From Candidatus Latescibacterota bacterium (GTDB lineage Bacteria; Latescibacterota; UBA2968; UBA8231), in contig OZ241867.1 in NCBI GenBank assembly GCA_965203175.1, positions 2,848,001-2,912,000 on the forward strand: 64,000 nucleotides of DNA, written 5' to 3'. The position numbers were made by a program, and so were the translations under genes. The notes under the pieces are model-generated. The model was not told where the DNA came from, searched no databases, and saw nothing but the letters and a program-made list of their open reading frames with translations. This document shows, piece by piece, positions 1-64,000 of this stretch; the first letter of the stretch is position 1; each line of letters opens with the position of its first letter.

Positions 1-193
1 GGTGTACTGCCTCGACGACCTGATCGACTGCATGGAGGGGCGGTTGGACGAGCCGAAAAATTCTGGGCGGCGGGTCGCTGTTGCGCTGGAAGTGGAACTG
101 GGGCTGAAACAGTCGTCAGCGCGGGGCGGCGAGCGCGTGGAATTGCCACTGGCCGACCGCAGCTTGGCGCTGACGTACGATTGGTTCCGCTAG
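1..193 (+). CDS. C-terminal fragment of a probable Gfo/Idh/MocA-family oxidoreductase (5' truncated)
   Basis: Open frame from the window edge to TAG 191-193. The tail 'DDLIDC...P.NSGRRVAVALEVELGLKQS..RGGERVELPL' resembles Gfo/Idh/MocA C-termini. Confidence 0.55.
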   Translation, partial: VYCLDDLIDCMEGRLDEPKNSGRRVAVALEVELGLKQSSARGGERVELPLADRSLALTYDWFR

Positions 194-206
194 AGGATAC
201 GAGCCG

Positions 207-935
207 ATGCGGGTATTGGTTACGGGCGCGGCTAGTGCATTGGGTCAAGAGGTAGCCGCTGCGCTGGCGGCGGATGAAAATGCGCAACTGCGGCTGCTAG
301 ACGACTGCGCGGCGCAGCGACAAGACGTCGAATGGATCGATGCTCGACTGACGGATCCAGACGCGGTACGGCAGGCGGTGTGGGATGTAGATGTTGTCGT
401 CCACACGGGTGAGCCGCCGCCCGCGCCCGAGAGCGAAGAGGCTCTGTTGGACCGAGCGACGCGCGGGACGCACGTGCTGTTGCAGACGGCGGTGGAGGCA
501 GGCGTTAAGCGGTTTGTGTATGGCAGCACTCTCGAAGTGTTTCGCGGATACCCCGACACGGTGTACGTCACTGAATATTACAAGCCATTGCCACCGACCG
601 AAATGACGGTGCTGGCGCGATATTTGGGCGAGATTACGTGCCGCGAATTTGCGCGCGAGTATCCCATCACGGTCACGGCGTTGCGCCTCGGCAAGCTGGT
701 GTGGGAAGAGGAGGTCGCCGGGCAAGAATGTGATTTGATGTGGGTCGATATTCGCGATGCAGCGCAGGCGTTTTGCGCGGCGTTGGCGCGGGACGCGAGC
801 GCGTCCCTAAATTGGGTGCCGCGCTGGGCTGTGTACCACATTGCCGCGCCCATTGCCCATCCCAAATTTTTGCTCGACCGAGCCAAGTCCATGGGCTATC
901 AGCCGCAGCGCGAGTTTCGAGGAGCCGACGCATGA
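207..935 (+). CDS. NAD-dependent epimerase/dehydratase (extended SDR) family protein with degenerate motifs
   Basis: N-terminal RVLVTGAASALG Rossmann-like start, DVVVH, 'GVKRFVYGST' and 'VDIRDAAQA'. GAGGA RBS upstream. Confidence 0.8.
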   Translation: MRVLVTGAASALGQEVAAALAADENAQLRLLDDCAAQRQDVEWIDARLTDPDAVRQAVWDVDVVVHTGEPPPAPESEEALLDRATRGTHVLLQTAVEAGVKRFVYGSTLEVFRGYPDTVYVTEYYKPLPPTEMTVLARYLGEITCREFAREYPITVTALRLGKLVWEEEVAGQECDLMWVDIRDAAQAFCAALARDASASLNWVPRWAVYHIAAPIAHPKFLLDRAKSMGYQPQREFRGADA

Positions 936-1651
936 AGAAAAAGGTGTTGCTGCTAGGGGCCTCGGGGATGATCGCTCCCGATCTGCTGCCCGGTCTCGAA
1001 GATACGTACGATGTGAAGCTGGCTGACGTTGCCCCGCACCCGGACGGCAAGCCCATATTGCATTGCGATGTGTCGTCGCGGGAGCAGGTGCGGGACGCGG
1101 CTGCGGGCATGGACGCGATTATGAATTTTTCAGTCGTGCGCGATCATCCCGAGCAGAGTTTTCACGTCAACATGCGCGGGGCGCTCAATGTGATGCAGGC
1201 CGCGGTTGAGCACGGGATCAAAAAGGTGATTCACTCCGGCCCGCAATTCGTCCGCAGCACGTATGACCACGACTTTGACATTGCGGACGTGCCGCCGGTT
1301 TTGACTACAGGTTATTACTGTTTGACGAAGGGCTTGGCGAGCGAGATTTGCCGGACGTATGCACGGGCGCATGACATTCAGACGATCAGCTTTTTGTTCA
1401 ATGGCTTGGGGCCGCGCCCGACGCAAAGTGCTGGAGATTTTCAGCCCTTTACGGTGGTGTGGGAGGATTTGCATCAGGCCTGTCGGCTGGCGCTGGAAAT
1501 TCCAGCAGTGCCGGACTGCTTTCAGGAGTTCAACTTGCTTAGCTGGGAGGGACACGGGAAGTACAATGTCGATAAAGCCCGGCGCATCTTGGGCTTTGAG
1601 CCGACGGAGCGTTGGGAGCGGTATTTTGCACGCAATGTAAATGACCACTAA
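932..1651 (+). CDS. NAD(P)-dependent oxidoreductase, uronate-dehydrogenase-like extended SDR
   Basis: ATG 932 overlaps the upstream TGA (ATGA). KKVLLLGASGMIA dinucleotide-binding motif and YCLTK (YxxxK). The ORF-track start at 740 is over-extended. Confidence 0.85.
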   Translation: MKKKVLLLGASGMIAPDLLPGLEDTYDVKLADVAPHPDGKPILHCDVSSREQVRDAAAGMDAIMNFSVVRDHPEQSFHVNMRGALNVMQAAVEHGIKKVIHSGPQFVRSTYDHDFDIADVPPVLTTGYYCLTKGLASEICRTYARAHDIQTISFLFNGLGPRPTQSAGDFQPFTVVWEDLHQACRLALEIPAVPDCFQEFNLLSWEGHGKYNVDKARRILGFEPTERWERYFARNVNDH

Positions 1652-1668
1652 AGACTAGGAGCTTTTCC

Positions 1669-2463
1669 ATGAGCGAAATTGTCGCGGATACAGCTCAAAT
1701 CCCCGAGTTTGAAGACCAACTCGACGCGCTCGATCGGCACGGCTTCCTATTGGTGCGCAACGCGCTGCCCGAGGACGTGGTGCTGGCCTGGCGGGAGTGC
1801 TTGGTGCGGAAGTACGAGCGGCGGGAATGGGACATTAGCAACGAAGTGGGCAATGTGGCTTTTGACCATTTGTTGGAGCAAGAACCTGAGTTGGCCCAGC
1901 CCATGGTCGGCCATCCCTCAGTGGCGCCGTATTTGCAGGCCATGCTCGGGCGGCAATGCCAGTTGCGGAGCTTTCGCGCGCACATCAATCCGGGGGCTTA
2001 TACCCAAGAGTGGCACAAGGATTTTGGCTATTATTGGGACGCGCCCGACGAGGCGCGGCACGCGCTGCGGCCACTGTGCATAAACACCACATTTTATCTG
2101 ACGGATAACGCGCCAGAGACCGGGCGCTTGACCTTCATCAATAACTTCTGCCACAACGCCCTGCCGGAAGAAATTCGCCACCTAGGCGGGTACAATTCCG
2201 ACAATCCCTTTTACCAGTGGTGCGAGCGGCAGGAGCACATCCATCTGCACCCCATGACCGGCGATGCAGTGGTGTTCTTCAGCCACATCCCGCACCAAGG
2301 TGCAAAGCTAAAGGAAGATGCCGACGCCCCTATCCGCGGCAACGTGGTGCTGCACTATCAGCAGACGCCGATGTTCCCGGGGATTCCCTTTGTCAGCTCG
2401 CCGCTGCCAGCCATTGCCGCGCTCGGGTACAATGGGACCTTTCCGTTTGCCGAGGGGCGCTAG
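1669..2463 (+). CDS. Phytanoyl-CoA dioxygenase (PhyH) family Fe(II)/2-oxoglutarate enzyme
   Basis: 'LDRHGFLLVRNAL', WHKD (HxD) and 'GDAVVFFSHIPH' distal His. AGGAG RBS. Confidence 0.85.
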   Translation: MSEIVADTAQIPEFEDQLDALDRHGFLLVRNALPEDVVLAWRECLVRKYERREWDISNEVGNVAFDHLLEQEPELAQPMVGHPSVAPYLQAMLGRQCQLRSFRAHINPGAYTQEWHKDFGYYWDAPDEARHALRPLCINTTFYLTDNAPETGRLTFINNFCHNALPEEIRHLGGYNSDNPFYQWCERQEHIHLHPMTGDAVVFFSHIPHQGAKLKEDADAPIRGNVVLHYQQTPMFPGIPFVSSPLPAIAALGYNGTFPFAEGR

Positions 2464-2489
2464 GGTTTTAACATCACAAGAAAAGGAGA

Positions 2490-3407
2490 ATGCTTATGCG
2501 TCACTTTACTCGCACACCCCATTACAGCGGGCCGGACGATCCCGAAATCGGCCAAGTGCGCGGCTCTTTGGAGCTCGGAGAAACCGTCATCATCGAGACC
2601 ACTGGCGGAGCGGACAACGACTTTGAAGCGGCCGGGGAGACCCGCGCTGGCATGATTACTTCCGGGGAGAGCCATCGCCGCTACGCCCGCCCCGGTGGTC
2701 CCTTTCTCATCGAGGACATTGGGCCGGACGATTGGGTGGCTATCGAGATTATTGATATCGAGGTCGGCCCCTACGGCTTCTATCGCAACGGCGGTCCCAA
2801 TTGGGGCAATTGGCGCTGCGTGGCGCCGGTGCGCGACGGACTGATTCACTTTCCGCCGGATTTTGTCGTGCCGGTGCGGCCCATGATCGGCGTCGTCCAG
2901 CTCGAATCGTGGGCACCCAATGCCATAGATCACGGCGGCAACATGGATTTCAATGCCATCCAGCCCGGCAGCACCGTCCACATCCGCGCGCAAAAGCCCG
3001 GAGGATTGCTCTCGCTGGGCGATGTCCACGCGCGCATGGGCGACGGCGAGTTGACCGGGGCTGGGGTCGAGATCGACTCGGCCATCACGCTCAAAGTGGA
3101 TCGCTCGCCCGGATTCCCCAACAGCAGTCCCGTGGTTGAGACCACTAGGGTTGTGGAAGACGCCGAGGAATATCTCACCAGTGCGCGTGCGGAAGAGTGG
3201 GGCGACGCGCTCAAAGCGGCGTGGCTCGAAATGGTGGCCCTGATTTGCGACCGCTACGACACCACGTACGAATACGCCAACATGATCGTCGGTACCATTG
3301 GGGACGCGCGTCCGGGCTTTGCCACTGGCTACATGGGCGGGTACGCGACCTGTCAGATCGCAGTGACCAAGAAGCTGCGGCGCACGGGTGAGCCGTACCA
3401 GCCCTAG
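2490..3407 (+). CDS. Acetamidase/formamidase family protein
   Basis: 'PVRPMIGVV', 'HGGNMDFNAI.PGSTVHI' and 'GGLLSLGDVHARMGDGELTGAGVE' signatures. AAGGAG RBS. Confidence 0.9.
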   Translation: MLMRHFTRTPHYSGPDDPEIGQVRGSLELGETVIIETTGGADNDFEAAGETRAGMITSGESHRRYARPGGPFLIEDIGPDDWVAIEIIDIEVGPYGFYRNGGPNWGNWRCVAPVRDGLIHFPPDFVVPVRPMIGVVQLESWAPNAIDHGGNMDFNAIQPGSTVHIRAQKPGGLLSLGDVHARMGDGELTGAGVEIDSAITLKVDRSPGFPNSSPVVETTRVVEDAEEYLTSARAEEWGDALKAAWLEMVALICDRYDTTYEYANMIVGTIGDARPGFATGYMGGYATCQIAVTKKLRRTGEPYQP

Positions 3408-3427
3408 GGCCAGAAGGGAAGGGCCGC

Positions 3428-4240
3428 ATGGCAACGTCATTGCAGGTAGAGCAATACCACGAGCAGGGGTATTTCATCGTCGACGACGCAGTCGCCCCGG
3501 ACATGCTAGCGGCTTTGGAGGTCGGCGCGCGGCGCGCGGTGGAAAAGGTGCGCTCCGGCGCGGTGGTGGCTACGGCCGAGCAGATCAGCACCGGCGGCCC
3601 GGGTGTGGAGCCGCGTAACATCTTGGGTTTGATCGCGCCCGAGTTTGGCGAGCCGATCTTTGCCGAATACCTCATGTCCGAGCCGGTGGAGACCTACGTG
3701 CGCGCCTTGGTGGGAAGTCCGTTGCGCTTGGGCTGGGTGGGGATGATTGTCCTACACGGCCCGACTGAATACGACACGGGTTGGCACCGCGACTTTGGCA
3801 AAGAGGAGCGCGACGGCAGTCGGGAGGTGGAACTGGAAATTCTGAGCCGCTACCGCAAGAATTTGGTCAAGTGGCACTTGGCCTTGGTGGACGACGCCTG
3901 TTTGTGGCTGGTGCCGGGCAGCCAGCGCCGCTACCGCACCGAGCAGGAGCGCGAAGTGCTGATCAACAATCGCAAGGGTGACGTGCCCAATGCACAACAA
4001 ATAGTGCTACAAAAGGGGCAGACTATTTTCTGGAACGGCAATACCATTCACCGGGGTCTCTTGTCCGCTGGCGCGACTGAGCGGCTGACCCTGACGGGTG
4101 CGTTAGTCAAGCACGAGGAAGATCAGCGCGAAGCCCTCGACGGGCGCTTCCGCTGGCAATTGGCCGACAATGTGCGGGCTGGGCTGTCCGCGCGGATGCA
4201 GGACTACTACGACCGCTGGCGTCGGGTGCAGGACGTTTAG
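3428..4240 (+). CDS. PhyH family dioxygenase
   Basis: 'QVEQYHEQGYFIV', GWHRD, 'CLWLVPGSQ' and 'GQTIFWNGNTIHRG'. Confidence 0.85.
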   Translation: MATSLQVEQYHEQGYFIVDDAVAPDMLAALEVGARRAVEKVRSGAVVATAEQISTGGPGVEPRNILGLIAPEFGEPIFAEYLMSEPVETYVRALVGSPLRLGWVGMIVLHGPTEYDTGWHRDFGKEERDGSREVELEILSRYRKNLVKWHLALVDDACLWLVPGSQRRYRTEQEREVLINNRKGDVPNAQQIVLQKGQTIFWNGNTIHRGLLSAGATERLTLTGALVKHEEDQREALDGRFRWQLADNVRAGLSARMQDYYDRWRRVQDV

Positions 4241-4257
4241 CGCCTATGCGTTAGATA

Positions 4258-5454
4258 CTAGACGGACGATAACCACTCATCGCCGGGCATGATACGCTGC
4301 ATGAATTGGTCGAACATGGGGACGGTGAACGCGGTATCGCCGTGACTTGGGCTCCAGATCATGCCTTTGTTGATTAGCTGGTTGCGAGTAGGAGCTAAAG
4401 AGCTTACTGGGCGGTTCAATGTATTGGCAATATCACCGGAGCGGTGAGGCCCTGCACCGAGTTGGGCCATCGCCCGCATATACCTTTTTTCCGCAGGCGT
4501 AAGCCTATCAAACCTGACCGAGAAGAAGCTTTGATCTAGAGCCGCTATGGCCTGTTGGGACGCGACTTCAACATTAGCCGCGGTGATGGGAGTGCGCTCG
4601 GCAACATCCCAGACATGCTTGCCCCATTCTTGCAGGAAGTAGGGATAGCATTGAGTTTGGGAAACAATGTCGTCGAGCGCGAGTGGTTCGATTGCTACTC
4701 CTTCGTCTTTTGCAGGCTTCGCAATTGCCCGCTTGGCATCTTCGGGCGATAGTGGTCCGATTGCGGGAAACTCAAAAAGCCGTTCGGCATAAGATTTTGC
4801 CTGCCCCATGCGACCGCGTACTTGGGGTAGGCCAGCGCCAAGCATGACCACGGGTAGTTTGCGCTGAGCCATTCGGTGCAAGGCGGTGATCAGTGCCGCT
4901 AGCTCAGTCTCTTTCACATATTGAAGTTCGTCGACAAATAGGGCCACACAGGTCGCATCCGCTTTGGCGGCAGCACCGACGACTTCAAACAAGGCCTGCA
5001 AGTCGATTTCTAAGTCCCCATTGTCTGCCAACCCAGACTCAGGCTCAAAGTCCAACCCGACCTCGATGTCCTGATACTTCACTTTTAGGGCCCCAACAAA
5101 TCCCGCGAGTCCCCTAAGTGCCCTTTGCGCTAGTTGCTTTGCTGCCTGCTTATTCGAGAGTCTCAACAGCGCCACACGCAGTTGAGGTACCAGCATGGCG
5201 GGAAGGGAACGGTTTTCAGGTGCTTCGATACGTAGGGCGTAGATGCCGCTTGCCTCGGCTTGTTCTCGCATGAGGTCCAATAGCACGGTTTTACCAACGC
5301 CGCGTAAGCCGACCATCAGCATACTCTTGGTGGGACGCCCTATTTTGGTCCGCTCCAATGCAATGCGTGCGGATTCGCGGATGTCATCGCGGCCGGCTAG
5401 CTCCGGCGGCGGGGTGCCCGCTCCAGGCGCGTATGGGTTGCGTATAGGGTCCAC
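4258..5454 (-). CDS. AAA+ (AAA_16/archaeal-ATPase-like) ATP-binding protein with a C-terminal winged-HTH
   Basis: 'NPYAPGAGTPPPELAGR', Walker A GLRGVGKT, Walker B LFVDELQ, 'YPYFLQ', and an HTH-like C-terminus 'RSGDIA..L...VSSLAPTRNQLINKGMIW'. GTG start. Confidence 0.9.
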   Translation of the reverse strand: MDPIRNPYAPGAGTPPPELAGRDDIRESARIALERTKIGRPTKSMLMVGLRGVGKTVLLDLMREQAEASGIYALRIEAPENRSLPAMLVPQLRVALLRLSNKQAAKQLAQRALRGLAGFVGALKVKYQDIEVGLDFEPESGLADNGDLEIDLQALFEVVGAAAKADATCVALFVDELQYVKETELAALITALHRMAQRKLPVVMLGAGLPQVRGRMGQAKSYAERLFEFPAIGPLSPEDAKRAIAKPAKDEGVAIEPLALDDIVSQTQCYPYFLQEWGKHVWDVAERTPITAANVEVASQQAIAALDQSFFSVRFDRLTPAEKRYMRAMAQLGAGPHRSGDIANTLNRPVSSLAPTRNQLINKGMIWSPSHGDTAFTVPMFDQFMQRIMPGDEWLSSV

Positions 5455-5545
5455 GAGGCAAAATTTATAGGATAATTATAAAATTTATAAAGTTTATGAG
5501 TAAAAGATAACTTAGCTAATTTCACTAGTTTTAGCAATTTGATTG
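5455..5545 (-). promoter_or_regulatory. AT-rich promoter/operator region of the AAA ATPase gene with ~10-bp-phased TTAT repeats
   Basis: aaatttatag/gataattata/aaatttataa/agtttatgag at 5461-5500, in an otherwise GC-rich window. Confidence 0.55.
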
Positions 5546-5600
5546 CCATCCCGGAAGGCTCAGATCACTGCGACGACCTTGGAGCATAGGGATCATCACG

Positions 5601-6836
5601 TCAGTCGGCGCGGAAGACGCCTTCCTTTTTGACGCGGTCGTGGACTTTGGCGAACTCGGCCGAGCCGTCGTCTTCCCAAATCGAGGAGCGGAAGCCGCGG
5701 TCAACGCCCTCCTGATGGCCGGTAATGCTGGTCGGGGAGATGTAGGACGGGCCGTAGTACGTGTGTCCGCCGGGCATCTGCAGGACGCCGACGTGGGTTG
5801 GACGCTCGACGAGCGATTGAGCCGCCACCCGAGCCAAGGCATCCTCATCGACTGTAAAGCCCAAGCCCGGTCCGTTGGGTACGGGGGAGGCTCCATCGAC
5901 GACGGGAATGGTTTCGGTGGTGTAGTCTTCGGCGTACTGGTCGTCGAGGTTGATCGAGTGAGCGGTGTGAGTCGGCAGCACCGAGGCCATGTGCATGGCC
6001 ATAGCCTTGCCCAGAGTACCTCCTTCAAATTGCAGCAGAACTTGCACATTGGCCCGGCCACAGGCCCAGCCGGCGGCCATGGTGTCTTCGAGCGTGCCGC
6101 CGATCATGTACATATCGGCGAGGCCGTAGATCAGTTCTTGGACTCCGCCCAAGGGCGTGCCGTGCATGATTAGCGGCAGACTGGTCTGCTGGCGCAGGCG
6201 CTTCCAGCCGTCGATGTCACTTTTGTCGAACGGGTCTTCGATGTAGCCGACGATGGGGAAGTTTCTTTCGAGTTCGGCGATGATCGGCAGGGCGCTGCCG
6301 AGGCTGCGGTTGTGGTTGAAGTCGTAGTGGATGCGGAAGCTCTCCGGGGCGACCTCTGTGGCCAGACGGGTTTGTTCGAAGACGTCGTGGTAGGTGCAGG
6401 TGTGGATTTTGAAGACGCGGTAGCCCTCGGCCGCGGCGCGTTTAATCTCGTCGCGGAAGATTTCTGGGGAGGCGGGTCGGGTCCAGGCGGCCACGGCGAT
6501 GGCGTTGCGCTTTTTCTGGCCGAGGAGTTTGTGAACGGGCAGGTCTAAGTGTTTGCCCATCGCGTCGTACAGGGCGCAGAGCAGGCCCGAGGGGACGGCG
6601 GAGCGATGGTCGTTGATGAAGTCAAAGGGGCTGAGGCCGACAAATTGGGCGACGGTGTCGCGGGACGGTTTGGCGTAGGGGCGCACTCGCATGTCGCCGT
6701 AGCCGGTGATGCCGGCGTCGGTGTGGACTTTGTACACGACGCGGCAGTCGATGCCGTAGAGATCGACGCGGCGCGCGGCGTAGCGGTTGGCCAGCTTGGG
6801 AAAGATGGGGATGACTTCGATATTGGTGATTTTCAT
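5601..6836 (-). CDS. Mandelate racemase/muconate-lactonising (enolase superfamily) enzyme, probable sugar-acid dehydratase
   Basis: 'KVHTDAGITGYGD', 'ALYDAMGKHLDLPVHKLLG', FKIH, YDFN, IEDP and 'VPNGPGLG'. Confidence 0.9.
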   Translation of the reverse strand: MKITNIEVIPIFPKLANRYAARRVDLYGIDCRVVYKVHTDAGITGYGDMRVRPYAKPSRDTVAQFVGLSPFDFINDHRSAVPSGLLCALYDAMGKHLDLPVHKLLGQKKRNAIAVAAWTRPASPEIFRDEIKRAAAEGYRVFKIHTCTYHDVFEQTRLATEVAPESFRIHYDFNHNRSLGSALPIIAELERNFPIVGYIEDPFDKSDIDGWKRLRQQTSLPLIMHGTPLGGVQELIYGLADMYMIGGTLEDTMAAGWACGRANVQVLLQFEGGTLGKAMAMHMASVLPTHTAHSINLDDQYAEDYTTETIPVVDGASPVPNGPGLGFTVDEDALARVAAQSLVERPTHVGVLQMPGGHTYYGPSYISPTSITGHQEGVDRGFRSSIWEDDGSAEFAKVHDRVKKEGVFRAD

Positions 6837-7019
6837 CTTGGAAGGCTCCTTGATGGACGGAGAAGGTGGTTGGCGGCCAAGTTACGGGAGGGGGAGAGGA
6901 GACGCAAGCGTTGAGTGTCGTTGGTTGGCCAGGTGGGATGCATCCATTCTTTTTGCACAAGTTGGTCCCTCAAACCATTTTATCAGCCCAAACGCAAGAC
7001 CACTTCAAAGGAGGAGACC

Positions 7020-9503
7020 ATGGGCACCTACACACCGCTGGACTTGAACTCGCTGTACAATGCCGGGTTGGACATCTTGGGAGGCCAAGGGCCGCTCGGC
7101 GCACAAAGCTTTCGCGGCTTGCCCTTTGCGCTCGGCAGCGATGCTGGGCGCTGTCTGATCGCTTGCAATGGAGAGCGGTCCGGTGTGGAAATACCGGTTG
7201 GTCGTCGGGTGACTTGGATGATTGTGGCGCATCGCCTGTTGGAATCGCGGATTGCCGAGAATGGGCCGCTGGCGACGCTGGTAGCTGAATACGCGCTGCA
7301 CTACGAGGACGGCGAGGTGCTCAAGGTGCCCGTGCGCGACCGCTTTGAAATTTCGACTGTGCCGTCGTCGTATGGTGGCACGCCGTTTGTGGCGGTGCCC
7401 GATACGAGCGATCAGCTCTTGCCGCGCACTGAAGGTCCGTGGGATATGGCCGGGCGTCGTCAGACTGAGGTCGATGGCGGGCGCGCGCAGAACTTCGTGC
7501 TCTGGGCGTGGCCGAATCCGCACCCAGACAAGGAGCTGGAGAAAATCGTCATCGAGGCCGCGGGCCCGGCCTTTGTCATCGGCGGGATCACCCTGAGCGA
7601 TTTGGACGAAGAGCCGATCTGCCGCGAGGGCACGCGCGAGGTCATTATCACTCTGCCGCAAGAGGAGGACGCGCGCGAGTCCGCTGCTCTTGAAGTAGAG
7701 GTTGATCGAGGCGTTGCGACCTATCCCTATCCATTGCCGGAGGCAACGGCCGAGGATTTTATCGATGGGCGCAAAGGCTGGGGTGAAGCCCAAAACGAGG
7801 GTAGCAGCCCTTCATACCTGGAAATTGCCGCCAATCCTTCGGCCACTGTGCAGGTTAAGCGAGACGGAGAAGTTTTGGGCGAGGCTAGCTGGGGGGAGGT
7901 GCGGCAGCAGGGCCGCGTAGAGGCTTCGCCGCGAGTGCAGATAGAAGTGGTGGAGCGCGGGCGCAACTGGGTGCACACTAAGGTCATTGACGACGCCACG
8001 GGAAAACCCGTGCCCTGCCGCGTCCACTTCCGCTCGCCGGAGGGCATTCCCTACGCTCCGCACGGCCACCACGCCCACGTCAACTCCAATATGGGGACTT
8101 GGCACTTCGACGTGGGCGGCGATGTGCGCTTGGGGCAGATCACGTATGCGTATATCGACGGCACCTGCCAAGGCTGGCTGCCGCGCGGCGAGGTGATCGT
8201 GGATGTGGCGCGAGGCTACGAATACGAGCCGCTGCGCACCAAAGTGGAGATCGAGCCCGGTCAGCGCACCTTGGAACTGCGATTGAAGCGCTGGCGGCAG
8301 ATGAATGAGGAAGGCTGGTACAGCGGCGACTCGCATGTGCATTTCCTGTCGGCGCAGGGCAGCCTCACCGAGGCGCAGGGCGAGGATTTGAACGTGGTCA
8401 ATTTGCTGCAATCGCAGTGGGGCGGGCTGTTTACCAATACCGAAGAATTTACCGGCGGCGAGATGGCCACGGACAATGGCGATTACATTGTCTATGTGTC
8501 CCAAGAAAACAGGCAGCACTTTTTGGGGCATTTGATCCTCATGGGACTAAAGGAACCGGTGATGCCGTGGTGTTCGGACGGTCCGGGCGAAGCCGAGTTG
8601 GGCGGGACGCTCGAAGTGCCCATGGCCGAGTGGGCCGACCGCTGCCGAGCGCAGGGCGGCAGTGTGGTGATCCCGCATTTGCCCAGCCCCAACGGCGAGC
8701 CAGCCGCCCTGATTGCCACCGGGCGAGCCGACGCCGTGGAGATGCTCCGACACGGCACGTACATGCACGGCGAGTACTACCGCTACCTCAATTGCGGCTA
8801 CAAGCTGCCGCTGGTTGGCGGTACGGATAAAATGAGTAGCGACGTGCCGGTGGGTATCTATCGCACCTACGTGCAGATCCCCAAGGACGAGCCATTCACC
8901 TACGACAACTGGTGCAAGTACATGGCTGCGGGCCGCACCTTCCACAGCGGCGGCCCGCTGATCCGCTTCAGCGTCGATGGCCACGAAGTGGGGGACACGG
9001 TGCAGTTACCGGGTAATGGCGGCACGGTGGAGGTGCTCGCCGAGGCCGAGTCGGTGGTGCCAATCCACACGTTGGAAGTGGTGCAGGAGGGGCGGGTGGT
9101 AGCCTCTGCGGAAGAGACTAAGGGAACGCGCAAGTTGAGCCTGAAGGCCGAGGTAAAAGTGGAAGGCCACTCGTGGCTAGCGGCGCGGTGCAGCGGGCCG
9201 GGCTACGAGCAGAGCGTGCCGCACTTTGATGGCTGGGGGCGGGGGATCATGGCGCACACCTCGCCGGTGTATCTGGCCTGCGGCGGCGAGTGGTGGATGT
9301 TCAACCAAGAGACGGCGCAGTACATGCTGACCTTAGTGGATGGCTCACTGCACTACATCCGCCACAACAGCCGTCTGCATTTGCGCGACGACATTACGCA
9401 CCACCACGGCGAGGAGGATCACCTCGCCTATCTGGAGCGGCCCTTCCTCCAAGCGCGGGAGGCGATCCATCGCCGGATGCACCAGTTGGGGGTGCCGCAC
9501 TAA
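7020..9503 (+). CDS. CehA/McbA-family (PHP-like) metallohydrolase
   Basis: ATG 7020 after an AAGGAGGAG RBS. 'GWYSGDSHVHF', 'SQENRQHFLGHL', 'IPH', 'YYRYLNCGYKLPLVGGTDKM' and 'AHTSPVY'. Confidence 0.85.
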   Translation: MGTYTPLDLNSLYNAGLDILGGQGPLGAQSFRGLPFALGSDAGRCLIACNGERSGVEIPVGRRVTWMIVAHRLLESRIAENGPLATLVAEYALHYEDGEVLKVPVRDRFEISTVPSSYGGTPFVAVPDTSDQLLPRTEGPWDMAGRRQTEVDGGRAQNFVLWAWPNPHPDKELEKIVIEAAGPAFVIGGITLSDLDEEPICREGTREVIITLPQEEDARESAALEVEVDRGVATYPYPLPEATAEDFIDGRKGWGEAQNEGSSPSYLEIAANPSATVQVKRDGEVLGEASWGEVRQQGRVEASPRVQIEVVERGRNWVHTKVIDDATGKPVPCRVHFRSPEGIPYAPHGHHAHVNSNMGTWHFDVGGDVRLGQITYAYIDGTCQGWLPRGEVIVDVARGYEYEPLRTKVEIEPGQRTLELRLKRWRQMNEEGWYSGDSHVHFLSAQGSLTEAQGEDLNVVNLLQSQWGGLFTNTEEFTGGEMATDNGDYIVYVSQENRQHFLGHLILMGLKEPVMPWCSDGPGEAELGGTLEVPMAEWADRCRAQGGSVVIPHLPSPNGEPAALIATGRADAVEMLRHGTYMHGEYYRYLNCGYKLPLVGGTDKMSSDVPVGIYRTYVQIPKDEPFTYDNWCKYMAAGRTFHSGGPLIRFSVDGHEVGDTVQLPGNGGTVEVLAEAESVVPIHTLEVVQEGRVVASAEETKGTRKLSLKAEVKVEGHSWLAARCSGPGYEQSVPHFDGWGRGIMAHTSPVYLACGGEWWMFNQETAQYMLTLVDGSLHYIRHNSRLHLRDDITHHHGEEDHLAYLERPFLQAREAIHRRMHQLGVPH

Positions 9504-9571
9504 AGTCGCCTTGATTGGGAATTTTGGTAAGGATATATTGAGCGGCCATTCACTGTAGAAAGGAAGCTGCG

Positions 9572-12061
9572 ATGAGCGATTCGTTTGTACCGTTGGATTT
9601 GAGCGCAACTTACAACGCTGGCACTGGCAATGTTGAGTCTGAAGACGGCAAACTCTGGCCGGCACCCGACGACGCGCCCGACAATACGCCGCTCGTGGGG
9701 CTGCCCTGGGGTGAGCATCAGTTTTGGGGCGTGCCCTTTAGCTTGGCAGCCGCTGGGGCTGACCGGGCCGTGGTACTGGTAGCGCAAGAGGCTGGAGACG
9801 AGTTGAGTGCGTCGGTGGAGATCCCGGTAAACGACAAGGCGCGGCGCATCCTCTACGCCCACACTTGTGCGCCGGTGTCGGGAGAATGGGCCACGGTCGA
9901 AGGCACGGGCGAGGAGATTGGGACCTATCGCGTCCTCTATGCCGATGGTAGCTCGGTCGAGCAGCCATTGCGCCGTCGCTTTGAAATCCACGACGTGCAG
10001 ATACCTTGGGGGCATCATCCCTTTCTCTGCCGCAATTGTCGCCACTACTACTCGATACCGCTGAACAGCCGCGAGCACAGCTATGGCATGGCGCAGACTG
10101 GGGCCCTTACGCGCGAAGGCGGAGACCTCCAGGGTTGGTGGCTCTACGACTGGGAAAATCCCGCACCCGACAAGGAGATTGCGGCGATTGAAGTATCGGC
10201 GGCTGGTCCTACGGCGCTAGCTTTGGCCGGTATTACTCTCTGCCACGAGGAGTGCGATCCCTTTGCTTGGCCGGCGCGGCAGGAAGTGGTGCTACGGGTC
10301 GATGCCGAAGGAGCGCCCGAGGTGGCGATGGAGCGCGGCGAAATCGTGCGCCAGGATCAGCTCTGGGTGCCGAGCGCGGATTTTCTCACTTCCGAGGAGG
10401 CGGGCTGGGGCAGGGGTGGACAGGAGACGGTCGATGGTGGCTATCTGGAAATCCATGGATCAACAGAAGGGCAACTCGCCATCACGGCTGGGGACGACGT
10501 CGAAGAGCGCATTTGTTGGGGTGACGTGCTGAAAGAAAAGAAGGTCGCCCAGGGGAAAGTGCGTATTGAGGTCGTCGCACCGTCCGGCAAGCAGTGGGTC
10601 CACGTGCGGGTCGAGGACGCGGATACCGGCCAGCCCGTGGGAACCCGCGTCCACTTCCGCACTGAGAACGGAGCCTATCTGGCGCCGCACGGGCACCAAG
10701 CCGACGTCAATGTGGCGTGGTTCGAGGACATGGGCGGCGACTGTAAGACCGGGGGCGTGCCCTACGCGTACATCGACGGCACCTGCCAGATCGACTTGCC
10801 CATCGGCCCGGTGTACGCCGAGGTCGTGCGCGGTTTTGAATATCAGCCGCTGCGTCAGCAAGTTGAGATCAAGCCTGGACAAAACGCGCTGACCCTCAAG
10901 GTCAAACGCGCCTTTGACATGAAACAGCGCGGGTACTATTCGGGGGATACCCACGTGCATTTTCTATCCTCTCAGTCGTCGCGCCTAGAGGCCGAAGGCG
11001 AAGACCTCAATGTGGTGCATTTGTTGGCCAGCCAGTGGGGTCGGCTGTTTACTTCGTGGGAGGAGTTTACCGGCGGCTTGGCACCGACTAGCAGTGACAA
11101 TCACTTGGTTTGGGTCAGCCAGGAGAACCGGCAGCACGTACTTGGGCACATTAGTTTGCTCGGCCTCAAGGAACTGGTCGCGCCGATGTGTACCGGCGGG
11201 GCCAATGAGGATTGGGTCGGCGGCTCGGTGGATGCGCTGATGGCCGATTGGGCCGAAGAGTGCAAAAAACAGGGCGGGCTGGTCATTATGCCGCACATGC
11301 CGCTGCCCGACTTTGAGAACGCGGCCAACATCGTCTTGGGCCACGCTGACGCCGGCGAGATGTGCTGGATTTGGGAAGGCGAGCAGATCAGTTCGGCTGA
11401 GCTGGGCTACTACCGCTGGCTCAACGTGGGTCAGAAGCTGCCGATTGTCGGAGGCACGGACAAGATGTCCAATAACCGCATTTTGGGCGGCTCGCGCACG
11501 TACGTCAAGCTGCGCGATGACGAGGAGTTTACCTTTGACAATTGGTGCCAAGCCGTGCGCCGCGGTCAGACGTTTGCCAGCACTGGCGCGATGATTGATC
11601 TGAAGGTCGAGGGGCGGGAGATGGGCGAGGAAATCCACCTGCCCGGCAACGGCGGTACGGTCGAGGTGGTGGCGACCGCGGAAAGCGTCTGGCCGCTTAC
11701 TGGGCTGGAGCTGATTTGCAATGGCGAGTCTGTTGCGCGCGAAGCCGCCGCGCCCGGTGCCCAGCAGATCGAACTGAAGTTCAAGCTCAAGGCCAGTCGT
11801 TCCTGCTGGGTCGCGGCCCGCTGCTGGGGGCCACATTATACGGACGCCGGGCCGGTGATGGCCCATTCTTCGCCGGTCTATATCGACGTAGGAAGGCGCT
11901 GCGTGTTTGCGCCGGCGGAGGGCAATTATCTGCTGACGCACATGGAAGGTGGCATTGCTTGGGCCGAGAGAATCGGCGTCTTCCGCGACGAGGCGATCCG
12001 CCAGCGGCTGATTGGCCTGTTTAACGAGGCTCGGGGCGAGTTGCTCCGGCGAATGCAGTAA
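9572..12061 (+). CDS. CehA/McbA-family metallohydrolase, tandem paralogue of 7020-9503
   Basis: Collinear with the upstream gene: 'YYSGDTHVHFLS', 'SQENRQHVLGHI', 'VGGTDKM' and 'AHSSPVY'. Confidence 0.85.
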   Translation: MSDSFVPLDLSATYNAGTGNVESEDGKLWPAPDDAPDNTPLVGLPWGEHQFWGVPFSLAAAGADRAVVLVAQEAGDELSASVEIPVNDKARRILYAHTCAPVSGEWATVEGTGEEIGTYRVLYADGSSVEQPLRRRFEIHDVQIPWGHHPFLCRNCRHYYSIPLNSREHSYGMAQTGALTREGGDLQGWWLYDWENPAPDKEIAAIEVSAAGPTALALAGITLCHEECDPFAWPARQEVVLRVDAEGAPEVAMERGEIVRQDQLWVPSADFLTSEEAGWGRGGQETVDGGYLEIHGSTEGQLAITAGDDVEERICWGDVLKEKKVAQGKVRIEVVAPSGKQWVHVRVEDADTGQPVGTRVHFRTENGAYLAPHGHQADVNVAWFEDMGGDCKTGGVPYAYIDGTCQIDLPIGPVYAEVVRGFEYQPLRQQVEIKPGQNALTLKVKRAFDMKQRGYYSGDTHVHFLSSQSSRLEAEGEDLNVVHLLASQWGRLFTSWEEFTGGLAPTSSDNHLVWVSQENRQHVLGHISLLGLKELVAPMCTGGANEDWVGGSVDALMADWAEECKKQGGLVIMPHMPLPDFENAANIVLGHADAGEMCWIWEGEQISSAELGYYRWLNVGQKLPIVGGTDKMSNNRILGGSRTYVKLRDDEEFTFDNWCQAVRRGQTFASTGAMIDLKVEGREMGEEIHLPGNGGTVEVVATAESVWPLTGLELICNGESVAREAAAPGAQQIELKFKLKASRSCWVAARCWGPHYTDAGPVMAHSSPVYIDVGRRCVFAPAEGNYLLTHMEGGIAWAERIGVFRDEAIRQRLIGLFNEARGELLRRMQ

Positions 12062-12115
12062 AAGTGGCCAGTGATTAGATCGCTCTATAAGTACACGACA
12101 GTAGAAGTGGTATGG

Positions 12116-12200
12116 GATGCTTCGCTTACGCTCAGCATGACAAGACCGCCGAGTGACCGCCGCTGTCATGCTGAGCGGAGCGCAGCGGAGTCGAAGCATC
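12116..12200. repeat. Intergenic palindromic (REP/BIME-like) element
   Basis: GATGCTTCG (12116-24) pairs with CGAAGCATC (12192-200), and CGCTCAGCATGACA (12129-42) pairs with TGTCATGCTGAGCG (12164-77). Confidence 0.8.
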
Positions 12201-12255
12201 TGATACCTCGATCCCTATGCGTACCCACCACTCACTACTAACCGAAACGAATCCC

Positions 12256-13140
12256 ATGCTCAACCAAGCACAAATCGATGAATTTCACCGCAACGGCTTT
12301 CTCAATGGCGGGCGGGTACTCTCCGACGAGGAGCTCGGCGAATTGAGCGACGCGCTCGACGAAATCTTGGACAAAGGCCCCGATGGCTTTGCCCCCGGTG
12401 AAGCGCAGCCGGTATCCTTCCGCGACCTAGCCGGCGGCGGTGGCGTCAGCGACCATCCCGTATGGCAGATCGTCAATATCTGGGAAGCTGCGCCCGCTTG
12501 GGAGCGGCTCATTTACCAGCCGGCTGTCGTGCGGGGGATCAGTCAACTCACCGGCCATGCCGATCTCCAAGTCTGGCACGACCAGATCCAGTACAAACCC
12601 GCGCGCTACGGCGGCTCAACCCACTGGCACCAAGACGCGCCCCTGTGGCCGATTATCAAGCCAATGACGCCGGTCTCGGCGTGGATCCCCTTGGACGACG
12701 CGACCGAGGAAAACGGCTGCATGTGGATGGTGCCCGGCAGCCACAAGTGGGGCAACCAGATTGCATTTTTGCGCACGCAGGGCGATTTGTCGCTGTTGGA
12801 AAACTTCAAGGATTTACAGGGCTTTATTCCGCCGGCCGACGCTGAGATCCGCGAGGTGGCAGCGCGGCCGTGTCCGGTGATGCGCGGGGAGGTGTCCTTC
12901 CACCATTCCATGACTTGGCACGGCTCGCCCTTCAATCAGTCGCCGCGACCTCGGCGCGCCATTGCCGTCCACTACATGACCGGCGCGGCGCGCTTCGACC
13001 AAAGCGGCGAGCACTTGATGAAGCAGTTCGTCGATTTGCCCGACAATGCGCCCATGGCCGAGGCTGGCCCGCACTTTCCGGTGGTGTGCCGCAATGGGGA
13101 GCCGGTGGGGGTACCGGAGCGGTTGCGGGTGACGAGCTAA
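12256..13140 (+). CDS. PhyH family dioxygenase
   Basis: 'LNQAQIDEFHRNGFL', 'HWHQD', 'AWIPLDDATEENGCMWMVPGSH' and 'HHSMTWHGSPFNQS.RPRRA'. Alternative ATG at 12217. Confidence 0.9.
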   Translation: MLNQAQIDEFHRNGFLNGGRVLSDEELGELSDALDEILDKGPDGFAPGEAQPVSFRDLAGGGGVSDHPVWQIVNIWEAAPAWERLIYQPAVVRGISQLTGHADLQVWHDQIQYKPARYGGSTHWHQDAPLWPIIKPMTPVSAWIPLDDATEENGCMWMVPGSHKWGNQIAFLRTQGDLSLLENFKDLQGFIPPADAEIREVAARPCPVMRGEVSFHHSMTWHGSPFNQSPRPRRAIAVHYMTGAARFDQSGEHLMKQFVDLPDNAPMAEAGPHFPVVCRNGEPVGVPERLRVTS

Positions 13141-13141
13141 G

Positions 13142-14383
13142 CTACTCGGACTTCTGAGGAGTGGCTGGCGACTGGGCAAAAACGGTTGACCAGTCCATCC
13201 GACCAGTGAGCTGCATGGCGACAAAAAGGGTGGCGATGCACAGGACGGTAATGGCCAAGCCGGTATAGCCGACGAAGAAGAAGGTGTAGGAAAAGAGCAC
13301 CAAGTAGATGAATTGGGCCAAGCCAATCTCCACCAAGGCCAGCCGCAGGCCGACTACCAGACGCATGTAGGAGACGACCAAGAAAACAGACACTGCCGCA
13401 GCCAGAAAAAAGGCGTAGTGGATGAGCAAATGGTCGGCTAGATAGGCCAAAAGCAAGTGAAAGCTGAAAAAGGCCGCGCCGATGAAGAAGTAATTCATCG
13501 GATGGATGTCGATGCCTTTGACCGTGGCAAAGACGAAGAGAACAAAGAAAAAGAGAAAGAGGGATATGGGCGCGGCTTGGGTCACGTCTTGTACCCAAGG
13601 ACCTGGATTGAGGCGGGCAGGCATGACCATGCCGAGGGAAGCCCCAGTGAGCAGGCGGTCGTACTGCCAAGTGAGACGCCAGCCATCGGCGGTGCGCTCC
13701 TTTTGAGTGGGTGCTAGGCTTTCGCGCGGGAAGTCGATGGCGTCGAAATCAGTGTGCATAACCAATTCAAAGTCGGAGACTTGCTCGACGTGGTCGCCGA
13801 AGCGGTACCACCATTCTTCTAAACCCTGCGATTGATAGGAAAGACGGATCTGGCGACTCTGGCCCGGCGCTAAGTGCAACGGCTGTTGCAAGTGCCCTTC
13901 TGCCAGCGGCAGCGGGGCGATGGGTTGGCCGTCGATGGACAGGGTGAAATCATCGTACACAGCTTGGGAAGTAGGCAGGGCTAGATCGAACGTCAGGTCT
14001 AGGGGATAGTCGGTCTCGTTGGTCGCAGTATAGGTGGCGTTCAGTGCCACTTGGTAGGTGGAGTACCACAGCAGGCCCTTGCGGCGGTGTTCGAGGTGTA
14101 GATCGACTTGTAGGCGGCTGGCTTCTAGGGGCAGGAGATGTCGCCGCTCTTTGGAGTGCTCTGTCGCTTGGCCGTCAGGGGTCTGTGTGACGACGGTTTC
14201 CTCAGTGGTCCAGTACAGGAGGGGGGCGCGTTGGGACTGAGAAGTGCCCCACAATTGGCCCACCGCGGCTTTGAGCTTGGTGTCTTGCTGGTGGGTGCGG
14301 TGCGAGACGACCTGTGCCAAGATGATCCAAGCGACACTTGTGCAGGCAAAGATAAAGCCGATAGCGGCAATGCGGTATAGCAT
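13142..14383 (-). CDS. CreD-family inner membrane protein
   Basis: N-terminal TM, then a periplasmic domain, then six hydrophobic segments with 'IHPMNYFFIG..FFSFHLLLAYL'. ATG 14383 preceded by GAAGGAGG. Confidence 0.75.
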   Translation of the reverse strand: MLYRIAAIGFIFACTSVAWIILAQVVSHRTHQQDTKLKAAVGQLWGTSQSQRAPLLYWTTEETVVTQTPDGQATEHSKERRHLLPLEASRLQVDLHLEHRRKGLLWYSTYQVALNATYTATNETDYPLDLTFDLALPTSQAVYDDFTLSIDGQPIAPLPLAEGHLQQPLHLAPGQSRQIRLSYQSQGLEEWWYRFGDHVEQVSDFELVMHTDFDAIDFPRESLAPTQKERTADGWRLTWQYDRLLTGASLGMVMPARLNPGPWVQDVTQAAPISLFLFFFVLFVFATVKGIDIHPMNYFFIGAAFFSFHLLLAYLADHLLIHYAFFLAAAVSVFLVVSYMRLVVGLRLALVEIGLAQFIYLVLFSYTFFFVGYTGLAITVLCIATLFVAMQLTGRMDWSTVFAQSPATPQKSE

Positions 14384-14545
14384 GGAGCCCTCCTTCAACT
14401 GCGTTTGAACGTCTCGCCGATAGCTAAAGTTCCGCGTATAGATAAAGTAATCGCCTCAGGGGCGGTCCTCCAGCCAGTGCTGAAAGAAGCCGCGTCCGTC
14501 GGTTTGCTTGCTAGACGGAATGCTTGGGGCCGATATTGGAACGCT

Positions 14546-17500
14546 ATGACTGCGCTGATTGCCTTTTTGGTCGTTTTTGCTATCGGCCCGGTGGCGGCTT
14601 CTACAGGGCCGCGGGCTGTTGTGGAGCATCTGTCCTCGCTGGGATCGCGGGTGGCGGGCTATCCGGGGAGTGCTCAGGCGGCGGAGTATATAGAAGGGCA
14701 GTTGCAGGCGTTGGGACTGGCGACGCGACGCGACTCCTTTGCGGTGGTGGTGCCGATGGACCGGGGCGGACGGTTGGAATGGGAAGATGAGTCGGTCGCT
14801 TTGTACGCGGTGTGGCCGAATGGGGTGCGGACTTCGACCGTGCCGCCGGAGGGGTTGCGAGTGCCAGCGATTTGGGGTGGTGATGGGAATTGGGGGGATT
14901 TTAATGGGCGGGAGGTGGCTGGGCGGGTGGTGGTGCTGGACTTTGCCAGTGAGGACGCTTGGTTGAAGGCCGCGTCGTTGGGGGCGCGGGCGGTGGTGTT
15001 TGTGGCTGCGGAGTCGGCTACTACGCAGCAGGCGCAGGGCAAGTACGTGCAGGTACCGTTGGATGTGCCGCGCTTTTGGGTGGAGGGGGCCGCTGGGGAG
15101 CGGCTGCGGCGGCGGTTGGTAGATGGAGAGGTGGAGGTGGGGCTGTGGGGGCGGATGGATTGGCAGAAGCGGATGGCGTACAACGTGTGGGCGGTAGTGC
15201 CGGGGAAGGATGCGGGGACCTTGCGGGATAAGACAGTGCTCGTCCATGCGTATTACGACGCGCCGTCGGTGGTGCCCGCGCGAGCACCAGGGGCAGAGGC
15301 GGCGGTGAGCGTAGCGGCGCTGTTGGAGGTGGCCACTCGCTTGCGAGAGAACCCACCGGCGCACACGGTGATACTCGCCGCGCTGAGTGCCCACTTCCAA
15401 GGGCGGCAGGGCATGGTCGCCTTTCTCGACAGGCACGCCCGCCGCCAAGAGCACTACGCGGCCCGGCTCGCCGAGCCGCTGGATATTGCCCTGTTCATTG
15501 GCCTCGATTTGTCCAGCCACGGCGAGCGGGTGGTGCTGTGGAACAACACGGACAGCTACGCGCTCAAGCGGTTTTTCGTGCCCTTTGGCCGTCGCTTTAC
15601 CGAGTACGCGGAGGCACTGGGCCGCGGCGAGGCAGTGGCCAATGGCATCAGCCCAATTCGGGGGATGGATTGGGACAGCTACATGCCCGGGGGGTTGGCC
15701 GCCGATGGGGAGTTGGCGCTCGAGGCGGGATTTCCGTCGCTGACGCTGGCCACGGTGGGCGACGCTCGTTTTGCGCTGGATTTGCCGCTGGGCGAGAAAC
15801 TGGCGTGGGATAATGTGGAAGGACAGGCGGCGTTAGTGGCCGATCTGCTGGCTCATGCGTTGGCCGATACGGCGCTATTGGCTGGGCGGGAGCGGCTCGA
15901 GGCGGTGTTGAAAGATCGGTTGCGGGATTTGCGGGTCAAAGCGCGGACGTTCCCCCGGCGCAGTCAGGTGCCGGACCGGCCGGTGGCCGGGGCGCTGGTG
16001 GCGGTGCAGGTGGAGCAAGAAGAGCGCAAAGGAGTGCGCGACGTGCGCTACTTTCTCACGGATGCCGCTGGGCTGGCGCGGGTACCTGGGCTGGTACAGG
16101 GGACGTATCCGCTGGTGGTAGCGGTGCTGAACGCCGAGCGGGGGACGCTTACTCACGTAGTGAACTTGAGTAAGCGCGCGCAAGCGCACCACGGGAAACC
16201 GCGGGCGGATGGTCGCTTGGCCAAGAATGTGCGCTGGCTGCAAAACGAGCAGATCGCCGTGCTATTTCCCGGAGTGGGTCGTCCCCTGTACGGCTTGGTC
16301 GAGCCGCGCCTTTTGCGCGCGTTGAACCAAGTAAAAGTGTTGTCGGCGGCCGGGAGCGAGCCGGGCCAGTACGGGTACGCGCTGGGTTCAAGCAGCATCG
16401 GCTCGGTGGGGGTGATCTACGGGCCGGTCGATGCCACAGCCGGCGACCGCGTCAAAGTGATTTTGGACGGTCAGTTTTTGCTGCTCAACAGCGAGGGCAG
16501 CCAAAGCGAGGCCGAGGCGCGGGGCCAGGGGTTTCTGCTGATCGAGGAGGGATTTGGGAGCGCGACGCTACAGGCGGCGCGGGACCTGTGGAACTTGGAT
16601 GCGGCGCGGTTGGGGATACTCAAGGAGCACGGCATTGAAAATCAGCGGTTGACGCGCCTGCACGCGCAGACGGCGACGGCCATAGCCGAGGCGGAAGTAG
16701 CGGCTGAGCAGCTAAAGTGGGATGAGCACGTGGCGTGGAGCCGCAAGGCGCTGGGCTTGGAGACGCGGGCCTATCCAGAGGTCTTGGCGACGCTCAACGA
16801 CGTCCTCGAAGGGGTGATCTTCTTTATGGCGCTGTTGTTGCCGGCAGCCTTTTTCGGGGAGCGGCTGTTGTTTGCCGCGGCCGATATTCGCCGGCAGCTC
16901 GCTGGCTTTGGGCTGTTATTGCTGGCGATTTGGCTGATTTTGGCGCAGGTGCATCCAGCCTTTGAGTTGGCCGAGCCGCTGGTGGTGCTGTTGGCGTTTG
17001 CCATCATGGCAATGGCTGCCTTCGTGCTCTTTATGCTGGTAAGCCGGTTCAATCGCGTCATGGCCCAGCACCAGAGCCAACAGATGCGGGTCCACACCCA
17101 AGACCTGAGTCGCTTGAGCGCGAGTTATGCGGCCTTCATGTTGGGGATTTCCAATATGCGGCGGCGCCCCTTGCGCACCGGTCTGACACTGGCGACGCTG
17201 ACGCTTTTGACGTTTACCCTGCTCTCTTTTACCTCGTTTGAACAGCAAATCCGCTACGCGAGTTTCCGGCTGCCTCACGCTGGAGCGTACCCCGGAATCC
17301 TCATCCGCGACCGCGGCTGGGAGCGCCTGACGCCGGAGGCGCTCGATTACGCCGAGTCGCACTTTGGCGGCAGCGGCTGGATGGGGCGGCGCGGTTGGTA
17401 CGCGGCCGAAGGCGGCAAGGGAGGCTGGATCGCGGTGGCGGCAGCAGGGAACGCAGTGCGGGCCACGGGTTTGTTGGGCCTGACGCCGGAGGAGGCGCAG

Positions 17501-20500
17501 ATCACCGAGGTGGATAAGAGCTTGGTGGCCGGGTCGTTTTTTGCCGCGGATGACGAGGCTACCTGCATCCTGCCATTGGACATGGCTGAGGCGTTGGGCG
17601 TCGGGGTTGGGGACCAGATCGAGGTGTTCGGGCGCGCGCTGGAGGTGCGCGGGATTGCCGACTCAGAGCGGTTGGGTGAATTGCGCGACCTCGACGACGA
17701 GAGCATGATGCCAGCCGATTTTGTCCTGTCGAGCGCAGAGATGCTTCAGCTAGGGACGGCGCAGGACGTGGATATTGCCAGCGAGGAGGAGCTACGCGAA
17801 CTGCGGCCCTTCATCCACCTAAAGCCGCACCACGTGGTCCTCGTACCCTATCAAACGCTGGCCGAGGCCGGGGGCAGCTTGCGCTCGGTGGCCGTGCGCT
17901 TTCCAGAAGCGACCGACGGGCAGGCGCTGGTCGAGGACTATCTGACGCGGGTAGCGGTTACCTTGTTCGTCAGCTCGCCGGCAGGGGAGGTGATGGCCCT
18001 CAGTTCGGTGGGACTGACGGCTGTGCAGGGGCTGGGGGCGCTGGCGATTCCTGCGCTGGTGGCCGCACTCATTGTACTCAATGCGATGCTGGGGGCGGTG
18101 TACGAACGCCTGCGCGAGATCGGCATCTACTCTTCGGTGGGGCTGGCACCCTTGCACATCGCGCTGCTGTTTGTGGCCGAAGCCTGTGTCTATGCGGTGC
18201 TGGGGACGACGTTGGGCTATTTGTTGGGTCAGGGGTTGGGGAAGGTGCTGTTGGCGCTGGGGCTGTTGCAGGGCATTACCCTGAACTACTCGTCGCTGGC
18301 GGCGATTGGGGCCGCGCTGGCGGTGATGGGGGTGGTGTTGCTATCGACGATCTATCCGGCGCGGCAGGCGGCGCGGCAGGCGGTGCCAGACGTGGTGCGT
18401 CGCTGGCGGCCGGACCCGCCCAGCGGCGACGAGTGGCTGTTTGAGTTCCCCTTCATGCTCGGTGAGGGAGAGGTCGAGGGGGTGTGCGGCTTTTTGGCCA
18501 ACTACTTTGGGGCCTTTGGTCGGGCGACGCTGGGGGATTTTTACGTCGAGGATATGCAAGTTGCGCAGGCCGATGGCTATCGCCTCTCGTTTACCCTATG
18601 GCTGGCCCCGTTTGACTTGGGAGTGAGCCAAGAGGTGGTCGTGGAGTTCGCGTCGGCTGGTGCGCGCACGCGGGCGATGGAAGTCCGGTTGCGCCGACTG
18701 AGTGGCGAGCATCACTACTGGCAGCGGCTCAACCTGCGGCTGGTAGAGGCCCTGCGCAAGCAGATGTTGATTTGGTACGCACTCCGGGAGGCCGAGCGCG
18801 TCCAGCACGTGGAGTCAGCGCGGGCGCTGGCAGCCGAGCAGACCGAGGAGCGCGTGGAGGAACAATCGGGAGCGGAATCGCCGGTGTCCTTTACTTGGCG
18901 GGGGTTTGCCGTGGGGGCGCTGTTGGCCTTGTGCATCGGCGTGGGGGCACCCTACGCGATAATTATGCTGCAAGGGTCGTACATGGCGCTCAACAGTTCG
19001 TCACCCGGGGCGATCTTTCTGTTTTTTATCTTGGTGGTGGTGGTCAATACCCTGCTACGGGCGCTGGGCCGCGGCCTCGCCTTGGGGCGGGCCGATTTGG
19101 TGCTCATTTACGCGATGATGCTGTTGGCCTCGGCCGTGCCGACGCAGGCATTTGTCGGCTACCTGATTCCGATCATCAGCGGGCTGTACTACTACGCGAC
19201 CCCGGAAAACAACTGGGGTGACATTTTCTTTCCGCACGTGACGCCGTGGCTGGCGCCGCAGGACCGACAGGCGATTGTCGATTTGCACGAGGGGCTGCCG
19301 CCCGGGGAGGGCATTCCGTGGGCGGCTTGGAGCGAGACCCTGAGCTATTGGTACGTGTTCTTTTTAGTGCTGAGTTTTATGATGCTCTGCATGAGTTCCA
19401 TCCTGCACCGGCAGTGGTCGCAGCACGAGCGGCTGGCCTATCCCATGGTGCAACTGCCGCTCAAGATGGTAGAGGAGGGCCGGCCGGGGTCTAAGCTGGG
19501 GCCGCTTTTTAAGCAGCGGCTGTTGTGGATCGGCTTTGCGGTGCCGTTTGTCTTGTTGTCGCTCAAGGGGCTGCACTACTACTTCCCGGCAGTGCCACTG
19601 CCGATCCAGTCGGCTGGGCAACTGCCGTGGATCGGCACTAAGCTGAATTCGCATTGGGTGTATGCGTGGATCGGCTTTTTCTATTTGGTCAACTTGGATA
19701 TTTCCTTTTCAATTTGGTTTTTCTACCTCTTCAACAAGGCGCAAGAGGGGATTTTCTCCTCGTTGGGCATTGCCAGTACCGAAAAGCTCAGTCTCTACTC
19801 CTACTCGCAGACTGCGGATCTGACGCACGAGGTGATGGGGGCCTGTCTGATTTTTGTTGGCTATACCTTGTGGATGGGGCGGCGGCACTTGGGGGCGGTA
19901 TGGCGCAAGGCGTGGCGCGGCGATCCGACGGTGGATGATTCAGGAGAAATGCTTTCCTATCGGGTGGCGTTCTTTGGCTTTTTGGCCAGCCTGCTTTTCG
20001 TGGGCGTGTGGCTGTGGGCGTCTGGGGTGCCGCTGGCGATTTTGCCGCTGTTTTTGCTAGTGTGCTTGATCTTCTACGTGTTCGTCACGCGGGCAGTAGC
20101 CACGGCCGGACTAGCGACGGCGCGCTCGCCGATGGTGGCGGCGTTTTTCGTCATTTCCGCGGTTGGCGCACCGGTGATTGGTGCCAAGGGGCTGACGGCC
20201 CTGACCTTTACCTACGTCTGGCAGTCTGAGATGCGGCTTTTTCCGATGATTGCCGCGGCCAATTCGCTCAAGCTGGCCGAGGCGGTGGTTGGCTCTAAAA
20301 GGCGGCTGTTTTGGGGGATGGCGCTGGCGTTGGTGGTGAGTTTAGCCGGGGCGACGTGGATTATTTTTCAGGTGTGCTATGAGCACGGCGGGATCAATTT
20401 GCATCCGTTTTTTATGACCCGTCAGGCCAATCGCACGTTTACCGATATGGCGCGGCCGATCGTCGATCCGCTGCCAGCCGATATGCGCGGTTGGTTGTTC

Positions 20501-20803
20501 ACCGGCATCGGCGGACTCTTTGAGGCCGTGCTCTTGTGGGGACATCATCGGTTTTACTGGTGGCCGTTGCACCCGCTGGGGTTTATCGTCAGCGTTGGCT
20601 GGCTGGCTAATCAGGTGTGGTTTTCGGTGTTCATCGCGTGGGCGCTCAAGTTGGGCATTGTCAAGTGGGGTGGGATGCCGCTCTACGAGCGGGCCAAGCC
20701 CTTTTTCCTAGGGCTGATTTTGGGCGAGGCGACCGCGGCCGGATTGTGGCTGTGCATCGATGGCGTGTTGGAAGAAACCGGGCATTTTCTGTCGTATATG
20801 TGA
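14546..20803 (+). CDS. Giant fusion membrane protein: M28-peptidase-like/PA domain, FtsX/MacB-type permease domains and a C-terminal polytopic DUF6785/6784-like transporter module
   Basis: Signal peptide at ATG 14546. 'LSSLGSRVAGYPGS.QAAEYI' and 'VLVHAYYD' are M28-like. 'NMRRRPLRTGLTL' and 'VYERLREIGIYSSVGL' are FtsX-like. After an acidic linker come many TMs with 'RQWSQHERLAYP' and 'WWPLHPLG'. Confidence 0.75.
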   Translation: MTALIAFLVVFAIGPVAASTGPRAVVEHLSSLGSRVAGYPGSAQAAEYIEGQLQALGLATRRDSFAVVVPMDRGGRLEWEDESVALYAVWPNGVRTSTVPPEGLRVPAIWGGDGNWGDFNGREVAGRVVVLDFASEDAWLKAASLGARAVVFVAAESATTQQAQGKYVQVPLDVPRFWVEGAAGERLRRRLVDGEVEVGLWGRMDWQKRMAYNVWAVVPGKDAGTLRDKTVLVHAYYDAPSVVPARAPGAEAAVSVAALLEVATRLRENPPAHTVILAALSAHFQGRQGMVAFLDRHARRQEHYAARLAEPLDIALFIGLDLSSHGERVVLWNNTDSYALKRFFVPFGRRFTEYAEALGRGEAVANGISPIRGMDWDSYMPGGLAADGELALEAGFPSLTLATVGDARFALDLPLGEKLAWDNVEGQAALVADLLAHALADTALLAGRERLEAVLKDRLRDLRVKARTFPRRSQVPDRPVAGALVAVQVEQEERKGVRDVRYFLTDAAGLARVPGLVQGTYPLVVAVLNAERGTLTHVVNLSKRAQAHHGKPRADGRLAKNVRWLQNEQIAVLFPGVGRPLYGLVEPRLLRALNQVKVLSAAGSEPGQYGYALGSSSIGSVGVIYGPVDATAGDRVKVILDGQFLLLNSEGSQSEAEARGQGFLLIEEGFGSATLQAARDLWNLDAARLGILKEHGIENQRLTRLHAQTATAIAEAEVAAEQLKWDEHVAWSRKALGLETRAYPEVLATLNDVLEGVIFFMALLLPAAFFGERLLFAAADIRRQLAGFGLLLLAIWLILAQVHPAFELAEPLVVLLAFAIMAMAAFVLFMLVSRFNRVMAQHQSQQMRVHTQDLSRLSASYAAFMLGISNMRRRPLRTGLTLATLTLLTFTLLSFTSFEQQIRYASFRLPHAGAYPGILIRDRGWERLTPEALDYAESHFGGSGWMGRRGWYAAEGGKGGWIAVAAAGNAVRATGLLGLTPEEAQITEVDKSLVAGSFFAADDEATCILPLDMAEALGVGVGDQIEVFGRALEVRGIADSERLGELRDLDDESMMPADFVLSSAEMLQLGTAQDVDIASEEELRELRPFIHLKPHHVVLVPYQTLAEAGGSLRSVAVRFPEATDGQALVEDYLTRVAVTLFVSSPAGEVMALSSVGLTAVQGLGALAIPALVAALIVLNAMLGAVYERLREIGIYSSVGLAPLHIALLFVAEACVYAVLGTTLGYLLGQGLGKVLLALGLLQGITLNYSSLAAIGAALAVMGVVLLSTIYPARQAARQAVPDVVRRWRPDPPSGDEWLFEFPFMLGEGEVEGVCGFLANYFGAFGRATLGDFYVEDMQVAQADGYRLSFTLWLAPFDLGVSQEVVVEFASAGARTRAMEVRLRRLSGEHHYWQRLNLRLVEALRKQMLIWYALREAERVQHVESARALAAEQTEERVEEQSGAESPVSFTWRGFAVGALLALCIGVGAPYAIIMLQGSYMALNSSSPGAIFLFFILVVVVNTLLRALGRGLALGRADLVLIYAMMLLASAVPTQAFVGYLIPIISGLYYYATPENNWGDIFFPHVTPWLAPQDRQAIVDLHEGLPPGEGIPWAAWSETLSYWYVFFLVLSFMMLCMSSILHRQWSQHERLAYPMVQLPLKMVEEGRPGSKLGPLFKQRLLWIGFAVPFVLLSLKGLHYYFPAVPLPIQSAGQLPWIGTKLNSHWVYAWIGFFYLVNLDISFSIWFFYLFNKAQEGIFSSLGIASTEKLSLYSYSQTADLTHEVMGACLIFVGYTLWMGRRHLGAVWRKAWRGDPTVDDSGEMLSYRVAFFGFLASLLFVGVWLWASGVPLAILPLFLLVCLIFYVFVTRAVATAGLATARSPMVAAFFVISAVGAPVIGAKGLTALTFTYVWQSEMRLFPMIAAANSLKLAEAVVGSKRRLFWGMALALVVSLAGATWIIFQVCYEHGGINLHPFFMTRQANRTFTDMARPIVDPLPADMRGWLFTGIGGLFEAVLLWGHHRFYWWPLHPLGFIVSVGWLANQVWFSVFIAWALKLGIVKWGGMPLYERAKPFFLGLILGEATAAGLWLCIDGVLEETGHFLSYM

Positions 20804-20925
20804 ATCTGTATATACCTATATATTGTCATTGTATCTATATTTACACATTATGTTGTATATAACGGGGCGGTTCGCTAGCTGTTTAGAGTTTAATCACGTC
20901 AGACACTTAATCGGGAGGATTTATT
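20804..20925 (+). promoter_or_regulatory. AT-rich promoter region of the TonB receptor with three TGTAT(A/C)TA boxes
   Basis: TTGTCA (20823)-17 bp-CATTAT (20846). Boxes at 20807, 20830 and 20854. GGGAGG RBS before ATG 20926. Confidence 0.55.
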
Positions 20926-23598
20926 ATGCGGAGCATGGATGCGGACTTGGCCGGTCTAATGCGCCTATTGGGGACGGCGGCCCTGAGCCTCGTCCTCGTC
21001 AGTTCGCTCGTCATCGGGCAGGCGGCATGGTCCGAGGAAGCTGAGACGGAGGAAGAGGACGAGGAAGGGGCCTATACCGAGGACATCTATCTGATGGAAG
21101 AAGCCATCGTCGTGGGGTCGCGCCACGCGCCGCGCTCGGAGAAGGAGTCGGCCGCGCCCGTAGATGTGCTGAATGCCGACCAACTGCGCACGCAGGCTGC
21201 GGTCGATATGGACGACATGCTGCGCACCCTGGCTCCGTCGTACAATATTCAGCGGCACGGTATTGACGACGAAGCGACCTTGGTGCGCCCGGCCACGCTG
21301 CGGGGCCTGCCGCCGGACAACCTGCTGGTGCTGGTCAACGGCAAGCGCCGCCATCGCTCCGGCGTAATCGCACTGCTGGGCAGTTCGCTCAATACGGGGT
21401 CGCAAGGGCCGGATTTGAGCGTGATCCCGGCCATTGCCTTGACGCAAATGGAACTGCTGCGCGACGGCGCGGCGGCCCAGTACGGATCCGACGCCATCGC
21501 CGGGGTGCTGAATCTGCGATTGCGCGAAGCCTCCGAAGGGGTGCTAATGGAATCGCGAGCAGGCCAGTACTTCGAGGGCGACGGCCGCTTGTCCCAAGTC
21601 GCGGCCAATGTCGGCCTGCCGCTTAGCGAGGACGGTTTTTTCAACGTCAGCGTCGAGTACCGCCAGAGCGATCCAACCATCCGCAGTGGTCAACGCACCA
21701 ATGCGGAGACGCTGAGAAATAGGGGCTATCCTGTCAAAGAGCCGGCGCAGATTTGGGGCAGTCCCGACCTCGACGGCGTGTGGAATACTTTTTTCAACAG
21801 TGGAGTTGATCTCGGCAATGGATCTGAAGCCTATAGCTTCGGTGGCTGGGCCAAGCGCCGCGCCGAAGGAGGCTTTTTCTTTCGCGCTCCGGGTACTTCC
21901 TCGGCGCGCAGCAGCGTATTTCGCATTGGCGATCAGCGGGCCGTAGCCGATCTCGATCCCGACGACGATGTTGATCCTGCGAACTTGGAAGTGCCCTCTC
22001 TGGACGCGCCCTTCCAAGAGGTCGAGGGTTTTGTCGAGCAGTATAAGGACGATCTCTTCCTATTCAACGAGCGCTTTCCCGGTGGTTTTACGCCGCGCTT
22101 TGGAGCCGACATCCTCGATATGAGCTTGGTGGCTGGCCTGCGCAGTGCCCGCTCTGGCGGCCTCAAGTGGGATGCCAGTGTCAGCGCCGCCCGCAGCAAT
22201 ATCGAATTTTTCATCTTCAATACCATCAACGCCTCGCTGGGGCCGGACACGCCGACATCGTTCCGCCCGCGCGACTACATCCAGACCGAAGTCGCGGCCA
22301 ACCTCGACTTCTCCTACGCGATGGAGGTGGGTGGTTTGGCCTCGCCGCTCGGCCTCGCTTGGGGTGCGGAATGGCGCCAAGAGACGTTCGAGTCCGTGGC
22401 TGGCGATGAAGCCTCCTACGTGGTGGGCCCCTTTGCGCCCCAGGGCTTTAGCAGCGGTTCCAATGGCTATCAGGGGCTGCACCCAAGTAACGCCGGCAAG
22501 TGGGATCGCCCCAACTATGCCTTGTACGTGGATTTGCAGGCAGACGTAGTGCCGCAGCTCCAGCTAGGCACGGCCGTGCGCTACGAGGATTTCTACGCCG
22601 ATTTTGGCAATACCCTCAACGGCAAGCTCTCGGCCCTGTTGCGGGCTAGCGACCGGGTCAACCTGCGCTCGACGGTTAGCACTGGGTTCCGCGCTCCGTC
22701 GCCCGGCCAGGCCAATCTCCGCGCCGTGACCACCGGCTTTTCCGGCACCGGCGGCTTGACTGAGCAGGGGCAGGTGCCGCCCACCCATCCCATAGCCGCG
22801 GCCTTGGGCGGTGAGGAACTGACTGAGGAGAAGTCCGTGGGATTTTCCGTCGGCACCGCCATGGAACTCACCGACGATTTCGATCTGACCCTCGACTACT
22901 TCGCCATTGACATCGAGGACCGCATCGCCCTGACCGGAAATATCAAGATCACCGACCAAATCGCCCAGATCATCCGGGACGATGAATCCCTCCAGGGCGT
23001 CAGCGTCCTCCAAGAGGTCAAGTTCTTCTCCAATGACTTTGATACCCGCACCCAGGGTATTGACTTGGTGCTGTCGTGGACGCGGACGTGGAACCCCCAA
23101 TCCCTGTCTCACATCGATGTCGCCTATAACTGGACCCGGACCACGCTTGAGGACTTTTCGCAAGAGCGGACAAGAGACGAATTTCTGGGCAAACCCTTGG
23201 ACGAACCGATCAAATTCAAACTGATGACGCCCCGGCGCGAGGTGGAACTGGAGGAAATGAACCCCGAGCACCGCTTGGTGGTTACCGGCAGTCACCAAAT
23301 GGGCGCTTGGAGCGGTATGCTGCGGCCCAGCTACTTCAGCGCTTGGAAAGCCTGCCGCTTCCAAGACAACAGTTGCGGTGATCTCGACGCCTTTGACGGA
23401 GGCGTCATTGTCGATGCCGAAATAGGCTATGCCTTTGGCGATAGCTATCAGTTGAGCTTGGGGGCGCAGAATATTTTAGACTCAGTGCCCGAAACCGCGC
23501 CCGAAGAGACCGCAGGCCAGGGCAATCTGCGCCCGGAAAGCACGCCTTGGGATTACAATGGTGCTTTCTGGTACACGCGCTTATTTGTGGAATTTTAG
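20926..23598 (+). CDS. TonB-dependent receptor
   Basis: Signal peptide, 'EEAIVVGSR', plug 'LRGLPPDNLLVLVNGKRRH', 'ELLRDGAAAQYGSDAIAGVLN', 'STGFRAPS' and a terminal Phe (FVEF). Confidence 0.95.
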   Translation: MRSMDADLAGLMRLLGTAALSLVLVSSLVIGQAAWSEEAETEEEDEEGAYTEDIYLMEEAIVVGSRHAPRSEKESAAPVDVLNADQLRTQAAVDMDDMLRTLAPSYNIQRHGIDDEATLVRPATLRGLPPDNLLVLVNGKRRHRSGVIALLGSSLNTGSQGPDLSVIPAIALTQMELLRDGAAAQYGSDAIAGVLNLRLREASEGVLMESRAGQYFEGDGRLSQVAANVGLPLSEDGFFNVSVEYRQSDPTIRSGQRTNAETLRNRGYPVKEPAQIWGSPDLDGVWNTFFNSGVDLGNGSEAYSFGGWAKRRAEGGFFFRAPGTSSARSSVFRIGDQRAVADLDPDDDVDPANLEVPSLDAPFQEVEGFVEQYKDDLFLFNERFPGGFTPRFGADILDMSLVAGLRSARSGGLKWDASVSAARSNIEFFIFNTINASLGPDTPTSFRPRDYIQTEVAANLDFSYAMEVGGLASPLGLAWGAEWRQETFESVAGDEASYVVGPFAPQGFSSGSNGYQGLHPSNAGKWDRPNYALYVDLQADVVPQLQLGTAVRYEDFYADFGNTLNGKLSALLRASDRVNLRSTVSTGFRAPSPGQANLRAVTTGFSGTGGLTEQGQVPPTHPIAAALGGEELTEEKSVGFSVGTAMELTDDFDLTLDYFAIDIEDRIALTGNIKITDQIAQIIRDDESLQGVSVLQEVKFFSNDFDTRTQGIDLVLSWTRTWNPQSLSHIDVAYNWTRTTLEDFSQERTRDEFLGKPLDEPIKFKLMTPRREVELEEMNPEHRLVVTGSHQMGAWSGMLRPSYFSAWKACRFQDNSCGDLDAFDGGVIVDAEIGYAFGDSYQLSLGAQNILDSVPETAPEETAGQGNLRPESTPWDYNGAFWYTRLFVEF

Positions 23599-23620
23599 TG
23601 CGGAAATTACCTGCCTCGCA

Positions 23621-23663
23621 GCGGCCTAGGGCGACGTAGCAACGGCAAGTTGCCCTAGGCCGC
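23621..23663. terminator. Stem-loop between convergent genes (probable bidirectional terminator or RNA-stabilising hairpin)
   Basis: GCGGCCTAGGGCGAC (23621-35) pairs with GTTGCCCTAGGCCGC (23649-63), a 15-bp stem with one G-U pair. No strong U-tract. Confidence 0.6.
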
Positions 23664-23671
23664 CGAACTCC

Positions 23672-25126
23672 TCAACAGCGCACCACATCCTCGACGGCTG
23701 CGACTGGCAGGGTGTCTTCGTGCAGGGGCTGCACTGTTTGTCCCCACGCCGTCAGAAGATGCATATCCCGCGTCAGTTCAGTGCAGCGCTGGGCTACCTG
23801 CTCTGGATCCCAACCAGCGTAGAGTTGGTCGAGCAGCTCTTGCCGCAGGGCAGCGTAGGCACCAGCGCTGCCCAAGTCGTTCCATTCCCCTGGGTCGTCT
23901 GCTAGATTGAACAAAGCCGGTGGGGTGTCGTCGTGGTATTTGTAGAGTTTCCACGGTCCCTGCCGGATCATGCGCGAAGGAGGATCGCCGCGCGAGGGCC
24001 CCAATTCGCTGAGGGTAGTATCGGGGCGGGCATTATCTGCGTGACCCTGTAGTTCGCGCCACAGAGAATGGCCGTCTCCCGCGGGCAGGGGCTCGCCGCC
24101 GGCCACTTCTACGGCGGTGGGTGCCCAATCGAGCAAATTGCACAGCACGGGGTTTTCCACGCCCGCTGGTATCACGTCGGGCAAACGGGCGATGAAGGGA
24201 ACGCCGACCGAGCCTTCGTAGTAGTTGCTCTTCCACCAGCAGCCGTGCTCGCCGGCCATCTCGCCGTGGTCGCTGGAGTAGATCACCAACGTATTGTCGC
24301 GCAAGCCGGTCTCGTCGAGTTTGTCGAGGAGTTGGCCGACTTTGCGGTCGAAGTATTCGCACAGACCAAAATAGGCCGCTCGCGCCACGCGGATGCGCTC
24401 TTCGGGCAGGGGTTCGTCGATGAGGCGGCGCTTTTTGAAATTAGTCACTGCCGCTGGCTCTCTGGTCGGGTCGGGTTGCGGCACATCGACGCGGTCGTAG
24501 TAATAATCGTAGAGATCCTTGGGGGCGAAGAATGGGCAGTGTGGCAGCACAAAGCCCGCTACTGCGGCAAAGGGCCGGTCGGGCGTTTGCGCCTTTTCCT
24601 CCAAATAGGCGCAAGCCGCCTCGGCGACTCGGTCGTCAAAGGCTTGGTACGTAGTGCGGCCGTACCCGGCTATTTCTACACATTCACGAGTCTGGCCCGA
24701 CGTGCTGGAGGGAATGTTCTTGAACAGCGGCCCGCCCTGTTGGGCTGCACCCGGATGTCGGGCGGTGTGCTCGCCGATGGGCCGGCGCTCAAAGCCGTGG
24801 CGCTGGTCGGGGCCGACAAAGTGCATGCGGCCAAGCAGCGCGGTCTCGTATCCAGCCGCGCCCACGGCGTGAGCCCAAGTCGGCAGCGCCGAGTTGAGGA
24901 TGTGGTCGTTGCCCCAGACTTGGTTGGCGCTGGGCCGCCGCCCGGTCATAAAGGCCATGCGCGCTGGCGCGCACAAAGGCGAGGGAGTGTACGCATTGGC
25001 AAAGCGCATGCCCTCGCTGGCCAAGCGGTCGAGGTGCGGGGTGCGCACCAGTGGGTCGCCGTAGCAGCCGAGGTGGAATTTGCTGTGCTGGTCGGAGAGG
25101 ATGAAGAGGATATTGGGTCGGGCCAT
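23672..25126 (-). CDS. Formylglycine-dependent sulfatase (choline-sulfatase-like, family S1)
   Basis: 'RPNILFILSDQH', CAPAR (CxPxR) followed by 'MAFMTG', 'GRMHF' and 'SSDHGEMAGEHG.WWK'. ATG 25126 (alternative GTG 25156). Confidence 0.93.
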   Translation of the reverse strand: MARPNILFILSDQHSKFHLGCYGDPLVRTPHLDRLASEGMRFANAYTPSPLCAPARMAFMTGRRPSANQVWGNDHILNSALPTWAHAVGAAGYETALLGRMHFVGPDQRHGFERRPIGEHTARHPGAAQQGGPLFKNIPSSTSGQTRECVEIAGYGRTTYQAFDDRVAEAACAYLEEKAQTPDRPFAAVAGFVLPHCPFFAPKDLYDYYYDRVDVPQPDPTREPAAVTNFKKRRLIDEPLPEERIRVARAAYFGLCEYFDRKVGQLLDKLDETGLRDNTLVIYSSDHGEMAGEHGCWWKSNYYEGSVGVPFIARLPDVIPAGVENPVLCNLLDWAPTAVEVAGGEPLPAGDGHSLWRELQGHADNARPDTTLSELGPSRGDPPSRMIRQGPWKLYKYHDDTPPALFNLADDPGEWNDLGSAGAYAALRQELLDQLYAGWDPEQVAQRCTELTRDMHLLTAWGQTVQPLHEDTLPVAAVEDVVRC

Positions 25127-25217
25127 AGGTGAGCTACTCTCGGTACCTACTGTCACTTTAGTTCGTTCATTCGAACAAGGGTGTGAAAGTTAGAAAAAAA
25201 TGAGAGGAAATGCACTT

Positions 25218-26843
25218 CTACGGTTCTTCGACTCGCAGGACCTGATCGACGGTGACGTTTTCGAGGGTCTGTACTTGACCGGAGGGCCACGTGATTTCGA
25301 CGCGGGCACGGGTGGCCGTTCCCAAGCCGAAGTGGAGCCGCGGGTCGTGGCTGGCCAAGTAGCTGCCGCCCGATTGGCGCTCCTGGGTCTGCCGGACGCC
25401 GCCAGCGGTGACGGCCACGCGGGCACCGAGGGCGTCGGGATGGGTCCGGCCGGTGAGGAAGATTTGCAGCCAGTGGTGGCGGTGGCCACTGTCGTTGCGC
25501 AACAGGCGCGGTGGAGCGGCCACGGTGGTGACTAGCAGGTCGAGATCGCCGTCGTCGTCGTAGTCGGCCACGGCTGTGCCGCGCCCGACATTGGCTTGAG
25601 CGAAGGCTGGTCCCATACTGGCAGAGACGTCGGCGAAGTGTTGGCCGTCCTCGTTGCGGAATAGCTGATTGGTCTGGCGGTAGGTCTGGGTCGAGTCCCA
25701 TTCGGCGACCACGTCCATGACGTGTCCGTTGGCGACAAAGAGGTCGAGGTCGCCGTCCAAGTCGTAGTCGAAAAAGCGGGTGCCAAAGCCGAGGGGCCGG
25801 AGCGAGGCCTCACCCAGTCCGAGCCGCCCAGAGGCAATGGTGAACTGGCCTTGGCCGTCGTTTTGGTAGAGCGTGTTGGTCTCAAAGGCAAAATTAGTGA
25901 CGAAAAGGTCCATGTCGCCATCGCGGTCGTAATCGCCGAAGTCAGTGCCCATGCCGGCCTCGGCGTGGCCGTGCTCGTCGTAGCGGGTGCCGGCCGCCTG
26001 ACCGACCTCGGCGAAAGTGCCGCGCTGATTCTCGTAGAGAAAGTTCATCGTCCCGTCGTTGGCCACGTAGAGATCGGTATCGCCGTCCAAGTCGTAGTCG
26101 GCAAACGCTACGCCGAGGCCGCGGCCCTCTAAGGTGATGCCGGCGGGGTCGCTGACGTCGGTGAAGCGGTCGCCGTCGTTGCGGTAGAGGATGTCGCCGA
26201 TTGGGGAATAGGCGGCCGGCTCGCAGTAGGAACGGGTCTTGCCGACCTTGCAGACGATATTGGCGTCGAGGCGGAAGTGAACGTAGTTGGCGACGAAGAG
26301 GTCGAGGTCGCCGTCCAAGTCGTAGTCGAAAAAGCCGGCGCTGGTACCCCAGCGTGGGTCTTCGACGCCGACCCCATTGCGGGCGAAGGTACCGCTGTCA
26401 TTGCGATAGAGGGCGTTGGGCCCGTAGTTGGCGACGAAGAGGTCCTGATCGCCATCGCCGTCGTAGTCGGCGGCCGCAACTCCGAAGCCGTAGCCCGGGT
26501 CGGCTGCGGCGGTGGGGCCGCTGGCGTTGTGGAAGGTTCCTTGGCCCTGATTTTGGTAGAGGTGATTGCGCGGCAAGGGGTCGGGGGGGAGTCCTTTTAG
26601 GTAGGTGCCGTTGACTAGGTAGAGATCGAGGTCCCAATCGCCGTCGTAGTCGAGGAAGGCGGCCCCACCGCCGAATGTTTCGACGTAGTAGTACTCCCCG
26701 GAAAAGCCATTGAAGTGGGTAAAGTCCAAGCCAGCGTCCCGGCCGACATCGACAAAGTGGATCGGGGCAGCGGGCGCAGGAGGCTCAGCGGTGCAGCCGC
26801 TCAACAGCGCGAGGGCGGCCAGCCAAGGCCACGAAGTACTCAC
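25218..26843 (-). CDS. CRTAC1-family lipoprotein (FG-GAP/VCBS repeats plus an ASPIC/UnbV domain)
   Basis: Lipobox LLSGC, repeated DYDxDGDLDLFVAN motifs and the C-terminal 'GGSYLASHDPRLHFGLG...ITWPSG'. Confidence 0.92.
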   Translation of the reverse strand: MSTSWPWLAALALLSGCTAEPPAPAAPIHFVDVGRDAGLDFTHFNGFSGEYYYVETFGGGAAFLDYDGDWDLDLYLVNGTYLKGLPPDPLPRNHLYQNQGQGTFHNASGPTAAADPGYGFGVAAADYDGDGDQDLFVANYGPNALYRNDSGTFARNGVGVEDPRWGTSAGFFDYDLDGDLDLFVANYVHFRLDANIVCKVGKTRSYCEPAAYSPIGDILYRNDGDRFTDVSDPAGITLEGRGLGVAFADYDLDGDTDLYVANDGTMNFLYENQRGTFAEVGQAAGTRYDEHGHAEAGMGTDFGDYDRDGDMDLFVTNFAFETNTLYQNDGQGQFTIASGRLGLGEASLRPLGFGTRFFDYDLDGDLDLFVANGHVMDVVAEWDSTQTYRQTNQLFRNEDGQHFADVSASMGPAFAQANVGRGTAVADYDDDGDLDLLVTTVAAPPRLLRNDSGHRHHWLQIFLTGRTHPDALGARVAVTAGGVRQTQERQSGGSYLASHDPRLHFGLGTATRARVEITWPSGQVQTLENVTVDQVLRVEEP

Positions 26844-28372
26844 AGCAGATGCGCCAAGATCACGGCGAGCAATAAGCCGAGCGAGACCCAGCCAAGCAGG
26901 ATTTGGACGCTGGCGAGGAGTTTGAGCTTGCCAGTCGCGTACCAGGGGTAGGGATCGGTTCGGGTGAAGGCGTGGATGCTGAAGCGTATGCAGTCGGCGA
27001 GGGTGGGGTGTTCATCGCCGTTGACGGACTGCAAGATACTAGGGACCAGCCGATAGATCAGCGCCCAAAGGAGGATGCTGCCGAGGATGCAGAGGACGAG
27101 TTGTAGTGGGGAGGTGCCGTAGCGCGAACAGAGATTCCACAACTCTAACGTCCAACGTTGGGGCACGGCCCAGCTAAGGGCGCGGCGCTGGCGGTCTAGA
27201 CGCTCGACCTCGCAGGCTACAGCGTCGTCTTTTAGCCCTTGGGCGAGGAAGTGATGCCGCAGGCTGTTGTAGGCCGGGTCGAGTGCGGCGACCAACGTCG
27301 AGTCCGTAGTGGCTAGGCGGTGGCGCATGTGCGCCCAGCGGACGCGGAGGAGATCAAAATAGGCTTGCTGCAAGTAGAGTTGGGCGCTTGCGGCAAAGGT
27401 CGAATCGGCTTGGGCACTTGGGTGCAGATCGAGGGTGCCGATAGCGGCGCGGCGCAGGTCGAGGGTGCGGTTGAAAAAGGAATTGAAACGCAGGGTCCGC
27501 GCTTGGACGCCGCTAAAATCGGCTTCTTTGCGGAAGTAGCTGCCGCCAAAATCCGCGCGGGCAAAGTCCGCATCGGCGAAGTGGGCGGCTTGGGCAAAGG
27601 TGAAGTCGGCGAAATGAGCTTGGTCGGCGAAGGTGGCTCGGTTGAAAGAAATCTCCCCGTCGGCGCGGGCCGCGGCAAAGTCGGCCGCGGCGAAAAACTG
27701 GGTTCGCCAGAAGAGGGCGCGTTCGGCAAAGCGGGCACCGGCAAAGGAAGCCGGGCCATTCCAACGGGCGTCCTTGAAGGAGGCTACGCCGGCAAAGCGG
27801 GCGTCGGCAAAGTCGGTCTGGCCGGCGAAGTGAGTGCCTTCAAAGTAGGCAGCGGTCGCAAAATGGGTGCGGACGAAGCGGGTGGCAGCGGCGAAACGGG
27901 CGTTGATAAACGAATTGGGACCAGCGAAATCGCCGTCGGTAAAGTCGGCGTCGGCACCGAAGACGGCCTGTTTGAAATTGAGGTGCTTGCCAGACCGGCT
28001 TGCGCGCAGGCCGAATGCGCTGTGGAAATGGGCATTTGTTAGCGAGAGACCGTTGGCGAATGTGGTGCGCTCACCTTGCACCGGACCGAGGAAGACCACG
28101 TTGTTGAGGGTGACCTCGTCTAAGAAAAAGACATCGTCGAACTGGAGAGAGGCGCGCACGGTGTCGAGACCGGCAGTTGGAGCGTAGAGCGGGCCGACGA
28201 CAGCGGTGGCGCGGAGGTGGATCGGCTCTTGTGCCCGTTGTAGCCTCGAGAGCAAGTCAGCCGCCGGAAGCAGGGCATAGGTCTGGTCGGCGATGGTGGT
28301 GTCGGCGCGGTCAGCGCGTGCGCCAAGCGGTATTAGGAGGAGGCAGCAAAGCGCCCACAGGGGGGTGACCAT
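26840..28372 (-). CDS. Pentapeptide-repeat protein with a C-terminal ion-channel-like two/three-TM module
   Basis: Tandem A.F..A.F.. repeats, then 'RYGTSP' followed by hydrophobic helices. Overlaps both neighbours (translational coupling). Confidence 0.8.
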   Translation of the reverse strand: MVTPLWALCCLLLIPLGARADRADTTIADQTYALLPAADLLSRLQRAQEPIHLRATAVVGPLYAPTAGLDTVRASLQFDDVFFLDEVTLNNVVFLGPVQGERTTFANGLSLTNAHFHSAFGLRASRSGKHLNFKQAVFGADADFTDGDFAGPNSFINARFAAATRFVRTHFATAAYFEGTHFAGQTDFADARFAGVASFKDARWNGPASFAGARFAERALFWRTQFFAAADFAAARADGEISFNRATFADQAHFADFTFAQAAHFADADFARADFGGSYFRKEADFSGVQARTLRFNSFFNRTLDLRRAAIGTLDLHPSAQADSTFAASAQLYLQQAYFDLLRVRWAHMRHRLATTDSTLVAALDPAYNSLRHHFLAQGLKDDAVACEVERLDRQRRALSWAVPQRWTLELWNLCSRYGTSPLQLVLCILGSILLWALIYRLVPSILQSVNGDEHPTLADCIRFSIHAFTRTDPYPWYATGKLKLLASVQILLGWVSLGLLLAVILAHLL

Positions 28373-30066
28373 CAGCTTTGGGCGGTGGTGTACTGCTTCA
28401 AATGAGCTTCGTGGATGGTTATCGGATAGATTTTACGCAGACTACGCACGTATTCGACGTAGCGGTTCTGGGCCTTGTCGATGAGTACGTAGGCCCGGGC
28501 GCGTCGCTGTGAGTCCTCATTGTAGGGGATGTGTTCGCGTTGGCGGTCCACGACTTTGAATACCGAATAGCCCCGCTGGGTGCGGACTGGGCCGCCCACT
28601 TGGCCGACCTCGAGGTCTTGGGCCAAGTCCGAGACGCCAGGGAAGAATTGCTCGGTGTAGATATTGAAGTTGATACGTCCATTGTGGTGGAGGACCTCAG
28701 CGCGTTTGCTGTGGCGCACGGCGAGGGTTTCGGCCTCGGCTTCGGTGGCTTGCGCCAACTCAGTGAACAGATGCTGGGCTAGCGAGTCGCTGGAAACCAG
28801 AATTTCGATGGCGACAGTGGTCGTGGGTTTGGTAAATTTTTCCGGATGCTCGTCGTAGAAGGTGCGCGCCTCTTCTGGGGTGACCGATAGCTGTTGGTCA
28901 ACCATGATCTTGCGGAGGCCGGTCACCATAAGTTCTTGGCGCTTGGCGGCGATGCTGGCGCGGAACTCGGGGTCTTGGTCCAGCCCGGCGCTGATGATCT
29001 CAGACATGAATAGGTGTTCGGGGATGACTCGGCGGTCGAGCAAGTCCGCAGCGTTCGCAGTGTCAATCAGCATTTGCGGCGCTATTTTCATCTGGCGGAT
29101 GGTCTCGACGAAATTCCCCAAGCCGATGGGGTTTCCCTTGCTAAAGGTGCAGACAGGCAAGGGCGCGTCGGCCTCGGCGAGGGCGAATTCCTCGCCGGTG
29201 AACTGGCTAATGCGCTCGGCCAATAGGGCGAGATTCTGCGGCTGCGGTTGGGGCTGGTATTCGCCTCGCAGCGAATCGAGCATGGTTTGCAGGCGCTGGT
29301 TGCGCTGGGCGATGAGCAATTCTTCGCGGATGCGGTCCTCGGAGGCTTCGAGCGGTGCCGGGATTTCGTCGAGGATGGTGAAGATGGCAAACTTTTGCTC
29401 GCGGGCTACGAACATCGACACCGGCGGAGCAATTTCGCCGATTTCTAGGTCGGCTACTTTGGCTACGACTTCGGGCATGAGTTGGTCGCGCAACTGGTAC
29501 AGCCCAGTATCGCCGCCGCGCTCGGCGCTTTCGCGGTGGACCGAATGAGTGCGGGCTAGTTGGTGAAAGTCGGCACCATCTTGAAGCTGCTGGTAGAGAT
29601 CGTTGGCCTCTTCTTCGGTATCGACCATGATGCCGCCGAGGCGGATTGAGCGGTCGCGGCGGGTTGCGCGGTAGTGGGCTTCGACCATTTCCTCGGTGAT
29701 GTTCAGCTTGCTGATGATTTCTCGTTGCTCGTACAGGCGCAGGATGCGCGAGCGTTCATAGTTGGTCAACTCGTCGATAAACCAAATCATATTTTCGACG
29801 TTGGACGCCTGTGCTTCTTGGAGAAGTAATTCTTTGTCGATTAGGCTATTGAGCAGATTGCGGGACACGGCCAATGGCGTGGCCCCTTGGCGCATACCTT
29901 CGGGGATCTTGGAGGAGAATTCGGCGAACTCAGCCGCGGTGATCGACTTGTCGCCAGCCTCGGCAACAATGAGTTCGGCCGGCGAGGCCGGCGGTTGATC
30001 CTGACTGCCGCAGGCGGCGAAGAGCCAACTGAGTAAGAGCAAGGCGTTGAGATGCTTCATTTTCAT
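28372..30066 (-). CDS. Parvulin/PpiC-type peptidyl-prolyl isomerase lipoprotein (PrsA/SurA-like foldase, two PPIase modules)
   Basis: Lipobox FAAC, 'GADFHQLARTHS...SAERGGDTG', 'EEARTFYDEHPEKF' and 'GQVGGPVRTQRGYSVFKV'. Confidence 0.85.
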   Translation of the reverse strand: MKMKHLNALLLLSWLFAACGSQDQPPASPAELIVAEAGDKSITAAEFAEFSSKIPEGMRQGATPLAVSRNLLNSLIDKELLLQEAQASNVENMIWFIDELTNYERSRILRLYEQREIISKLNITEEMVEAHYRATRRDRSIRLGGIMVDTEEEANDLYQQLQDGADFHQLARTHSVHRESAERGGDTGLYQLRDQLMPEVVAKVADLEIGEIAPPVSMFVAREQKFAIFTILDEIPAPLEASEDRIREELLIAQRNQRLQTMLDSLRGEYQPQPQPQNLALLAERISQFTGEEFALAEADAPLPVCTFSKGNPIGLGNFVETIRQMKIAPQMLIDTANAADLLDRRVIPEHLFMSEIISAGLDQDPEFRASIAAKRQELMVTGLRKIMVDQQLSVTPEEARTFYDEHPEKFTKPTTTVAIEILVSSDSLAQHLFTELAQATEAEAETLAVRHSKRAEVLHHNGRINFNIYTEQFFPGVSDLAQDLEVGQVGGPVRTQRGYSVFKVVDRQREHIPYNEDSQRRARAYVLIDKAQNRYVEYVRSLRKIYPITIHEAHLKQYTTAQS

Positions 30067-30320
30067 GGTGCTGGGATACTCCTAAATTTTGAGGAAAAGA
30101 AAAAAACGAATATAAAGAAAAAGGGGGGGAATGAAAGGTAAAACGCCGGGGCGATAGGATGAGGCCAGGTGGGTAAAGATGCTTGCGGCGTTAAGGGCTA
30201 TTGATTATAAATAGTTGGCCAACTAGGAGATCGCGCAGTAGTAAGTTGCGCATAATGTCTTTAGTAATAAAGAACTTATTGGATTTTCGGATCCGATTCA
30301 CTTGTCGACAACTCTTGCCT
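30067..30320. promoter_or_regulatory. Divergent promoter region between the PPIase operon and the surface-protein locus
   Basis: AT-rich intergenic DNA between head-to-head genes. The TTG start at 30201 in the ORF track has no support. Confidence 0.5.
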
Positions 30321-32546
30321 ATGAAACGCGCTAGTGTATGTGCTCTCTTATTGTGCCTACTCGGAGGCTGGTCGGCTGTCGCTGAAGTCGTGATCGTCGG
30401 CAGCGAAGGCGGTTTGGATTGGGCCAGCGGTGGTGGAGAGATTCAAGCTACGGTCATCCGCAGCGCGACTTCGGTGGAGAATACCAACGCGCCCGGCGGG
30501 GTTATAGACTTCAATGCGGAGGGTTTCAGAAACTGGATTTTTCCCCAGCGCGCTGATACCACGCTCAATATCGCCGTCGGCGCTAATTCCGAGGCCCGCG
30601 GTGGCTCGATCACCTCGCCTAATACCATCAACATCCGGCCGGAATTGCCTAGCATCATCGACAATGATGGCGAGACAGCGCTGGATTTGCGCGCCAGTGC
30701 CGGTGGCCAGAGCGCGCGCGTGTTGGGCATTATCATCGATCTGGACTTAGGTGCCCGCTTCGGGGTCAATCGCTTCAAGTTTTTTCCCCGCAACGCCGAT
30801 CCAGCGTTCCCCGCTCCGTCATTCCCATACCAGAACGATTTTATGCGCGCCTTTGAGATATTTATTAACGACGGTACACCCGAGACCCAGCGCGAGGGGG
30901 TGCCGATCCGCGAGACCGTGGTACTGGTCAACCAAAACGAAGATCCGGTAGTTGACGTGCACATCCCGCCCCAGTACGTGCGATTCGTGCGGCTCAAATC
31001 GCTGACGTCAACGGGCTTTGACTTGGCTGAATTCCAAGTCTTTGGCACCGGCTTTGTGCCCGAGGCCACTTATATATCCAATGTCTTTGACTTCGGCGAC
31101 CTGTCGCTCTTTGGAACGCTGCGCTGGGTCGAGCAGAAAATGGGAGACAGCGGGCTGTCGCGGGTCTTGATCCGCACGCGCACTGGCAACGATCCGCAGC
31201 CGGTCGAATACAACAAAATTCGCCCAGGTGAGCAGATCTTTCGCTTGGGCGGTGGGTCCAGACAGACGGGGACTACGGCCCGCGGCGACGAAGTGCCGTG
31301 GAAATTTGCCGCTGACGTCGAGGATGCCGAGTTGAAAACCTTAGTTGAGACGGTACTCGACAACGAAGATGTCGATTTGCGCGAGGCGCTGCAGATATTC
31401 AAGGATCTGCCACTGGATCAGCAAGAGCAGATCTCACTGACGGCCGCCGACTTCGGCCGGTTGCGCAATGAGGATAAGGGCAATATCCGCAACGATGTGA
31501 CCAACTGGAGCGCTTGGTCGCCTCCCTATCCGGTCAGCGCACTGGTTGAGTCGGACGCCGATTTGGCCGACGCATTGCAGGGGATACCGGTGGTCTCGCC
31601 GAGTCCGCGGCGCTATTTTCAGTTCGCGATTGAGTTCTCTAGCGACGAATTCGAGTCGGCTACCGGCGTTGGGGGGATTTCCTTTGAGGTACTGCCTTCG
31701 CCTTTTGCCGAGGAGTTAATCGCCGAGATCGTCCCGCGCCAAGCGGCGCTGGGCAAAAAGACGGACTTTACCCTTGCCGTGTTGAGCAAACTTCGCCCAG
31801 GACTCGACCGCGGCTTCAATCGGCTACAGATTGATACCCCACTCAAGGTCGAAAACGTGGGGCTGATAGAAATTCGGCGCCCGGACGGCACGGCGGATGA
31901 GGCCGACTTCAGCGGTGCGACACTCGACCAGTTGCCGCTCCAGCGCGGCGACTTTGCGGTGGTTGAGGCCGCCGACAACAGCTTTATCTTCGAGTTTCCA
32001 ATGATCGCCGAGGATAGCACCGAGGTGCGAGTTACCTTCGACAACGCGGTGCTGCGCTTCGGCACGACCTTTACGACGCGGGCGTTCAATTCGGGTGAGG
32101 AAGTGCAGATTGCCCAAGATGTAGTATCGGGCAACGCCGCCGATCTGGGTGAAGCCGATCCGGACTTACAGCCTTTGGGTACGCCTTTCAGCGGGAACCT
32201 CTCGGTGGCTGTGCCGATCGTTGGAGACCTGCTGGTCAATATAAGTGCGGTCCCCGGGGCCTTTAGCCCCAACGGGGACGGCATAAATGATCAAGCTGCG
32301 GTCCAGTACGACATTACCAATATCGCTCGACCAACCGATGTAGAAATCGTCGTGCGCGACTTAGCGGGTCGGCCAGTGCGGAATCTCTACCGCGGACTCG
32401 ACAGCAGCGGACGCCATGCTCGTCTTTGGGATGGCAAAAACGACGCCGGGGAGGCATTGCCCCCAGGCAACTATCTGTTCAGTGTGACGCTGGACGCTGG
32501 TACTGGCCAGGAACGCGGCGTCGGCATGGTCAGCTTGGCTTATTGA
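30321..32546 (+). CDS. Secreted protein, divergent member of the paralogue array (discoidin-like domain, Ig-like domain, FlgD/CHU_C-like C-terminal domain)
   Basis: Signal peptide MKRASVCALLLCLL. 'DLDLGARFGVNRFKFFPR', 'LAEFQVFGTGF', 'RTRTG', 'WSAWS', 'SPSPRRYFQF' and 'FSPNGDGIND'. Ends SLAY. Confidence 0.8.
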   Translation: MKRASVCALLLCLLGGWSAVAEVVIVGSEGGLDWASGGGEIQATVIRSATSVENTNAPGGVIDFNAEGFRNWIFPQRADTTLNIAVGANSEARGGSITSPNTINIRPELPSIIDNDGETALDLRASAGGQSARVLGIIIDLDLGARFGVNRFKFFPRNADPAFPAPSFPYQNDFMRAFEIFINDGTPETQREGVPIRETVVLVNQNEDPVVDVHIPPQYVRFVRLKSLTSTGFDLAEFQVFGTGFVPEATYISNVFDFGDLSLFGTLRWVEQKMGDSGLSRVLIRTRTGNDPQPVEYNKIRPGEQIFRLGGGSRQTGTTARGDEVPWKFAADVEDAELKTLVETVLDNEDVDLREALQIFKDLPLDQQEQISLTAADFGRLRNEDKGNIRNDVTNWSAWSPPYPVSALVESDADLADALQGIPVVSPSPRRYFQFAIEFSSDEFESATGVGGISFEVLPSPFAEELIAEIVPRQAALGKKTDFTLAVLSKLRPGLDRGFNRLQIDTPLKVENVGLIEIRRPDGTADEADFSGATLDQLPLQRGDFAVVEAADNSFIFEFPMIAEDSTEVRVTFDNAVLRFGTTFTTRAFNSGEEVQIAQDVVSGNAADLGEADPDLQPLGTPFSGNLSVAVPIVGDLLVNISAVPGAFSPNGDGINDQAAVQYDITNIARPTDVEIVVRDLAGRPVRNLYRGLDSSGRHARLWDGKNDAGEALPPGNYLFSVTLDAGTGQERGVGMVSLAY

Positions 32547-32552
32547 GGTGCT

Positions 32553-35375
32553 ATGGAACGAGGGAGAGCAGTGTTGAAAGCGATGCGAAGTCTTGCAGTG
32601 ATCGGTGCTTTACTTGGCTTAACTCCAGTGCATGGGCAGGAGGACTACCAGGGTCGGTTAGGGGTACAGCGCGGCGGTGCTGTCAGTTTTGAGCCTATCG
32701 GCCCAGGCGTAATATTTGGCGCACTCGATCCGACGGTCAAAAAGTGGTACGTGCCGCAGGAACTCTTCGTAGACTACGGCTGGCGTCAGTGGGAGTACTC
32801 CAACTACGCCCGCACCCCGTACGAGCGCTACGTCAACACTACCCGCGAGGGCGACTACTTCTACGATGTGTACGGCAATTTTACCACCCATGGTTGGCTG
32901 ATCTACGACTGGCGTCAGGATCAGCCGTTGCCCTTGGGCAGCGGCATCTTCCAGGGTTCGCGTTTTAATACTTGGTTCAATGCGGTGACCATCAGCGGCG
33001 ACTCACAGGGTCAGTACAACTACGCGATCACGGTTGGCGACCGGATTCGCACGACGCTGACGCCGATGACGTTTTCCAAGCCGGACTTCAACGGGGTGCA
33101 GATCGACTTTGCCTCGGACAAGTATCAGGCGACGATCCTCGCCTCGCGCATCAGCGAGCCGATCCGCGGCTCTTCGCAGGGCATTGGCGGCAGCACCGAG
33201 CCGGTCTCCCAGACCAATACGACCTCGATGTTTGGTGGACGGGCGACGTTCCAGGTTGGCGACTTCATCACGCTGGGGGCCACACTAGTCGATGCCCGCA
33301 ACGCCAATACCACCCTTGATCTCTTCTCTGGCGACCTGATCGCCGGCAGCCTCACCGCTGGGCAGAGCACGACACCGCTGACGGCGATTGCGGTAATCCT
33401 AAGCGACGACTCGCCCGAAGACGGCGAGGGAGGTGCGGCCCTGTTCAGCCACGACGTGCGGATCACCAGCCGCGACTTCGACACCGGCAAGGAGACCGTT
33501 TCCACCTTGCAGGAGGTGGTGCGGCCCGGTTCGCAGTGGCCGGTCATCTTCGGCGGGTTCCGGCGTCCGGGCTTTTTGGCTGCGGATGGCCCAGAGCGGA
33601 TTATCGTCAACTACGACTTCAACGACCCGGCTTATATTGGTCCAGATCCGACGACCATTGTCGGAGTGGACTTCAACTACGTGGTGGCCAACGACTTCAA
33701 AGTCGAATTGTGGTCCGACCGCCAGACGGGCCAGCGGGCGGTACCAGCGGCCCCGCTGACCAGCGAAGTAATCGACAACAGCCAGCCGGCCTTTGTGGTG
33801 CTGCGGCGCGCCGAGGGCAATGTGAAGGATATCTCCAATTTGCAGCGGATCAAGTTCGATTATGGCTTGCCGACTGCCAACCTAATCGGCGGCTTTACCA
33901 TCGAGGGGGCCGATGCCTTCGGCTTTGACTTCTACGGCGAGTGGGACCGCAACAAGCGCTATGCTCAGTACCCCAACGCCGCGCTGTTCAACGAGGGGAA
34001 GAAACACGCGATCTCTTCAGAGTCATCCGACGCTTGGTACTTCAGCGCCTCGCGCGACGACTTTCCCTACTTCCTCTATGGCGAGGCCTACGCCATTGAT
34101 GAGGCTTATTCGACCACTACCTTTCTGGTCAACGCCAATGGCGATGTGCAATACGACAATAGCCAGCGGCACTTCTACGAGTTCGTCGACGACAACGACG
34201 ATCAAGATCGCTACCCCGACTGGGTTCGCTTCGGCACGATCAACGACCGGGCAATCTATCCGGGTTGGGACCAGAACAACGACTTCATCTCCGACTTCAA
34301 CCAGAACGACAATGCCACGGTAGGCAATATCACTCCCGATTACGAGGAGCCGTTCCTGCGCTACAACGTCGATCGGCCGGAGTTTCTCTTTGGCATTGAC
34401 CTCAACAACAACAACTGGATCGATCGCTTTGAGGACGATGACTTACCCGACTTTCCCTATAAACCCGATCGTCGGGGATTCAATGTCTTTGGTGGGGTGC
34501 ACCTGCTGCCGGAAGCTCGGCTGATTGTCGGTCGCACTGATGAAGAGTCGCAGACGACCGACGCGACCAACGCGACCAACTATGCGATGTTCACCTTTGA
34601 CAAGAACTACGCGGATCTGGGGCGCCTGCGGGTCTTCGATATGATCAAACAGGCCAAGGATACTATCCCCGATGCCCGCCGCGAGCCGACGCCCTTTGAG
34701 GGTGCACCGATCCAGCCCGTAGTCCGAGATATCCTCCCGGCGCAGGATACTTGGATCAACACCGCCTTTGTGCAGTTCGACTACAAGGGCATTGAGGGCT
34801 TGAACTTGGTCAATAAGCTCAAGTGGGAGACCTTCCGCCAGACCCAAGCCGAGACCCGCGACGCCAACGGTCGCCTGATGGAGGACAATTCCAGCTTTTT
34901 GGGCTTGATCAACAAGGTTGACTACACCTACGGCTTGGGACGTTTGGACTTGCAGCCGAGGTTCAAAAGCGAGCTTCTGCGCCAGACGGCTTTTCTCGTT
35001 GCAGAAGACGATCGCGAAGAATGGACGGCCACGGCGCAGTTGATAGCGACCTTGCCGGTACTGCGCCACACGATTGTGCAGGCCGGGCTAGAGCAGTTGT
35101 GGTTCAGCGACCAGAGCGTGGACGAGAACGCGCTTATTGCCGGCGGTCGCCAGCAGGAGACGGGCGACCTGAGTTCGACCAATGTGGCCGTACAGCTCTC
35201 GACCACTTCGGATTATTTGGGCTACCGGCTGACTACCCAGATTGGTCTGCGCTACGGCCGGATTTTCACCGAACAGGTGATTGAGGACAGCGAACGACCG
35301 GGTACTTTCGTGATTGGCGACGAGACCAGCAACGAGACGACCAGTTTTATTACGGTCTTCGCCGGGCTGGAGTAA
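32553..35375 (+). CDS. Hypothetical exported protein, probable outer-membrane beta-barrel with acidic Ca-binding-like motifs
   Basis: Signal peptide, alternating amphipathic strands in the C-terminal half, DDNDDQD/DQNNDF/DLNNNNW motifs. Ends ITVFAGLE. Confidence 0.6.
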   Translation: MERGRAVLKAMRSLAVIGALLGLTPVHGQEDYQGRLGVQRGGAVSFEPIGPGVIFGALDPTVKKWYVPQELFVDYGWRQWEYSNYARTPYERYVNTTREGDYFYDVYGNFTTHGWLIYDWRQDQPLPLGSGIFQGSRFNTWFNAVTISGDSQGQYNYAITVGDRIRTTLTPMTFSKPDFNGVQIDFASDKYQATILASRISEPIRGSSQGIGGSTEPVSQTNTTSMFGGRATFQVGDFITLGATLVDARNANTTLDLFSGDLIAGSLTAGQSTTPLTAIAVILSDDSPEDGEGGAALFSHDVRITSRDFDTGKETVSTLQEVVRPGSQWPVIFGGFRRPGFLAADGPERIIVNYDFNDPAYIGPDPTTIVGVDFNYVVANDFKVELWSDRQTGQRAVPAAPLTSEVIDNSQPAFVVLRRAEGNVKDISNLQRIKFDYGLPTANLIGGFTIEGADAFGFDFYGEWDRNKRYAQYPNAALFNEGKKHAISSESSDAWYFSASRDDFPYFLYGEAYAIDEAYSTTTFLVNANGDVQYDNSQRHFYEFVDDNDDQDRYPDWVRFGTINDRAIYPGWDQNNDFISDFNQNDNATVGNITPDYEEPFLRYNVDRPEFLFGIDLNNNNWIDRFEDDDLPDFPYKPDRRGFNVFGGVHLLPEARLIVGRTDEESQTTDATNATNYAMFTFDKNYADLGRLRVFDMIKQAKDTIPDARREPTPFEGAPIQPVVRDILPAQDTWINTAFVQFDYKGIEGLNLVNKLKWETFRQTQAETRDANGRLMEDNSSFLGLINKVDYTYGLGRLDLQPRFKSELLRQTAFLVAEDDREEWTATAQLIATLPVLRHTIVQAGLEQLWFSDQSVDENALIAGGRQQETGDLSSTNVAVQLSTTSDYLGYRLTTQIGLRYGRIFTEQVIEDSERPGTFVIGDETSNETTSFITVFAGLE

Positions 35376-35376
35376 T

Positions 35377-38355
35377 ATGAGACGGGTGCGAATAATGTCG
35401 AGGCTCACGGCGCTTTTCGCCTTCGTCCTATCCTTGGCGCTAGGCGAAGCGGAGGCCCAGGACATGGATTACGGCAATCGCCTGGGGTATCGCGTGGCCG
35501 AGCAGGTGCGCTACTCCTCGGTCGGCGCAGCGGTTGATATGGACGTGCTAGACCCGACGGTTATGCGCTGGTACATGCCGCAGGAGCTGTTCAGTGAGTA
35601 CGGGCGTCGCCAATGGAGCTACACCAACTACGCCAAAGAACCTTACCGCCGCTACCTAGACCGCAATCTCGATGGCAACTACTTCTACGACGCCTACGGG
35701 GATTTTATCACCCGCGGCTACCTCGTCTACGATTGGCGCCAGACCCAGCCGCGTGCTTTCGAAAGCAGTTCGGTCACCAAGACCGGCCGCTACGCGGGCT
35801 GGTTTGACCGCTTGATTATCACCTCAGACCAAACCAGTACTTATAGCTATTCGATCATCGTCGGTGACGAGATCCGCACCACGTTGACGCCAATGACCTT
35901 CAACAAGGTCGGCTTCAATGGCGTGGTGACCAGCTTCGCAGCGGGACGAACTCGGGCTACGGGCCTGTTTTCGCGGGTGACCCTGCCCATCGTCGATATT
36001 GACGCCGATGTCCCGACGGCCTCGTTGGAGAATTTTTCCAACTTGGCAGCTGGCCGTTTTGAACTCGACGTGGTCGACCAGGCGACCCTGGGGCTAACGT
36101 TGGTCAACGTCCACAACGGCAATGGTGCACGCGAAAGTTTTCAGGGCAACCCACTCAAAGGCCAGTTGACTTCGGGTCAACTCGACCGCCAACTGAACCT
36201 ACTGGTAGTTAGGCTTGCAGATGATTCGCCCGAAGATGGCGAAGGAGGGGCGGTGCTCTTCACTGACGACGTGGAAATTACTACTACCCTAATGCGCGAG
36301 GTCACAGTCGGCGATAGCGTACAGCTAGTAGCGCGCGATACCACCATCATCGGCAGCGGCATAGGCTTTCGCCCGGTGCGCGATGGCGGTGAGCTACGCG
36401 ACGGCTTTTTGCGCGCCGATGGCGCTGAGAGCATCGTGCTTAAGTACGTGCTGGCACCCGAGGATGAAGCCTCTGAGGAAGGCTCCCTGCGCTTGCTTTT
36501 GCAGCAGCATCTAGGGCTGACGCTGACCGAGGCCGCCGATGCGATTACCGCCATCAAAAACGTGAGATTTCGCCTAGTGCTGGCCAACGATTACCGGGTG
36601 GAGGTGTCGTCCGATCGCCAGACCAACCGCTCGGGCCAGCCTCAGTTCATCGTCATGGAGCGGGCACCGGGAAATATCAAGAACGAACTCAATCAGCGCG
36701 AGGTCGTCATCGACTACGGCCTGCCGACGGCCAGCCAGATCTTCGGGGCCAGCGCCGAGCTGCGCGACTTTTTCGGCTTCGACTTCTACGGCGAGTTCAA
36801 CGTCAGCAACCAATACCGTCAATACCCTGCGATCAACCGCAAAAAGCACGAGAGTTTCTCGGGTATCGTCGATGACGAGACCGCTCTCGGCTGGATGTTC
36901 AACTTGGCGCAGAAGTCCGGTCCGTGGCTGCTCTTTTTAGAGGGCTTCGGCATGGATGAGACGTACTCTACCAGTGTGCTGCCGGTCGATGGCCGCGGCG
37001 TGGCCGACTACTCGCCCGAGGCCACCAACCTGCTCTACGATTTCGTCGACGACAACGACGACCACGACCGGCACCCGGACCAATTGCGGATTTTTCAGGG
37101 AAGCTTGATTCCGCCGCATACGACCTCGATCAGCAACTTCACGGTGACTTCCGAGGGCGTGGCCGATCCAGCGGTTTTCCCTGGCTACGACGAGAACGGA
37201 GATTTCATCTCGGATTTCAACCAGAACAGCAACGGAGATCGGGAGAATCTTTTTCCCGACTATGAAGAGCCCTTCCTGCGCTATCACTCAGACCGGCCGG
37301 AGTTTCTTTTTGGCATTGACCTAAATAACAATGGTTGGGCCGAGCGCTTTGAAAACGACGACTTGCCCGATTATCCCTACAAAAAGGACCACTGGGGCTA
37401 CAATACCTACGCCCGAGTTCAAGTCAATCCAGAGATGCGCCTGATGGGCGGTTTCCTCTATCAGGATCAGCGCGAAACCGATCGCCGCAATGAGACGGCC
37501 TATGGAATTTTGACCTATCAGCGGGCTGGGCCTACTTGGGGTGCCTTGCGGGTCTATGACATGCTCAAAAGGGCTGAAGACACCATCCCCGACCCGCTCT
37601 CACAGTGGATTATACCCGAATTGGAGTTGGGTAGCGTCGTCGAAGAGGTCAGTGGGCGCAACGTTCCCGTACCCGACCTTTTGGCCGCCGAGGACACTTG
37701 GATCAATACGTTCTATGCCGATTGGGAATACAAGAGTCCGCGACGCTGGGCCACGCGGCACCGCTTTAAATGGGAGTGGTGGCACCAGCGCGATGCGGAT
37801 GTAGTCTTTGCTCTCGACGAGGCCGGAGAAAGGATGCTCGATGCAGAGGGGAATCCGGTGGTGCTTTTCGACCCGCTCGGTCCGGAGGCGCGCAATGGCC
37901 GTAAGACCTCGGGCTTCATTGGGCTAATCGACAAAATTGACTATGCCTTTAACTGGAAACAGCTGTGGATTTCGCCTAGGTTCAAAAGCGAATTTCTGCG
38001 CCAGGTACCATTTAACCGCGACTTGGTTGAGCGGCGCTCTTGGGACGCTTTGTGGTCGCTCTTAGTGCGTTTCCCGCTTTTGGTGAGCTCTAGTGTTGAC
38101 CTCGGCGTTGAACAGCGCCAGTTCTACAGTCTCATAGGCGACGAGGATAAACTAGGGGCAGGGGAGCGAACCGGAGATTTCAGAGGCACAGTCTTGGCTG
38201 TACAGCTGACCAACCGCAGGGATTACTTGGGCTACGAACTCACTGCTCAGCTCGGCATACGCTACGACCGACGTGCGATCGAAGTTGTCGATGGCGACGC
38301 TGAGACGCGCACGGCGGGACTGGCCTTTCTCTCGGTTTTCGCCAGTCTAAGGTAG
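35377..38355 (+). CDS. Paralogue of 32553-35375, probable outer-membrane protein
   Basis: ATG 35377 just after the upstream TAA. Shared blocks 'LDPTV..WY.PQELF', 'IRTTLTPMTF', 'DDSPEDGEGGA' and 'PDYEEPFLRY..DRPEFLFGIDLNNN.W'. Confidence 0.65.
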   Translation: MRRVRIMSRLTALFAFVLSLALGEAEAQDMDYGNRLGYRVAEQVRYSSVGAAVDMDVLDPTVMRWYMPQELFSEYGRRQWSYTNYAKEPYRRYLDRNLDGNYFYDAYGDFITRGYLVYDWRQTQPRAFESSSVTKTGRYAGWFDRLIITSDQTSTYSYSIIVGDEIRTTLTPMTFNKVGFNGVVTSFAAGRTRATGLFSRVTLPIVDIDADVPTASLENFSNLAAGRFELDVVDQATLGLTLVNVHNGNGARESFQGNPLKGQLTSGQLDRQLNLLVVRLADDSPEDGEGGAVLFTDDVEITTTLMREVTVGDSVQLVARDTTIIGSGIGFRPVRDGGELRDGFLRADGAESIVLKYVLAPEDEASEEGSLRLLLQQHLGLTLTEAADAITAIKNVRFRLVLANDYRVEVSSDRQTNRSGQPQFIVMERAPGNIKNELNQREVVIDYGLPTASQIFGASAELRDFFGFDFYGEFNVSNQYRQYPAINRKKHESFSGIVDDETALGWMFNLAQKSGPWLLFLEGFGMDETYSTSVLPVDGRGVADYSPEATNLLYDFVDDNDDHDRHPDQLRIFQGSLIPPHTTSISNFTVTSEGVADPAVFPGYDENGDFISDFNQNSNGDRENLFPDYEEPFLRYHSDRPEFLFGIDLNNNGWAERFENDDLPDYPYKKDHWGYNTYARVQVNPEMRLMGGFLYQDQRETDRRNETAYGILTYQRAGPTWGALRVYDMLKRAEDTIPDPLSQWIIPELELGSVVEEVSGRNVPVPDLLAAEDTWINTFYADWEYKSPRRWATRHRFKWEWWHQRDADVVFALDEAGERMLDAEGNPVVLFDPLGPEARNGRKTSGFIGLIDKIDYAFNWKQLWISPRFKSEFLRQVPFNRDLVERRSWDALWSLLVRFPLLVSSSVDLGVEQRQFYSLIGDEDKLGAGERTGDFRGTVLAVQLTNRRDYLGYELTAQLGIRYDRRAIEVVDGDAETRTAGLAFLSVFASLR

Positions 38356-38368
38356 ATAAATCCACGAC

Positions 38369-40111
38369 ATGAGTGGTGTCTCTACTGTGCAAGGTTGGAT
38401 CATCAACCGCGGCTGCGATGCGATCTTTTTTATCGGCACGCCCCTTTTGTCGCTGGCCGCATTACTCATTGCTTCACAGTACTTCAGTTCGGCCGACATT
38501 GCTTGGTTCGTGTTGGCATTCTTTGCGGTAGGCCATCACTTACCCGGCTTCATGCGTGCCTACGGCGAAAGAGAGCTTTTCGACCGCCACAAGGCGACCT
38601 TCCTCGTCTCGCCGCTGGTGGTAACCGCCTTCGTGGCTTGGAGTGTGTTCAACGGCCATCTGGGTTTTTTCATCTTCTTGGCTCTGTGGGATCTGTGGCA
38701 TTTCTTCATGCAGCACTACGGCTTCATGAGGATCTACGATGTTAAACGCCGCAAGCCCTCCCACCTCAGTTCGCGGCTGGACTGGTGGCTGACGGCCGTT
38801 TGGTTCGGCTATATCATCATCGACAGCCCCCATTACTTGATCAATTTTCTCGAGCGCTGCCACCGCTATGGCTTCGGCCTGTACACCTGGATCACACCGG
38901 AGTTTCTCTTAGAGTTTAGAGAGTGGGTTTTCTATCTGGCTGTTGGAATAGCCGTTCTCTACGTGGTAAACATGGTCGTCGAGCGGGCGCGGGGTATACC
39001 AGTGGTTTGGCCGAAGCTGGCAATTTCGCTGACGACCTTTGCCACTGTTTATTACGCCTATATCGTCCTCGAAGATATCATCCTCGGCTACGCGATTACG
39101 GCCTTGGCCCACGACATTCAGTACTTTGCCATCGTCTGGATTTACAACCACGGGGTGCTCAAGCGCTCGCGGGAGTTGGGCGCATCCTTCTTCCGCTTCC
39201 TGTTCTCCGACGGCCGCTTCCGCATCGTGTTGTTCTACGTGATTCTGATCTTGGCCTATGGCGGAATTGAGGCCTTGGCCCGAGCGACGGACAACTACCT
39301 GATGTACGATGTGGCTAAGGTTATCATCGCCGCTTCGGCTTTTTTGCACTATTACTACGACGGTTTTATGTGGAAGGTGCGCAAAAAAGAGATCCGCCAG
39401 AATTTGGTCGACGGAGACGAGGGCGAAGCGGTCGCAGGCGACCGCAAGGGGCTGCGCGAAAGGCTACAGGAAAGCGTCGGGCGCTGGGTGGGGTTGCGCT
39501 ATGCATTCGAGACCGGGCGACAAGTGCTCTACTTCGGCGTACCCATTCTCTTTTTGGCTTGGAGCGATGCCACCTATTCGGTGTCCGATCTGGAAATGGG
39601 AGAATACATGGCGCGGATAACGCCGAATGTGGGCAAAACTCACGATGACTTGGGCAGGGCCTACGTGAAGCAAGGCCAGTACGAGCGCGCGATAGAAGAG
39701 CACCAAAAAGCGGTGGACCTGGATCCTGAATTTGCACCGGCCTATACTCATCTCGGCATTGCCTATTCGCTATCTGGCGACCCGAATCGAGCCATAGAGC
39801 TCCACCGCAAGGCCATCGACTTGGACCCAGAAATGGCCCAGGCTCATTACAATCTAGGCGTAGATTATTGGAAAATGGGCAAGCTAGTCGAGGCGGAGCG
39901 GGCTTTCAAGCGGTCAATTGAGGAGGATAGCCAGTATATTCGCGCACATCAGGCATTATCTCAAGTGTATAAAAAGCAGGGGAATAGAGCAGAGTATGTC
40001 AGAGTTTCCGCTCTAGTCCGCGACCTAGAAAAGGCCGCTCAACGCAGAGAGTTGAGCCGAAACGCTATGCCATGGGCTACGGGCACTGCACTGGCCGAGG
40101 ACACGCGCTGA
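38369..40111 (+). CDS. His-motif polytopic membrane protein with C-terminal TPR repeats
   Basis: About 8-9 hydrophobic segments with GHH, WHFFMQHYG, HDIQY and LHYYYDG. TPR consensus 'AYTHLGIAY...AIELHRKAIDLDP.MAQAHYNLG'. Confidence 0.8.
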   Translation: MSGVSTVQGWIINRGCDAIFFIGTPLLSLAALLIASQYFSSADIAWFVLAFFAVGHHLPGFMRAYGERELFDRHKATFLVSPLVVTAFVAWSVFNGHLGFFIFLALWDLWHFFMQHYGFMRIYDVKRRKPSHLSSRLDWWLTAVWFGYIIIDSPHYLINFLERCHRYGFGLYTWITPEFLLEFREWVFYLAVGIAVLYVVNMVVERARGIPVVWPKLAISLTTFATVYYAYIVLEDIILGYAITALAHDIQYFAIVWIYNHGVLKRSRELGASFFRFLFSDGRFRIVLFYVILILAYGGIEALARATDNYLMYDVAKVIIAASAFLHYYYDGFMWKVRKKEIRQNLVDGDEGEAVAGDRKGLRERLQESVGRWVGLRYAFETGRQVLYFGVPILFLAWSDATYSVSDLEMGEYMARITPNVGKTHDDLGRAYVKQGQYERAIEEHQKAVDLDPEFAPAYTHLGIAYSLSGDPNRAIELHRKAIDLDPEMAQAHYNLGVDYWKMGKLVEAERAFKRSIEEDSQYIRAHQALSQVYKKQGNRAEYVRVSALVRDLEKAAQRRELSRNAMPWATGTALAEDTR

Positions 40112-40119
40112 GAAAATCA

Positions 40120-40268
40120 TTGACAAATTATCTAATCCTTTTTTTGTTAGTTGGCGGTTTTACACAGGGAGTGTTCGGCGGAAATGCTCTCAAGCTAAAG
40201 GCGGTCGCCAACAACACTAGGTGGTGACGCCGCTTTTTATTTTCAACCTTACATAGGAGGTTTCAGCA
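40120..40268 (+). promoter_or_regulatory. Promoter and structured leader of 40269-41195
   Basis: Perfect TTGACA at 40120-25 (-10 box not clear), an imperfect hairpin 40201-40233 followed by a T-tract, and AGGAGG RBS at 40255-60. Confidence 0.55.
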
Positions 40269-41195
40269 ATGAAAAAATTGTTAGCTTTCGCCGCTACGGC
40301 GTTGATGCTGACTAGCACGGCTAGCCTCGCCCACTTTCCAGAAGGCCAGATTTTCGGGGCGTGGCAGTGGCCGTCGACTCACCTTCCCAACTTGGATGGC
40401 GACATCTCCGAGTGGAATGTGCTGCCGGCGGAGTTGTGGATCGACATCTTCCAGACGGAAGTCGCCGAGGGCGATATCGGTCGCGAGATCGATACTGCCA
40501 ACCTCAACTTCCGCGTTGCCGTTGGTTGGAACGACGAGTTGGATCGCGTCTATTATGTCTATGATCGCTTCGATGACATTTGGGATCGCGATGCTGGCGG
40601 CTTCGGCTGCTGCGGTCAGGACGACAGCATTGAGATTTTCCTCGATGCTGACCACAGCGCCGACCGCTTCGCCTTCTGGTCGGGTGACTACGAAGACGCA
40701 GAGGAACGGGCCCGCAACAACGGCCGCACCAACCAGACGGGTCACTACCGCTGGCCGGCTCTCGAGCCTTTTGGCTTCTACTGGTTCTGGCTGAGCAGCT
40801 CGACTTGGCACGACAAAGAGCCTTATTCGTGCTGCCCGACTTCCTTCAACCTCGACGGTGCTCACGGCACCGAGGCGAACTTCCAAGCCGAGTGGTACAC
40901 GGTTGGTTGGGATGATTTCGATCACAACAGCCCCGAAAACAGCATCCTCCACGACTTTGTCGAGGGTGAGATTATCGGCGTTGGTATCCAAGTCGTCGAT
41001 AACGACAACGGCCCGAGTTCGGACGATCCTCGCACTGCCAAGTGGGCGCTGGGCGGCCAGCCCTGCATCAACGGCGACGGTGCCTGCGGCAGCGACTACA
41101 TTCTGCTGCCGGTCATGGCCGAGTTGCTGCCGGAGCAGACGACGTCTGTCGAGGGCAATAGCTGGGGCCACATCAAGGCTTCGTTCGGCCAATAG
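40269..41195 (+). CDS. Secreted CBM9/DOMON-like protein with a C-terminal 'TSVE.xSWGxIK' tail
   Basis: Signal peptide MKKLLAFAATALML, 'PNLDGDISEW', 'VGWN..LDRVY', 'DDSIEIFLDADHS' and 'GEIIGVGIQVVDND'. Ends TTSVEGNSWGHIKASFGQ. Confidence 0.75.
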   Translation: MKKLLAFAATALMLTSTASLAHFPEGQIFGAWQWPSTHLPNLDGDISEWNVLPAELWIDIFQTEVAEGDIGREIDTANLNFRVAVGWNDELDRVYYVYDRFDDIWDRDAGGFGCCGQDDSIEIFLDADHSADRFAFWSGDYEDAEERARNNGRTNQTGHYRWPALEPFGFYWFWLSSSTWHDKEPYSCCPTSFNLDGAHGTEANFQAEWYTVGWDDFDHNSPENSILHDFVEGEIIGVGIQVVDNDNGPSSDDPRTAKWALGGQPCINGDGACGSDYILLPVMAELLPEQTTSVEGNSWGHIKASFGQ

Positions 41196-41231
41196 GCGCG
41201 AACAGCTAGTAGTTTTTAAGTACCAATTGAG

Positions 41232-41270
41232 GAGGGAGGGTAGAGTTGCTCTACTCTCCCTCTTTGTATT
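41232..41270 (+). terminator. Rho-independent terminator
   Basis: GAGGGAGGGTAGAG-ttg-CTCTACTCTCCCTC stem (14 bp, one G-U) followed by TTTGTATT. Confidence 0.8.
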
Positions 41271-41308
41271 ATGATTCCTACATTCTACAAACCTTGGGGA
41301 TCGCGAGC

Positions 41309-43234
41309 ATGAAGAGGGGCTTATGGTTCTTGGCGCTTTGGGCGGTGGTAGGATGGAGTGGAGGCAGTGGTGCGCTGACCATTTACCGCATCGGCGCAGC
41401 GGATTTGCCTGCGCCCGAGTTGGACGTACCCTATCAATTTGTCCAGCTCGAGTGGAAGGCCATAAATGCTAAAGCGCACGGTAGCGCGGTGCAAATGGCG
41501 CTCGCCCCCGATGGGATCATCCCGCAGCAGCTAGACCCAGCAGTCAATCTGACGCCCCTTTTGAACGAACGCGGCGGCCGGATTGAGACCTTGCAGACAA
41601 TCGTCGGGTTCGCCGACTTCCCGGCCCGCGATGCACCGATGTTCGACGGCGACCCAACGACGCACTTTCTCGGCGATGGCGATTGGGGCGGAGACTACGG
41701 CCGGGTCAAAAACAAACTCCTGATCTTCGACTTGGGCGGCAACTTCATCGTCGATCGCATCAAGTTTTACCCCCGTGAACGCTTTCTCGACACTCGCTTC
41801 ATCGAGCGCTTCGTCATCGGCACCAGCGACGGCGATCCGCTCAAGAGGAATACGCGCGAGTACGTCGTCGGCGGCGAGGGTGGCCAGTTTCGCGATTACG
41901 ACTTGGTGTACAACATCACCGAAAACACGCAGTCGGTGATCGAACTGAGCATCCCGGATGTGCCTATCCGCCAACTCATGTTTGAAGCGCCGCCCAACAC
42001 CCGCGGCGTTTGGGAAATCGCCGAGTTTGAACTCTACGGTATCGGTTTCGCGCCCGCGAGCCAGTACACAACCAACGTCATCGACTTAGGCGGTATGGCG
42101 AGTTTGGGAGACCTAACGTGGTCGGGGGAGGCTGAGGGAGGAGCAGAGGTGGCGATAGCGATGCGCAGCGGCGATGACGACGATCCCCATTCCTATTGGC
42201 GCCTGACCTTTCGCGGTGACGAGCGCAGTCGCTTTGGTGCCGATGGCACCGCCCTGACGCTCAGCACGTACAAGCGATTGGAAAAAGGCGAAAAGGCCGG
42301 GATCACGCCTGACACCGAAAACTGGTCCGACTGGAGCCCGCCATACAACTTCGCCGCCGGAGGGGACGTGCTGCTCGCGGATAGACCGCGTCGTTACGTG
42401 CAGCTCAAGGCCGATTTCACTTCGCAAAAAGAAGCTGGTGGGCGCTTAGACTTTTTGCAGTTCAGCGTCTCGAACCCGCCGGTGGCGACGCAAGCCTTGG
42501 CCGAGCTCGCGCCGGCGAGCGCTCGCGCCGGCGAGGTGACGTCTTTTACGTATGCGATTCTGCCCCAACTGCGCGACGAGGATTTGGGGTTTGATACTAT
42601 TGAGATTGAGACCCCAGTCGAGGTTGCAAGCCTCGACGCGCTGCGGATCGATGGTCAAGAGGTCGGCTTTGACATTGTGCGCTCGGACGCGCGAGGATTC
42701 GCGTTGCGGATCCCGCGCATGGACCCGCAACAGACGGGCGAACTAATTGAGATTGACTTTGCGGTGGAAGTGTTCAAGTTCGGGACGGTGTTCACCGGGA
42801 GGATCTCCGACAGCGAGAAGCCCTTTGAGGTGCGGCAGGCTCTGACCGCTGGCAACGCCGATCCACTGGTGGATAGCAATACCCTGAGCGTGGGACTGGT
42901 AAACGTAGAGGAGAAGGCGGTCAACGCGCTCAAGCTGTCCTCGCCGGTGTTTACACCCAACGGCGACGGCATCAACGACGTTCTCGAGATTGAATACGAG
43001 TTGTTAAATCTCTTCGGCGCAGTGCCGGTGGAGCTGGAGCTATACGATCTATCGGGACGGCGGGTGGGGATGGTGCATCGGGGAACGGCGGCGAGCGGCC
43101 GATTCGCGCTGGCGTGGAACGGAGTGCTAGCGAATGGAACCGTGACAGTGCCGGGGCTGTATCTACTGCGATTAGAAGTTGACAGCGACCACGGTAAGGA
43201 AGCGCGTCAGCGCGTCATTGCCCTGGCCTATTGA
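41309..43234 (+). CDS. Type-A array protein A1 (secreted; discoidin-like domain, Ig-like domain, FlgD/CHU_C-like CTD)
   Basis: Signal peptide, then ALTIYRIG, 'IFDLGG.F..DRIKFYPR', 'WEIAEFELYG.GF' and 'FTPNGDGIND'. Ends IALAY. ATG 41309 (the TTG at 41246 lies inside the terminator). Confidence 0.85.
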   Translation: MKRGLWFLALWAVVGWSGGSGALTIYRIGAADLPAPELDVPYQFVQLEWKAINAKAHGSAVQMALAPDGIIPQQLDPAVNLTPLLNERGGRIETLQTIVGFADFPARDAPMFDGDPTTHFLGDGDWGGDYGRVKNKLLIFDLGGNFIVDRIKFYPRERFLDTRFIERFVIGTSDGDPLKRNTREYVVGGEGGQFRDYDLVYNITENTQSVIELSIPDVPIRQLMFEAPPNTRGVWEIAEFELYGIGFAPASQYTTNVIDLGGMASLGDLTWSGEAEGGAEVAIAMRSGDDDDPHSYWRLTFRGDERSRFGADGTALTLSTYKRLEKGEKAGITPDTENWSDWSPPYNFAAGGDVLLADRPRRYVQLKADFTSQKEAGGRLDFLQFSVSNPPVATQALAELAPASARAGEVTSFTYAILPQLRDEDLGFDTIEIETPVEVASLDALRIDGQEVGFDIVRSDARGFALRIPRMDPQQTGELIEIDFAVEVFKFGTVFTGRISDSEKPFEVRQALTAGNADPLVDSNTLSVGLVNVEEKAVNALKLSSPVFTPNGDGINDVLEIEYELLNLFGAVPVELELYDLSGRRVGMVHRGTAASGRFALAWNGVLANGTVTVPGLYLLRLEVDSDHGKEARQRVIALAY

Positions 43235-43236
43235 GG

Positions 43237-45177
43237 ATGAGAATGAGCCAGCTGAGGTACATAGTCGCATTGTGGACGGTGGGGTCGCTGGCGGTCGGAG
43301 CAGGCGATCTTAGTGCTCTAACGATATACCGAATCGGGGGTGTCGACCAACCCGCGCCGGAGTTGGCATCAGTTGAAGGGGTGGAGTTCGTGCAGATCGA
43401 TTGGGCCGATATCGACGAGGATTTGCACGGTAGTATCAACTTGCTAGAGGTGACTAGCAGTCACATCGAGCCGCGGCAACTCGACTCCACGGTCAATCTG
43501 ACACCGCTTTTGCCGCAGGCCGATTCTCTTGGTGATATCTTCTACCTGACTTGGATTGGCTGGGGGGGATTCAACGACGACGATGAGCTTATCTGGGACG
43601 AGGATCCCAATACGGCCTATCTGGGAGATGGTCGTTTTGCCTCGCATGGACCGAATACTAAAAACCTGATCTTCGATTTTGGCGGGCTGTTCTTTATCGA
43701 CCGGGTCAAGTTCTACCCGCGGCCTAGCTATATGACCGACCGCTTTGTCGAACGCTTCATTATCGGCACTAGCGACGGCGACCCGCTCAAGGACCCCAAT
43801 CGAGACCTTCAGGCCGGGTCGCGGGGCGATTATGTGGCCTTCGATGTGATTTACAATATCCGCGACAATACGCAGCCGATCATTGACTTGAAGATGCCCG
43901 ACGAGCCGATCCGCAAGTTGCTCTTCCGGGCACCGGAGAATACGCGGGGAATTTGGGAATTGGCCGAGTTGGAACTCTACGGTTCGGGTTTTGCGCCCTT
44001 CTCCAATTATACCAGTAGCATTATCGATTTGGGCAAGCCGGTGGCCTTGGGCGATTTGAGCTGGTCGGGCGAAGTCGATGCTGGTGCTCAGATCGACTTA
44101 GTGATGCGCAGCGGCGATGTGCCAGACCCGAGCATCTATTGGCGCTTCACCTTCCGCGGTGACGAGCAGAGTCGCTTTGACGCCAAGGGTCAGCCGCTTA
44201 CGGCGCGAGCCTACGATAGGCTCAATAAAGGCGAGAAGGCTGGGATCACGCCCGATACCCAGAACTGGGAGCTGTGGAGTCAGGCCTATGATTTTGTGGC
44301 CGGTTCGGGGGCGATGCAAGCTGACAGACCGCGGCGCTACGTACAGCTCAAAGCCGATATTACCGCGCGAAAGGACGCTGGCGGACGGCTGGACTTTTTA
44401 CAGTTTAGCGTCTCGGATCCGCCCGTGGCAACGCAAGTGTTAGCCGAGATTACGCCGCCGAGCGCCCAAGCTGGGGACGTCACCCAGTTTACCTATAGTA
44501 TTCTGCCGCAATTCGAGCGCGAAGATTTGGGATTTGACACCATCGAGATTGAGACGCCGGTCGAAGTGACCAGCATCGACGGCGTGCGAATCGCCGGCCA
44601 GGAAGTCGGTTTTGAGGTCGTGCGCTCGGACGCCGCTGGCTTTGCCCTCAAAATCCCAAGAATGGACGTGCAGCAAACCAGTGAACGGATCGAGGTGGAT
44701 TTCGCCGTGGAGGTGTTCAAGTTTGGGACGGTGTTCGCCGGCCGGATCTCCGATAGCGAAAAGCCCTTTGAGGTGCGGCAGGCATTAACCCCAGGCGATG
44801 CCAATCCGCTGACCGATAGCAATACCCTGAGCGTGGAGTTAGCCGAGGTAGGGGAGAAAGCGGTCAACGCGCTCAAGCTATCCTCATCGGTGTTTACGCC
44901 CAACGGCGATGGCATCAACGACGTCCTTGAGATTGAATACGAGTTGTTGAACCTTTTTGGTGCAGTGCCAGTGATGCTGGACTTATACGACTTGTCGGGG
45001 CGGTGGATCGGGGCGGTGGATCGAGGCACCGCGGCGAGCGGTCGGATTGCCCTGCACTGGGACGGGAGGTTAGCGGATGGGTCAGTGGCTGCACCGGGAT
45101 TGTATCTGCTACGGCTGAAAGTAGAAAGCGACCAACGCAAAGAAGCACGCCAGCGCGTTGTCGTTTTAGCCTACTGA
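43237..45177 (+). CDS. Type-A array protein A2
   Basis: Collinear with A1. ATG 43237 or 43243. Ends VVLAY. Confidence 0.85.
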   Translation: MRMSQLRYIVALWTVGSLAVGAGDLSALTIYRIGGVDQPAPELASVEGVEFVQIDWADIDEDLHGSINLLEVTSSHIEPRQLDSTVNLTPLLPQADSLGDIFYLTWIGWGGFNDDDELIWDEDPNTAYLGDGRFASHGPNTKNLIFDFGGLFFIDRVKFYPRPSYMTDRFVERFIIGTSDGDPLKDPNRDLQAGSRGDYVAFDVIYNIRDNTQPIIDLKMPDEPIRKLLFRAPENTRGIWELAELELYGSGFAPFSNYTSSIIDLGKPVALGDLSWSGEVDAGAQIDLVMRSGDVPDPSIYWRFTFRGDEQSRFDAKGQPLTARAYDRLNKGEKAGITPDTQNWELWSQAYDFVAGSGAMQADRPRRYVQLKADITARKDAGGRLDFLQFSVSDPPVATQVLAEITPPSAQAGDVTQFTYSILPQFEREDLGFDTIEIETPVEVTSIDGVRIAGQEVGFEVVRSDAAGFALKIPRMDVQQTSERIEVDFAVEVFKFGTVFAGRISDSEKPFEVRQALTPGDANPLTDSNTLSVELAEVGEKAVNALKLSSSVFTPNGDGINDVLEIEYELLNLFGAVPVMLDLYDLSGRWIGAVDRGTAASGRIALHWDGRLADGSVAAPGLYLLRLKVESDQRKEARQRVVVLAY

Positions 45178-45180
45178 AAG

Positions 45181-47781
45181 ATGGGTATGCAGCGTATCAG
45201 CGTCGTATTAGTGCTTGGTTGGGCCGTGAGCGTCTCGGCCCAAGTCGGGCATCGGGTGACGGCGAGTCAGGTAGTAGTCAACAGCCGCGCCCACTGGCAG
45301 AACTGGAGTTTCCCACCGGGGGTGCTGGAACTAGGTGCCGACGGCTCAGTGCGGCCTCAGCACGTCCGCCGCGACATCAATGCGGTGCAAGATATCGTCG
45401 ATTACTTGCGCTTGCGCCCCCCGGAAAGAATCAAAAAAGACCCCGAAGACATTGTTCCACTCGATGCGGTACAGGGCGGGGCCACGGCAAATATCGCCGC
45501 GGTGCCCAACATTTTTGATGGAGATTTGACGACCTACTGGGAACCACTTGCGGCGAGCGAGGAGTCCGACCTCGCTTCGCAGTGGTGGTTCGTCGTTGAC
45601 TTGGGCCGGTTGGTGATCACTAAGAAGATCGTGCTCAAATTCGTCGCCGAGGATTTGGGAGACCCGTTCTTGCAGTTCGATGTGCTGGCCTCACAGGGCA
45701 ACAAGCCCAAGGGCAACCAGCGCTCGCCGCTGCCAGAGTTCAGCACTCTATTGCGCACCTTGCGGCCCAACAAGGAACAGCGCGTCTTCGAGATCGACAT
45801 GGACCAGTTGGGAGATGATTTTGTCGGCGCTGGTCTTCGCTTTGTGCAGATCGTGGTGACCGGCAGCGATTTCGACCGCGGCCGGGAGCTAAGCCAAGCC
45901 GAGTACGAGGCCCTGCCGGTAGGAGAGCAAGGGGCGATCGACTACTTCAAAAAACTCGCTGGGGGCCGCGAAACCTTAGTGGAGCAGAAGGTTTTTGAGC
46001 GTCTCGACGCCGACCGCCAAGGCGCGATCCGCTACTATCGCAAGGAGCGTCCGCGGCTGGCGGAGTTGGAGGTTCTGGCCGAGGGAGACGAGATCCTTTC
46101 CGAGATGCTGGAGCGCGGTGGTTCCGGCACGGCGACGCAGACGGCCTCAATCAGCAACATGATCGACGGAGAAATCGAAAGCAGGGTCCAATTTATCACC
46201 CGCTTTGGCCGGGGATCACTGAATTCCCCGGAGGGTGGGGTCTTGTTCGATTTGGGGGCCTTCTACTGGATCGATGCCTTCCGCATCGCCTACGCTGGCG
46301 CGGCCTTTCAAGCCTACCATCTAGATTTTTCCGACGGCAGCCTCGAAGCCGACGGCAGCCTCAAGTGGTCGGTCGCGGTCAATCGCACGGAAAACAGCGA
46401 CTATGGCAGCAGTCAGGGGTTGGGTTTCGGCCTCTACGAGGGCAACGACTTCGAGCGGATTAAGGCGCGCTTCTTTCACCTCGTCTGGAAGCAGTATGAG
46501 GCGGGCGGCGGCTTTGGCGGTGGTTCTGGTCAGCCAGCCGAGATTCAGCTCTACGGGCGGGGGTATCAGCCAGAAGTGACTTTGACATCCGACTTGGTGC
46601 GCTTGGGCGGCAGCCGCAACCTGTCCTCCATTGAGTGGGACGCTGATACGCCGCCGAGGACCAGCGTCGTGTTGCAAACTCGCACCGGCAACGAACTCGA
46701 CGAAGTGTTGCGCTACTTCAAAAAAGACGGTACTGAAGTCACCGAGGCCGAATACAACAAGCTGCTGTCGATTTTTCGCGGCGACACGGTTGGTGAGGAG
46801 GTCGCCGGTGGGGACTGGAGCGATTGGAGTGCGCCCTACGAAGACGCCAGCGGTAGCCCGATTACCTCACCTAGCCCGCGCGAATTTCTCGAGATCCGCG
46901 CGGTCCTGCTATCGGACGATCCAGAGGTCAGTGCAACGCTGCGCTCGATTCGGCTCAACTTCACCAACCCAGTCGCGCAAGAGCTCATCGGCGAAGTTGT
47001 TCCTTTCGAGGTCGAGAACCTCGGCGAGGAGCAGCGTTTTTCCTTTTACGTGCGCCCGGACTTCGCCCGCAGTGACCCCGGCTTCGATCAGTTGCTTTTG
47101 ATCGCTCCTACTGATATGAACCTGCGCTTCGAGGGTCTTTATGGCGGTACAGCAGCCGAACTAGCAGCCGGGGAGCCGGCTGGGACGGCTCTTGCTGCTG
47201 AGGTCGTGCCTACTTCGGGCGACAGCTTGCAGGTAGCGTTTTCGCCGCTGGGGCCTGACTCGGGGGTTGAGGTGATGCGGTTGGACTTTTCGACCGCGCT
47301 GTTTTCGACCGGAGCAGTGATGCAGGCGTCGTTGCAGAATAGTGCAGAGGGGGAGGGCGGCTGGCAGCGGGTGGATCCAGGAGAGGCCGTCGCGGAGGTG
47401 GTCAGCAATACGACGACGTTAGTGGGCAAAGTCGCGTCCGGATCTTTGGTGCAAGCGGTGTCGGTGGAGCCTGCGGCGTTTACACCTAACGGCGATGGCA
47501 TTAACGACGAGACTTCGTTCCGCTTTGCAGTGGTCAAGGTGGGCGATGACAGTCCGGTGGAGGTGCTCGTCTACGATCTGCAAGGGCGGCTGACAAGGCG
47601 GCTGGTCGAGCAGCGGGCGTTGAGCACGGGATCGTATGGGATCGCTTGGGATGGGCGGGATGAGCAGGGGGCGGTGGTGCCCCCGGGAGTCTATCTGGCG
47701 CGCGTGCGAGTCGATACGGACACCGAGGGTGCCCGCATTGGACGCGACGAAATTTTCCGCACCATCGCCGTTACCTATTAG
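45181..47781 (+). CDS. Type-B array protein B1 (secreted; two discoidin-like domains, Ig-like domain, FlgD/CHU_C-like CTD)
   Basis: Signal peptide, 'FDGDLTTYWEP', 'WWFVVDLGR', 'PRLAELEV', 'FDLGAFYWID', 'EIQLYG.GY', 'WSDWS' and 'FTPNGDGIND'. Ends IAVTY. Confidence 0.85.
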   Translation: MGMQRISVVLVLGWAVSVSAQVGHRVTASQVVVNSRAHWQNWSFPPGVLELGADGSVRPQHVRRDINAVQDIVDYLRLRPPERIKKDPEDIVPLDAVQGGATANIAAVPNIFDGDLTTYWEPLAASEESDLASQWWFVVDLGRLVITKKIVLKFVAEDLGDPFLQFDVLASQGNKPKGNQRSPLPEFSTLLRTLRPNKEQRVFEIDMDQLGDDFVGAGLRFVQIVVTGSDFDRGRELSQAEYEALPVGEQGAIDYFKKLAGGRETLVEQKVFERLDADRQGAIRYYRKERPRLAELEVLAEGDEILSEMLERGGSGTATQTASISNMIDGEIESRVQFITRFGRGSLNSPEGGVLFDLGAFYWIDAFRIAYAGAAFQAYHLDFSDGSLEADGSLKWSVAVNRTENSDYGSSQGLGFGLYEGNDFERIKARFFHLVWKQYEAGGGFGGGSGQPAEIQLYGRGYQPEVTLTSDLVRLGGSRNLSSIEWDADTPPRTSVVLQTRTGNELDEVLRYFKKDGTEVTEAEYNKLLSIFRGDTVGEEVAGGDWSDWSAPYEDASGSPITSPSPREFLEIRAVLLSDDPEVSATLRSIRLNFTNPVAQELIGEVVPFEVENLGEEQRFSFYVRPDFARSDPGFDQLLLIAPTDMNLRFEGLYGGTAAELAAGEPAGTALAAEVVPTSGDSLQVAFSPLGPDSGVEVMRLDFSTALFSTGAVMQASLQNSAEGEGGWQRVDPGEAVAEVVSNTTTLVGKVASGSLVQAVSVEPAAFTPNGDGINDETSFRFAVVKVGDDSPVEVLVYDLQGRLTRRLVEQRALSTGSYGIAWDGRDEQGAVVPPGVYLARVRVDTDTEGARIGRDEIFRTIAVTY

Positions 47782-47791
47782 AGGGGCATTA

Positions 47792-50404
47792 ATGATGACT
47801 CGATCATTGGTCCTAGCCGTGCTGATCGCTGGCACTGCGTTTGCCCAATCGGGCTACCGGATCACTGGAGATCAAGTGGTGGTTGACCGGCGCACGCACT
47901 GGCAAAGTTGGAACTTTCCGCCGGGGGTGCTGGATCTGGGCAGCAGTGGGACGGTGCAACCCCGGAGCCTGCGACGCGATATCAACGCCGTCGGTGACAT
48001 CGTCGCCAACTTGCAAGCCCGTCCGCCGGACGGCCTGAAGAAAGACCCGGAAGATATCGTCCTCGCCGACGCCATCTTAGGAGGGGTCCGCTCCAATGTC
48101 GCGGGTGTAGAAAACCTCTTTGACGGGGATATGACGACTTATTGGGAGCCGGATTCGCCGACCGAGGAGTTGGATTTGGGCACGCAGTGGTGGTTTATCG
48201 TCGATCTGGGGCGTTTGGTGATGGCTAAGAAGCTGGTGCTCAGGTTCGTTTCCGAGGAGTTGGGCGATCCTTTCTTGCAGTTCGACCTGTTGGCTTCGCA
48301 GGGCAATATTCCCAAGGGCAACCAGCGTTCGCCTACGCCTGAGTTTACCACTATCCTGCGCACGTTAAAGCCCAACAAGAAGCAGCGGGTGTTCGAACTG
48401 GTCACCAATTCGGAGCCGACCTTTGCTGGAACGGGTATGCGCTTTGTGCAGATCATCATTACCGGTAGTGACTTTGATCGCGGACGAGAGGTGAGTCCGG
48501 CTCAATACGAGGCTTTGCCGGCGGATGATCAGGGGGCGATTGAGTTTTACAAGAAGCAGGTTGATGGCAGCGAGACGGTGGTGTCGCCGGAGATTTACGA
48601 GTTGCTGACATCCGCGCAGCAAGGGCCGATTCGCTACTTCCAGCGGGAGCGTCCACGATTGGCGGAATTGGAGGTTTGGGCTGAAGGCGACGAGATCCTG
48701 ACGGGGACGTTGGCACGGGGGGGATATGGTACGGCGACGCAGACGGCGGCGATCAACAACTTGATTGACGGTCAGATCGAGAGCAAGGTTCAATTTCTCT
48801 ATTCTTTTGGTCGCGGTTCGTTCAAAGATCCAGAGGGCATTGTCTTTTTTGACTTGGGAGCCTTTTACTGGATCGATGCTTTTCGCATGGCCTACGGTGG
48901 CTCGCCATTTAAGGACTATCGGCTCGACTTTTCCGACGGCAGCCTCGAAGCGGACGGCACCCTCAAGTGGACTACTACGGGGACGCGCCAGACCTCCGCC
49001 CCTACCGCGGTGGGGTCGAAGTGGGAAAGCGAGACTAATCTCAGATTCGGAACCTATGAGGGTAACGATTTCGAGCGGGTAAAAGCGCGCTTCTTTCGCT
49101 TGGTGTGGGAGCAGGTCGAAAGCGCCACAGCCCGCGGCGGAGCCACCGGCCAGCCGTCGGAGATCCAGCTTTACGGCCAGGGGTATCACCCAGAGGTGGC
49201 GCTGACCTCCAATTTGATCCGCTTGGGCGGCAGTCGCAACCTGCTGTCGATTGAGTGGGACGCTGATACGCCGCCGGGCACCAGTGTCGTGTTGCAGACC
49301 CGCACCGGCAACGAACTCGACGAGGTGCTGCGCTACTTCAAAAAAGACGGTACTGAAGTCACCGAGGCCGAATACAATAAGCTGCTGTCGATTTTCCGCG
49401 GCGACACGGTCGGCGAGGAGGTCGCTGGTGGGGACTGGAGCGACTGGAGTGCGCCCTATGAAGACGCCAGCGGCAGTCCGATTACCTCGCCTAGCCCGCG
49501 GGCGTACTTGGAGGTGCGGGCGGTGCTGCGGTCGGACACACCTGATTACAGTGCGACGCTGCGGTCGATTCGCTTGAATTTTACCAATCCGGTCGCACAG
49601 GGGCTGTCTGGCGAAGTGACTCCCTTTGCGGTGGAGCAGTTGGGGCAGCCGCAGCGATTTTCGCTCTATGTGCGCCCAGAGTTTGCCGCAGGCGATCCGG
49701 GGTTTGATCAGTTGTTAGTAGTCGCCCCGTCGGATATGCGTTTGGCTTTTGAGGGGGTATATGGCGGTCCGGCGGCGTCACTGGCTGCTGACGTAGGAGC
49801 CGATTGGGCGTTGGACGGAGCAGAGGTTGTGCCTACCGCTGGCGATAGTTTGCAGGTAGCGTTTTCGGAGATAAATCCATCTTCGGGGGTTGAGGTGGTG
49901 CGGTTGGATTTTTCGACGGCTTTGTTTTCGACCGGAGCAGTGATGCTGGCGTCATTGCAGAACAGTGCGGAGGGCGAGGGCGGCTGGCAGCGGGTGGACC
50001 CGGGCGAGGCGGTCGCGGAGGTGGTCAGCAATACGACGACGCTGGTAGGCAAAGTCGCGTCTGGGCCTTTGGTGCAAGCAGTGTCGGTGGTGCCCTCGGT
50101 GTTTACGCCCAATGGTGATGGCATTAACGATGAGGCATCGTTCCGCTTTACGGTGGTCAAGGTGGGCGATGACAGTCCGGTGGAGGTGCTCATCTACGAT
50201 CTGCAAGGACGGCTGGTGCGGCGGCTGGTCGAGCGGCGGGCGTTGAGTACGGGATCGTATGGGGTCGCTTGGGACGGACGCGACGAACAGGGCGAAGTCG
50301 CTCCACCGGGGGTCTATCTAGCGCGGCTGCGCGTGGACACCGATACTGAGGGATCCCAAATAGGCAATGCCGAGATTTTCCGCACCATCGCCGTTGCCTA
50401 CTAG
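47792..50404 (+). CDS. Type-B array protein B2
   Basis: ATGATG at 47792 after GAGGGG, signal peptide, collinear with B1. Ends IAVAY. Confidence 0.85.
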   Translation: MMTRSLVLAVLIAGTAFAQSGYRITGDQVVVDRRTHWQSWNFPPGVLDLGSSGTVQPRSLRRDINAVGDIVANLQARPPDGLKKDPEDIVLADAILGGVRSNVAGVENLFDGDMTTYWEPDSPTEELDLGTQWWFIVDLGRLVMAKKLVLRFVSEELGDPFLQFDLLASQGNIPKGNQRSPTPEFTTILRTLKPNKKQRVFELVTNSEPTFAGTGMRFVQIIITGSDFDRGREVSPAQYEALPADDQGAIEFYKKQVDGSETVVSPEIYELLTSAQQGPIRYFQRERPRLAELEVWAEGDEILTGTLARGGYGTATQTAAINNLIDGQIESKVQFLYSFGRGSFKDPEGIVFFDLGAFYWIDAFRMAYGGSPFKDYRLDFSDGSLEADGTLKWTTTGTRQTSAPTAVGSKWESETNLRFGTYEGNDFERVKARFFRLVWEQVESATARGGATGQPSEIQLYGQGYHPEVALTSNLIRLGGSRNLLSIEWDADTPPGTSVVLQTRTGNELDEVLRYFKKDGTEVTEAEYNKLLSIFRGDTVGEEVAGGDWSDWSAPYEDASGSPITSPSPRAYLEVRAVLRSDTPDYSATLRSIRLNFTNPVAQGLSGEVTPFAVEQLGQPQRFSLYVRPEFAAGDPGFDQLLVVAPSDMRLAFEGVYGGPAASLAADVGADWALDGAEVVPTAGDSLQVAFSEINPSSGVEVVRLDFSTALFSTGAVMLASLQNSAEGEGGWQRVDPGEAVAEVVSNTTTLVGKVASGPLVQAVSVVPSVFTPNGDGINDEASFRFTVVKVGDDSPVEVLIYDLQGRLVRRLVERRALSTGSYGVAWDGRDEQGEVAPPGVYLARLRVDTDTEGSQIGNAEIFRTIAVAY

Positions 50405-50413
50405 AGGGCATTA

Positions 50414-53020
50414 ATGATGCATCGATTATTGATCCTAGCCGTGCTGATCGCTGGCACTGCGTTTGCCCAATCGGGCTACCGGATCACTGGAGATCAAGTG
50501 GTGGTTGACCGGCGCACGCACTGGCAAAGCTGGAACTTTCCACCGGGGGTGCTAGATCTGGGCAGCAGCGGGACGGTGCAACCTCGAAGTCTGCGGCGCG
50601 ATATCAACGCCGTCGGTGACATCGTCGCCAACTTGCGAGCCCGTCCGCCGGATGGCCTGAAGAAAGAGCCAGAAGACATCGTCCTCGCCGATGCCATCTT
50701 AGGGGGTGCCCGCTCCAATGTCGCAGGCGTAGAAAACCTCTTAGACGGGGATATGACGACTTATTGGGAGCCGGATTCGCCGACCGAGGAGTTGGATTTG
50801 GGCACGCAGTGGTGGTTTATCGTCGATCTGGGGCGTTTGGTGATGGCTAAGAAGCTGGTGCTCAGGTTCGTTCCTGAGGAGTTGGGCGATCCTTTCTTGC
50901 AGTTCGACCTGTTGGTCTCACAGGGCAATATTCCCAAGGGCAACCAGCGTTCGCCTACGCCCGAGTTTACCACCATCCTGCGCACGTTAAAGCCCAACAA
51001 GAAGCAGCGGGTGTTCGAGTTGGTCACCAATTCGGAGCCGACCTTTGCTGGAACGGGTATGCGCTTTGTGCAGATCATCATTACCGGTAGTGACTTTGAT
51101 CGCGGACGAGAGGTGAGTCCGGCTCAATACGAGGCTTTGCCGGCGGATGATCAGGGGGCGATTGAGTTTTACAAGAAGCAGGTTGATGGCAGCGAGACGG
51201 TGGTGTCGCCGGAGATTTACGAGTTGCTAACATCCGCGCAGCAAGGGCCAATCCGCTACTACCGCAAGGAGCGTCCCCGGTTGGCGGAATTGGAGGTTTG
51301 GGCAGAGGGCGACGAGATTCTGACGGGGACGTTGGCTCGGGGGGGGTATGGCACGGCGACGCAGACGGCGGCGATCAACAACTTGATTGACGGTCAGATC
51401 GAGAGCAAGGTTCAGTTTATCTATTCTTTTGGTCGCGGCTCGTTCAAAGATCCAGAGGGCATTGTCTTTTTTGACTTGGGAGCCTTTTACTGGATCGACG
51501 CGTTTCGTCTAGCTTACGGCGGCTCGACGTTTAGGGACTACCGGCTCGACTTTTCCGACGGCAGCCTTGAAGCAGACGGCAGCCTTAAGTGGGTCACCGG
51601 AGGGACGCGCGTACCGACTCAGGATGTCACGGCCTCTGCCGGCCGCGTGACCAACCTCGGTTTCGGGGTGTACGAGGGTAACGATTTCGAGCGGATAAAA
51701 GCGCGCTTCTTTCGCTTGGTGTGGGAGCAGTATGAAAGCGCCACAGCCCGCGGCGGAGCCACCGGCCAACCAGCCGAGATCCAGCTCTACGGTCAGGGGT
51801 ATCACCCCGAGGTAGCGCTGACCTCCAATTTGATCCGCTTGGGCGGCAGTCGCAACCTGCTGTCGATTGCCTGGGATGCCGACACGCCGCCGGGCACCAG
51901 CGTCGTGTTGCAGACCCGCACCGGCAACGAACTCGACGAAGTGTTGCGCTACTTCAAAAAGGACGGCACCGAAGTCACCGAGGACGAATACAACAAGCTG
52001 CTGTCGATTTTCCGCGGCGACACCATCGGTGAAGAGGTTGCTGGTGGAGATTGGAGCGACTGGAGTGCGCCCTACGAAGACGCCAGCGGCAGTCCGATTA
52101 CTTCACCCTCACCGCGGGCGTACTTGGAGGTGCGGGCGGTGTTGCGGTCGGACACGCCCGATTACAGTGCGACGCTGCGGTCGCTGCGGTTGCATTTTGC
52201 CAATCCGGTTGCGCAGGGACTATCGGGCGAAGTAACCCCCTTTGCAGTAGAGCAGTTGGGGCAGCCGCAGCGGTTTTCGCTTTATGTGCGTCCCCAGTTT
52301 GCCGCTGGTGATCCGGGATTTGATCAGTTGTTAGTGGTAGCCCCGTCGGATATGCGTTTGGCGTTTGAAGGGGTGTATGGCGGTCCAGCGTCGGCCTTAG
52401 CTGCTGAGGTAGGCACCGATTGGGCGTTGGATGGAGCAGAGGTCGTGCCTACTGCTAGTGATAGTTTGCAGGTGGCGTTTTCGGCGATAGGTCCCTCCTC
52501 GGAAGTTGAGGTGGTGCGGCTGGACTTTTCAACGGCTTTGTTTTCGACGGGAGCGGTATTGCAGGCGTCGCTGCAGAATAGTATGAAGGGAGAGGGGGGG
52601 TGGCAGCGGGTGGATCCAGGCGAGGCAGTGGAAGCTATTGCCAGTAACACGACGACGCTGGTGGGGGCGGTGCAAGAGGGTGCCTTAGTGCAGGCGGTGG
52701 AAGTGGAGCCGAGCGTGGTTACGCCCAATGGCGACGGGGTCAACGACGAGATGGGGTTTCACTTCCAGGTAGTCAAGGTGGACGGAGCTAGTCCGGTGGA
52801 GTTGTTGATCCACGATGTGCAAGGACGGCGAGTGCGGCGCTTAGTCGAGCAGCGTCCGACGAGCACGGGGGTCTACGGGATGGAGTGGGACGGTCGGGAT
52901 GAGCAGGGGGTGGTGGTGCCCCCGGGAGTCTATCTGGCGCGAGTGCGAGTAGATACGGACACCGAGGGTGCCCGCATTGGACGCGCCGAAATTCTACGCA
53001 CCATTGCCGTTGCCTATTAG
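50414..53020 (+). CDS. Type-B array protein B3 (recent tandem duplicate of B2)
   Basis: First ~1 kb nearly identical to B2 at DNA level. CTD begins VTPNGDGVND. Ends IAVAY. Confidence 0.85.
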   Translation: MMHRLLILAVLIAGTAFAQSGYRITGDQVVVDRRTHWQSWNFPPGVLDLGSSGTVQPRSLRRDINAVGDIVANLRARPPDGLKKEPEDIVLADAILGGARSNVAGVENLLDGDMTTYWEPDSPTEELDLGTQWWFIVDLGRLVMAKKLVLRFVPEELGDPFLQFDLLVSQGNIPKGNQRSPTPEFTTILRTLKPNKKQRVFELVTNSEPTFAGTGMRFVQIIITGSDFDRGREVSPAQYEALPADDQGAIEFYKKQVDGSETVVSPEIYELLTSAQQGPIRYYRKERPRLAELEVWAEGDEILTGTLARGGYGTATQTAAINNLIDGQIESKVQFIYSFGRGSFKDPEGIVFFDLGAFYWIDAFRLAYGGSTFRDYRLDFSDGSLEADGSLKWVTGGTRVPTQDVTASAGRVTNLGFGVYEGNDFERIKARFFRLVWEQYESATARGGATGQPAEIQLYGQGYHPEVALTSNLIRLGGSRNLLSIAWDADTPPGTSVVLQTRTGNELDEVLRYFKKDGTEVTEDEYNKLLSIFRGDTIGEEVAGGDWSDWSAPYEDASGSPITSPSPRAYLEVRAVLRSDTPDYSATLRSLRLHFANPVAQGLSGEVTPFAVEQLGQPQRFSLYVRPQFAAGDPGFDQLLVVAPSDMRLAFEGVYGGPASALAAEVGTDWALDGAEVVPTASDSLQVAFSAIGPSSEVEVVRLDFSTALFSTGAVLQASLQNSMKGEGGWQRVDPGEAVEAIASNTTTLVGAVQEGALVQAVEVEPSVVTPNGDGVNDEMGFHFQVVKVDGASPVELLIHDVQGRRVRRLVEQRPTSTGVYGMEWDGRDEQGVVVPPGVYLARVRVDTDTEGARIGRAEILRTIAVAY

Positions 53021-53048
53021 CGCTTCTCCTCTCAGCGGAGAGAGTACT

Positions 53049-55010
53049 ATGCGGGTATCGCTGATTCTGCTGGCCCTTGGTTTCCTTTGGAGCCAAGCGT
53101 CGGCGTTGACGATTTATCGGATCGGTGGGCAGAGCCTGCCGCCGCCGGAATTGGACGCGCCCTACGAATTCGTGTCGTTGGCTTGGGCCGATGCCGACGA
53201 AGCCCTCGACGGTCAGATCAAGTTGGTCGAAGTAGAAACCGACTTCATTCATCCGCAGCGCCTAGATCCTGCCGTCAACATCGCACCGCAGATCTACGAC
53301 TTGGACGGCGGCACCGTGTTCGTCATGCATTCGCACACTGGCTGGACCGAGAACTTAGAGGACGACGATCACTTCATCTTTGATGGCGATCCCGAAACGG
53401 TCTATCTGGGCGATGGCCATTGGCCGTGGGGGGCCATTTTCTTTGGCAGACGCTCCCTCGATGAGGGTTGGGGCAAGGGACGATGGATCTACACCAAGGT
53501 CTGGATCTTCGACCTCGGCGGCCTATTCACCCTGCAGCGCATTCGACTTTTCCCCCGCGAAAAGTTTGTCAACGAGCGCTTTATCCAGCGATTCAGAGTC
53601 GGCACCAGCGATGGCGATCCCCTCAAGGACGGCACCCGCGATCACGCGATCACGCATCGGGGCTTTTTTTTCGACTTCGATATCGCCTATGACATCAAGG
53701 AAAACTCGAGTGGGGTGTTGGAACTGGCGATGCCCTCCGAGCCGGTCCAGCGTCTGCTGCTCGATGCCCCAGAAAACTCAAGAGGGATCTGGGAGCTAGC
53801 TGAGTTCGAGATATACGGGTTTGGCTTTGCCAACGAGGCCACCTACCGCTCGAACATCATTGATCTCGGTGAGGCGGTTGCACTGGGTCCCATAATTTGG
53901 TCGGGAAGGCAAGATCCAGAGGCCGCAGTCGAATTGCGTACGCGCAGCGGTGACAGCGCCGACCCGAACAACTACTGGCGCTTCACGTTCAGGGGCGACG
54001 AGAAGTCACTCTTCGACCAGCAAGGGAAGCCCCTCACCCGGCGGAGTTACGCCAAACTCAACAAGGGAGAGAAGGCCGGGATTACCTATGATACCCGCAA
54101 CTGGGACTCGTGGAGTCCGGCCTACGACTTCAGCGCCGGGGTGGGCGATATACAGGCGAACAAACCGCGTCGCTACGTCCAGTTCAGCGTTGACTTCTAC
54201 TCGGTCCGCGACCAGGGCAGTCAACTCGACTACGTGCAGTTTGCGGTGTCGGACCCGCCAATTGCGACCCAAGCCCTAGCGGAAATCACCCCAGGCGCGG
54301 TGCGGGCAGGCGAGCCAGCGGCATTTACCTATGTGTTGACTCCAATGTTTAGCCCCCGAGATTTGGGCTTCGATTCGATTGAAATCGATACTCCGAGCCT
54401 CCCCGGCGGGGTGGATGCGGTGCGGATCAGCGGCGAGGAGGTGGGGTTTGAGATCCGGCGGCTGGACGAACGCGGCTTTGAATTGGGGATTCCCCGGATC
54501 GACGCGACGCGAACCGGCGAGCGGATCGAGGTCGATTTCCGCGCCGAAGTCTTCCAGTTTGGGACGCTTTTTACCGGGCGGGTTTTCGATAGCGAGAAAC
54601 CACACGAGGTGCGGCAGGCGCTGACGGCCGGTGATGCGGACCCGCTCATAGAGGGCGATCGCTTGAGCGTAGATATTCTGGATTTGGCCCAAAAGAGCAT
54701 CAAAGGGTTGCGCGTGCAGGCCGGCGTTTTTACCCCCAACGGCGACGGGATTAACGATGTGGTCTCGATCGAGTGCGACTTGCTGAACGTAGAGGCCGCA
54801 CCCGTGGCGATCCAGATATTTGATTTGGCGGGGCGCGAGATCGACCAGATCGACGGCGGTGAGCAAGTCAGCGGGCGGTTCACCGCAGCGTGGGACGGGC
54901 GCGATGTCGATGGGAGACTTGCGCCGCCGGGAACGTATCTGCTGCAGCTCACCGTAGAGACGGACGAAGGGGTTGATCGGGCACAACGAGTTGTCGGCAT
55001 GGCTTATTAA
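53049..55010 (+). CDS. Type-A array protein A3
   Basis: ATG 53049 after GGAGAG, ALTIYRIGG, an extended aromatic loop and 'FTPNGDGIND'. Ends VGMAY. Confidence 0.85.
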   Translation: MRVSLILLALGFLWSQASALTIYRIGGQSLPPPELDAPYEFVSLAWADADEALDGQIKLVEVETDFIHPQRLDPAVNIAPQIYDLDGGTVFVMHSHTGWTENLEDDDHFIFDGDPETVYLGDGHWPWGAIFFGRRSLDEGWGKGRWIYTKVWIFDLGGLFTLQRIRLFPREKFVNERFIQRFRVGTSDGDPLKDGTRDHAITHRGFFFDFDIAYDIKENSSGVLELAMPSEPVQRLLLDAPENSRGIWELAEFEIYGFGFANEATYRSNIIDLGEAVALGPIIWSGRQDPEAAVELRTRSGDSADPNNYWRFTFRGDEKSLFDQQGKPLTRRSYAKLNKGEKAGITYDTRNWDSWSPAYDFSAGVGDIQANKPRRYVQFSVDFYSVRDQGSQLDYVQFAVSDPPIATQALAEITPGAVRAGEPAAFTYVLTPMFSPRDLGFDSIEIDTPSLPGGVDAVRISGEEVGFEIRRLDERGFELGIPRIDATRTGERIEVDFRAEVFQFGTLFTGRVFDSEKPHEVRQALTAGDADPLIEGDRLSVDILDLAQKSIKGLRVQAGVFTPNGDGINDVVSIECDLLNVEAAPVAIQIFDLAGREIDQIDGGEQVSGRFTAAWDGRDVDGRLAPPGTYLLQLTVETDEGVDRAQRVVGMAY

Positions 55011-55174
55011 AACAGGCTTGTGCTGTATTTGCGGTCGCGCCGGTGCCGGAAGGATGGCGGGGATCGTCGATTGGGGCGTTGTGGCTGTTTGCTGGGCTAA
55101 AGACGGCGACGCGTGGACGCCTATGAGATCGTCCAAGAGCAAACGGAGTTGACTATTAATCAGGGAGCCTATCT

Positions 55175-56143
55175 ATGAGCAGACCCGTATGTCTGGTTTC
55201 TGGTTCGAGCAGTGGAATTGGCACGGCTGTTGTGGCCGCCTTCGCCGCCAATGGCTACGACGTGGTGGTGCACTACAATTCCGGCAGCGATCCCTCCGAC
55301 CCCCGTGCGCATAAAAGCTCCGGCGAGGAGCGGGCGGCCGCGGTGGCCAACAAACTGCGGACGGAGCACGGGGTGGAGGCGCTGAGTTTGGGTGCCGATT
55401 TGAGCCGGCCCGAAGCCCCTTTCGACCTAGTGGATCGGGCCTACGCGCATTTCGGCCGTCTCGATACCGTTGTCAGCAACAGCGGCGTGACCAACTACGT
55501 GCGCGGCGCAGACGGGCAGATTGCGCGCTACCGCTTCACCGAGACGCCGGTCGATCATCTTGAACAGGAGTTGGACCGGGTCCTCAGCGTCAATCTCAAA
55601 GGGGCCTACCGCCTGTGTCAGCGCGCGCTCAAACGCATGATCGAGCAGGCCGAAAACGAGCGGCGGGCCGGGCAAGAAGTCCCGCACCGCAGCTTTCTGT
55701 TTATCGCTACGGTATCGGATGTGGCGCCCGACAGCACGCGCATCCCCTACGGGGTGAGCAAGGCCGGGCTCAACCACGTGGTCCTAGGGGCCGCCTTTGA
55801 TGCGGGACAGCACAATATTACCGTCAACGCCCTGCGTCCAGGGGTGGTGGAGACGCCGCTGACGTCGCGTCCTTCTGGCATCGTCGATCCGGAGACCGAC
55901 CAGCAGTATACCGTGGCTGAAACCTACGGTCTGATGGCCGAGGGGGGCTCGCAGGCGCTGCCGCGCATCGGCCAGCCCGAAGATATCGCCGGTGCTGCCT
56001 TCGCCTTCACCCAAATCCCCTATATGACCGGTCAGTTGATCGCGGTGGACGGGGGATTCACGTTGGTCAATGGCTTTCCCAACCGCGAACTGTTCCTGCA
56101 GGAGGGCATGCGGCGACGACAGGAGAGCAAACAAGGAGATTGA
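55175..56143 (+). CDS. Short-chain dehydrogenase/reductase
   Basis: SGSSSGIG, 'GRLDTVVSNSG', YGVSK (YxxxK), 'ITVNALRPG' and 'YMTGQLIAVDGG'. Confidence 0.92.
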   Translation: MSRPVCLVSGSSSGIGTAVVAAFAANGYDVVVHYNSGSDPSDPRAHKSSGEERAAAVANKLRTEHGVEALSLGADLSRPEAPFDLVDRAYAHFGRLDTVVSNSGVTNYVRGADGQIARYRFTETPVDHLEQELDRVLSVNLKGAYRLCQRALKRMIEQAENERRAGQEVPHRSFLFIATVSDVAPDSTRIPYGVSKAGLNHVVLGAAFDAGQHNITVNALRPGVVETPLTSRPSGIVDPETDQQYTVAETYGLMAEGGSQALPRIGQPEDIAGAAFAFTQIPYMTGQLIAVDGGFTLVNGFPNRELFLQEGMRRRQESKQGD

Positions 56144-56144
56144 C

Positions 56145-56528
56145 ATGGCCCATGACGAAGCAGCAGCGGTAATCGCAGCAGCGAAAATCGCCACCGCCGC
56201 GTATTGCGCCGGCGATATAGACGCCTTTCTGCCGTATATCCACCCCCAACGCACTACCTTTGGACCCGACGGCAGTCGTCTGGCGGCTTTCGACGCTAAA
56301 GCGCTGCGGGCCGGCATGGCCGCAGGCCGTGTCCAGGCGCAGGTGGAATGGCGGGATCTCCAAGCCACCGTACATGGCGATGTCGCGGTCAGTACGGGGT
56401 ATCTGGTCGGCACTTGGACCATCGGCGACAGCGTCGAGGAAGGTACCTGGCGCGAAACCATCGTCTGGCTCAAGCAGGACCAGCGCTGGCAGGTTTCCCA
56501 TTTGCATGTATCCGCGTGTCTGACCTGA
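56145..56528 (+). CDS. NTF2/SnoaL-like (DUF4440) protein
   Basis: ATG after AAGGAG. 'AYCAGDIDAF', 'HGDVAV.TGY' and 'RETIVWLKQD.RWQVSHLHVS'. Confidence 0.85.
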   Translation: MAHDEAAAVIAAAKIATAAYCAGDIDAFLPYIHPQRTTFGPDGSRLAAFDAKALRAGMAAGRVQAQVEWRDLQATVHGDVAVSTGYLVGTWTIGDSVEEGTWRETIVWLKQDQRWQVSHLHVSACLT

Positions 56529-56561
56529 GAAGGCTGAACCAAGAAGCGAACGGAGGTCAAA

Positions 56562-57344
56562 ATGAGCGCAGAGCGGTCGTTTCATCTAGGGTATTCCACG
56601 ATCACTTGGGGCCCCACACCGGATTTGGACAAGGTGTTTGGCACCATCGCCGACGCTGGCTGGGAAGGGGTGGAGTTCATCAGCGTTTCGATGGACTGGC
56701 TGGGCACGCCCCGAAGGCTGCGCGGCTTGCTCGATCAGCACGGGTTGCCGCCGGTGTGCCTGTTCGGCAGTGTGTCGCTGGCACCCGACGCCGAACAGGT
56801 GCTCGCTCGGCAGCAGCGCATCATCGAGTACGCGGCTGAGTTGGGTTGCCCCAATTACTGCTTTCTCGGCGGCAATCGCGTGGCGCTACGCCAGCCCAAC
56901 GACGACGAGTTTAAACGCTTGGCTGAGCAGGCGGAGACCCTCATCGATTACGCCGAGCCTCTGGGGGTGAAGGTGACCTATCACGCGCATCCGCGCTGCA
57001 CGGTCGAAAGCGAAGAGGAGCAGGACAAGCTCCTCGCATACGCCGAGCGGCTGCAGATCTGCATGGACGTGTCGGTGGCGGCTTTTATGCAGGAAGACGC
57101 GGTCGCCCAGATCTTCAAATACCGCGAGCGCATCGGCTACGTGCACATGAAGGACTGGGCTCAGGGCAAGTTCTGCGTGATGGGGCAGGGCACGGTGGGG
57201 CTGGATTTCGCCGCGATTCGCACGGCGCTTGAGGAGATCGGCTATCAGGGCTGGGTAATGGGCGAGTTGTCCAGCTATGCAGACACCGACGCGGATAAAT
57301 CGTGTCGGGCCAATCGGGAATTCCTACGCTCGGTGGGTTACTGA
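56562..57344 (+). CDS. Sugar-phosphate isomerase/epimerase (xylose-isomerase-like TIM barrel, IolE-like)
   Basis: 'ITWG', 'AGWEGVE', 'YHAH', 'IGYVHMKD', 'MGQGTVGLDF' and 'GYQGWVMGE'. Confidence 0.88.
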   Translation: MSAERSFHLGYSTITWGPTPDLDKVFGTIADAGWEGVEFISVSMDWLGTPRRLRGLLDQHGLPPVCLFGSVSLAPDAEQVLARQQRIIEYAAELGCPNYCFLGGNRVALRQPNDDEFKRLAEQAETLIDYAEPLGVKVTYHAHPRCTVESEEEQDKLLAYAERLQICMDVSVAAFMQEDAVAQIFKYRERIGYVHMKDWAQGKFCVMGQGTVGLDFAAIRTALEEIGYQGWVMGELSSYADTDADKSCRANREFLRSVGY

Positions 57345-57365
57345 GCGTTATACAAGGAGCAGACA

Positions 57366-58613
57366 TTGAAAAAGATTCCACTTTGCTTGATCGGCTGCGG
57401 CGGTATGGGCCATCGCCATATCCTCGCCTACAAAGAACTGGAGAACAGCGGCATCGGCAATATCGAGCTGATGGCCGTATGCGACCTCAACCCCAAGAAC
57501 GCGGATCTGGGTCGGCGGGAAGTAGAGCGCCTCTTCGGTCGCACGCCCTTGGTCTTCACCGATCTGGGCGAGGCCGTGTCGCACCCCGACATTGCGGCGG
57601 TGGACGTGGCCACTGATCCCGCGGTCCACCACCAAGTGGCGGTGCCGGCGCTGGAGGCCGGCAAGCATGTCTTGTGCGAAAAGCCGCTGGGCATCACCAT
57701 TCGCGCCTGCACGGCGATGATTGCGGCGGCCGAAAAGAGTGGCGTGGTGCTGGCCACGGCTGAGAATTTGCGGCGCGACCCACCCAATAGATTGGCGCGC
57801 GCGATCCTCGACCACGGGCTTTTGGGCGACCCTTACCTGATGATCCACAACTGTCTAGGCGGCAACAACAAGATGGTCATCACCCCGTGGCGGCATCTCA
57901 AGGACAAAGGGGCGATCGGTCTAGATATGGCGGTGCATTTTACCGATATCGTGCAGTACTACATGGGTGCCTTCGACCAGATCTACGGCACTGGTTGGAT
58001 CATCGAGCCGGTGCGCTATAAGCCCGATGATTCCGGTCTCCAACTCGAGTCCTATGTCGAGCGGCTCAAGACCTTTCCCGATTCGATTGAAGCTACCGGC
58101 GAGGATTCGGTCTGCGCGATGTACAAGATGCAGTCCGGGGCCATGGTGCAGTTTACCTACGCGGCCGGCGGTCGCGGCAGCACCGGTTTTGAGCGCAGCG
58201 TACACGGCCGCTTGGGGGCGTTGTATGCGCCTGGGGACCGCAATGGCCGGCCGGTGGTCCTGCGCCGCGAGGGCCAACAGTTTGAGGGCGCAGAGATTTT
58301 GCCGTTATTGCCCGATTTTCAGATGAGCGAAATCACCGAGCGGCTTTTCGGCGCGAAGGTGGTGACCTACGAGCTGGACTTCCCGCCGATTGATGCCAAG
58401 CACATGGCCATCGAGATGCACGACTTCGGCGAGGCGGTCCTCAAGGGCACCAAACCCGAGGTCGATGGCCATCTGGGCATGACGGCGGTGGCGGCGATAT
58501 ACGGGGCCTATGAGTCGATCCTCGCTGGCCGGGCCGTGACTATGGATGAGATCCTCTCGGGCCAAGTGCGGGCCTACCAACAAGAGATCGACGCAGCGCT
58601 CGGGCTGGACTGA
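57366..58613 (+). CDS. Gfo/Idh/MocA-family oxidoreductase
   Basis: TTG start after AAGGAG. 'LIGCGGMG', 'ALEAGKHVLCEKP' and 'DMAVH'. Confidence 0.92.
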   Translation: MKKIPLCLIGCGGMGHRHILAYKELENSGIGNIELMAVCDLNPKNADLGRREVERLFGRTPLVFTDLGEAVSHPDIAAVDVATDPAVHHQVAVPALEAGKHVLCEKPLGITIRACTAMIAAAEKSGVVLATAENLRRDPPNRLARAILDHGLLGDPYLMIHNCLGGNNKMVITPWRHLKDKGAIGLDMAVHFTDIVQYYMGAFDQIYGTGWIIEPVRYKPDDSGLQLESYVERLKTFPDSIEATGEDSVCAMYKMQSGAMVQFTYAAGGRGSTGFERSVHGRLGALYAPGDRNGRPVVLRREGQQFEGAEILPLLPDFQMSEITERLFGAKVVTYELDFPPIDAKHMAIEMHDFGEAVLKGTKPEVDGHLGMTAVAAIYGAYESILAGRAVTMDEILSGQVRAYQQEIDAALGLD

Positions 58614-58647
58614 AGATTTATTATACGGGGAGCAAGGAGACGCAACC

Positions 58648-59805
58648 ATGGAGCGCAGTACTGACCGCATCTTGACTACCCACGTTGGCAGCTTGGCACG
58701 TCCTGTGGACTTGCTCGACCTGATGAAGGCCAAAGTCAACGGCAGACCCTACGACGAGGAGGTCTATGCTCGGCGAATTTCGGCTGCCGTGGCCGAGGTT
58801 GTCAGCAAGCAGGTCGAGAGCGGCATCGACATTGTCACCGATGGCGAGCAGAGTAAGCTCGGTTTCTCGACGTACGTGAGCGAGCGGTTGGCCGGTTATG
58901 AAGCGAGACCGGGTGCGATCGACTCCGCTGAATTTTCGCAGGAGGTGGCCGCTTTCCCGGAGTATTACGAGCGCTACTTTGGCGAGGCCATGCACGGGGG
59001 TGCCGTCGCCAAAATAAACCCCGTCGCGTGCATCGGCCCCGTCAGTTATAAGGGGATTGATGCCCTGAACGAGGACATTGAAAATCTCAAAGCCGCGGTC
59101 GCGGGAGTGGACAAGGTGGATGTCTTTATGCCCTCGGTGGCGCCGAGTGGGGTCGGCGGAAACGAGTATTATCCGACTGAGGAGGAGTATCTGCAGGCGG
59201 TCGGCGAGGCGATGCGCACGGAGTATAAGGCGATCGTCGATGCGGGCTTCATCGTGCAGATCGACGATCCCTGGATGACAGTGGTCCGCGGCGACGGGAG
59301 CTTGAGCCTAGACGACCGCCTGCGGAAGATCGAACTGTCCGTCGAGGTTCTCAACCACAGCTTGCGCGGTATTCCCCCCGAGCAGGTGCGGCTGCATACT
59401 TGCTACGGGATCAACGAAGGTCCGCGCATCCACGACGCGGCGCTCAAGGACATCGTGGGGATCATGCTCAAGGTGAACGCCGGTGCCTATTCGTTCGAGG
59501 CCGCCAACCCGCGGCACGAACACGAGTACCACGTCTGGGAAGACGCCAAACTGCCGGAGGGCAAGTTGATTATTCCAGGAATGGTCGCACACGCGAGCAA
59601 TATCGTCGAGCATCCCGAACTCATCTGCGAGCGCATCGTCCGCTTCGCCAACATCGTGGGACGAGAGAACGTGATCGCTGGGACCGATTGCGGCTTTTCG
59701 ACCCAGGCTACCTATACCCCAGAAGTCCATCCGACCGTGGTGTGGGCCAAGTTCCAAGCCATAGCCACCGGTGCACAGCTGGCGACGAAGCAGCTCTGGG
59801 GATGA
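58648..59805 (+). CDS. Cobalamin-independent methionine synthase II family (core MetE-like) protein
   Basis: 'ILTTHVGSLARP', 'GIDIVTDGEQ', 'QIDDP', HTCYG (HxC), 'FEAANPRHEHE' and 'GTDCGF'. ATG after AAGGAG. Confidence 0.92.
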   Translation: MERSTDRILTTHVGSLARPVDLLDLMKAKVNGRPYDEEVYARRISAAVAEVVSKQVESGIDIVTDGEQSKLGFSTYVSERLAGYEARPGAIDSAEFSQEVAAFPEYYERYFGEAMHGGAVAKINPVACIGPVSYKGIDALNEDIENLKAAVAGVDKVDVFMPSVAPSGVGGNEYYPTEEEYLQAVGEAMRTEYKAIVDAGFIVQIDDPWMTVVRGDGSLSLDDRLRKIELSVEVLNHSLRGIPPEQVRLHTCYGINEGPRIHDAALKDIVGIMLKVNAGAYSFEAANPRHEHEYHVWEDAKLPEGKLIIPGMVAHASNIVEHPELICERIVRFANIVGRENVIAGTDCGFSTQATYTPEVHPTVVWAKFQAIATGAQLATKQLWG

Positions 59806-59901
59806 GCCTGTCGCCGGGCATCGCTGGCCACGGCGATCAAACGCGATCGGGCCAAGATATGCTCTTCGTCGCAGGAAGGTTTTTATAGGGAGCCCCCATT
59901 C

Positions 59902-61848
59902 ATGTACCAACGCCTCAGAGATTCCTTAGCTGTATGGTGCGGGTTTTTGCTGTTCATTGTCGGCCCTCTCGACGCGCTGACAATCTACCGGCTCGGGGGT
60001 AGCGATTTGCCGGCTCCAGAGTTAGCGGCGCTTGAGGGGGTGGAATTCGTGCAACTAGCGTGGGCCGACGTAGCTGAAGATCGGCACGGCCAGACCGACC
60101 TAATCGAAGTAACCCCCAATCACATCGCACCGCGCCAACTCGACCCGACGGTCAACCTGACGCCGCTGTTGCCCCAGCCCGATTTCCTCGGGGATATTTT
60201 CTATCTGACTTGGATTGGCTGGGGTGGTCCCGATGTCGATGACTGGTTTATCTGGGACGAGGATCCCAATACGGTCTATCTGGGCGATGGGCACTTCGCG
60301 ATGCATGGGCCCAAACACAAAAGTCTGATTTTCGACCTCGGCGGCCTGTTTTTTCTCGAGCGAATCAAGTTCTACCCCCGCGAAAGACATCGGCACGACC
60401 GCTTCGTGGAGAGCTTTACCATTGGCATCAGTGACGGCGATCCGTTCAAAGATCCCCATCGAGAGCTACAGGCTGGAGTGGGGGGATTCGGCAGGGGGTC
60501 TGTCGTCGCCTTTGACGTGCTCTACGACATCAGGGAAAACACCGAGCCTATCATTGAGTTAGAGTTGCCAGCGCAACCTGTACAGAAGGTACTCTTTCGA
60601 GCAGCGGAGAATACGCGGGGCATCTGGGAGCTGGCCGAACTTGAACTCTACGGCGCGGGTTTTGCCCCCTTTGCTGGCTACCAAAGCAATGTCATTGATC
60701 TAGGCCGAGCGGTGTCGCTGGGCGATCTGAGCTGGTCGGGTGTGGTCGAGCCGGGTGCCCGCGTTGCCTTGACTATGCGCAGCGGCGCTACGCCGACGCC
60801 CAACATCTACTGGCGCTTCACCTTTCGCGGCGATGAGCAAAGTCGCTTCGATACCCAGGGCCGGGTGTTGACGCGCAAAGCCTATAACAAGCTCAACAAG
60901 GGCGAGCGGGCCGGGATCACGCCCGATACTCAGCAGTGGGAAGCTTGGAGCCAGGCGTACGATTTCGCGGACAGTACGGGGGCGATGCAGGCGAACCAGC
61001 CTAGGCGCTACGTGCAACTGCGCGCCGACTTTGAATCGCTCAAGGAGGCGGGCGGGCGGCTGGACTATGTACAGTTCAGCGTCTCGGACCCGCCGGTGGC
61101 CACCCAAGTGCTAGCCGAGATCTCTCCGGCGCAGGTCAAAGCGGGCGAGGTGACTTCCTTTACCTATGCGGTATTGCCTCAATTCGAAGAGGACGATTTG
61201 GGATTTGACACCATTGAGATTGAGACGCCCGTGCAGGTGAGGGAGGTTGACGCGGTGCGCATTAGCGAGATGGAGGTAGGCTTTGACGTCCTGCGCTCGG
61301 ACGCGGAGGGCTTTGCCCTGCGCATCCCGCGCATGGACTTGCAGCGCACCGAAGAACTGGTTGAGGTGGATTTTCAGGTGGAAGTGTTCAAGTTCGGCAC
61401 GATGTTCACCGGCCGGGTATCGGACAGCGAAAGGCCCTTTGAGGTGCATCAGCGGCTCACCGCAGGCGACGCCGATCCGCTAGTCGAGGGCAACACGCTG
61501 AACGTAGGTTTGGTCGAAGTGGAACACAAGGCAGCCAACGCGCTCAGACTAGCCTCGCCCGTGTTTACGCCCAATGGCGACGGAGTCAACGACGAGTTGC
61601 AGATCGAATACGAGCTGTTGAATCTCTTGGGAGCGGTACCAGTGGCATTGGATCTGTACGATTTGTCGGGCCATCGCTTGGGAGCAGTGTATCGCGGTAC
61701 AGCGCAGAGCGGCCGATTTCGCTTGGAGTGGGATGGGGTGTTGGCAAGTGGGGAACGGGCAGTGCCGGGGTGCTACTTGTTGCGCCTAGCGGTGACTAGC
61801 GACCGAGGTGGAGAAATCCTCCAGCGCGTCATCGCGCTGGCTTATTAG
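59902..61848 (+). CDS. Type-A array protein A4
   Basis: ALTIYRLGG, closest to A2 in its N-terminal half, 'FTPNGDGVND'. Ends IALAY. Confidence 0.85.
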   Translation: MYQRLRDSLAVWCGFLLFIVGPLDALTIYRLGGSDLPAPELAALEGVEFVQLAWADVAEDRHGQTDLIEVTPNHIAPRQLDPTVNLTPLLPQPDFLGDIFYLTWIGWGGPDVDDWFIWDEDPNTVYLGDGHFAMHGPKHKSLIFDLGGLFFLERIKFYPRERHRHDRFVESFTIGISDGDPFKDPHRELQAGVGGFGRGSVVAFDVLYDIRENTEPIIELELPAQPVQKVLFRAAENTRGIWELAELELYGAGFAPFAGYQSNVIDLGRAVSLGDLSWSGVVEPGARVALTMRSGATPTPNIYWRFTFRGDEQSRFDTQGRVLTRKAYNKLNKGERAGITPDTQQWEAWSQAYDFADSTGAMQANQPRRYVQLRADFESLKEAGGRLDYVQFSVSDPPVATQVLAEISPAQVKAGEVTSFTYAVLPQFEEDDLGFDTIEIETPVQVREVDAVRISEMEVGFDVLRSDAEGFALRIPRMDLQRTEELVEVDFQVEVFKFGTMFTGRVSDSERPFEVHQRLTAGDADPLVEGNTLNVGLVEVEHKAANALRLASPVFTPNGDGVNDELQIEYELLNLLGAVPVALDLYDLSGHRLGAVYRGTAQSGRFRLEWDGVLASGERAVPGCYLLRLAVTSDRGGEILQRVIALAY

Positions 61849-61862
61849 AGGACAAGAGTGCA

Positions 61863-64000
61863 ATGAAGACCATTTGGACTTTTGCCTGCGCCTTGTTGTT
61901 GGGCGCGGTGTGCGCCAGCGCTCAAGGAAAGGGCCATCGCGTCACCGCCGACCAAGTCGTAGTCAATACTCAACAGCACTGGCAGACCTGGTCCTTCGGG
62001 ACGGGCACCCTAGACATTGGGACTGACGGTGAAGTTCGGCCACGGCGGCTGCGCAAGAATATCAATGCCGTGGAGAATGCCCGCGAATTCTTGCGCCTGA
62101 ATCCTCCCAATTACATCAAAAAAGACGCGGCCGATATTGAACTCAGCGACGGAATCCGCGCGGGCTCCAATGCGTCGGGTGTACTGGCTCTCTTTGACGG
62201 CGATATGGAGACTTATTGGGAACCTGACGCGCTCGAGTTAGGTGTCGATTTGGCGACGCAGTGGTGGTTTATCGTCGATTTGGGCCGCTTCGTCATGGCC
62301 CGCAAGATCGTGCTCAAGTTTGTCGATGAAGCACTGGGCGACCCCTTCTTGCAGTTTGATGTGCTGGTCTCGGAAGGCCGCCAACCCAAGGGCAACAGCC
62401 GTTCCGAGACACCGGAATTCAGACGCGTGGCGCGCACCTTGGTGCCCAACAAGCACCAGCGGCTCTTTGAGATCGAACTGGAGTACGCAGAAGAGTTTGC
62501 GGGCATGGGTCTGCGCTTCGTGCAGGTGCTCGTGACCGGCAGCGACTTTGCCCAAGGGCGGGAGATCAGCCGCGACGAGTACGAGGCCCTGTTAGAGGCA
62601 GACCGGGGGGCAATCCTCTATCACAAGCTGCTGCCGAACGGCAATGAGGCCGCGGTCAAAAAGGAGGTCTATGACCGACTCGAAGCGTCGCGGCAAGGTT
62701 CCGTGCGCTATTTTGTGCGCGAAAGGCCGCGCTTGGCCGAGTTGGAAGTGTGGGCCGAAGGCGACGAGATCCTGATCAATACGGTCGAGCGCGGGGGCAT
62801 GGTCACCTCGACCCAATCGCTGGCGCTGGCGAGCCTGTTCGACGGCAATGTGCTCAGCTTCAGCGAGGTAATTTTCATCTTCTCTCCCGGGCAATTAAAG
62901 TCACCAGAGGGCGAGGTGTTTTTCGATATGGGAGCCTCGTTCTGGATCGACGCCTTCCGTATGGCTCTGGGAGCGCGCCAGCGCAATTTTGAGGGTTATA
63001 GACTGGATTTCTCCAATGGTGAGCGCGAGGCAGACGGCAGCCTCAAGTGGACTTCTGCGGCCGCAGTGAGTGGTGCGGAAGTCCTCGGTGCCGGCACGAT
63101 TGGTACCCAAAGCGTAATGGGCAACGACTTTAGCCCCCTAAGGGCGCGTTTTTTCCGCTTCGTGTGGAATCAGATTGTGCGCGGGGTGGGCAATAGCGGT
63201 GCGGCCATTTTGGCTGATCCGTCCGAGTTGCAGCTCTACGGGGAAGGGTTTATGTCGGAGGTAAGCCTGACTTCGGATCTGGTGCGGCTGGGCGGCAGCC
63301 GCAATTTGGTCTCGCTCGAATGGGACGCGGATGTGCCGCCGGGCACGAGTGTGCTGGTGCAAACGCGCACTGGCAACGAACTAGCCGAGAACCTGCGCTA
63401 TTTCAAAAAAGACGGCACTGAAGTGAGCAAAGACCAGTACGATAAGCTGCTCTCGATATTCAAGGGGGATATTATAGCCGAGGAAGTAGTGGGCGGAGAT
63501 TGGAGCGACTGGAGCCAGCCGGGCGAAGATCCCAGCGGCAGCCCGATTGCTTCGCCGTCGCCGCGCGAGTTCCTAGAGATCCGAGCAACCCTGTTGTCGG
63601 ACGCTCCTGCAGTGAGCGCGACCTTGCGTTCGATCCGGCTCAATTTTACGCATCCGGTGGCGCAGAGCCTGACGGGAGAGGTGGCACCGGCGGTGGTAGA
63701 GACGCTGGGGGAAGAGCAGCGCTTTTCGCTTTTTGTGCGGCCGAACTTCGCCCCCCGAGATCCCGGCTTTGACGAGTTCTTGCTGGTGGCTCCGGCGGAC
63801 ATGAGGCTTGGGTTCGACGGTCTGTATGCTGGTGCGGGCGAGGTGTTGGCCAGCCGCGATCTGGACGGGTTGGCGGTGGCTGATGTCGAGGTTGTGGCGA
63901 CGAGCGGCGACAGCCTGCGCTTGGCTTTTCCGCTAATCGGTCCGGAGTCAGGGGTGGAGGTGTTGCGGCTGGACTTTACCACGGCACTGTTTGCGGCCGG
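61863..64000 (+). CDS. Type-B array protein B4 (3' truncated by the window end; absent from the ORF track)
   Basis: Manual translation from ATG 61863 gives MKTIWTFACALLLGAVCASAQGKGHRVTADQVVVN...FDGDMETYWEP...QWWFIVDLGR...RPRLAELEVWAEGDEIL...GGDWSDWS...LRLDFTTALFAA, with no stop before 64000. Confidence 0.88.
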   Translation, partial: MKTIWTFACALLLGAVCASAQGKGHRVTADQVVVNTQQHWQTWSFGTGTLDIGTDGEVRPRRLRKNINAVENAREFLRLNPPNYIKKDAADIELSDGIRAGSNASGVLALFDGDMETYWEPDALELGVDLATQWWFIVDLGRFVMARKIVLKFVDEALGDPFLQFDVLVSEGRQPKGNSRSETPEFRRVARTLVPNKHQRLFEIELEYAEEFAGMGLRFVQVLVTGSDFAQGREISRDEYEALLEADRGAILYHKLLPNGNEAAVKKEVYDRLEASRQGSVRYFVRERPRLAELEVWAEGDEILINTVERGGMVTSTQSLALASLFDGNVLSFSEVIFIFSPGQLKSPEGEVFFDMGASFWIDAFRMALGARQRNFEGYRLDFSNGEREADGSLKWTSAAAVSGAEVLGAGTIGTQSVMGNDFSPLRARFFRFVWNQIVRGVGNSGAAILADPSELQLYGEGFMSEVSLTSDLVRLGGSRNLVSLEWDADVPPGTSVLVQTRTGNELAENLRYFKKDGTEVSKDQYDKLLSIFKGDIIAEEVVGGDWSDWSQPGEDPSGSPIASPSPREFLEIRATLLSDAPAVSATLRSIRLNFTHPVAQSLTGEVAPAVVETLGEEQRFSLFVRPNFAPRDPGFDEFLLVAPADMRLGFDGLYAGAGEVLASRDLDGLAVADVEVVATSGDSLRLAFPLIGPESGVEVLRLDFTTALFAA

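Follow-up and report, generated by a model that had tools for sequence, protein, structure and literature searches.

A repeated surface cassette of Latescibacterota in which genes for predicted type B T9SS cargo lie beside an unnamed family of giant barrels

The array of secreted paralogs encoded on this stretch of Latescibacterota DNA raises the question of whether such a locus forms an export and anchoring pathway of its own or depends on a secretion system encoded elsewhere. The former was the original prediction. In the window, the whole stretch of 64,000 nucleotides that was analyzed, all named genes were found among the open reading frames at the positions given in Table 1, and several starts as listed run too far into the preceding gene. 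The nine secreted paralogs (D, A1-A4, B1-B4), the two outer-membrane (OM) paralogs of about 950 aa, and the membrane+TPR, CBM9-like and divergent double-parvulin lipoprotein genes were all located where they had been placed. The description of the genes as abutting held for most of the array, where the likely starts leave gaps of 1-25 bases and the OM2 start lies 1 base past the OM1 stop; it did not hold for the gaps of 157 and 110 bases flanking C308 or the 164 bases 3' of A3, nor between A3 and A4, which are separated by four metabolic genes. B4 extends 466 bases beyond the window, and the genome sequence gives a complete protein of 867 aa.

Table 1. Features of the locus, with coordinates in the window.
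Feature	Coordinates	Strand	Description
PPIase lipoprotein	28372..30066	-	Double parvulin (SurA/PpiD/PrsA-like), divergent; Rotamase_2 81.3 bits, Rotamase 67.6 bits
D	30321..32546 (likely start; ORF listed from 30201)	+	Lectin-like, secreted, type B T9SS C-terminal domain (CTD) by family
OM1	32553..35375	+	Giant OM beta-barrel, unnamed family
OM2	35377..38355 (likely start; ORF listed from 35314)	+	Second giant barrel, OM1 paralog
Membrane+TPR protein	38369..40111	+	Polytopic domain (residues 1-~400), then C-terminal TPR repeats
C308	40269..41195	+	CBM9-like secreted protein
Hairpin of 18 pairs, then T-rich tail	41228..41266	+	Terminator-like, just 3' of C308
A1	41306..43234 (ORF listed from 41246)	+	CBM32-like lectin, type B CTD; CHU_C 30.6 bits
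A2	43231..45177	+	CBM32-like lectin, type B CTD; AF2 model; CHU_C 31.5 bits
B1	45181..47781	+	Longer lectin-like protein, type B CTD; weak F5_F8_type_C; CHU_C 26.8 bits
B2	47792..50404 (ORF listed from 47636)	+	CHU_C 34.1 bits
B3	50414..53020	+	CHU_C 29.2 bits
A3	53046..55010 (ORF listed from 52968)	+	CHU_C 39.0 bits
Four metabolic genes	55175-59805		SDR, xylose-isomerase-like, GFO/IDH/MocA, Meth_synt_2 (Pfam); between A3 and A4
A4	59902..61848	+	CHU_C 26.8 bits
B4	61863..64000, runs on to 64466	+	CHU_C 35.3 bits

Pairwise identities among the secreted proteins are well above chance, at 48-69% for the A copies (A1 and A2 63%, A4 and A2 69%) and 59-89% for the B copies (B2 and B3 89%). D is 27% identical to A1, and its signal peptide starts after M41 of the listed reading frame. 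The A and B paralogs are mosaics: A1 and A2 share 41-53% of residues in the lectin part and 76-88% in the C-terminal third, and B2 and B3 are 91-100% identical save for one block of 50 columns (67%) and the tail (68-70%). An AF2 model of A2, the sole A/B protein modeled, had a pLDDT of 80.6. Its residues 85-255 superpose on the CBM32-6 module of CpGH89 (Z 13.4, rmsd 2.5 Å, 123 residues), with many further CBM32 entries at Z 10-12, and a second superposition, of residues 497-648 on the PorU C-terminal domain, gave Z 12.3 (rmsd 2.3 Å, 100 residues). The A2 fold is thus that of the CBM32/F5_F8 type C discoidin beta-sandwich, as had been proposed, though the Pfam profile PF00754 (F5_F8_type_C) reached only 20.2-25.8 bits in B1-B4, below its gathering score of 28.2, and did not match A1-A4 or D. 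The proposed layout with an Ig-like domain and a C-terminal domain was likewise borne out on the A2 model.

To classify the tails, the last 110 aa of each protein were scanned alone against Pfam CHU_C (PF13585, gathering score 27 bits). Seven of the nine window proteins (D, A1, A2, B2, B3, A3 and B4) scored at or above the cut-off, at 29.2-39.0 bits with D at 34.1, and B1 and A4 fell just below it at 26.8 bits each. Genome-wide, 101 of the 121 A, B and D proteins of related cassettes reached at least 27 bits and 119 had E≤1e-3, and none of the 121 matched the type A profile Por_Secre_tail. The NCBIfam type B model TIGR04131 stayed below its 35-bit cut-off, with a best score of 26.2 bits for A3, 18-23 bits for others and no match for some, which indicates that these tails have diverged from the Bacteroidota seed set. 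The C-terminal domain family therefore classes the nine proteins as probable type B T9SS cargo. T9SS core genes are present in this genome away from the locus, namely SprA with a TIGR04189 score of 490 bits in a frame of 2133 aa and PorU with an NF033707 score of 632.5 bits, and 150 of the 151 genomes sampled from the phylum have a SprA match. The claim of a self-contained export pathway thus held only in part, and the locus is an extension of a known secretion system, not a new system. That claim was to fall if profile searches assigned the whole set to a characterized pathway; they did so by half, since the C-terminal domain puts the nine proteins in the characterized T9SS (type B), while neither the family of giant barrels nor the cassette has a name so far.

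OM1 and OM2 are 39-40% identical (39.6% over 1026 columns), and neither Pfam nor NCBIfam matched them at E≤0.01. The AF2 model of OM1 (pLDDT 80.9, pTM 0.77) contains about 26 strands, counted from the DSSP line. Counting the strands back from the C-terminus places two long inserts, residues 253-430 and 516-639, at surface-loop positions, and most of the invariant barrel residues sit in an acidic insert. The genome encodes 62 OM1 paralogs of 861-1013 aa, and an exhaustive search recovered 1211 clusters of the family at 50% identity (E≤1e-3). Two known classes of barrel were considered and rejected. PorP/SprF barrels are roughly 300 aa; OM1 and OM2 are far longer and are matched by neither PF11751 nor TIGR03519. 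They also lack any Plug or TonB_dep_Rec match, which sets them apart from TonB-dependent receptors of the SusC kind; the same scans detected both domains in the true receptor of the window (20926-23598).

Fold comparison of OM1 by Foldseek gave SlpA (8ae1, E 1e-8), MtrB (6r2q, 9e-8) and LptD (5iv9, 2e-7). OM1 shares size class and fold with these proteins, whereas sequence identity is 7-9%, TM-scores are 0.13-0.26, no sequence family is shared and the gene partners are different. In VIA the S-layer deinoxanthin-binding complex was found at Z 15.0 (395 residues, rmsd 8.2 Å). That SlpA and this complex are the best fold matches would suit a variable surface coat, in which the barrels anchor an S-layer-like or adhesin layer as SlpA does in Deinococcus. 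The repeated cassettes and tandem A and B copies would then vary the antigens or the host binding of a sponge-associated bacterium, which would use the lectin folds to attach to host matrix instead of to feed. The mosaic structure of the A and B paralogs fits this reading, as do the sponge metagenome labels on 4 of the 14 runs that contained at least 0.45 of the sampled words of the window DNA. However, the TM-scores of these matches are low (0.16-0.26) and any large barrel yields such fold matches, no SLH or S-layer family was matched in Pfam or NCBIfam, and an unsystematic look at the locus revealed no invertible promoter, recombinase or other switch. We consider a coat quite improbable.

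A surface cassette that is repeated across Latescibacterota, and on which no publication was found in the literature, is present here in enlarged form. This genome contains 40 such cassettes, the gene families of which make up 9.5% of the genome. A barrel occurs together with A or D and with B in 34 of the 40, the PPIase is present in 33, and D lies directly 5' of the OM gene in most. Matching synteny was found in 79 loci of other Latescibacterota genomes. Of these loci, 70 have A no further than 10 kb from the OM gene, and at that distance 67 have D, 64 C308, 61 the PPIase and 52 B. In the phylum sample of 151 genomes, all 81 A-positive genomes were also OM-positive. Co-occurrence of the OM, PPIase and CBM9-like genes with the A, B and D families was therefore supported. 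The higher the identity of a barrel to its window copy, the higher also that of D, B, A, C308 and the PPIase to theirs (Spearman rho 0.63-0.90), a parallel rise that whole-cassette duplication alone could explain. Full-length CHU_C matches number 134 in the genome, and 125 of these fall in A, B or D genes. A barrel gene is no more than 15 kb away for 100 of the 134 type B tails, against a genome baseline of 20.8% and 15 of 80 type A tails; the other 34 are more than 15 kb from every barrel gene.

The helper genes are not equally constant. The PPIase lipoprotein, with lipobox LFAAC as read from its sequence, matches Rotamase_2 in two stretches (cut-off 27 bits) and Rotamase (cut-off 21.7) and has a weak SurA_N_3 match. 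These profiles identify it as a parvulin of the SurA/PpiD/PrsA kind; no NCBIfam equivalog reached its cut-off, and 37 paralogs occur in the genome. The membrane+TPR protein carries TPR_1, TPR_2 and TPR_11 matches at residues 420-540. Nothing in Pfam matched its membrane domain even at E 10, the ESM Atlas matches of this domain all score below 0.9, and the domain has only 2 paralogs in the genome. The protein was kept in 15 of the 79 related loci, solely in the orthologous cassette subtype, and by these counts it is not a general component. C308 itself has no Pfam match. Its nearest ESM Atlas clusters carry CBM9_1 (PF06452) in 13-94% of members, hhalign shows its homology to the F4 family (probability 100, E 5e-47), and one ORF of cassette 12 is matched both by CBM9_1 (39.3 bits, cut-off 23.4) and by the C308-family profile (E 3.6e-10). 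Summed contig depth in RNA libraries was far higher for C308 than for its neighbors in all four runs, a measure that does not rank genes.

The presence of a chaperone-type gene and a barrel gene in each cassette speaks for the earlier proposal, read here as one in which the barrel translocates its neighbors in an usher or two-partner manner, with the parvulin as dedicated chaperone and independently of the T9SS. FimD usher was found among the Foldseek matches of OM1 (E 1e-5), and FhaC and CdiB among those from VIA (Z 11.6-12.2). Like chaperone-usher pili, the cassette encodes a periplasmic folding helper and a large barrel together with secreted subunits; in contrast to them, the helper is a parvulin PPIase and not of the PapD type, no usher is matched and the subunits bear T9SS tails. 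These tails, of the type B family, argue against independent translocation, as does the SprA match in all 94 barrel-positive genomes of the sample; the sole genome without SprA (G026) also lacks the barrel. Usher, POTRA and TPS families gave no match in Pfam or NCBIfam, and the usher and TpsB fold matches were no stronger than those to porins. Such a pathway is highly improbable.

The genes around the cassettes point to a possible role in nutrition. DUF6785/DUF6784 membrane proteins occur in or beside 14 cassettes, and the neighbors scanned include sugar ABC transporter parts, FGGY kinase, enolase-superfamily enzymes, UxuA, HpcH aldolase, PL4 lyase, a GH5 enzyme and a sulfatase. With the four sugar-type enzymes inside the window locus, the CBM32- and CBM9-type parts and some 40 diverged cassettes per genome, the arrangement recalls polysaccharide utilization loci. 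The SusC/SusD loci of Bacteroidota similarly occur as many diverged paralogous cassettes, combine an OM barrel with surface proteins of carbohydrate-binding type and often lie close to sugar catabolic or transport genes. On this analogy the barrel would be a TonB-independent substrate channel to which the lectins and the CBM9-like protein feed glycans, with nearby inner-membrane transporters importing the products; T9SS export of the lectins is compatible with such uptake. Unlike those loci, however, the cassette has no match to the TonB-dependent plug and barrel families, and no SusD-type match was found in the 129 flank ORFs scanned of the 152 with at least 150 aa. Degrading enzymes are sporadic and form no constant set, the binders carry T9SS tails and are not lipoproteins, and a 26-strand pore, if unplugged, would leak. 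We regard uptake of this kind as unlikely. A sharper version, in which each barrel with its three lectins and CBM9-like protein is a TonB-independent capture-and-entry machine for one glycan class and not a mere anchor, seems rather unlikely; if true, Latescibacterota would have independently invented the one-cassette-per-substrate principle of SusC/SusD, with the T9SS as its base and a chaperone reserved for every barrel.

The reading that we prefer, and to which we would give an even chance, is that the lectins are exported by the T9SS and held on the surface by dedicated giant barrels; export and binding are both what we infer from the tails and the gene arrangement. Bacteroidota encode a small PorP/SprF barrel beside each type B cargo, and this barrel receives the cargo from the translocon and anchors it at the surface. 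By analogy, the nine A, B and D proteins would pass the inner membrane via Sec and fold in the periplasm, after which the single T9SS of the genome would move them over the outer membrane by reading their type B C-terminal domains. The place of PorP/SprF may then be filled by one or two giant barrels (OM1, OM2), the two large conserved acidic surface inserts of which could bind the cargo, perhaps via calcium. The parvulin lipoprotein would most likely chaperone the giant barrel, or the cargo, across the periplasm. The product would be a surface complex of several CBM32-type lectin domains and the CBM9-like protein that may bind glycans, for nutrient capture or attachment.

The pairs SprB-SprF of Flavobacterium johnsoniae and PG1035-PorP-PorE of Porphyromonas gingivalis resemble the cassette in the Sec signal peptide, the adhesin-like passenger with a CHU_C-type C-terminal domain, the OM barrel gene adjoining the cargo, here directly 3' of D, and the location of T9SS core genes elsewhere in the genome. 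Cargo with a cognate barrel gene has precedent in PMC9143113 and PMC12618676. According to PMC12618676, F. johnsoniae also has orphan cargo genes without a nearby barrel, as this genome does, and has 12 type B substrates, compared with 40 cassettes here. The cassette differs from such pairs in having at least three cargo genes for one or two barrels and in adding a parvulin lipoprotein and a CBM9-like protein. Its barrels have 860-1013 aa, about 26 strands and two large surface inserts; they are some three times as large as PorP/SprF and match neither model, so the analogy is one of gene position solely, and with nine cargo genes and two barrels in the window the pairing is not one to one.

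No barrel gene of the PorP/SprF family, adjoining cargo or elsewhere in this genome, reached the cut-off of PF11751 or TIGR03519. For PF11751 nothing was found, a weak blank given that 14 control genomes were equally silent, and TIGR03519 gave a single match (21.3 bits, cut-off 90.55) adjoining PorU, outside the cassettes. Counted against surface anchoring by the giant barrels are the sub-threshold TIGR04131 scores and the type B tails far from any barrel gene.

With the giant barrels, type B T9SS cargo gains a first candidate partner outside Bacteroidota, and these barrels suggest that the shuttle or anchor role is open to a barrel family unrelated to PorP/SprF. The analysis also defines a large unnamed family of OM proteins and explains nearly one tenth of the coding capacity of uncultured, apparently sponge-associated bacteria. 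Should the cassettes prove to be substrate-specific, they would mark the diet or the attachment targets of Latescibacterota.

Every member of the gene set listed in the original prediction was found in the window. The gene for the double-parvulin lipoprotein (PPIase) faces a plus-strand run in the order D, OM1, OM2, a membrane+TPR protein gene, C308, A1, A2, B1, B2, B3 and A3. D, A1-A4 and B1-B4 encode nine paralogous secreted lectin-like proteins, OM1 and OM2 outer-membrane barrel paralogs of ~950 aa, and C308 a secreted protein. After A3 the A/B array is interrupted by four metabolic genes, which are followed by A4 and B4; B4 crosses the window end and is intact at 867 aa when read from the genome. 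Several listed ORF starts lie too far upstream, and once the likely starts are used, the spacing of most neighbours comes to 1-25 bases. Pairwise identity is 48-69% among the A copies, 59-89% among the B copies and about 40% between OM1 and OM2.

Coordinates of features in the window and, where marked G000:C1, in the source genome
Feature	Position	Strand	Remark
2132-aa ORF	14405-20803	+	Peptidase_M28, MacB_PCD/FtsX permease parts, DUF6785+DUF6784
Pentapeptide-repeat membrane protein	26840-28372	-	Adjoins PPIase gene
PPIase	28372-30066	-
Bins of C308 RNA-library depth	40162-41471
Hairpin with T-rich tail	41228-41266		18 pairs; directly 3' of C308
Mosaic A/B paralogs	41306-45177, 45181-53020, 59902-64000
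Four metabolic genes	55175-59805	+	SDR, xylose-isomerase-like TIM barrel, GFO/IDH/MocA oxidoreductase, Meth_synt_2-like gene
Class II cassettes, examples	G000:C1 1166985-1168952, 2535184-2537403
Cassette 12	G000:C1:2790207-2812676		Divergent
PorU	G000:C1:2958744-2962755
A/B genes far from barrels, examples	G000:C1 5048217-5052855, 5505825-5521026
Pentapeptide-repeat paralog	G000:C1 5699861-5701396		At the corresponding end of the most similar cassette

A tblastn search with the window proteins returned 298 family genes in the 6.58-Mb source genome, 293 of them intact as read (62 barrels, 73 A, 23 D, 67 B, 37 PPIases, 28 C308-type and 3 TPR-type); five were left out of this count, of which three recur as intact ORFs, two with CHU_C. 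Forty gene groups, here called cassettes, include a gene for a barrel related to OM1/OM2. A barrel, an A or D gene and a B gene are combined in 34 of the 40, and a PPIase gene is present in 33. C308 occurs in 22 cassettes and its homologous family F4 in 11 others, both together in none. The usual cassette has one gene each for a B protein, a PPIase and a CBM9-like protein, two for A/D and one or two for barrels, and three gene orders recur; the window's cassette exceeds all others in size, its A/D genes numbering five and its B genes four. Together the cassette families occupy 9.5% of the genome. The scan of flanking ORFs covered 129 of the 152 that have at least 150 aa. Of the 40 cassettes, 14 have stand-alone DUF6785/DUF6784 membrane proteins inside them or next to them, and the pentapeptide-repeat membrane protein may be part of the window's cassette subtype. 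Cassette 12 has two barrels at about 25% identity and also encodes ExbB, two ExbD, a 1090-aa TPR/YfiO-like protein and a CBM9_1-positive protein.

The PNGDG.ND C-terminal domain described in the original prediction is indeed present, and it belongs to known families, matching Pfam CHU_C and FlgD_ig. When the last 110 residues were scanned alone, CHU_C, a type B tail of type IX secretion (T9SS), reached at least its 27-bit cut-off in seven of the nine window proteins and 26.8 bits in the other two; the cut-off was reached in 101 of the 121 A/B/D-type proteins of the genome's cassettes. The same 121 gave no match to the type A tail profile. Because scores with the stricter NCBIfam type B model were below its cut-off, the A/B/D tails are regarded as diverged type B. 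In the AlphaFold2 model of A2, the sole A/B/D protein modelled (pLDDT 80.6), residues 85-255 have a CBM32 fold (Z 13.4, rmsd 2.5 Å), an Ig-like domain is also present, and the final domain superposes on the C-terminal domain of PorU (Z 12.3, rmsd 2.3 Å). Since the tails are those of T9SS, the self-contained export pathway that had been proposed for the locus is the least likely of the readings and in our judgment very improbable.

In the whole genome CHU_C gave 134 full-length matches, 125 of them in A/B/D genes, and the type A tail profile 103 matches. For 100 of the 134 CHU_C matches a barrel gene is no more than 15 kb away, versus 15 of 80 type A tails and 20.8% of random positions. The 34 type B tails with no barrel gene inside this distance are orphan cargo. 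A-B gene pairs and one seven-gene A/B run were observed far from barrels. For Bacteroidota, PMC9143113 and PMC12618676 describe type B cargo as dependent on, and bound by, a PorP/SprF barrel whose gene usually lies immediately downstream of that of the cargo. No PorP/SprF match at cut-off was found in the Latescibacterota genome, the PF11751 profile being equally silent in its control genomes, and TIGR03519 scored 21.3 bits, below cut-off, beside PorU. PorU itself (632.5 bits) is located about 47 kb past the window end; the 378-aa frame after it, which matches the PorP family weakly (21.3 bits), is perhaps PorV. On the simplest reading, the PorP/SprF role would here be taken by the giant barrels.

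OM1 and OM2 are without any Pfam or NCBIfam match. The model of OM1, the sole barrel modelled (pLDDT 80.9, pTM 0.77), has ~26 strands as counted from the DSSP string rather than from coordinates. Counted back from the C-terminus in this string, short turns alternate with long loops, and therefore the inserts 253-430 (~180 residues, beta-rich) and 516-639 (~125 residues, acidic) are placed at surface-loop positions. Most invariant residues of the barrel family sit in the acidic insert. Fold searches with OM1 returned only large barrels (SlpA, MtrB, LptD) and porins, and Pfam at E up to 10 gave nothing usable for its N-terminal 100 aa or the two inserts. Co-folding of OM1 98-940 with the C-terminal 150 residues of D gave a score of 0.00 and a mark of 0.32, which weighs neither way.

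In our best reading, to which we give an even chance, the A/B/D proteins would leave the cytoplasm via Sec and would then be exported by the T9SS by means of the type B tail. The cassette barrel would capture and retain them through its surface inserts, resulting in a surface complex of several lectins, and the parvulin lipoprotein may serve barrel or cargo in the periplasm. Of this scheme, the analysis shows only the folds, the families, the core genes and the linkage, and we infer every contact. A PUL-like uptake machine, which would be compatible with this reading, is possible, if somewhat unlikely: the cassettes are numerous and have CBM parts, and transporters and sugar enzymes are found in the neighbourhood, but OM1 and OM2 gave no match to a plug domain, none of the scanned flanking ORFs was of SusD type and the cassettes are not accompanied by a constant enzyme set.

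C308 is predicted to be CBM9-like from its ESM Atlas neighbours and from a homologue in another cassette with a CBM9_1 match above cut-off. For the membrane domain of the TPR protein, Pfam at E up to 10 gave nothing usable and the ESM Atlas values of 0.86-0.87 to unnamed clusters are a lead only. This protein has just two paralogs in the genome. TPR-containing genes occur in or beside 28 cassettes and are a mixed group of GT-C-type (PMT_2) membrane proteins with TPR tails, FG-GAP/ASPIC proteins and TPR lipoproteins. In several class II cassettes, polytopic and TPR-tailed PMT_2-type (GT-C glycosyltransferase-like) proteins are encoded between a barrel gene and D; they may glycosylate cargo.

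A promoter scan of 29900-41400 gave nine sigma-70-like sites versus 5.1 ± 2.3 in shuffles, with none in the gap between the PPIase gene and D. Contigs from four metatranscriptome runs of three studies, aligned at ≥90% likeness, cover 30, 30, 29 and 23 of the 30 locus bins. Since most pieces are only 90-95% alike (100/132, 106/159, 81/114 and 44/73 per run), they derive from relatives. Single contigs bridge D-OM1, OM1-OM2, OM2-TPR, C308-A1 and A2-B1. At C308 the summed contig depth, a measure that does not rank genes, was several-fold to tens-fold higher than at its neighbours in all four runs, and C308 may form a strongly expressed unit of its own. The contigs are a weak hint that establishes neither transcription nor a single transcript for the locus.

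The identity between A1 and A2 is 41-53% in the lectin half versus 76-88% in the C-terminal third, and A2-A4 shows the opposite trend. B2 and B3 are 91-100% identical outside two regions, a block of 50 columns (67%) and the tail (68-70%), where B2 is closer to B1 (88%). Such mosaics suggest, from the alignments, gene conversion or recombination among copies. Fourteen public runs hold at least 0.45 of the sampled words of 30201-40111; sponge metagenome is the label of four, metagenome of two and marine metagenome of one, and the other seven have only coded organism names. Mosaic paralogs and sponge-labelled runs would both suit a variable coat or adhesin repertoire, which we nevertheless consider improbable.

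Among 8000 candidates scored, the barrel family had 1005 relatives at E ≤ 1e-5, none of them named, and in an exhaustive search of 1.84 billion representatives 1211 clusters reached E ≤ 1e-3, the best 150 cluster representatives bearing no names. All 79 loci around barrel relatives belong to records that carry the label Latescibacterota, Handelsmanbacteria or Gemmatimonadota-type MAGs. Counted up to 10 kb from the barrel gene, A occurs in 70 of the loci, D in 67, C308 in 64, PPIase in 61 and B in 52; 15 of the 79 also have the membrane+TPR gene and represent the orthologous subtype. That type B cargo is encoded beside its own barrel is a principle already known. New with respect to the searched literature are the barrel family, the added chaperone, the CBM9-like parts and the scale; the search on Latescibacter and type IX secretion found no paper, and the passages seen of PMC4454575 mention only non-specific porins and no cassette.

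Of 151 related, and thus not independent, genomes sampled from the phylum, 94 have the barrel and 81 the A family, and no A-positive genome lacks the barrel. Two families of the same class had neither barrel nor A (0/30 and 0/19 genomes). SprA was present in 150 of the 151 genomes, and both barrel-free families have it. Since SprA is phylum-wide and the barrel and A families are patchy, the cassette is accessory to a phylum-wide T9SS.

Follow-up and report, generated by a model that had tools for sequence, protein, structure and literature searches.

In a 64,000-nucleotide stretch of a Candidatus Latescibacterota genome (contig OZ241867.1, positions 2,848,001 to 2,912,000, hereafter the window), three tandem genes, B1 to B3, encode proteins that have about 90% of their scaffold in common and whose main difference is a single loop of about 26 residues, here called the cassette. 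We found that these genes evolve in concert except at the cassette, which forms an island of divergence, and that each cassette is conserved among its orthologues. The cassette is probably a fixed, paralogue-specific ligand-binding loop. The mechanism, an island of divergence under gene conversion, is of an already known kind.

The B gene array and its predicted export

All of the features described here lie on the forward strand. B1 (45181 to 47781, 866 amino acids) comprises, judging from its translation and Pfam matches, a signal peptide, two discoidin-like sandwiches, an Ig-like middle, and a FlgD_ig/CHU_C-like C-terminal domain; its F5_F8_type_C score of 20.2 bits is below the cut-off of 28.2. 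B2 (47792 to 50404, 870 amino acids) most likely starts at 47792 (MMTRSL) and not at the ATG at 47636 given in the open reading frame list, because B3 and the 870-amino-acid relatives begin likewise. The C-terminal part of B2 (columns 721 to 840) clusters with B1 genes. B3 (50414 to 53020, 868 amino acids by translation) yielded a whole-protein AlphaFold2 model with a mean pLDDT of 82.3 and a pTM of 0.67. B4 begins at 61863 and leaves the window at 64000; the complete gene (genome positions 2909863 to 2912466) encodes 867 amino acids. A-type genes accompany the B genes: two (662 and 648 amino acids, 41246 to 45177) lie upstream of the array and have only the C-terminal ~400 residues in common with B, one (680 amino acids, 52968 to 55010) lies downstream of B3, and one (648 amino acids, 59902 to 61848) lies immediately before B4. 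An A gene followed by a B gene is found again elsewhere in the genome, which holds about 166 A/B-type genes, about a twentieth of its DNA.

B1 to B4 each have an N-terminal signal-like sequence. At the C terminus, FlgD_ig scored above its cut-off of 27 bits in B1 to B3 (29.1 in B1 to 34.3 in B3), and CHU_C exceeded its cut-off of 27 in B2 (28.6 bits) and fell below it in B1 (21.0) and B3 (23.8). From these Pfam matches, the B3 domain (52703 to 53017) is likely a type IX sorting domain. The matches over the C-terminal ~100 residues recall type IX cargo with CHU_C or type B sorting domains, but the CHU_C cut-off is passed only in B2, and TIGR04131 matched only the A-type gene at 52968 to 55010, at 26.2 bits against a cut-off of 35. 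The genome also gave matches to the PorU model NF033707 (632.5 bits, cut-off 420, at genome positions 2958744 to 2961917) and to the SprA model TIGR04189 (618 bits summed with in-frame neighbors, cut-off 200). These features suggest that a type IX system probably exports the B proteins, which would then remain on the cell surface or be set free.

A sharply bounded cassette that differs between paralogues

The original prediction, made from the window's sequence, described a variable segment between the motifs EADG(S/T)LKW and GNDF. In the protein alignment, both anchors are conserved and the segment between them is unlike in all four copies: SVAVNRTENSDYGSSQGLGFGL in B1 (46369 to 46434), TTTGTRQTSAPTAVGSKWESETNLRFGT in B2 (48971 to 49054), VTGGTRVPTQDVTASAGRVTNLGFGV in B3 (51593 to 51673, first given as 51593 to 51670), where the tract is replaced relative to B2, and TSAAAVSGAEVLGAGTIGTQSV in B4 (63051 to 63116). 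The four ranges first proposed all translate as stated, with 63051 to 63116 needed for whole codons in B4.

B2 and B3 had been described as almost identical in their first part, and their DNA identity over the first 1.1 kb is indeed 94%. A profile of 20-codon sliding windows over a codon-threaded alignment, as had been proposed, remained at 0.83 to 1.00 in all windows before column 391 and then dipped sharply at the cassette (columns 401 to 430), with nucleotide identities of 0.37 in columns 401 to 420 and 0.48 in columns 411 to 430. Within the cassette, 48 of 84 positions differ; over the remainder of columns 1 to 720 the figure is 164 of 2064 (Fisher p = 1.1e-28). No other non-overlapping 28-codon window exceeded a count of 35, which was reached in the C-terminal part; cassette divergence therefore exceeds that of the other surface loops. 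The B2/B3 pairs of three other species showed a like contrast, with cassette counts of 46/84, 48/84, and 45/84. The reported length change was also recovered (28 residues in B2, 26 in B3): when B2-type contigs were aligned to B3, the joint 51592->51674 exchanged 81 letters (51593 to 51673) for 87 in four of four runs. The claim that the two segments are largely unalignable holds for a core of about 13 to 15 codons (about 13 in the B3 cassette have no alignable counterpart) but not for the edges, where VTGGTR... and ...TNLxFG are partly common to both.

The genome encodes 22 full-length paralogues, and the cassette sequence is unlike in every one of them, with an equivalent loop of 10 to 35 residues. 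It is the least conserved 15-residue window of these proteins, with an identity of 0.06 versus a mean of 0.38. In agreement with the prediction that variation is concentrated in the second discoidin-like domain, the three least conserved windows (aa 401 to 415, 332 to 346, and 438 to 452 in B3 numbering) all lie there, and the next ones are aa 658 to 672, 76 to 90, and 173 to 187. Besides the cassette, this domain has variable loops at aa 332 to 346 (51407 to 51451; mean pairwise identity among the 22 paralogues, 0.11), after FF..VW at aa 438 to 452 (51725 to 51769; identity among the 22 paralogues, 0.12), and, variable in length in the paralogue alignments, after WIDAFR at aa 366 to 375 (51509 to 51538; identity, 0.25). 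The neighboring loops had been expected to vary as well; in the protein alignment they do so between B1, B2, and B4 but are nearly identical between B2 and B3. The divergence of the cassette recurs elsewhere: in 15 of 17 paralogue pairs, drawn from seven tandem arrays in seven genomes and four genera, the 20-residue cassette window was the least similar of 42 windows.

Cassettes are conserved among orthologues and in populations

Each cassette changes little between sister species, as judged from orthologues drawn from the genomes of relatives. That of B1 is identical in six of the seven species examined, the exception (G007) having two changes. The B2 cassette is nearly unchanged in six species and in 40 other B2-type rows of A2 (36 of them 87 to 91% and 4 of them 76 to 77% identical to B3), and nucleotide identity among B2 orthologues in columns 401 to 440 is 0.95 to 0.99, equal to or higher than in most other windows. 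The B3 cassette shows 0 to 2 changes in five species and is conserved in G003, G011, G012, and G059. Among orthologues, cassette pN/pS was 0.06 for B1, 0.40 for B2, and 0.15 for B3, and cassette pN (0.011 to 0.048) was close to that of the rest of the protein (0.034 to 0.044); the B2 ratio exceeds the 0.12 of the rest of B2, on small counts. The same cassettes are also kept across genera, as with RQEATLKAVIEGNRF in G050 and G015. Two of the genomes, G001 and G007, hold two B genes.

We next considered populations by means of metagenome contigs from four runs of four studies. Contigs bearing the B3 cassette had 0 to 2 differences, and the listed variants include just one within 51593 to 51673, namely 51613 A>T in a single run. 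The allele diversity that mapping of metagenomic reads had been expected to uncover was thus not seen; the locus is effectively monomorphic as far as contigs show, given that rare variants are dropped in assembly and low-frequency alleles may be hidden.

Over deeper divergence, change in the cassette is faster than in the remainder of the protein: where identity elsewhere is 75 to 80%, that of the cassette averages 0.55. Two distant B1 orthologues, P0051 and P0052, are about 78% identical to B1 and have a different cassette, the tail of which matches that of B3. These sequences show that the loops are not permanent, and a cassette may have passed from one paralogue to another long ago. A search of 76 family genomes gave no match for the genome bearing P0051 and P0052 (best, 81%). 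P0065, a cluster 59% identical to B4, bears TSAAAVSGAEVLGRSVIGTKSV at the cassette. In a word-based search of a 5.8-billion-protein collection, which may miss distant matches, the B3 cassette type was found only in the B3 cluster, which has 81 members, and on no other backbone.

The flanks evolve in concert and the cassette does not

Over the N-terminal 1.1 kb, B2 and B3 of one genome are nearer each other than either is to its orthologues. In 40-codon windows across columns 121 to 280, nucleotide identity between B2 and B3 within a genome is 0.96 to 0.99, versus 0.82 to 0.93 between orthologues, and the N-terminal tree pairs G000_2 with G000_3 (100/99) and G003_2 with G003_3 (98/98). An AU test on columns 26 to 390 rejected a clade of the four B3 orthologues, a clade named after the trees had been seen (delta lnL 93.4, p = 0.0008). 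At the cassette, by comparison, within-genome B2-B3 identity (columns 401 to 440) is 0.58 to 0.64 in all four genomes, and the tree of the cassette segment unites six B2 genes in one clade with a support of 100. Since the orthologue grouping is rejected in the flanks, we conclude that gene conversion homogenizes them and leaves the cassette untouched. It is this homogenization within each genome that makes the loop so conspicuous between tandem copies. The loop after FF..VW in B3 is B2-like in G000 and G003 and B1-like in G011, G012, and G059.

Known islands of divergence in gene-converted paralogues of several organisms share with the B genes the greater likeness of paralogues within a genome than of orthologues between genomes, and, in the available text of PMC3728101, a short segment that escapes homogenization is taken to indicate selection for distinct function. 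The B island differs from these in being only about 80 nucleotides long, in covering one loop of a binding-type domain, and in lying at the same position in four genera.

Predicted fold of the second domain and position of the cassette

The cassette lies in the second beta-sandwich domain of B3 (aa 296 to 465; 51299 to 51808), the model of which has a pLDDT of 85.4. Structure alignment of this model (VIA-align) gave 7nsn_B (Z 15.7, rmsd 2.7, 138 residues) and 4a42_B, the CpGH89 CBM32-6 (Z 15.4, rmsd 2.1, 124 residues), along with 2v72 (Z 13.6), 1eut (Z 13.0), and 2j1a (Z 12.2); CBM32 and F5_F8 type C matches span Z values of 12 to 15.7 over 120 to 138 residues. The domain is therefore predicted to have a CBM32/discoidin beta-sandwich fold. 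A profile of the 22 paralogue domains searched against the PDB matched 2j7m (E 9.2e-4) and 2j1a (E 9.5e-4), its CBM32 matches (9e-4 to 1e-2) being marginal, and also the galactose-binding domain of the sialidase 1eut (E 1.7e-3). Pfam gave no match within aa 296 to 465 at an E value of 0.01 or less, and the second domain reached no family threshold; PF00754 and PF22633 matched only the first domain (aa 105 to 175) at 17.6 to 26.1 bits, short of the cut-offs (28.2 and 27.8). A Foldseek search of the whole protein against the PDB returned generic multi-sandwich matches only (TM 0.08 to 0.14) and was uninformative.

The cassette itself has a pLDDT below 50 (aa 402 to 416), and thus its shape and contacts are not predicted by the model. 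Even numbers of strands lie between the four variable segments in the predicted order, and these segments should therefore share one end of the sandwich, with the conserved loops DLGxxY and SDGSLxxDGSLKW falling at the opposite end. In CBM32 modules, according to the available text of PMC5291390, loops of variable length at the sandwich apex make up the sugar sites. Strand order and the alignment to 2j7m and 2j1a would place the cassette, together with the loop at aa 332 to 346, at this apex. The original suggestion of a binding site thus appears probable on the strength of the predicted fold and strand alternation.

The B domain resembles the CBM32 and F5_F8 type C domains (the C. perfringens GH84C, GH89, and GH31 CBM32s and the Micromonospora sialidase domain) in its predicted beta-sandwich, in weak profile similarity over the whole domain, and in loops at one end that vary in sequence and length. 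However, the cassette-equivalent loop has 10 to 35 residues in B and about 8 in the aligned 2j7m chain, and the B domain occurs in nonenzymatic multi-sandwich proteins with a type IX-like tail instead of beside a glycoside hydrolase.

Searches for donors and switching elements

Silent-cassette recombination of the pilE/pilS type and diversity-generating retroelements both produce a short, sharply bounded variable segment in a conserved surface protein gene, and the B cassette resembles their products in this respect. Silent donor copies had been proposed to exist elsewhere in the genome, but blastn-short and tblastn located each of the four cassettes only once in its 6.58 Mb, the best off-target blastn-short matches being 13 to 24 nucleotides long. 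The lack of donors, together with the single variant in contigs of four runs (in which rare variants may hide), makes silent-cassette antigenic variation very unlikely. We likewise consider the cassette very unlikely to be the target of a diversity-generating retroelement: the genome has no template-repeat-like copy, and its only RVT_1 match (4456496 to 4457149) is 1.55 Mb from the window. Unlike the programmed systems, then, the B genes have no donor or template copy, almost no variation in four runs, and cassettes that are stable across species.

No inverted repeats were found flanking the cassettes; a direct repeat of 12 to 14 nucleotides encoding DGSL..DGSL lies just upstream of them. An origin of the B3 core by frameshift or inversion was set aside, as the DNA alignment of the core holds no residual similarity and the other frames and strand of the B2 core, compared by eye, were unconvincing.

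Discussion

In the reading that we favor, a CBM32/discoidin-like beta-sandwich carries the cassette as an enlarged loop at its ligand-binding end. Each paralogue has its own loop sequence, held in orthologues by purifying selection, while recombination between tandem copies, by gene conversion and unequal crossing-over, repeatedly evens out the DNA around the loop within a genome. Conversions that overwrite the loop would not be retained, leaving an island that marks functional specialization, most likely with a different ligand for each paralogue. The loop would contact this ligand, which may well be a glycan, and the island would be protected by selection rather than by heterology that blocks recombination. 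The selection looks like upkeep of differences between paralogues and not like continuing change.

The original prediction had instead favored diversifying selection or cassette exchange. Ongoing diversification of this kind would make the loop hypervariable within populations, through silent donors, a diversity-generating retroelement, or strong positive selection by phage or host. The loop's dissimilarity in all 22 paralogues, its faster change over deeper divergence, the B3-like tail in the distant B1 orthologues, and the presence of one reverse transcriptase gene are compatible with such a process. However, the cassettes are conserved in four to seven species per paralogue at pN/pS values of 0.06 to 0.40 and with pN near that of the rest of the protein, the B3 cassette type is confined to its own cluster in the word-based search, and the single population variant, the missing donors and inverted repeats, and the distant reverse transcriptase with no template all tell against it. 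Ongoing diversification is thus largely refuted for recent time, and we regard it as very unlikely.

Diverged sequence is known to arrest recombination, which would suit an unconstrained spacer, a tolerant surface loop with no role that drifts by insertion and deletion and whose edges are merely where conversion tracts halt at heterology. The low pLDDT of the cassette and the wide range of loop lengths among paralogues also fit this account. Drift predicts a pN near pS, though, and the ratios in B1 and B3 are far lower; the B2 cassette is as conserved in orthologues as most windows or more so, and identical cassettes persist across genera. That the loop diverges more than any other window in 15 of 17 tandem pairs from four genera further argues against a spacer and agrees with selection acting repeatedly for difference, though a loop prone to mutation might produce the same pattern. 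We therefore consider a spacer unlikely. High sequence divergence alone can halt conversion tracts, and an island could persist without selection on function. A binding loop might also serve a protein partner in place of a glycan, for example an A-type protein, a host-matrix protein, or another surface component, one for each paralogue. A-type and B-type genes repeatedly lie side by side in the genome, and discoidin-fold matches include proteins with protein or other non-sugar ligands (neuropilin, IFT25, muskelin, and CASPR2). The best sequence-profile matches, however, are all carbohydrate-binding modules or galactose-binding domains, and a protein partner seems to us rather improbable.

Read as a fixed, paralogue-specific loop, a site that looked hypervariable yields a hypothesis about specificity that can be tested. 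B1 to B3 form a natural loop-swap set for finding the ligand of a large uncharacterized secreted family, and the cassette offers a clean bacterial case in which a probably functional island has withstood gene conversion, and has done so at one position in several genera. A broader and more tentative idea is that the ~166 A/B-type genes encode hard-wired, type IX-displayed, lectin-like receptors whose specificity is set by the combination of apex loops, a germline-encoded recognition of host-matrix or prey glycans in which conversion and crossing-over act as slow shuffling. Such shuffling would recombine the FF..VW loop while selection fixes the main cassette, and cassettes might occasionally move between paralogues, as the B3-like tail in the distant B1 orthologues hints.

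A narrow search of the literature on Latescibacteria and sponge symbionts found no published description of the B family, and the terms FlgD, type IX, T9SS, discoidin, and paralog are absent from the available text of PMC12993501, on sponge Latescibacterota. Among 1.84 billion cluster representatives, the family has 788 matches at an E value of 0.001 or less; it is narrow worldwide and hugely expanded in one genus. Metagenome runs from sponges and marine samples contain DNA of this family-rich genus.

Array and cassette

The type-B genes B1 (45181-47781), B2 (47792-50404) and B3 (50414-53020) form a tandem array, and B4 lies further along, starting at 61863 and continuing beyond the window edge. 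For B2, alignments favored 47792 as the most likely start over the one in the ORF list, which lies 52 codons upstream (47636-47791) and overlaps the end of B1. Interleaved with the B genes are A-type genes, which have only the C-terminal ~400 residues in common with them. All B proteins share one layout: a signal-like N-terminus, a first region whose Pfam matches to F5_F8 type C (aa ~105-175) are sub-threshold, a second sandwich, more beta-rich domains and a FlgD_ig/CHU_C-like C-terminus. In that C-terminal domain, FlgD_ig passed the Pfam threshold in B1-B3; CHU_C reached it in B2 alone. NCBIfam models gave nothing further above threshold in the B-region proteins. Relatives in public databases are annotated as hypothetical proteins, and their source organisms are labelled Gemmatimonadetes, Candidatus Latescibacteria or Candidatus Handelsmanbacteria bacteria.

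The cassette, the variable segment between EADG(S/T)LKW and GNDF in the second discoidin-like domain, is a real feature, and all four of its original translations were confirmed. Sliding-window identity and difference counts both bore out the original observation that B2 and B3, very alike in the DNA leading up to it, diverge at this sharply bounded segment. In 20-codon windows, B2-B3 nucleotide identity was 0.83-1.00 up to codon-alignment column 390, dropped to 0.37-0.48 over the cassette and was 0.80-0.95 directly beyond. Differences fell at 48 of 84 cassette positions versus 164 of 2064 in the remainder of columns 1-720 (Fisher p = 1.1e-28), and any other 28-codon window held at most 35. 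The DNA is near-identical through AAGTGG, a core of ~40 nt is then unalignable, and likeness resumes at GAC(T/C)AA(T/C)CTC. Immediately upstream of the cassettes (46331-46362, 48935-48964 and 51557-51586) is a direct repeat of 12-14 nt, GACGGCAGCCT(C/T), with 18-nt spacing; this repeat, upstream of every cassette, codes for the conserved DGSL-xx-DGSL motif.

Concerted evolution around a stable cassette

Over much of the N-terminal half, B2 and B3 within one genome were closer to each other than either was to its own orthologues (40-codon windows). In the genome of the window (G000), B2-B3 identity over columns 121-280 was 0.96-0.99 versus 0.82-0.93 for orthologues, and the sister species G003 had its own B2-B3 tracts at 0.99-1.00 (columns 81-160, 281-320 and 481-520). 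Within-genome identity in the cassette window was 0.58-0.64 in all four genomes. The tree of columns 26-390 paired B2 with B3 in G000 (support, 100/99) and in G003 (98/98), and an AU test rejected monophyly for the four B3 orthologues, a group chosen after inspection of earlier trees (delta lnL 93.4, p = 0.0008). The cassette-segment tree grouped genes by paralogue, with support of 100 for the B2 clade. We infer that the cassette edges are sharp because concerted evolution, through gene conversion, keeps the remainder of the tandem copies alike.

In the tree of the C-terminal third, B2 genes grouped with B1 genes, and B3 genes grouped with the one B2-like gene that G001 and G007 each have (support, 100 each). 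This mosaic implies that parts of B1, B2 and B3 have also been joined by unequal crossing-over or conversion. G001 (locus L046) and G007 (L047) carry only B1 and this B2-like gene. Combining a B2 cassette with a C-terminus of the B3 type, the B2-like gene may be ancestral in form or may instead be a B2::B3 fusion that arose through a deletion between tandem copies. The loop after FF..VW of B3 (51725-51769) was B2-like in G000 and G003 and B1-like in G011, G012 and G059 (including loci L044, L045 and L075), which argues that this apex loop was exchanged between paralogues and the main cassette was not.

Each cassette proved stable within its paralogue. The order B1, B2, B3 is the same in the sister species G003, G011, G012 and G059 of the same genus; the contig of G014 stops within the second B gene. 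The B1 cassette was identical in six of seven species, that of B2 had 0-3 residue differences among six species, and that of B3 had 0-2 among five. Cassette pN among orthologues was 0.011-0.048, similar to elsewhere in the protein, and pN/pS from summed Nei-Gojobori counts was 0.06 for B1, 0.40 for B2 and 0.15 for B3 (remainder of the protein, 0.11-0.12). In a 43-row protein alignment (B3, B2 and 41 database proteins), all 36 database proteins with 87-91% identity to B3 had the B2-type cassette almost unaltered, and four more (76-77%) had recognizable variants of it.

Ongoing diversification of the cassette in populations, as originally proposed, was therefore not borne out by these conserved orthologues, nor was it by contigs from sponge and marine metagenomes (four runs, each from its own study) compared with 51300-51950. 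Contigs with the B3 cassette were near-uniform, with 0-2 differences, although contigs can conceal rare alleles, so the comparison shows stability for the major form alone. The sole variant listed within 51593-51673 was 51613 A>T in one run, and many were listed in the flanks. All four runs also had a B2-type contig, in which exactly 81 letters (51593-51673) were replaced by 87. The suggested exchange from silent donor copies was likewise unsupported, since each cassette is single-copy in the genome by blastn-short and tblastn: no second copy of any cassette was found, the best other blastn-short matches being 13-24 nt and the tblastn matches at chance level. In a region-restricted search of a 5.8-billion-protein collection, the B3 cassette was found in the B3 cluster only. 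Neither inverted repeats flanking the cassettes nor template-repeat-like sequence in the genome was found, and the sole reverse transcriptase gene is 1.55 Mb from the window. We rejected a switching or hypermutating site, the cassette being single-copy in the genome and stable in orthologues, with no programmed mechanism found. The only RVT_1 match in the genome (158.9 bits) is at 4456496-4457149 (+), within a 596-aa open frame.

Recurrence and family size

The comparison was extended to seven more tandem arrays, each from a different genome and together spanning four genera. In 15 of 17 paralogue pairs, the lowest similarity among 42 windows of 20 residues fell at the cassette; in the remaining two pairs the cassette window ranked 2 and 17. 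As before, matching cassettes were shared by orthologues across species and genera. Cassette identity averaged 0.55 where the remainder was 75-80% identical; over larger distances the cassette outpaces the scaffold in change. The cassette of the database proteins P0051 and P0052, distant B1 orthologues (~78% identical to B1 overall), carries ...GR(A/V)TNLSFGT; its tail agrees with that of B3 (GRVTNLSFG in G011) and not with that of B1, which may reflect shared ancestry or an old cassette transfer between neighboring paralogues. The 76 genomes searched did not include the one encoding these two proteins.

The 6.58-Mb genome, a single contig, has 166 B3-like ORFs at E <= 1e-10 (blastp with B3 as query; all 4668 ORFs that reach 250 aa searched), about a twentieth of its length as estimated from ORF lengths, and a separate whole-genome homology search with B3 gave 198 matches. 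These ORFs often form adjacent A-type/B-type pairs or longer arrays (for example, genome positions 5048277-5052858, 5470988-5475576 and 911206-915660). Among the 22 full-length B proteins, the least conserved 15-residue window was the one at the cassette (B3 aa 401-415; mean pairwise identity 0.06 versus 0.38 overall), followed by aa 332-346 (0.11) and 438-452 (0.12), both in the same domain, and then by aa 658-672, 76-90 and 173-187. Searching 1.84 billion cluster representatives with B3 aa 20-760 gave 788 matches at E <= 0.001, of which 197 reached E <= 1e-30. Worldwide the family is narrow; in this genome it is strongly expanded.

A putative ligand-binding loop

The full B3 model had a mean pLDDT of 82.3, with aa 402-416 below 50. 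Modelled alone, the second domain (aa 296-465; pLDDT 85.4) aligned with CBM family 32, fucolectins, a sialidase galactose-binding domain and discoidin domains (Z 12-15.7 over 120-138 residues), and a profile of the 22 paralogue domains matched CBM32 chains at E of about 1e-3, spanning the whole domain. In the predicted strand order, even numbers of strands separate the variable segments aa 332-347, 369-375, 400-418 (the cassette) and 439-452, so all four should share one end of the domain, with the conserved turns DLGxxY, SDGSLxxDGSLKW and ERIK at the other. In the GH84C CBM32 (2j1a), galactose is contacted by the loops that the profile alignment pairs with three of these four segments. The CBM32 sugar site is composed of variable-length apex loops (PMC5291390).

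The cassette is best read as a putative paralogue-specific ligand-binding loop. On this reading, every paralogue has its own fixed loop, which its orthologues retain, and gene conversion makes it conspicuous by homogenizing the rest of the tandem copies. Islands of divergence under concerted evolution are already described (PMC3728101); our reading combines two known things, such islands and CBM32-like specificity loops, in the setting of an uncharacterized, very large family. The genome encodes PorU and SprA, both above cut-offs, and type IX export of the B proteins is likely from sequence.

Elsewhere in the window, 30201-38355 (+) encodes a further FlgD_ig/CHU_C-tailed protein of 781 aa with a B3 match; the next two ORFs, 940 and 1013 aa long, have no Pfam match. 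A 2132-aa ORF at 14405-20803 (+) carries, in a single frame, Peptidase_M28, MacB_PCD/FtsX, DUF6785 (414 bits) and DUF6784. Upstream of the arrays, 20926-26843 encodes a TonB-dependent receptor, a sulfatase and an FG-GAP/ASPIC protein, a gene context that would fit sulfated-glycan uptake.
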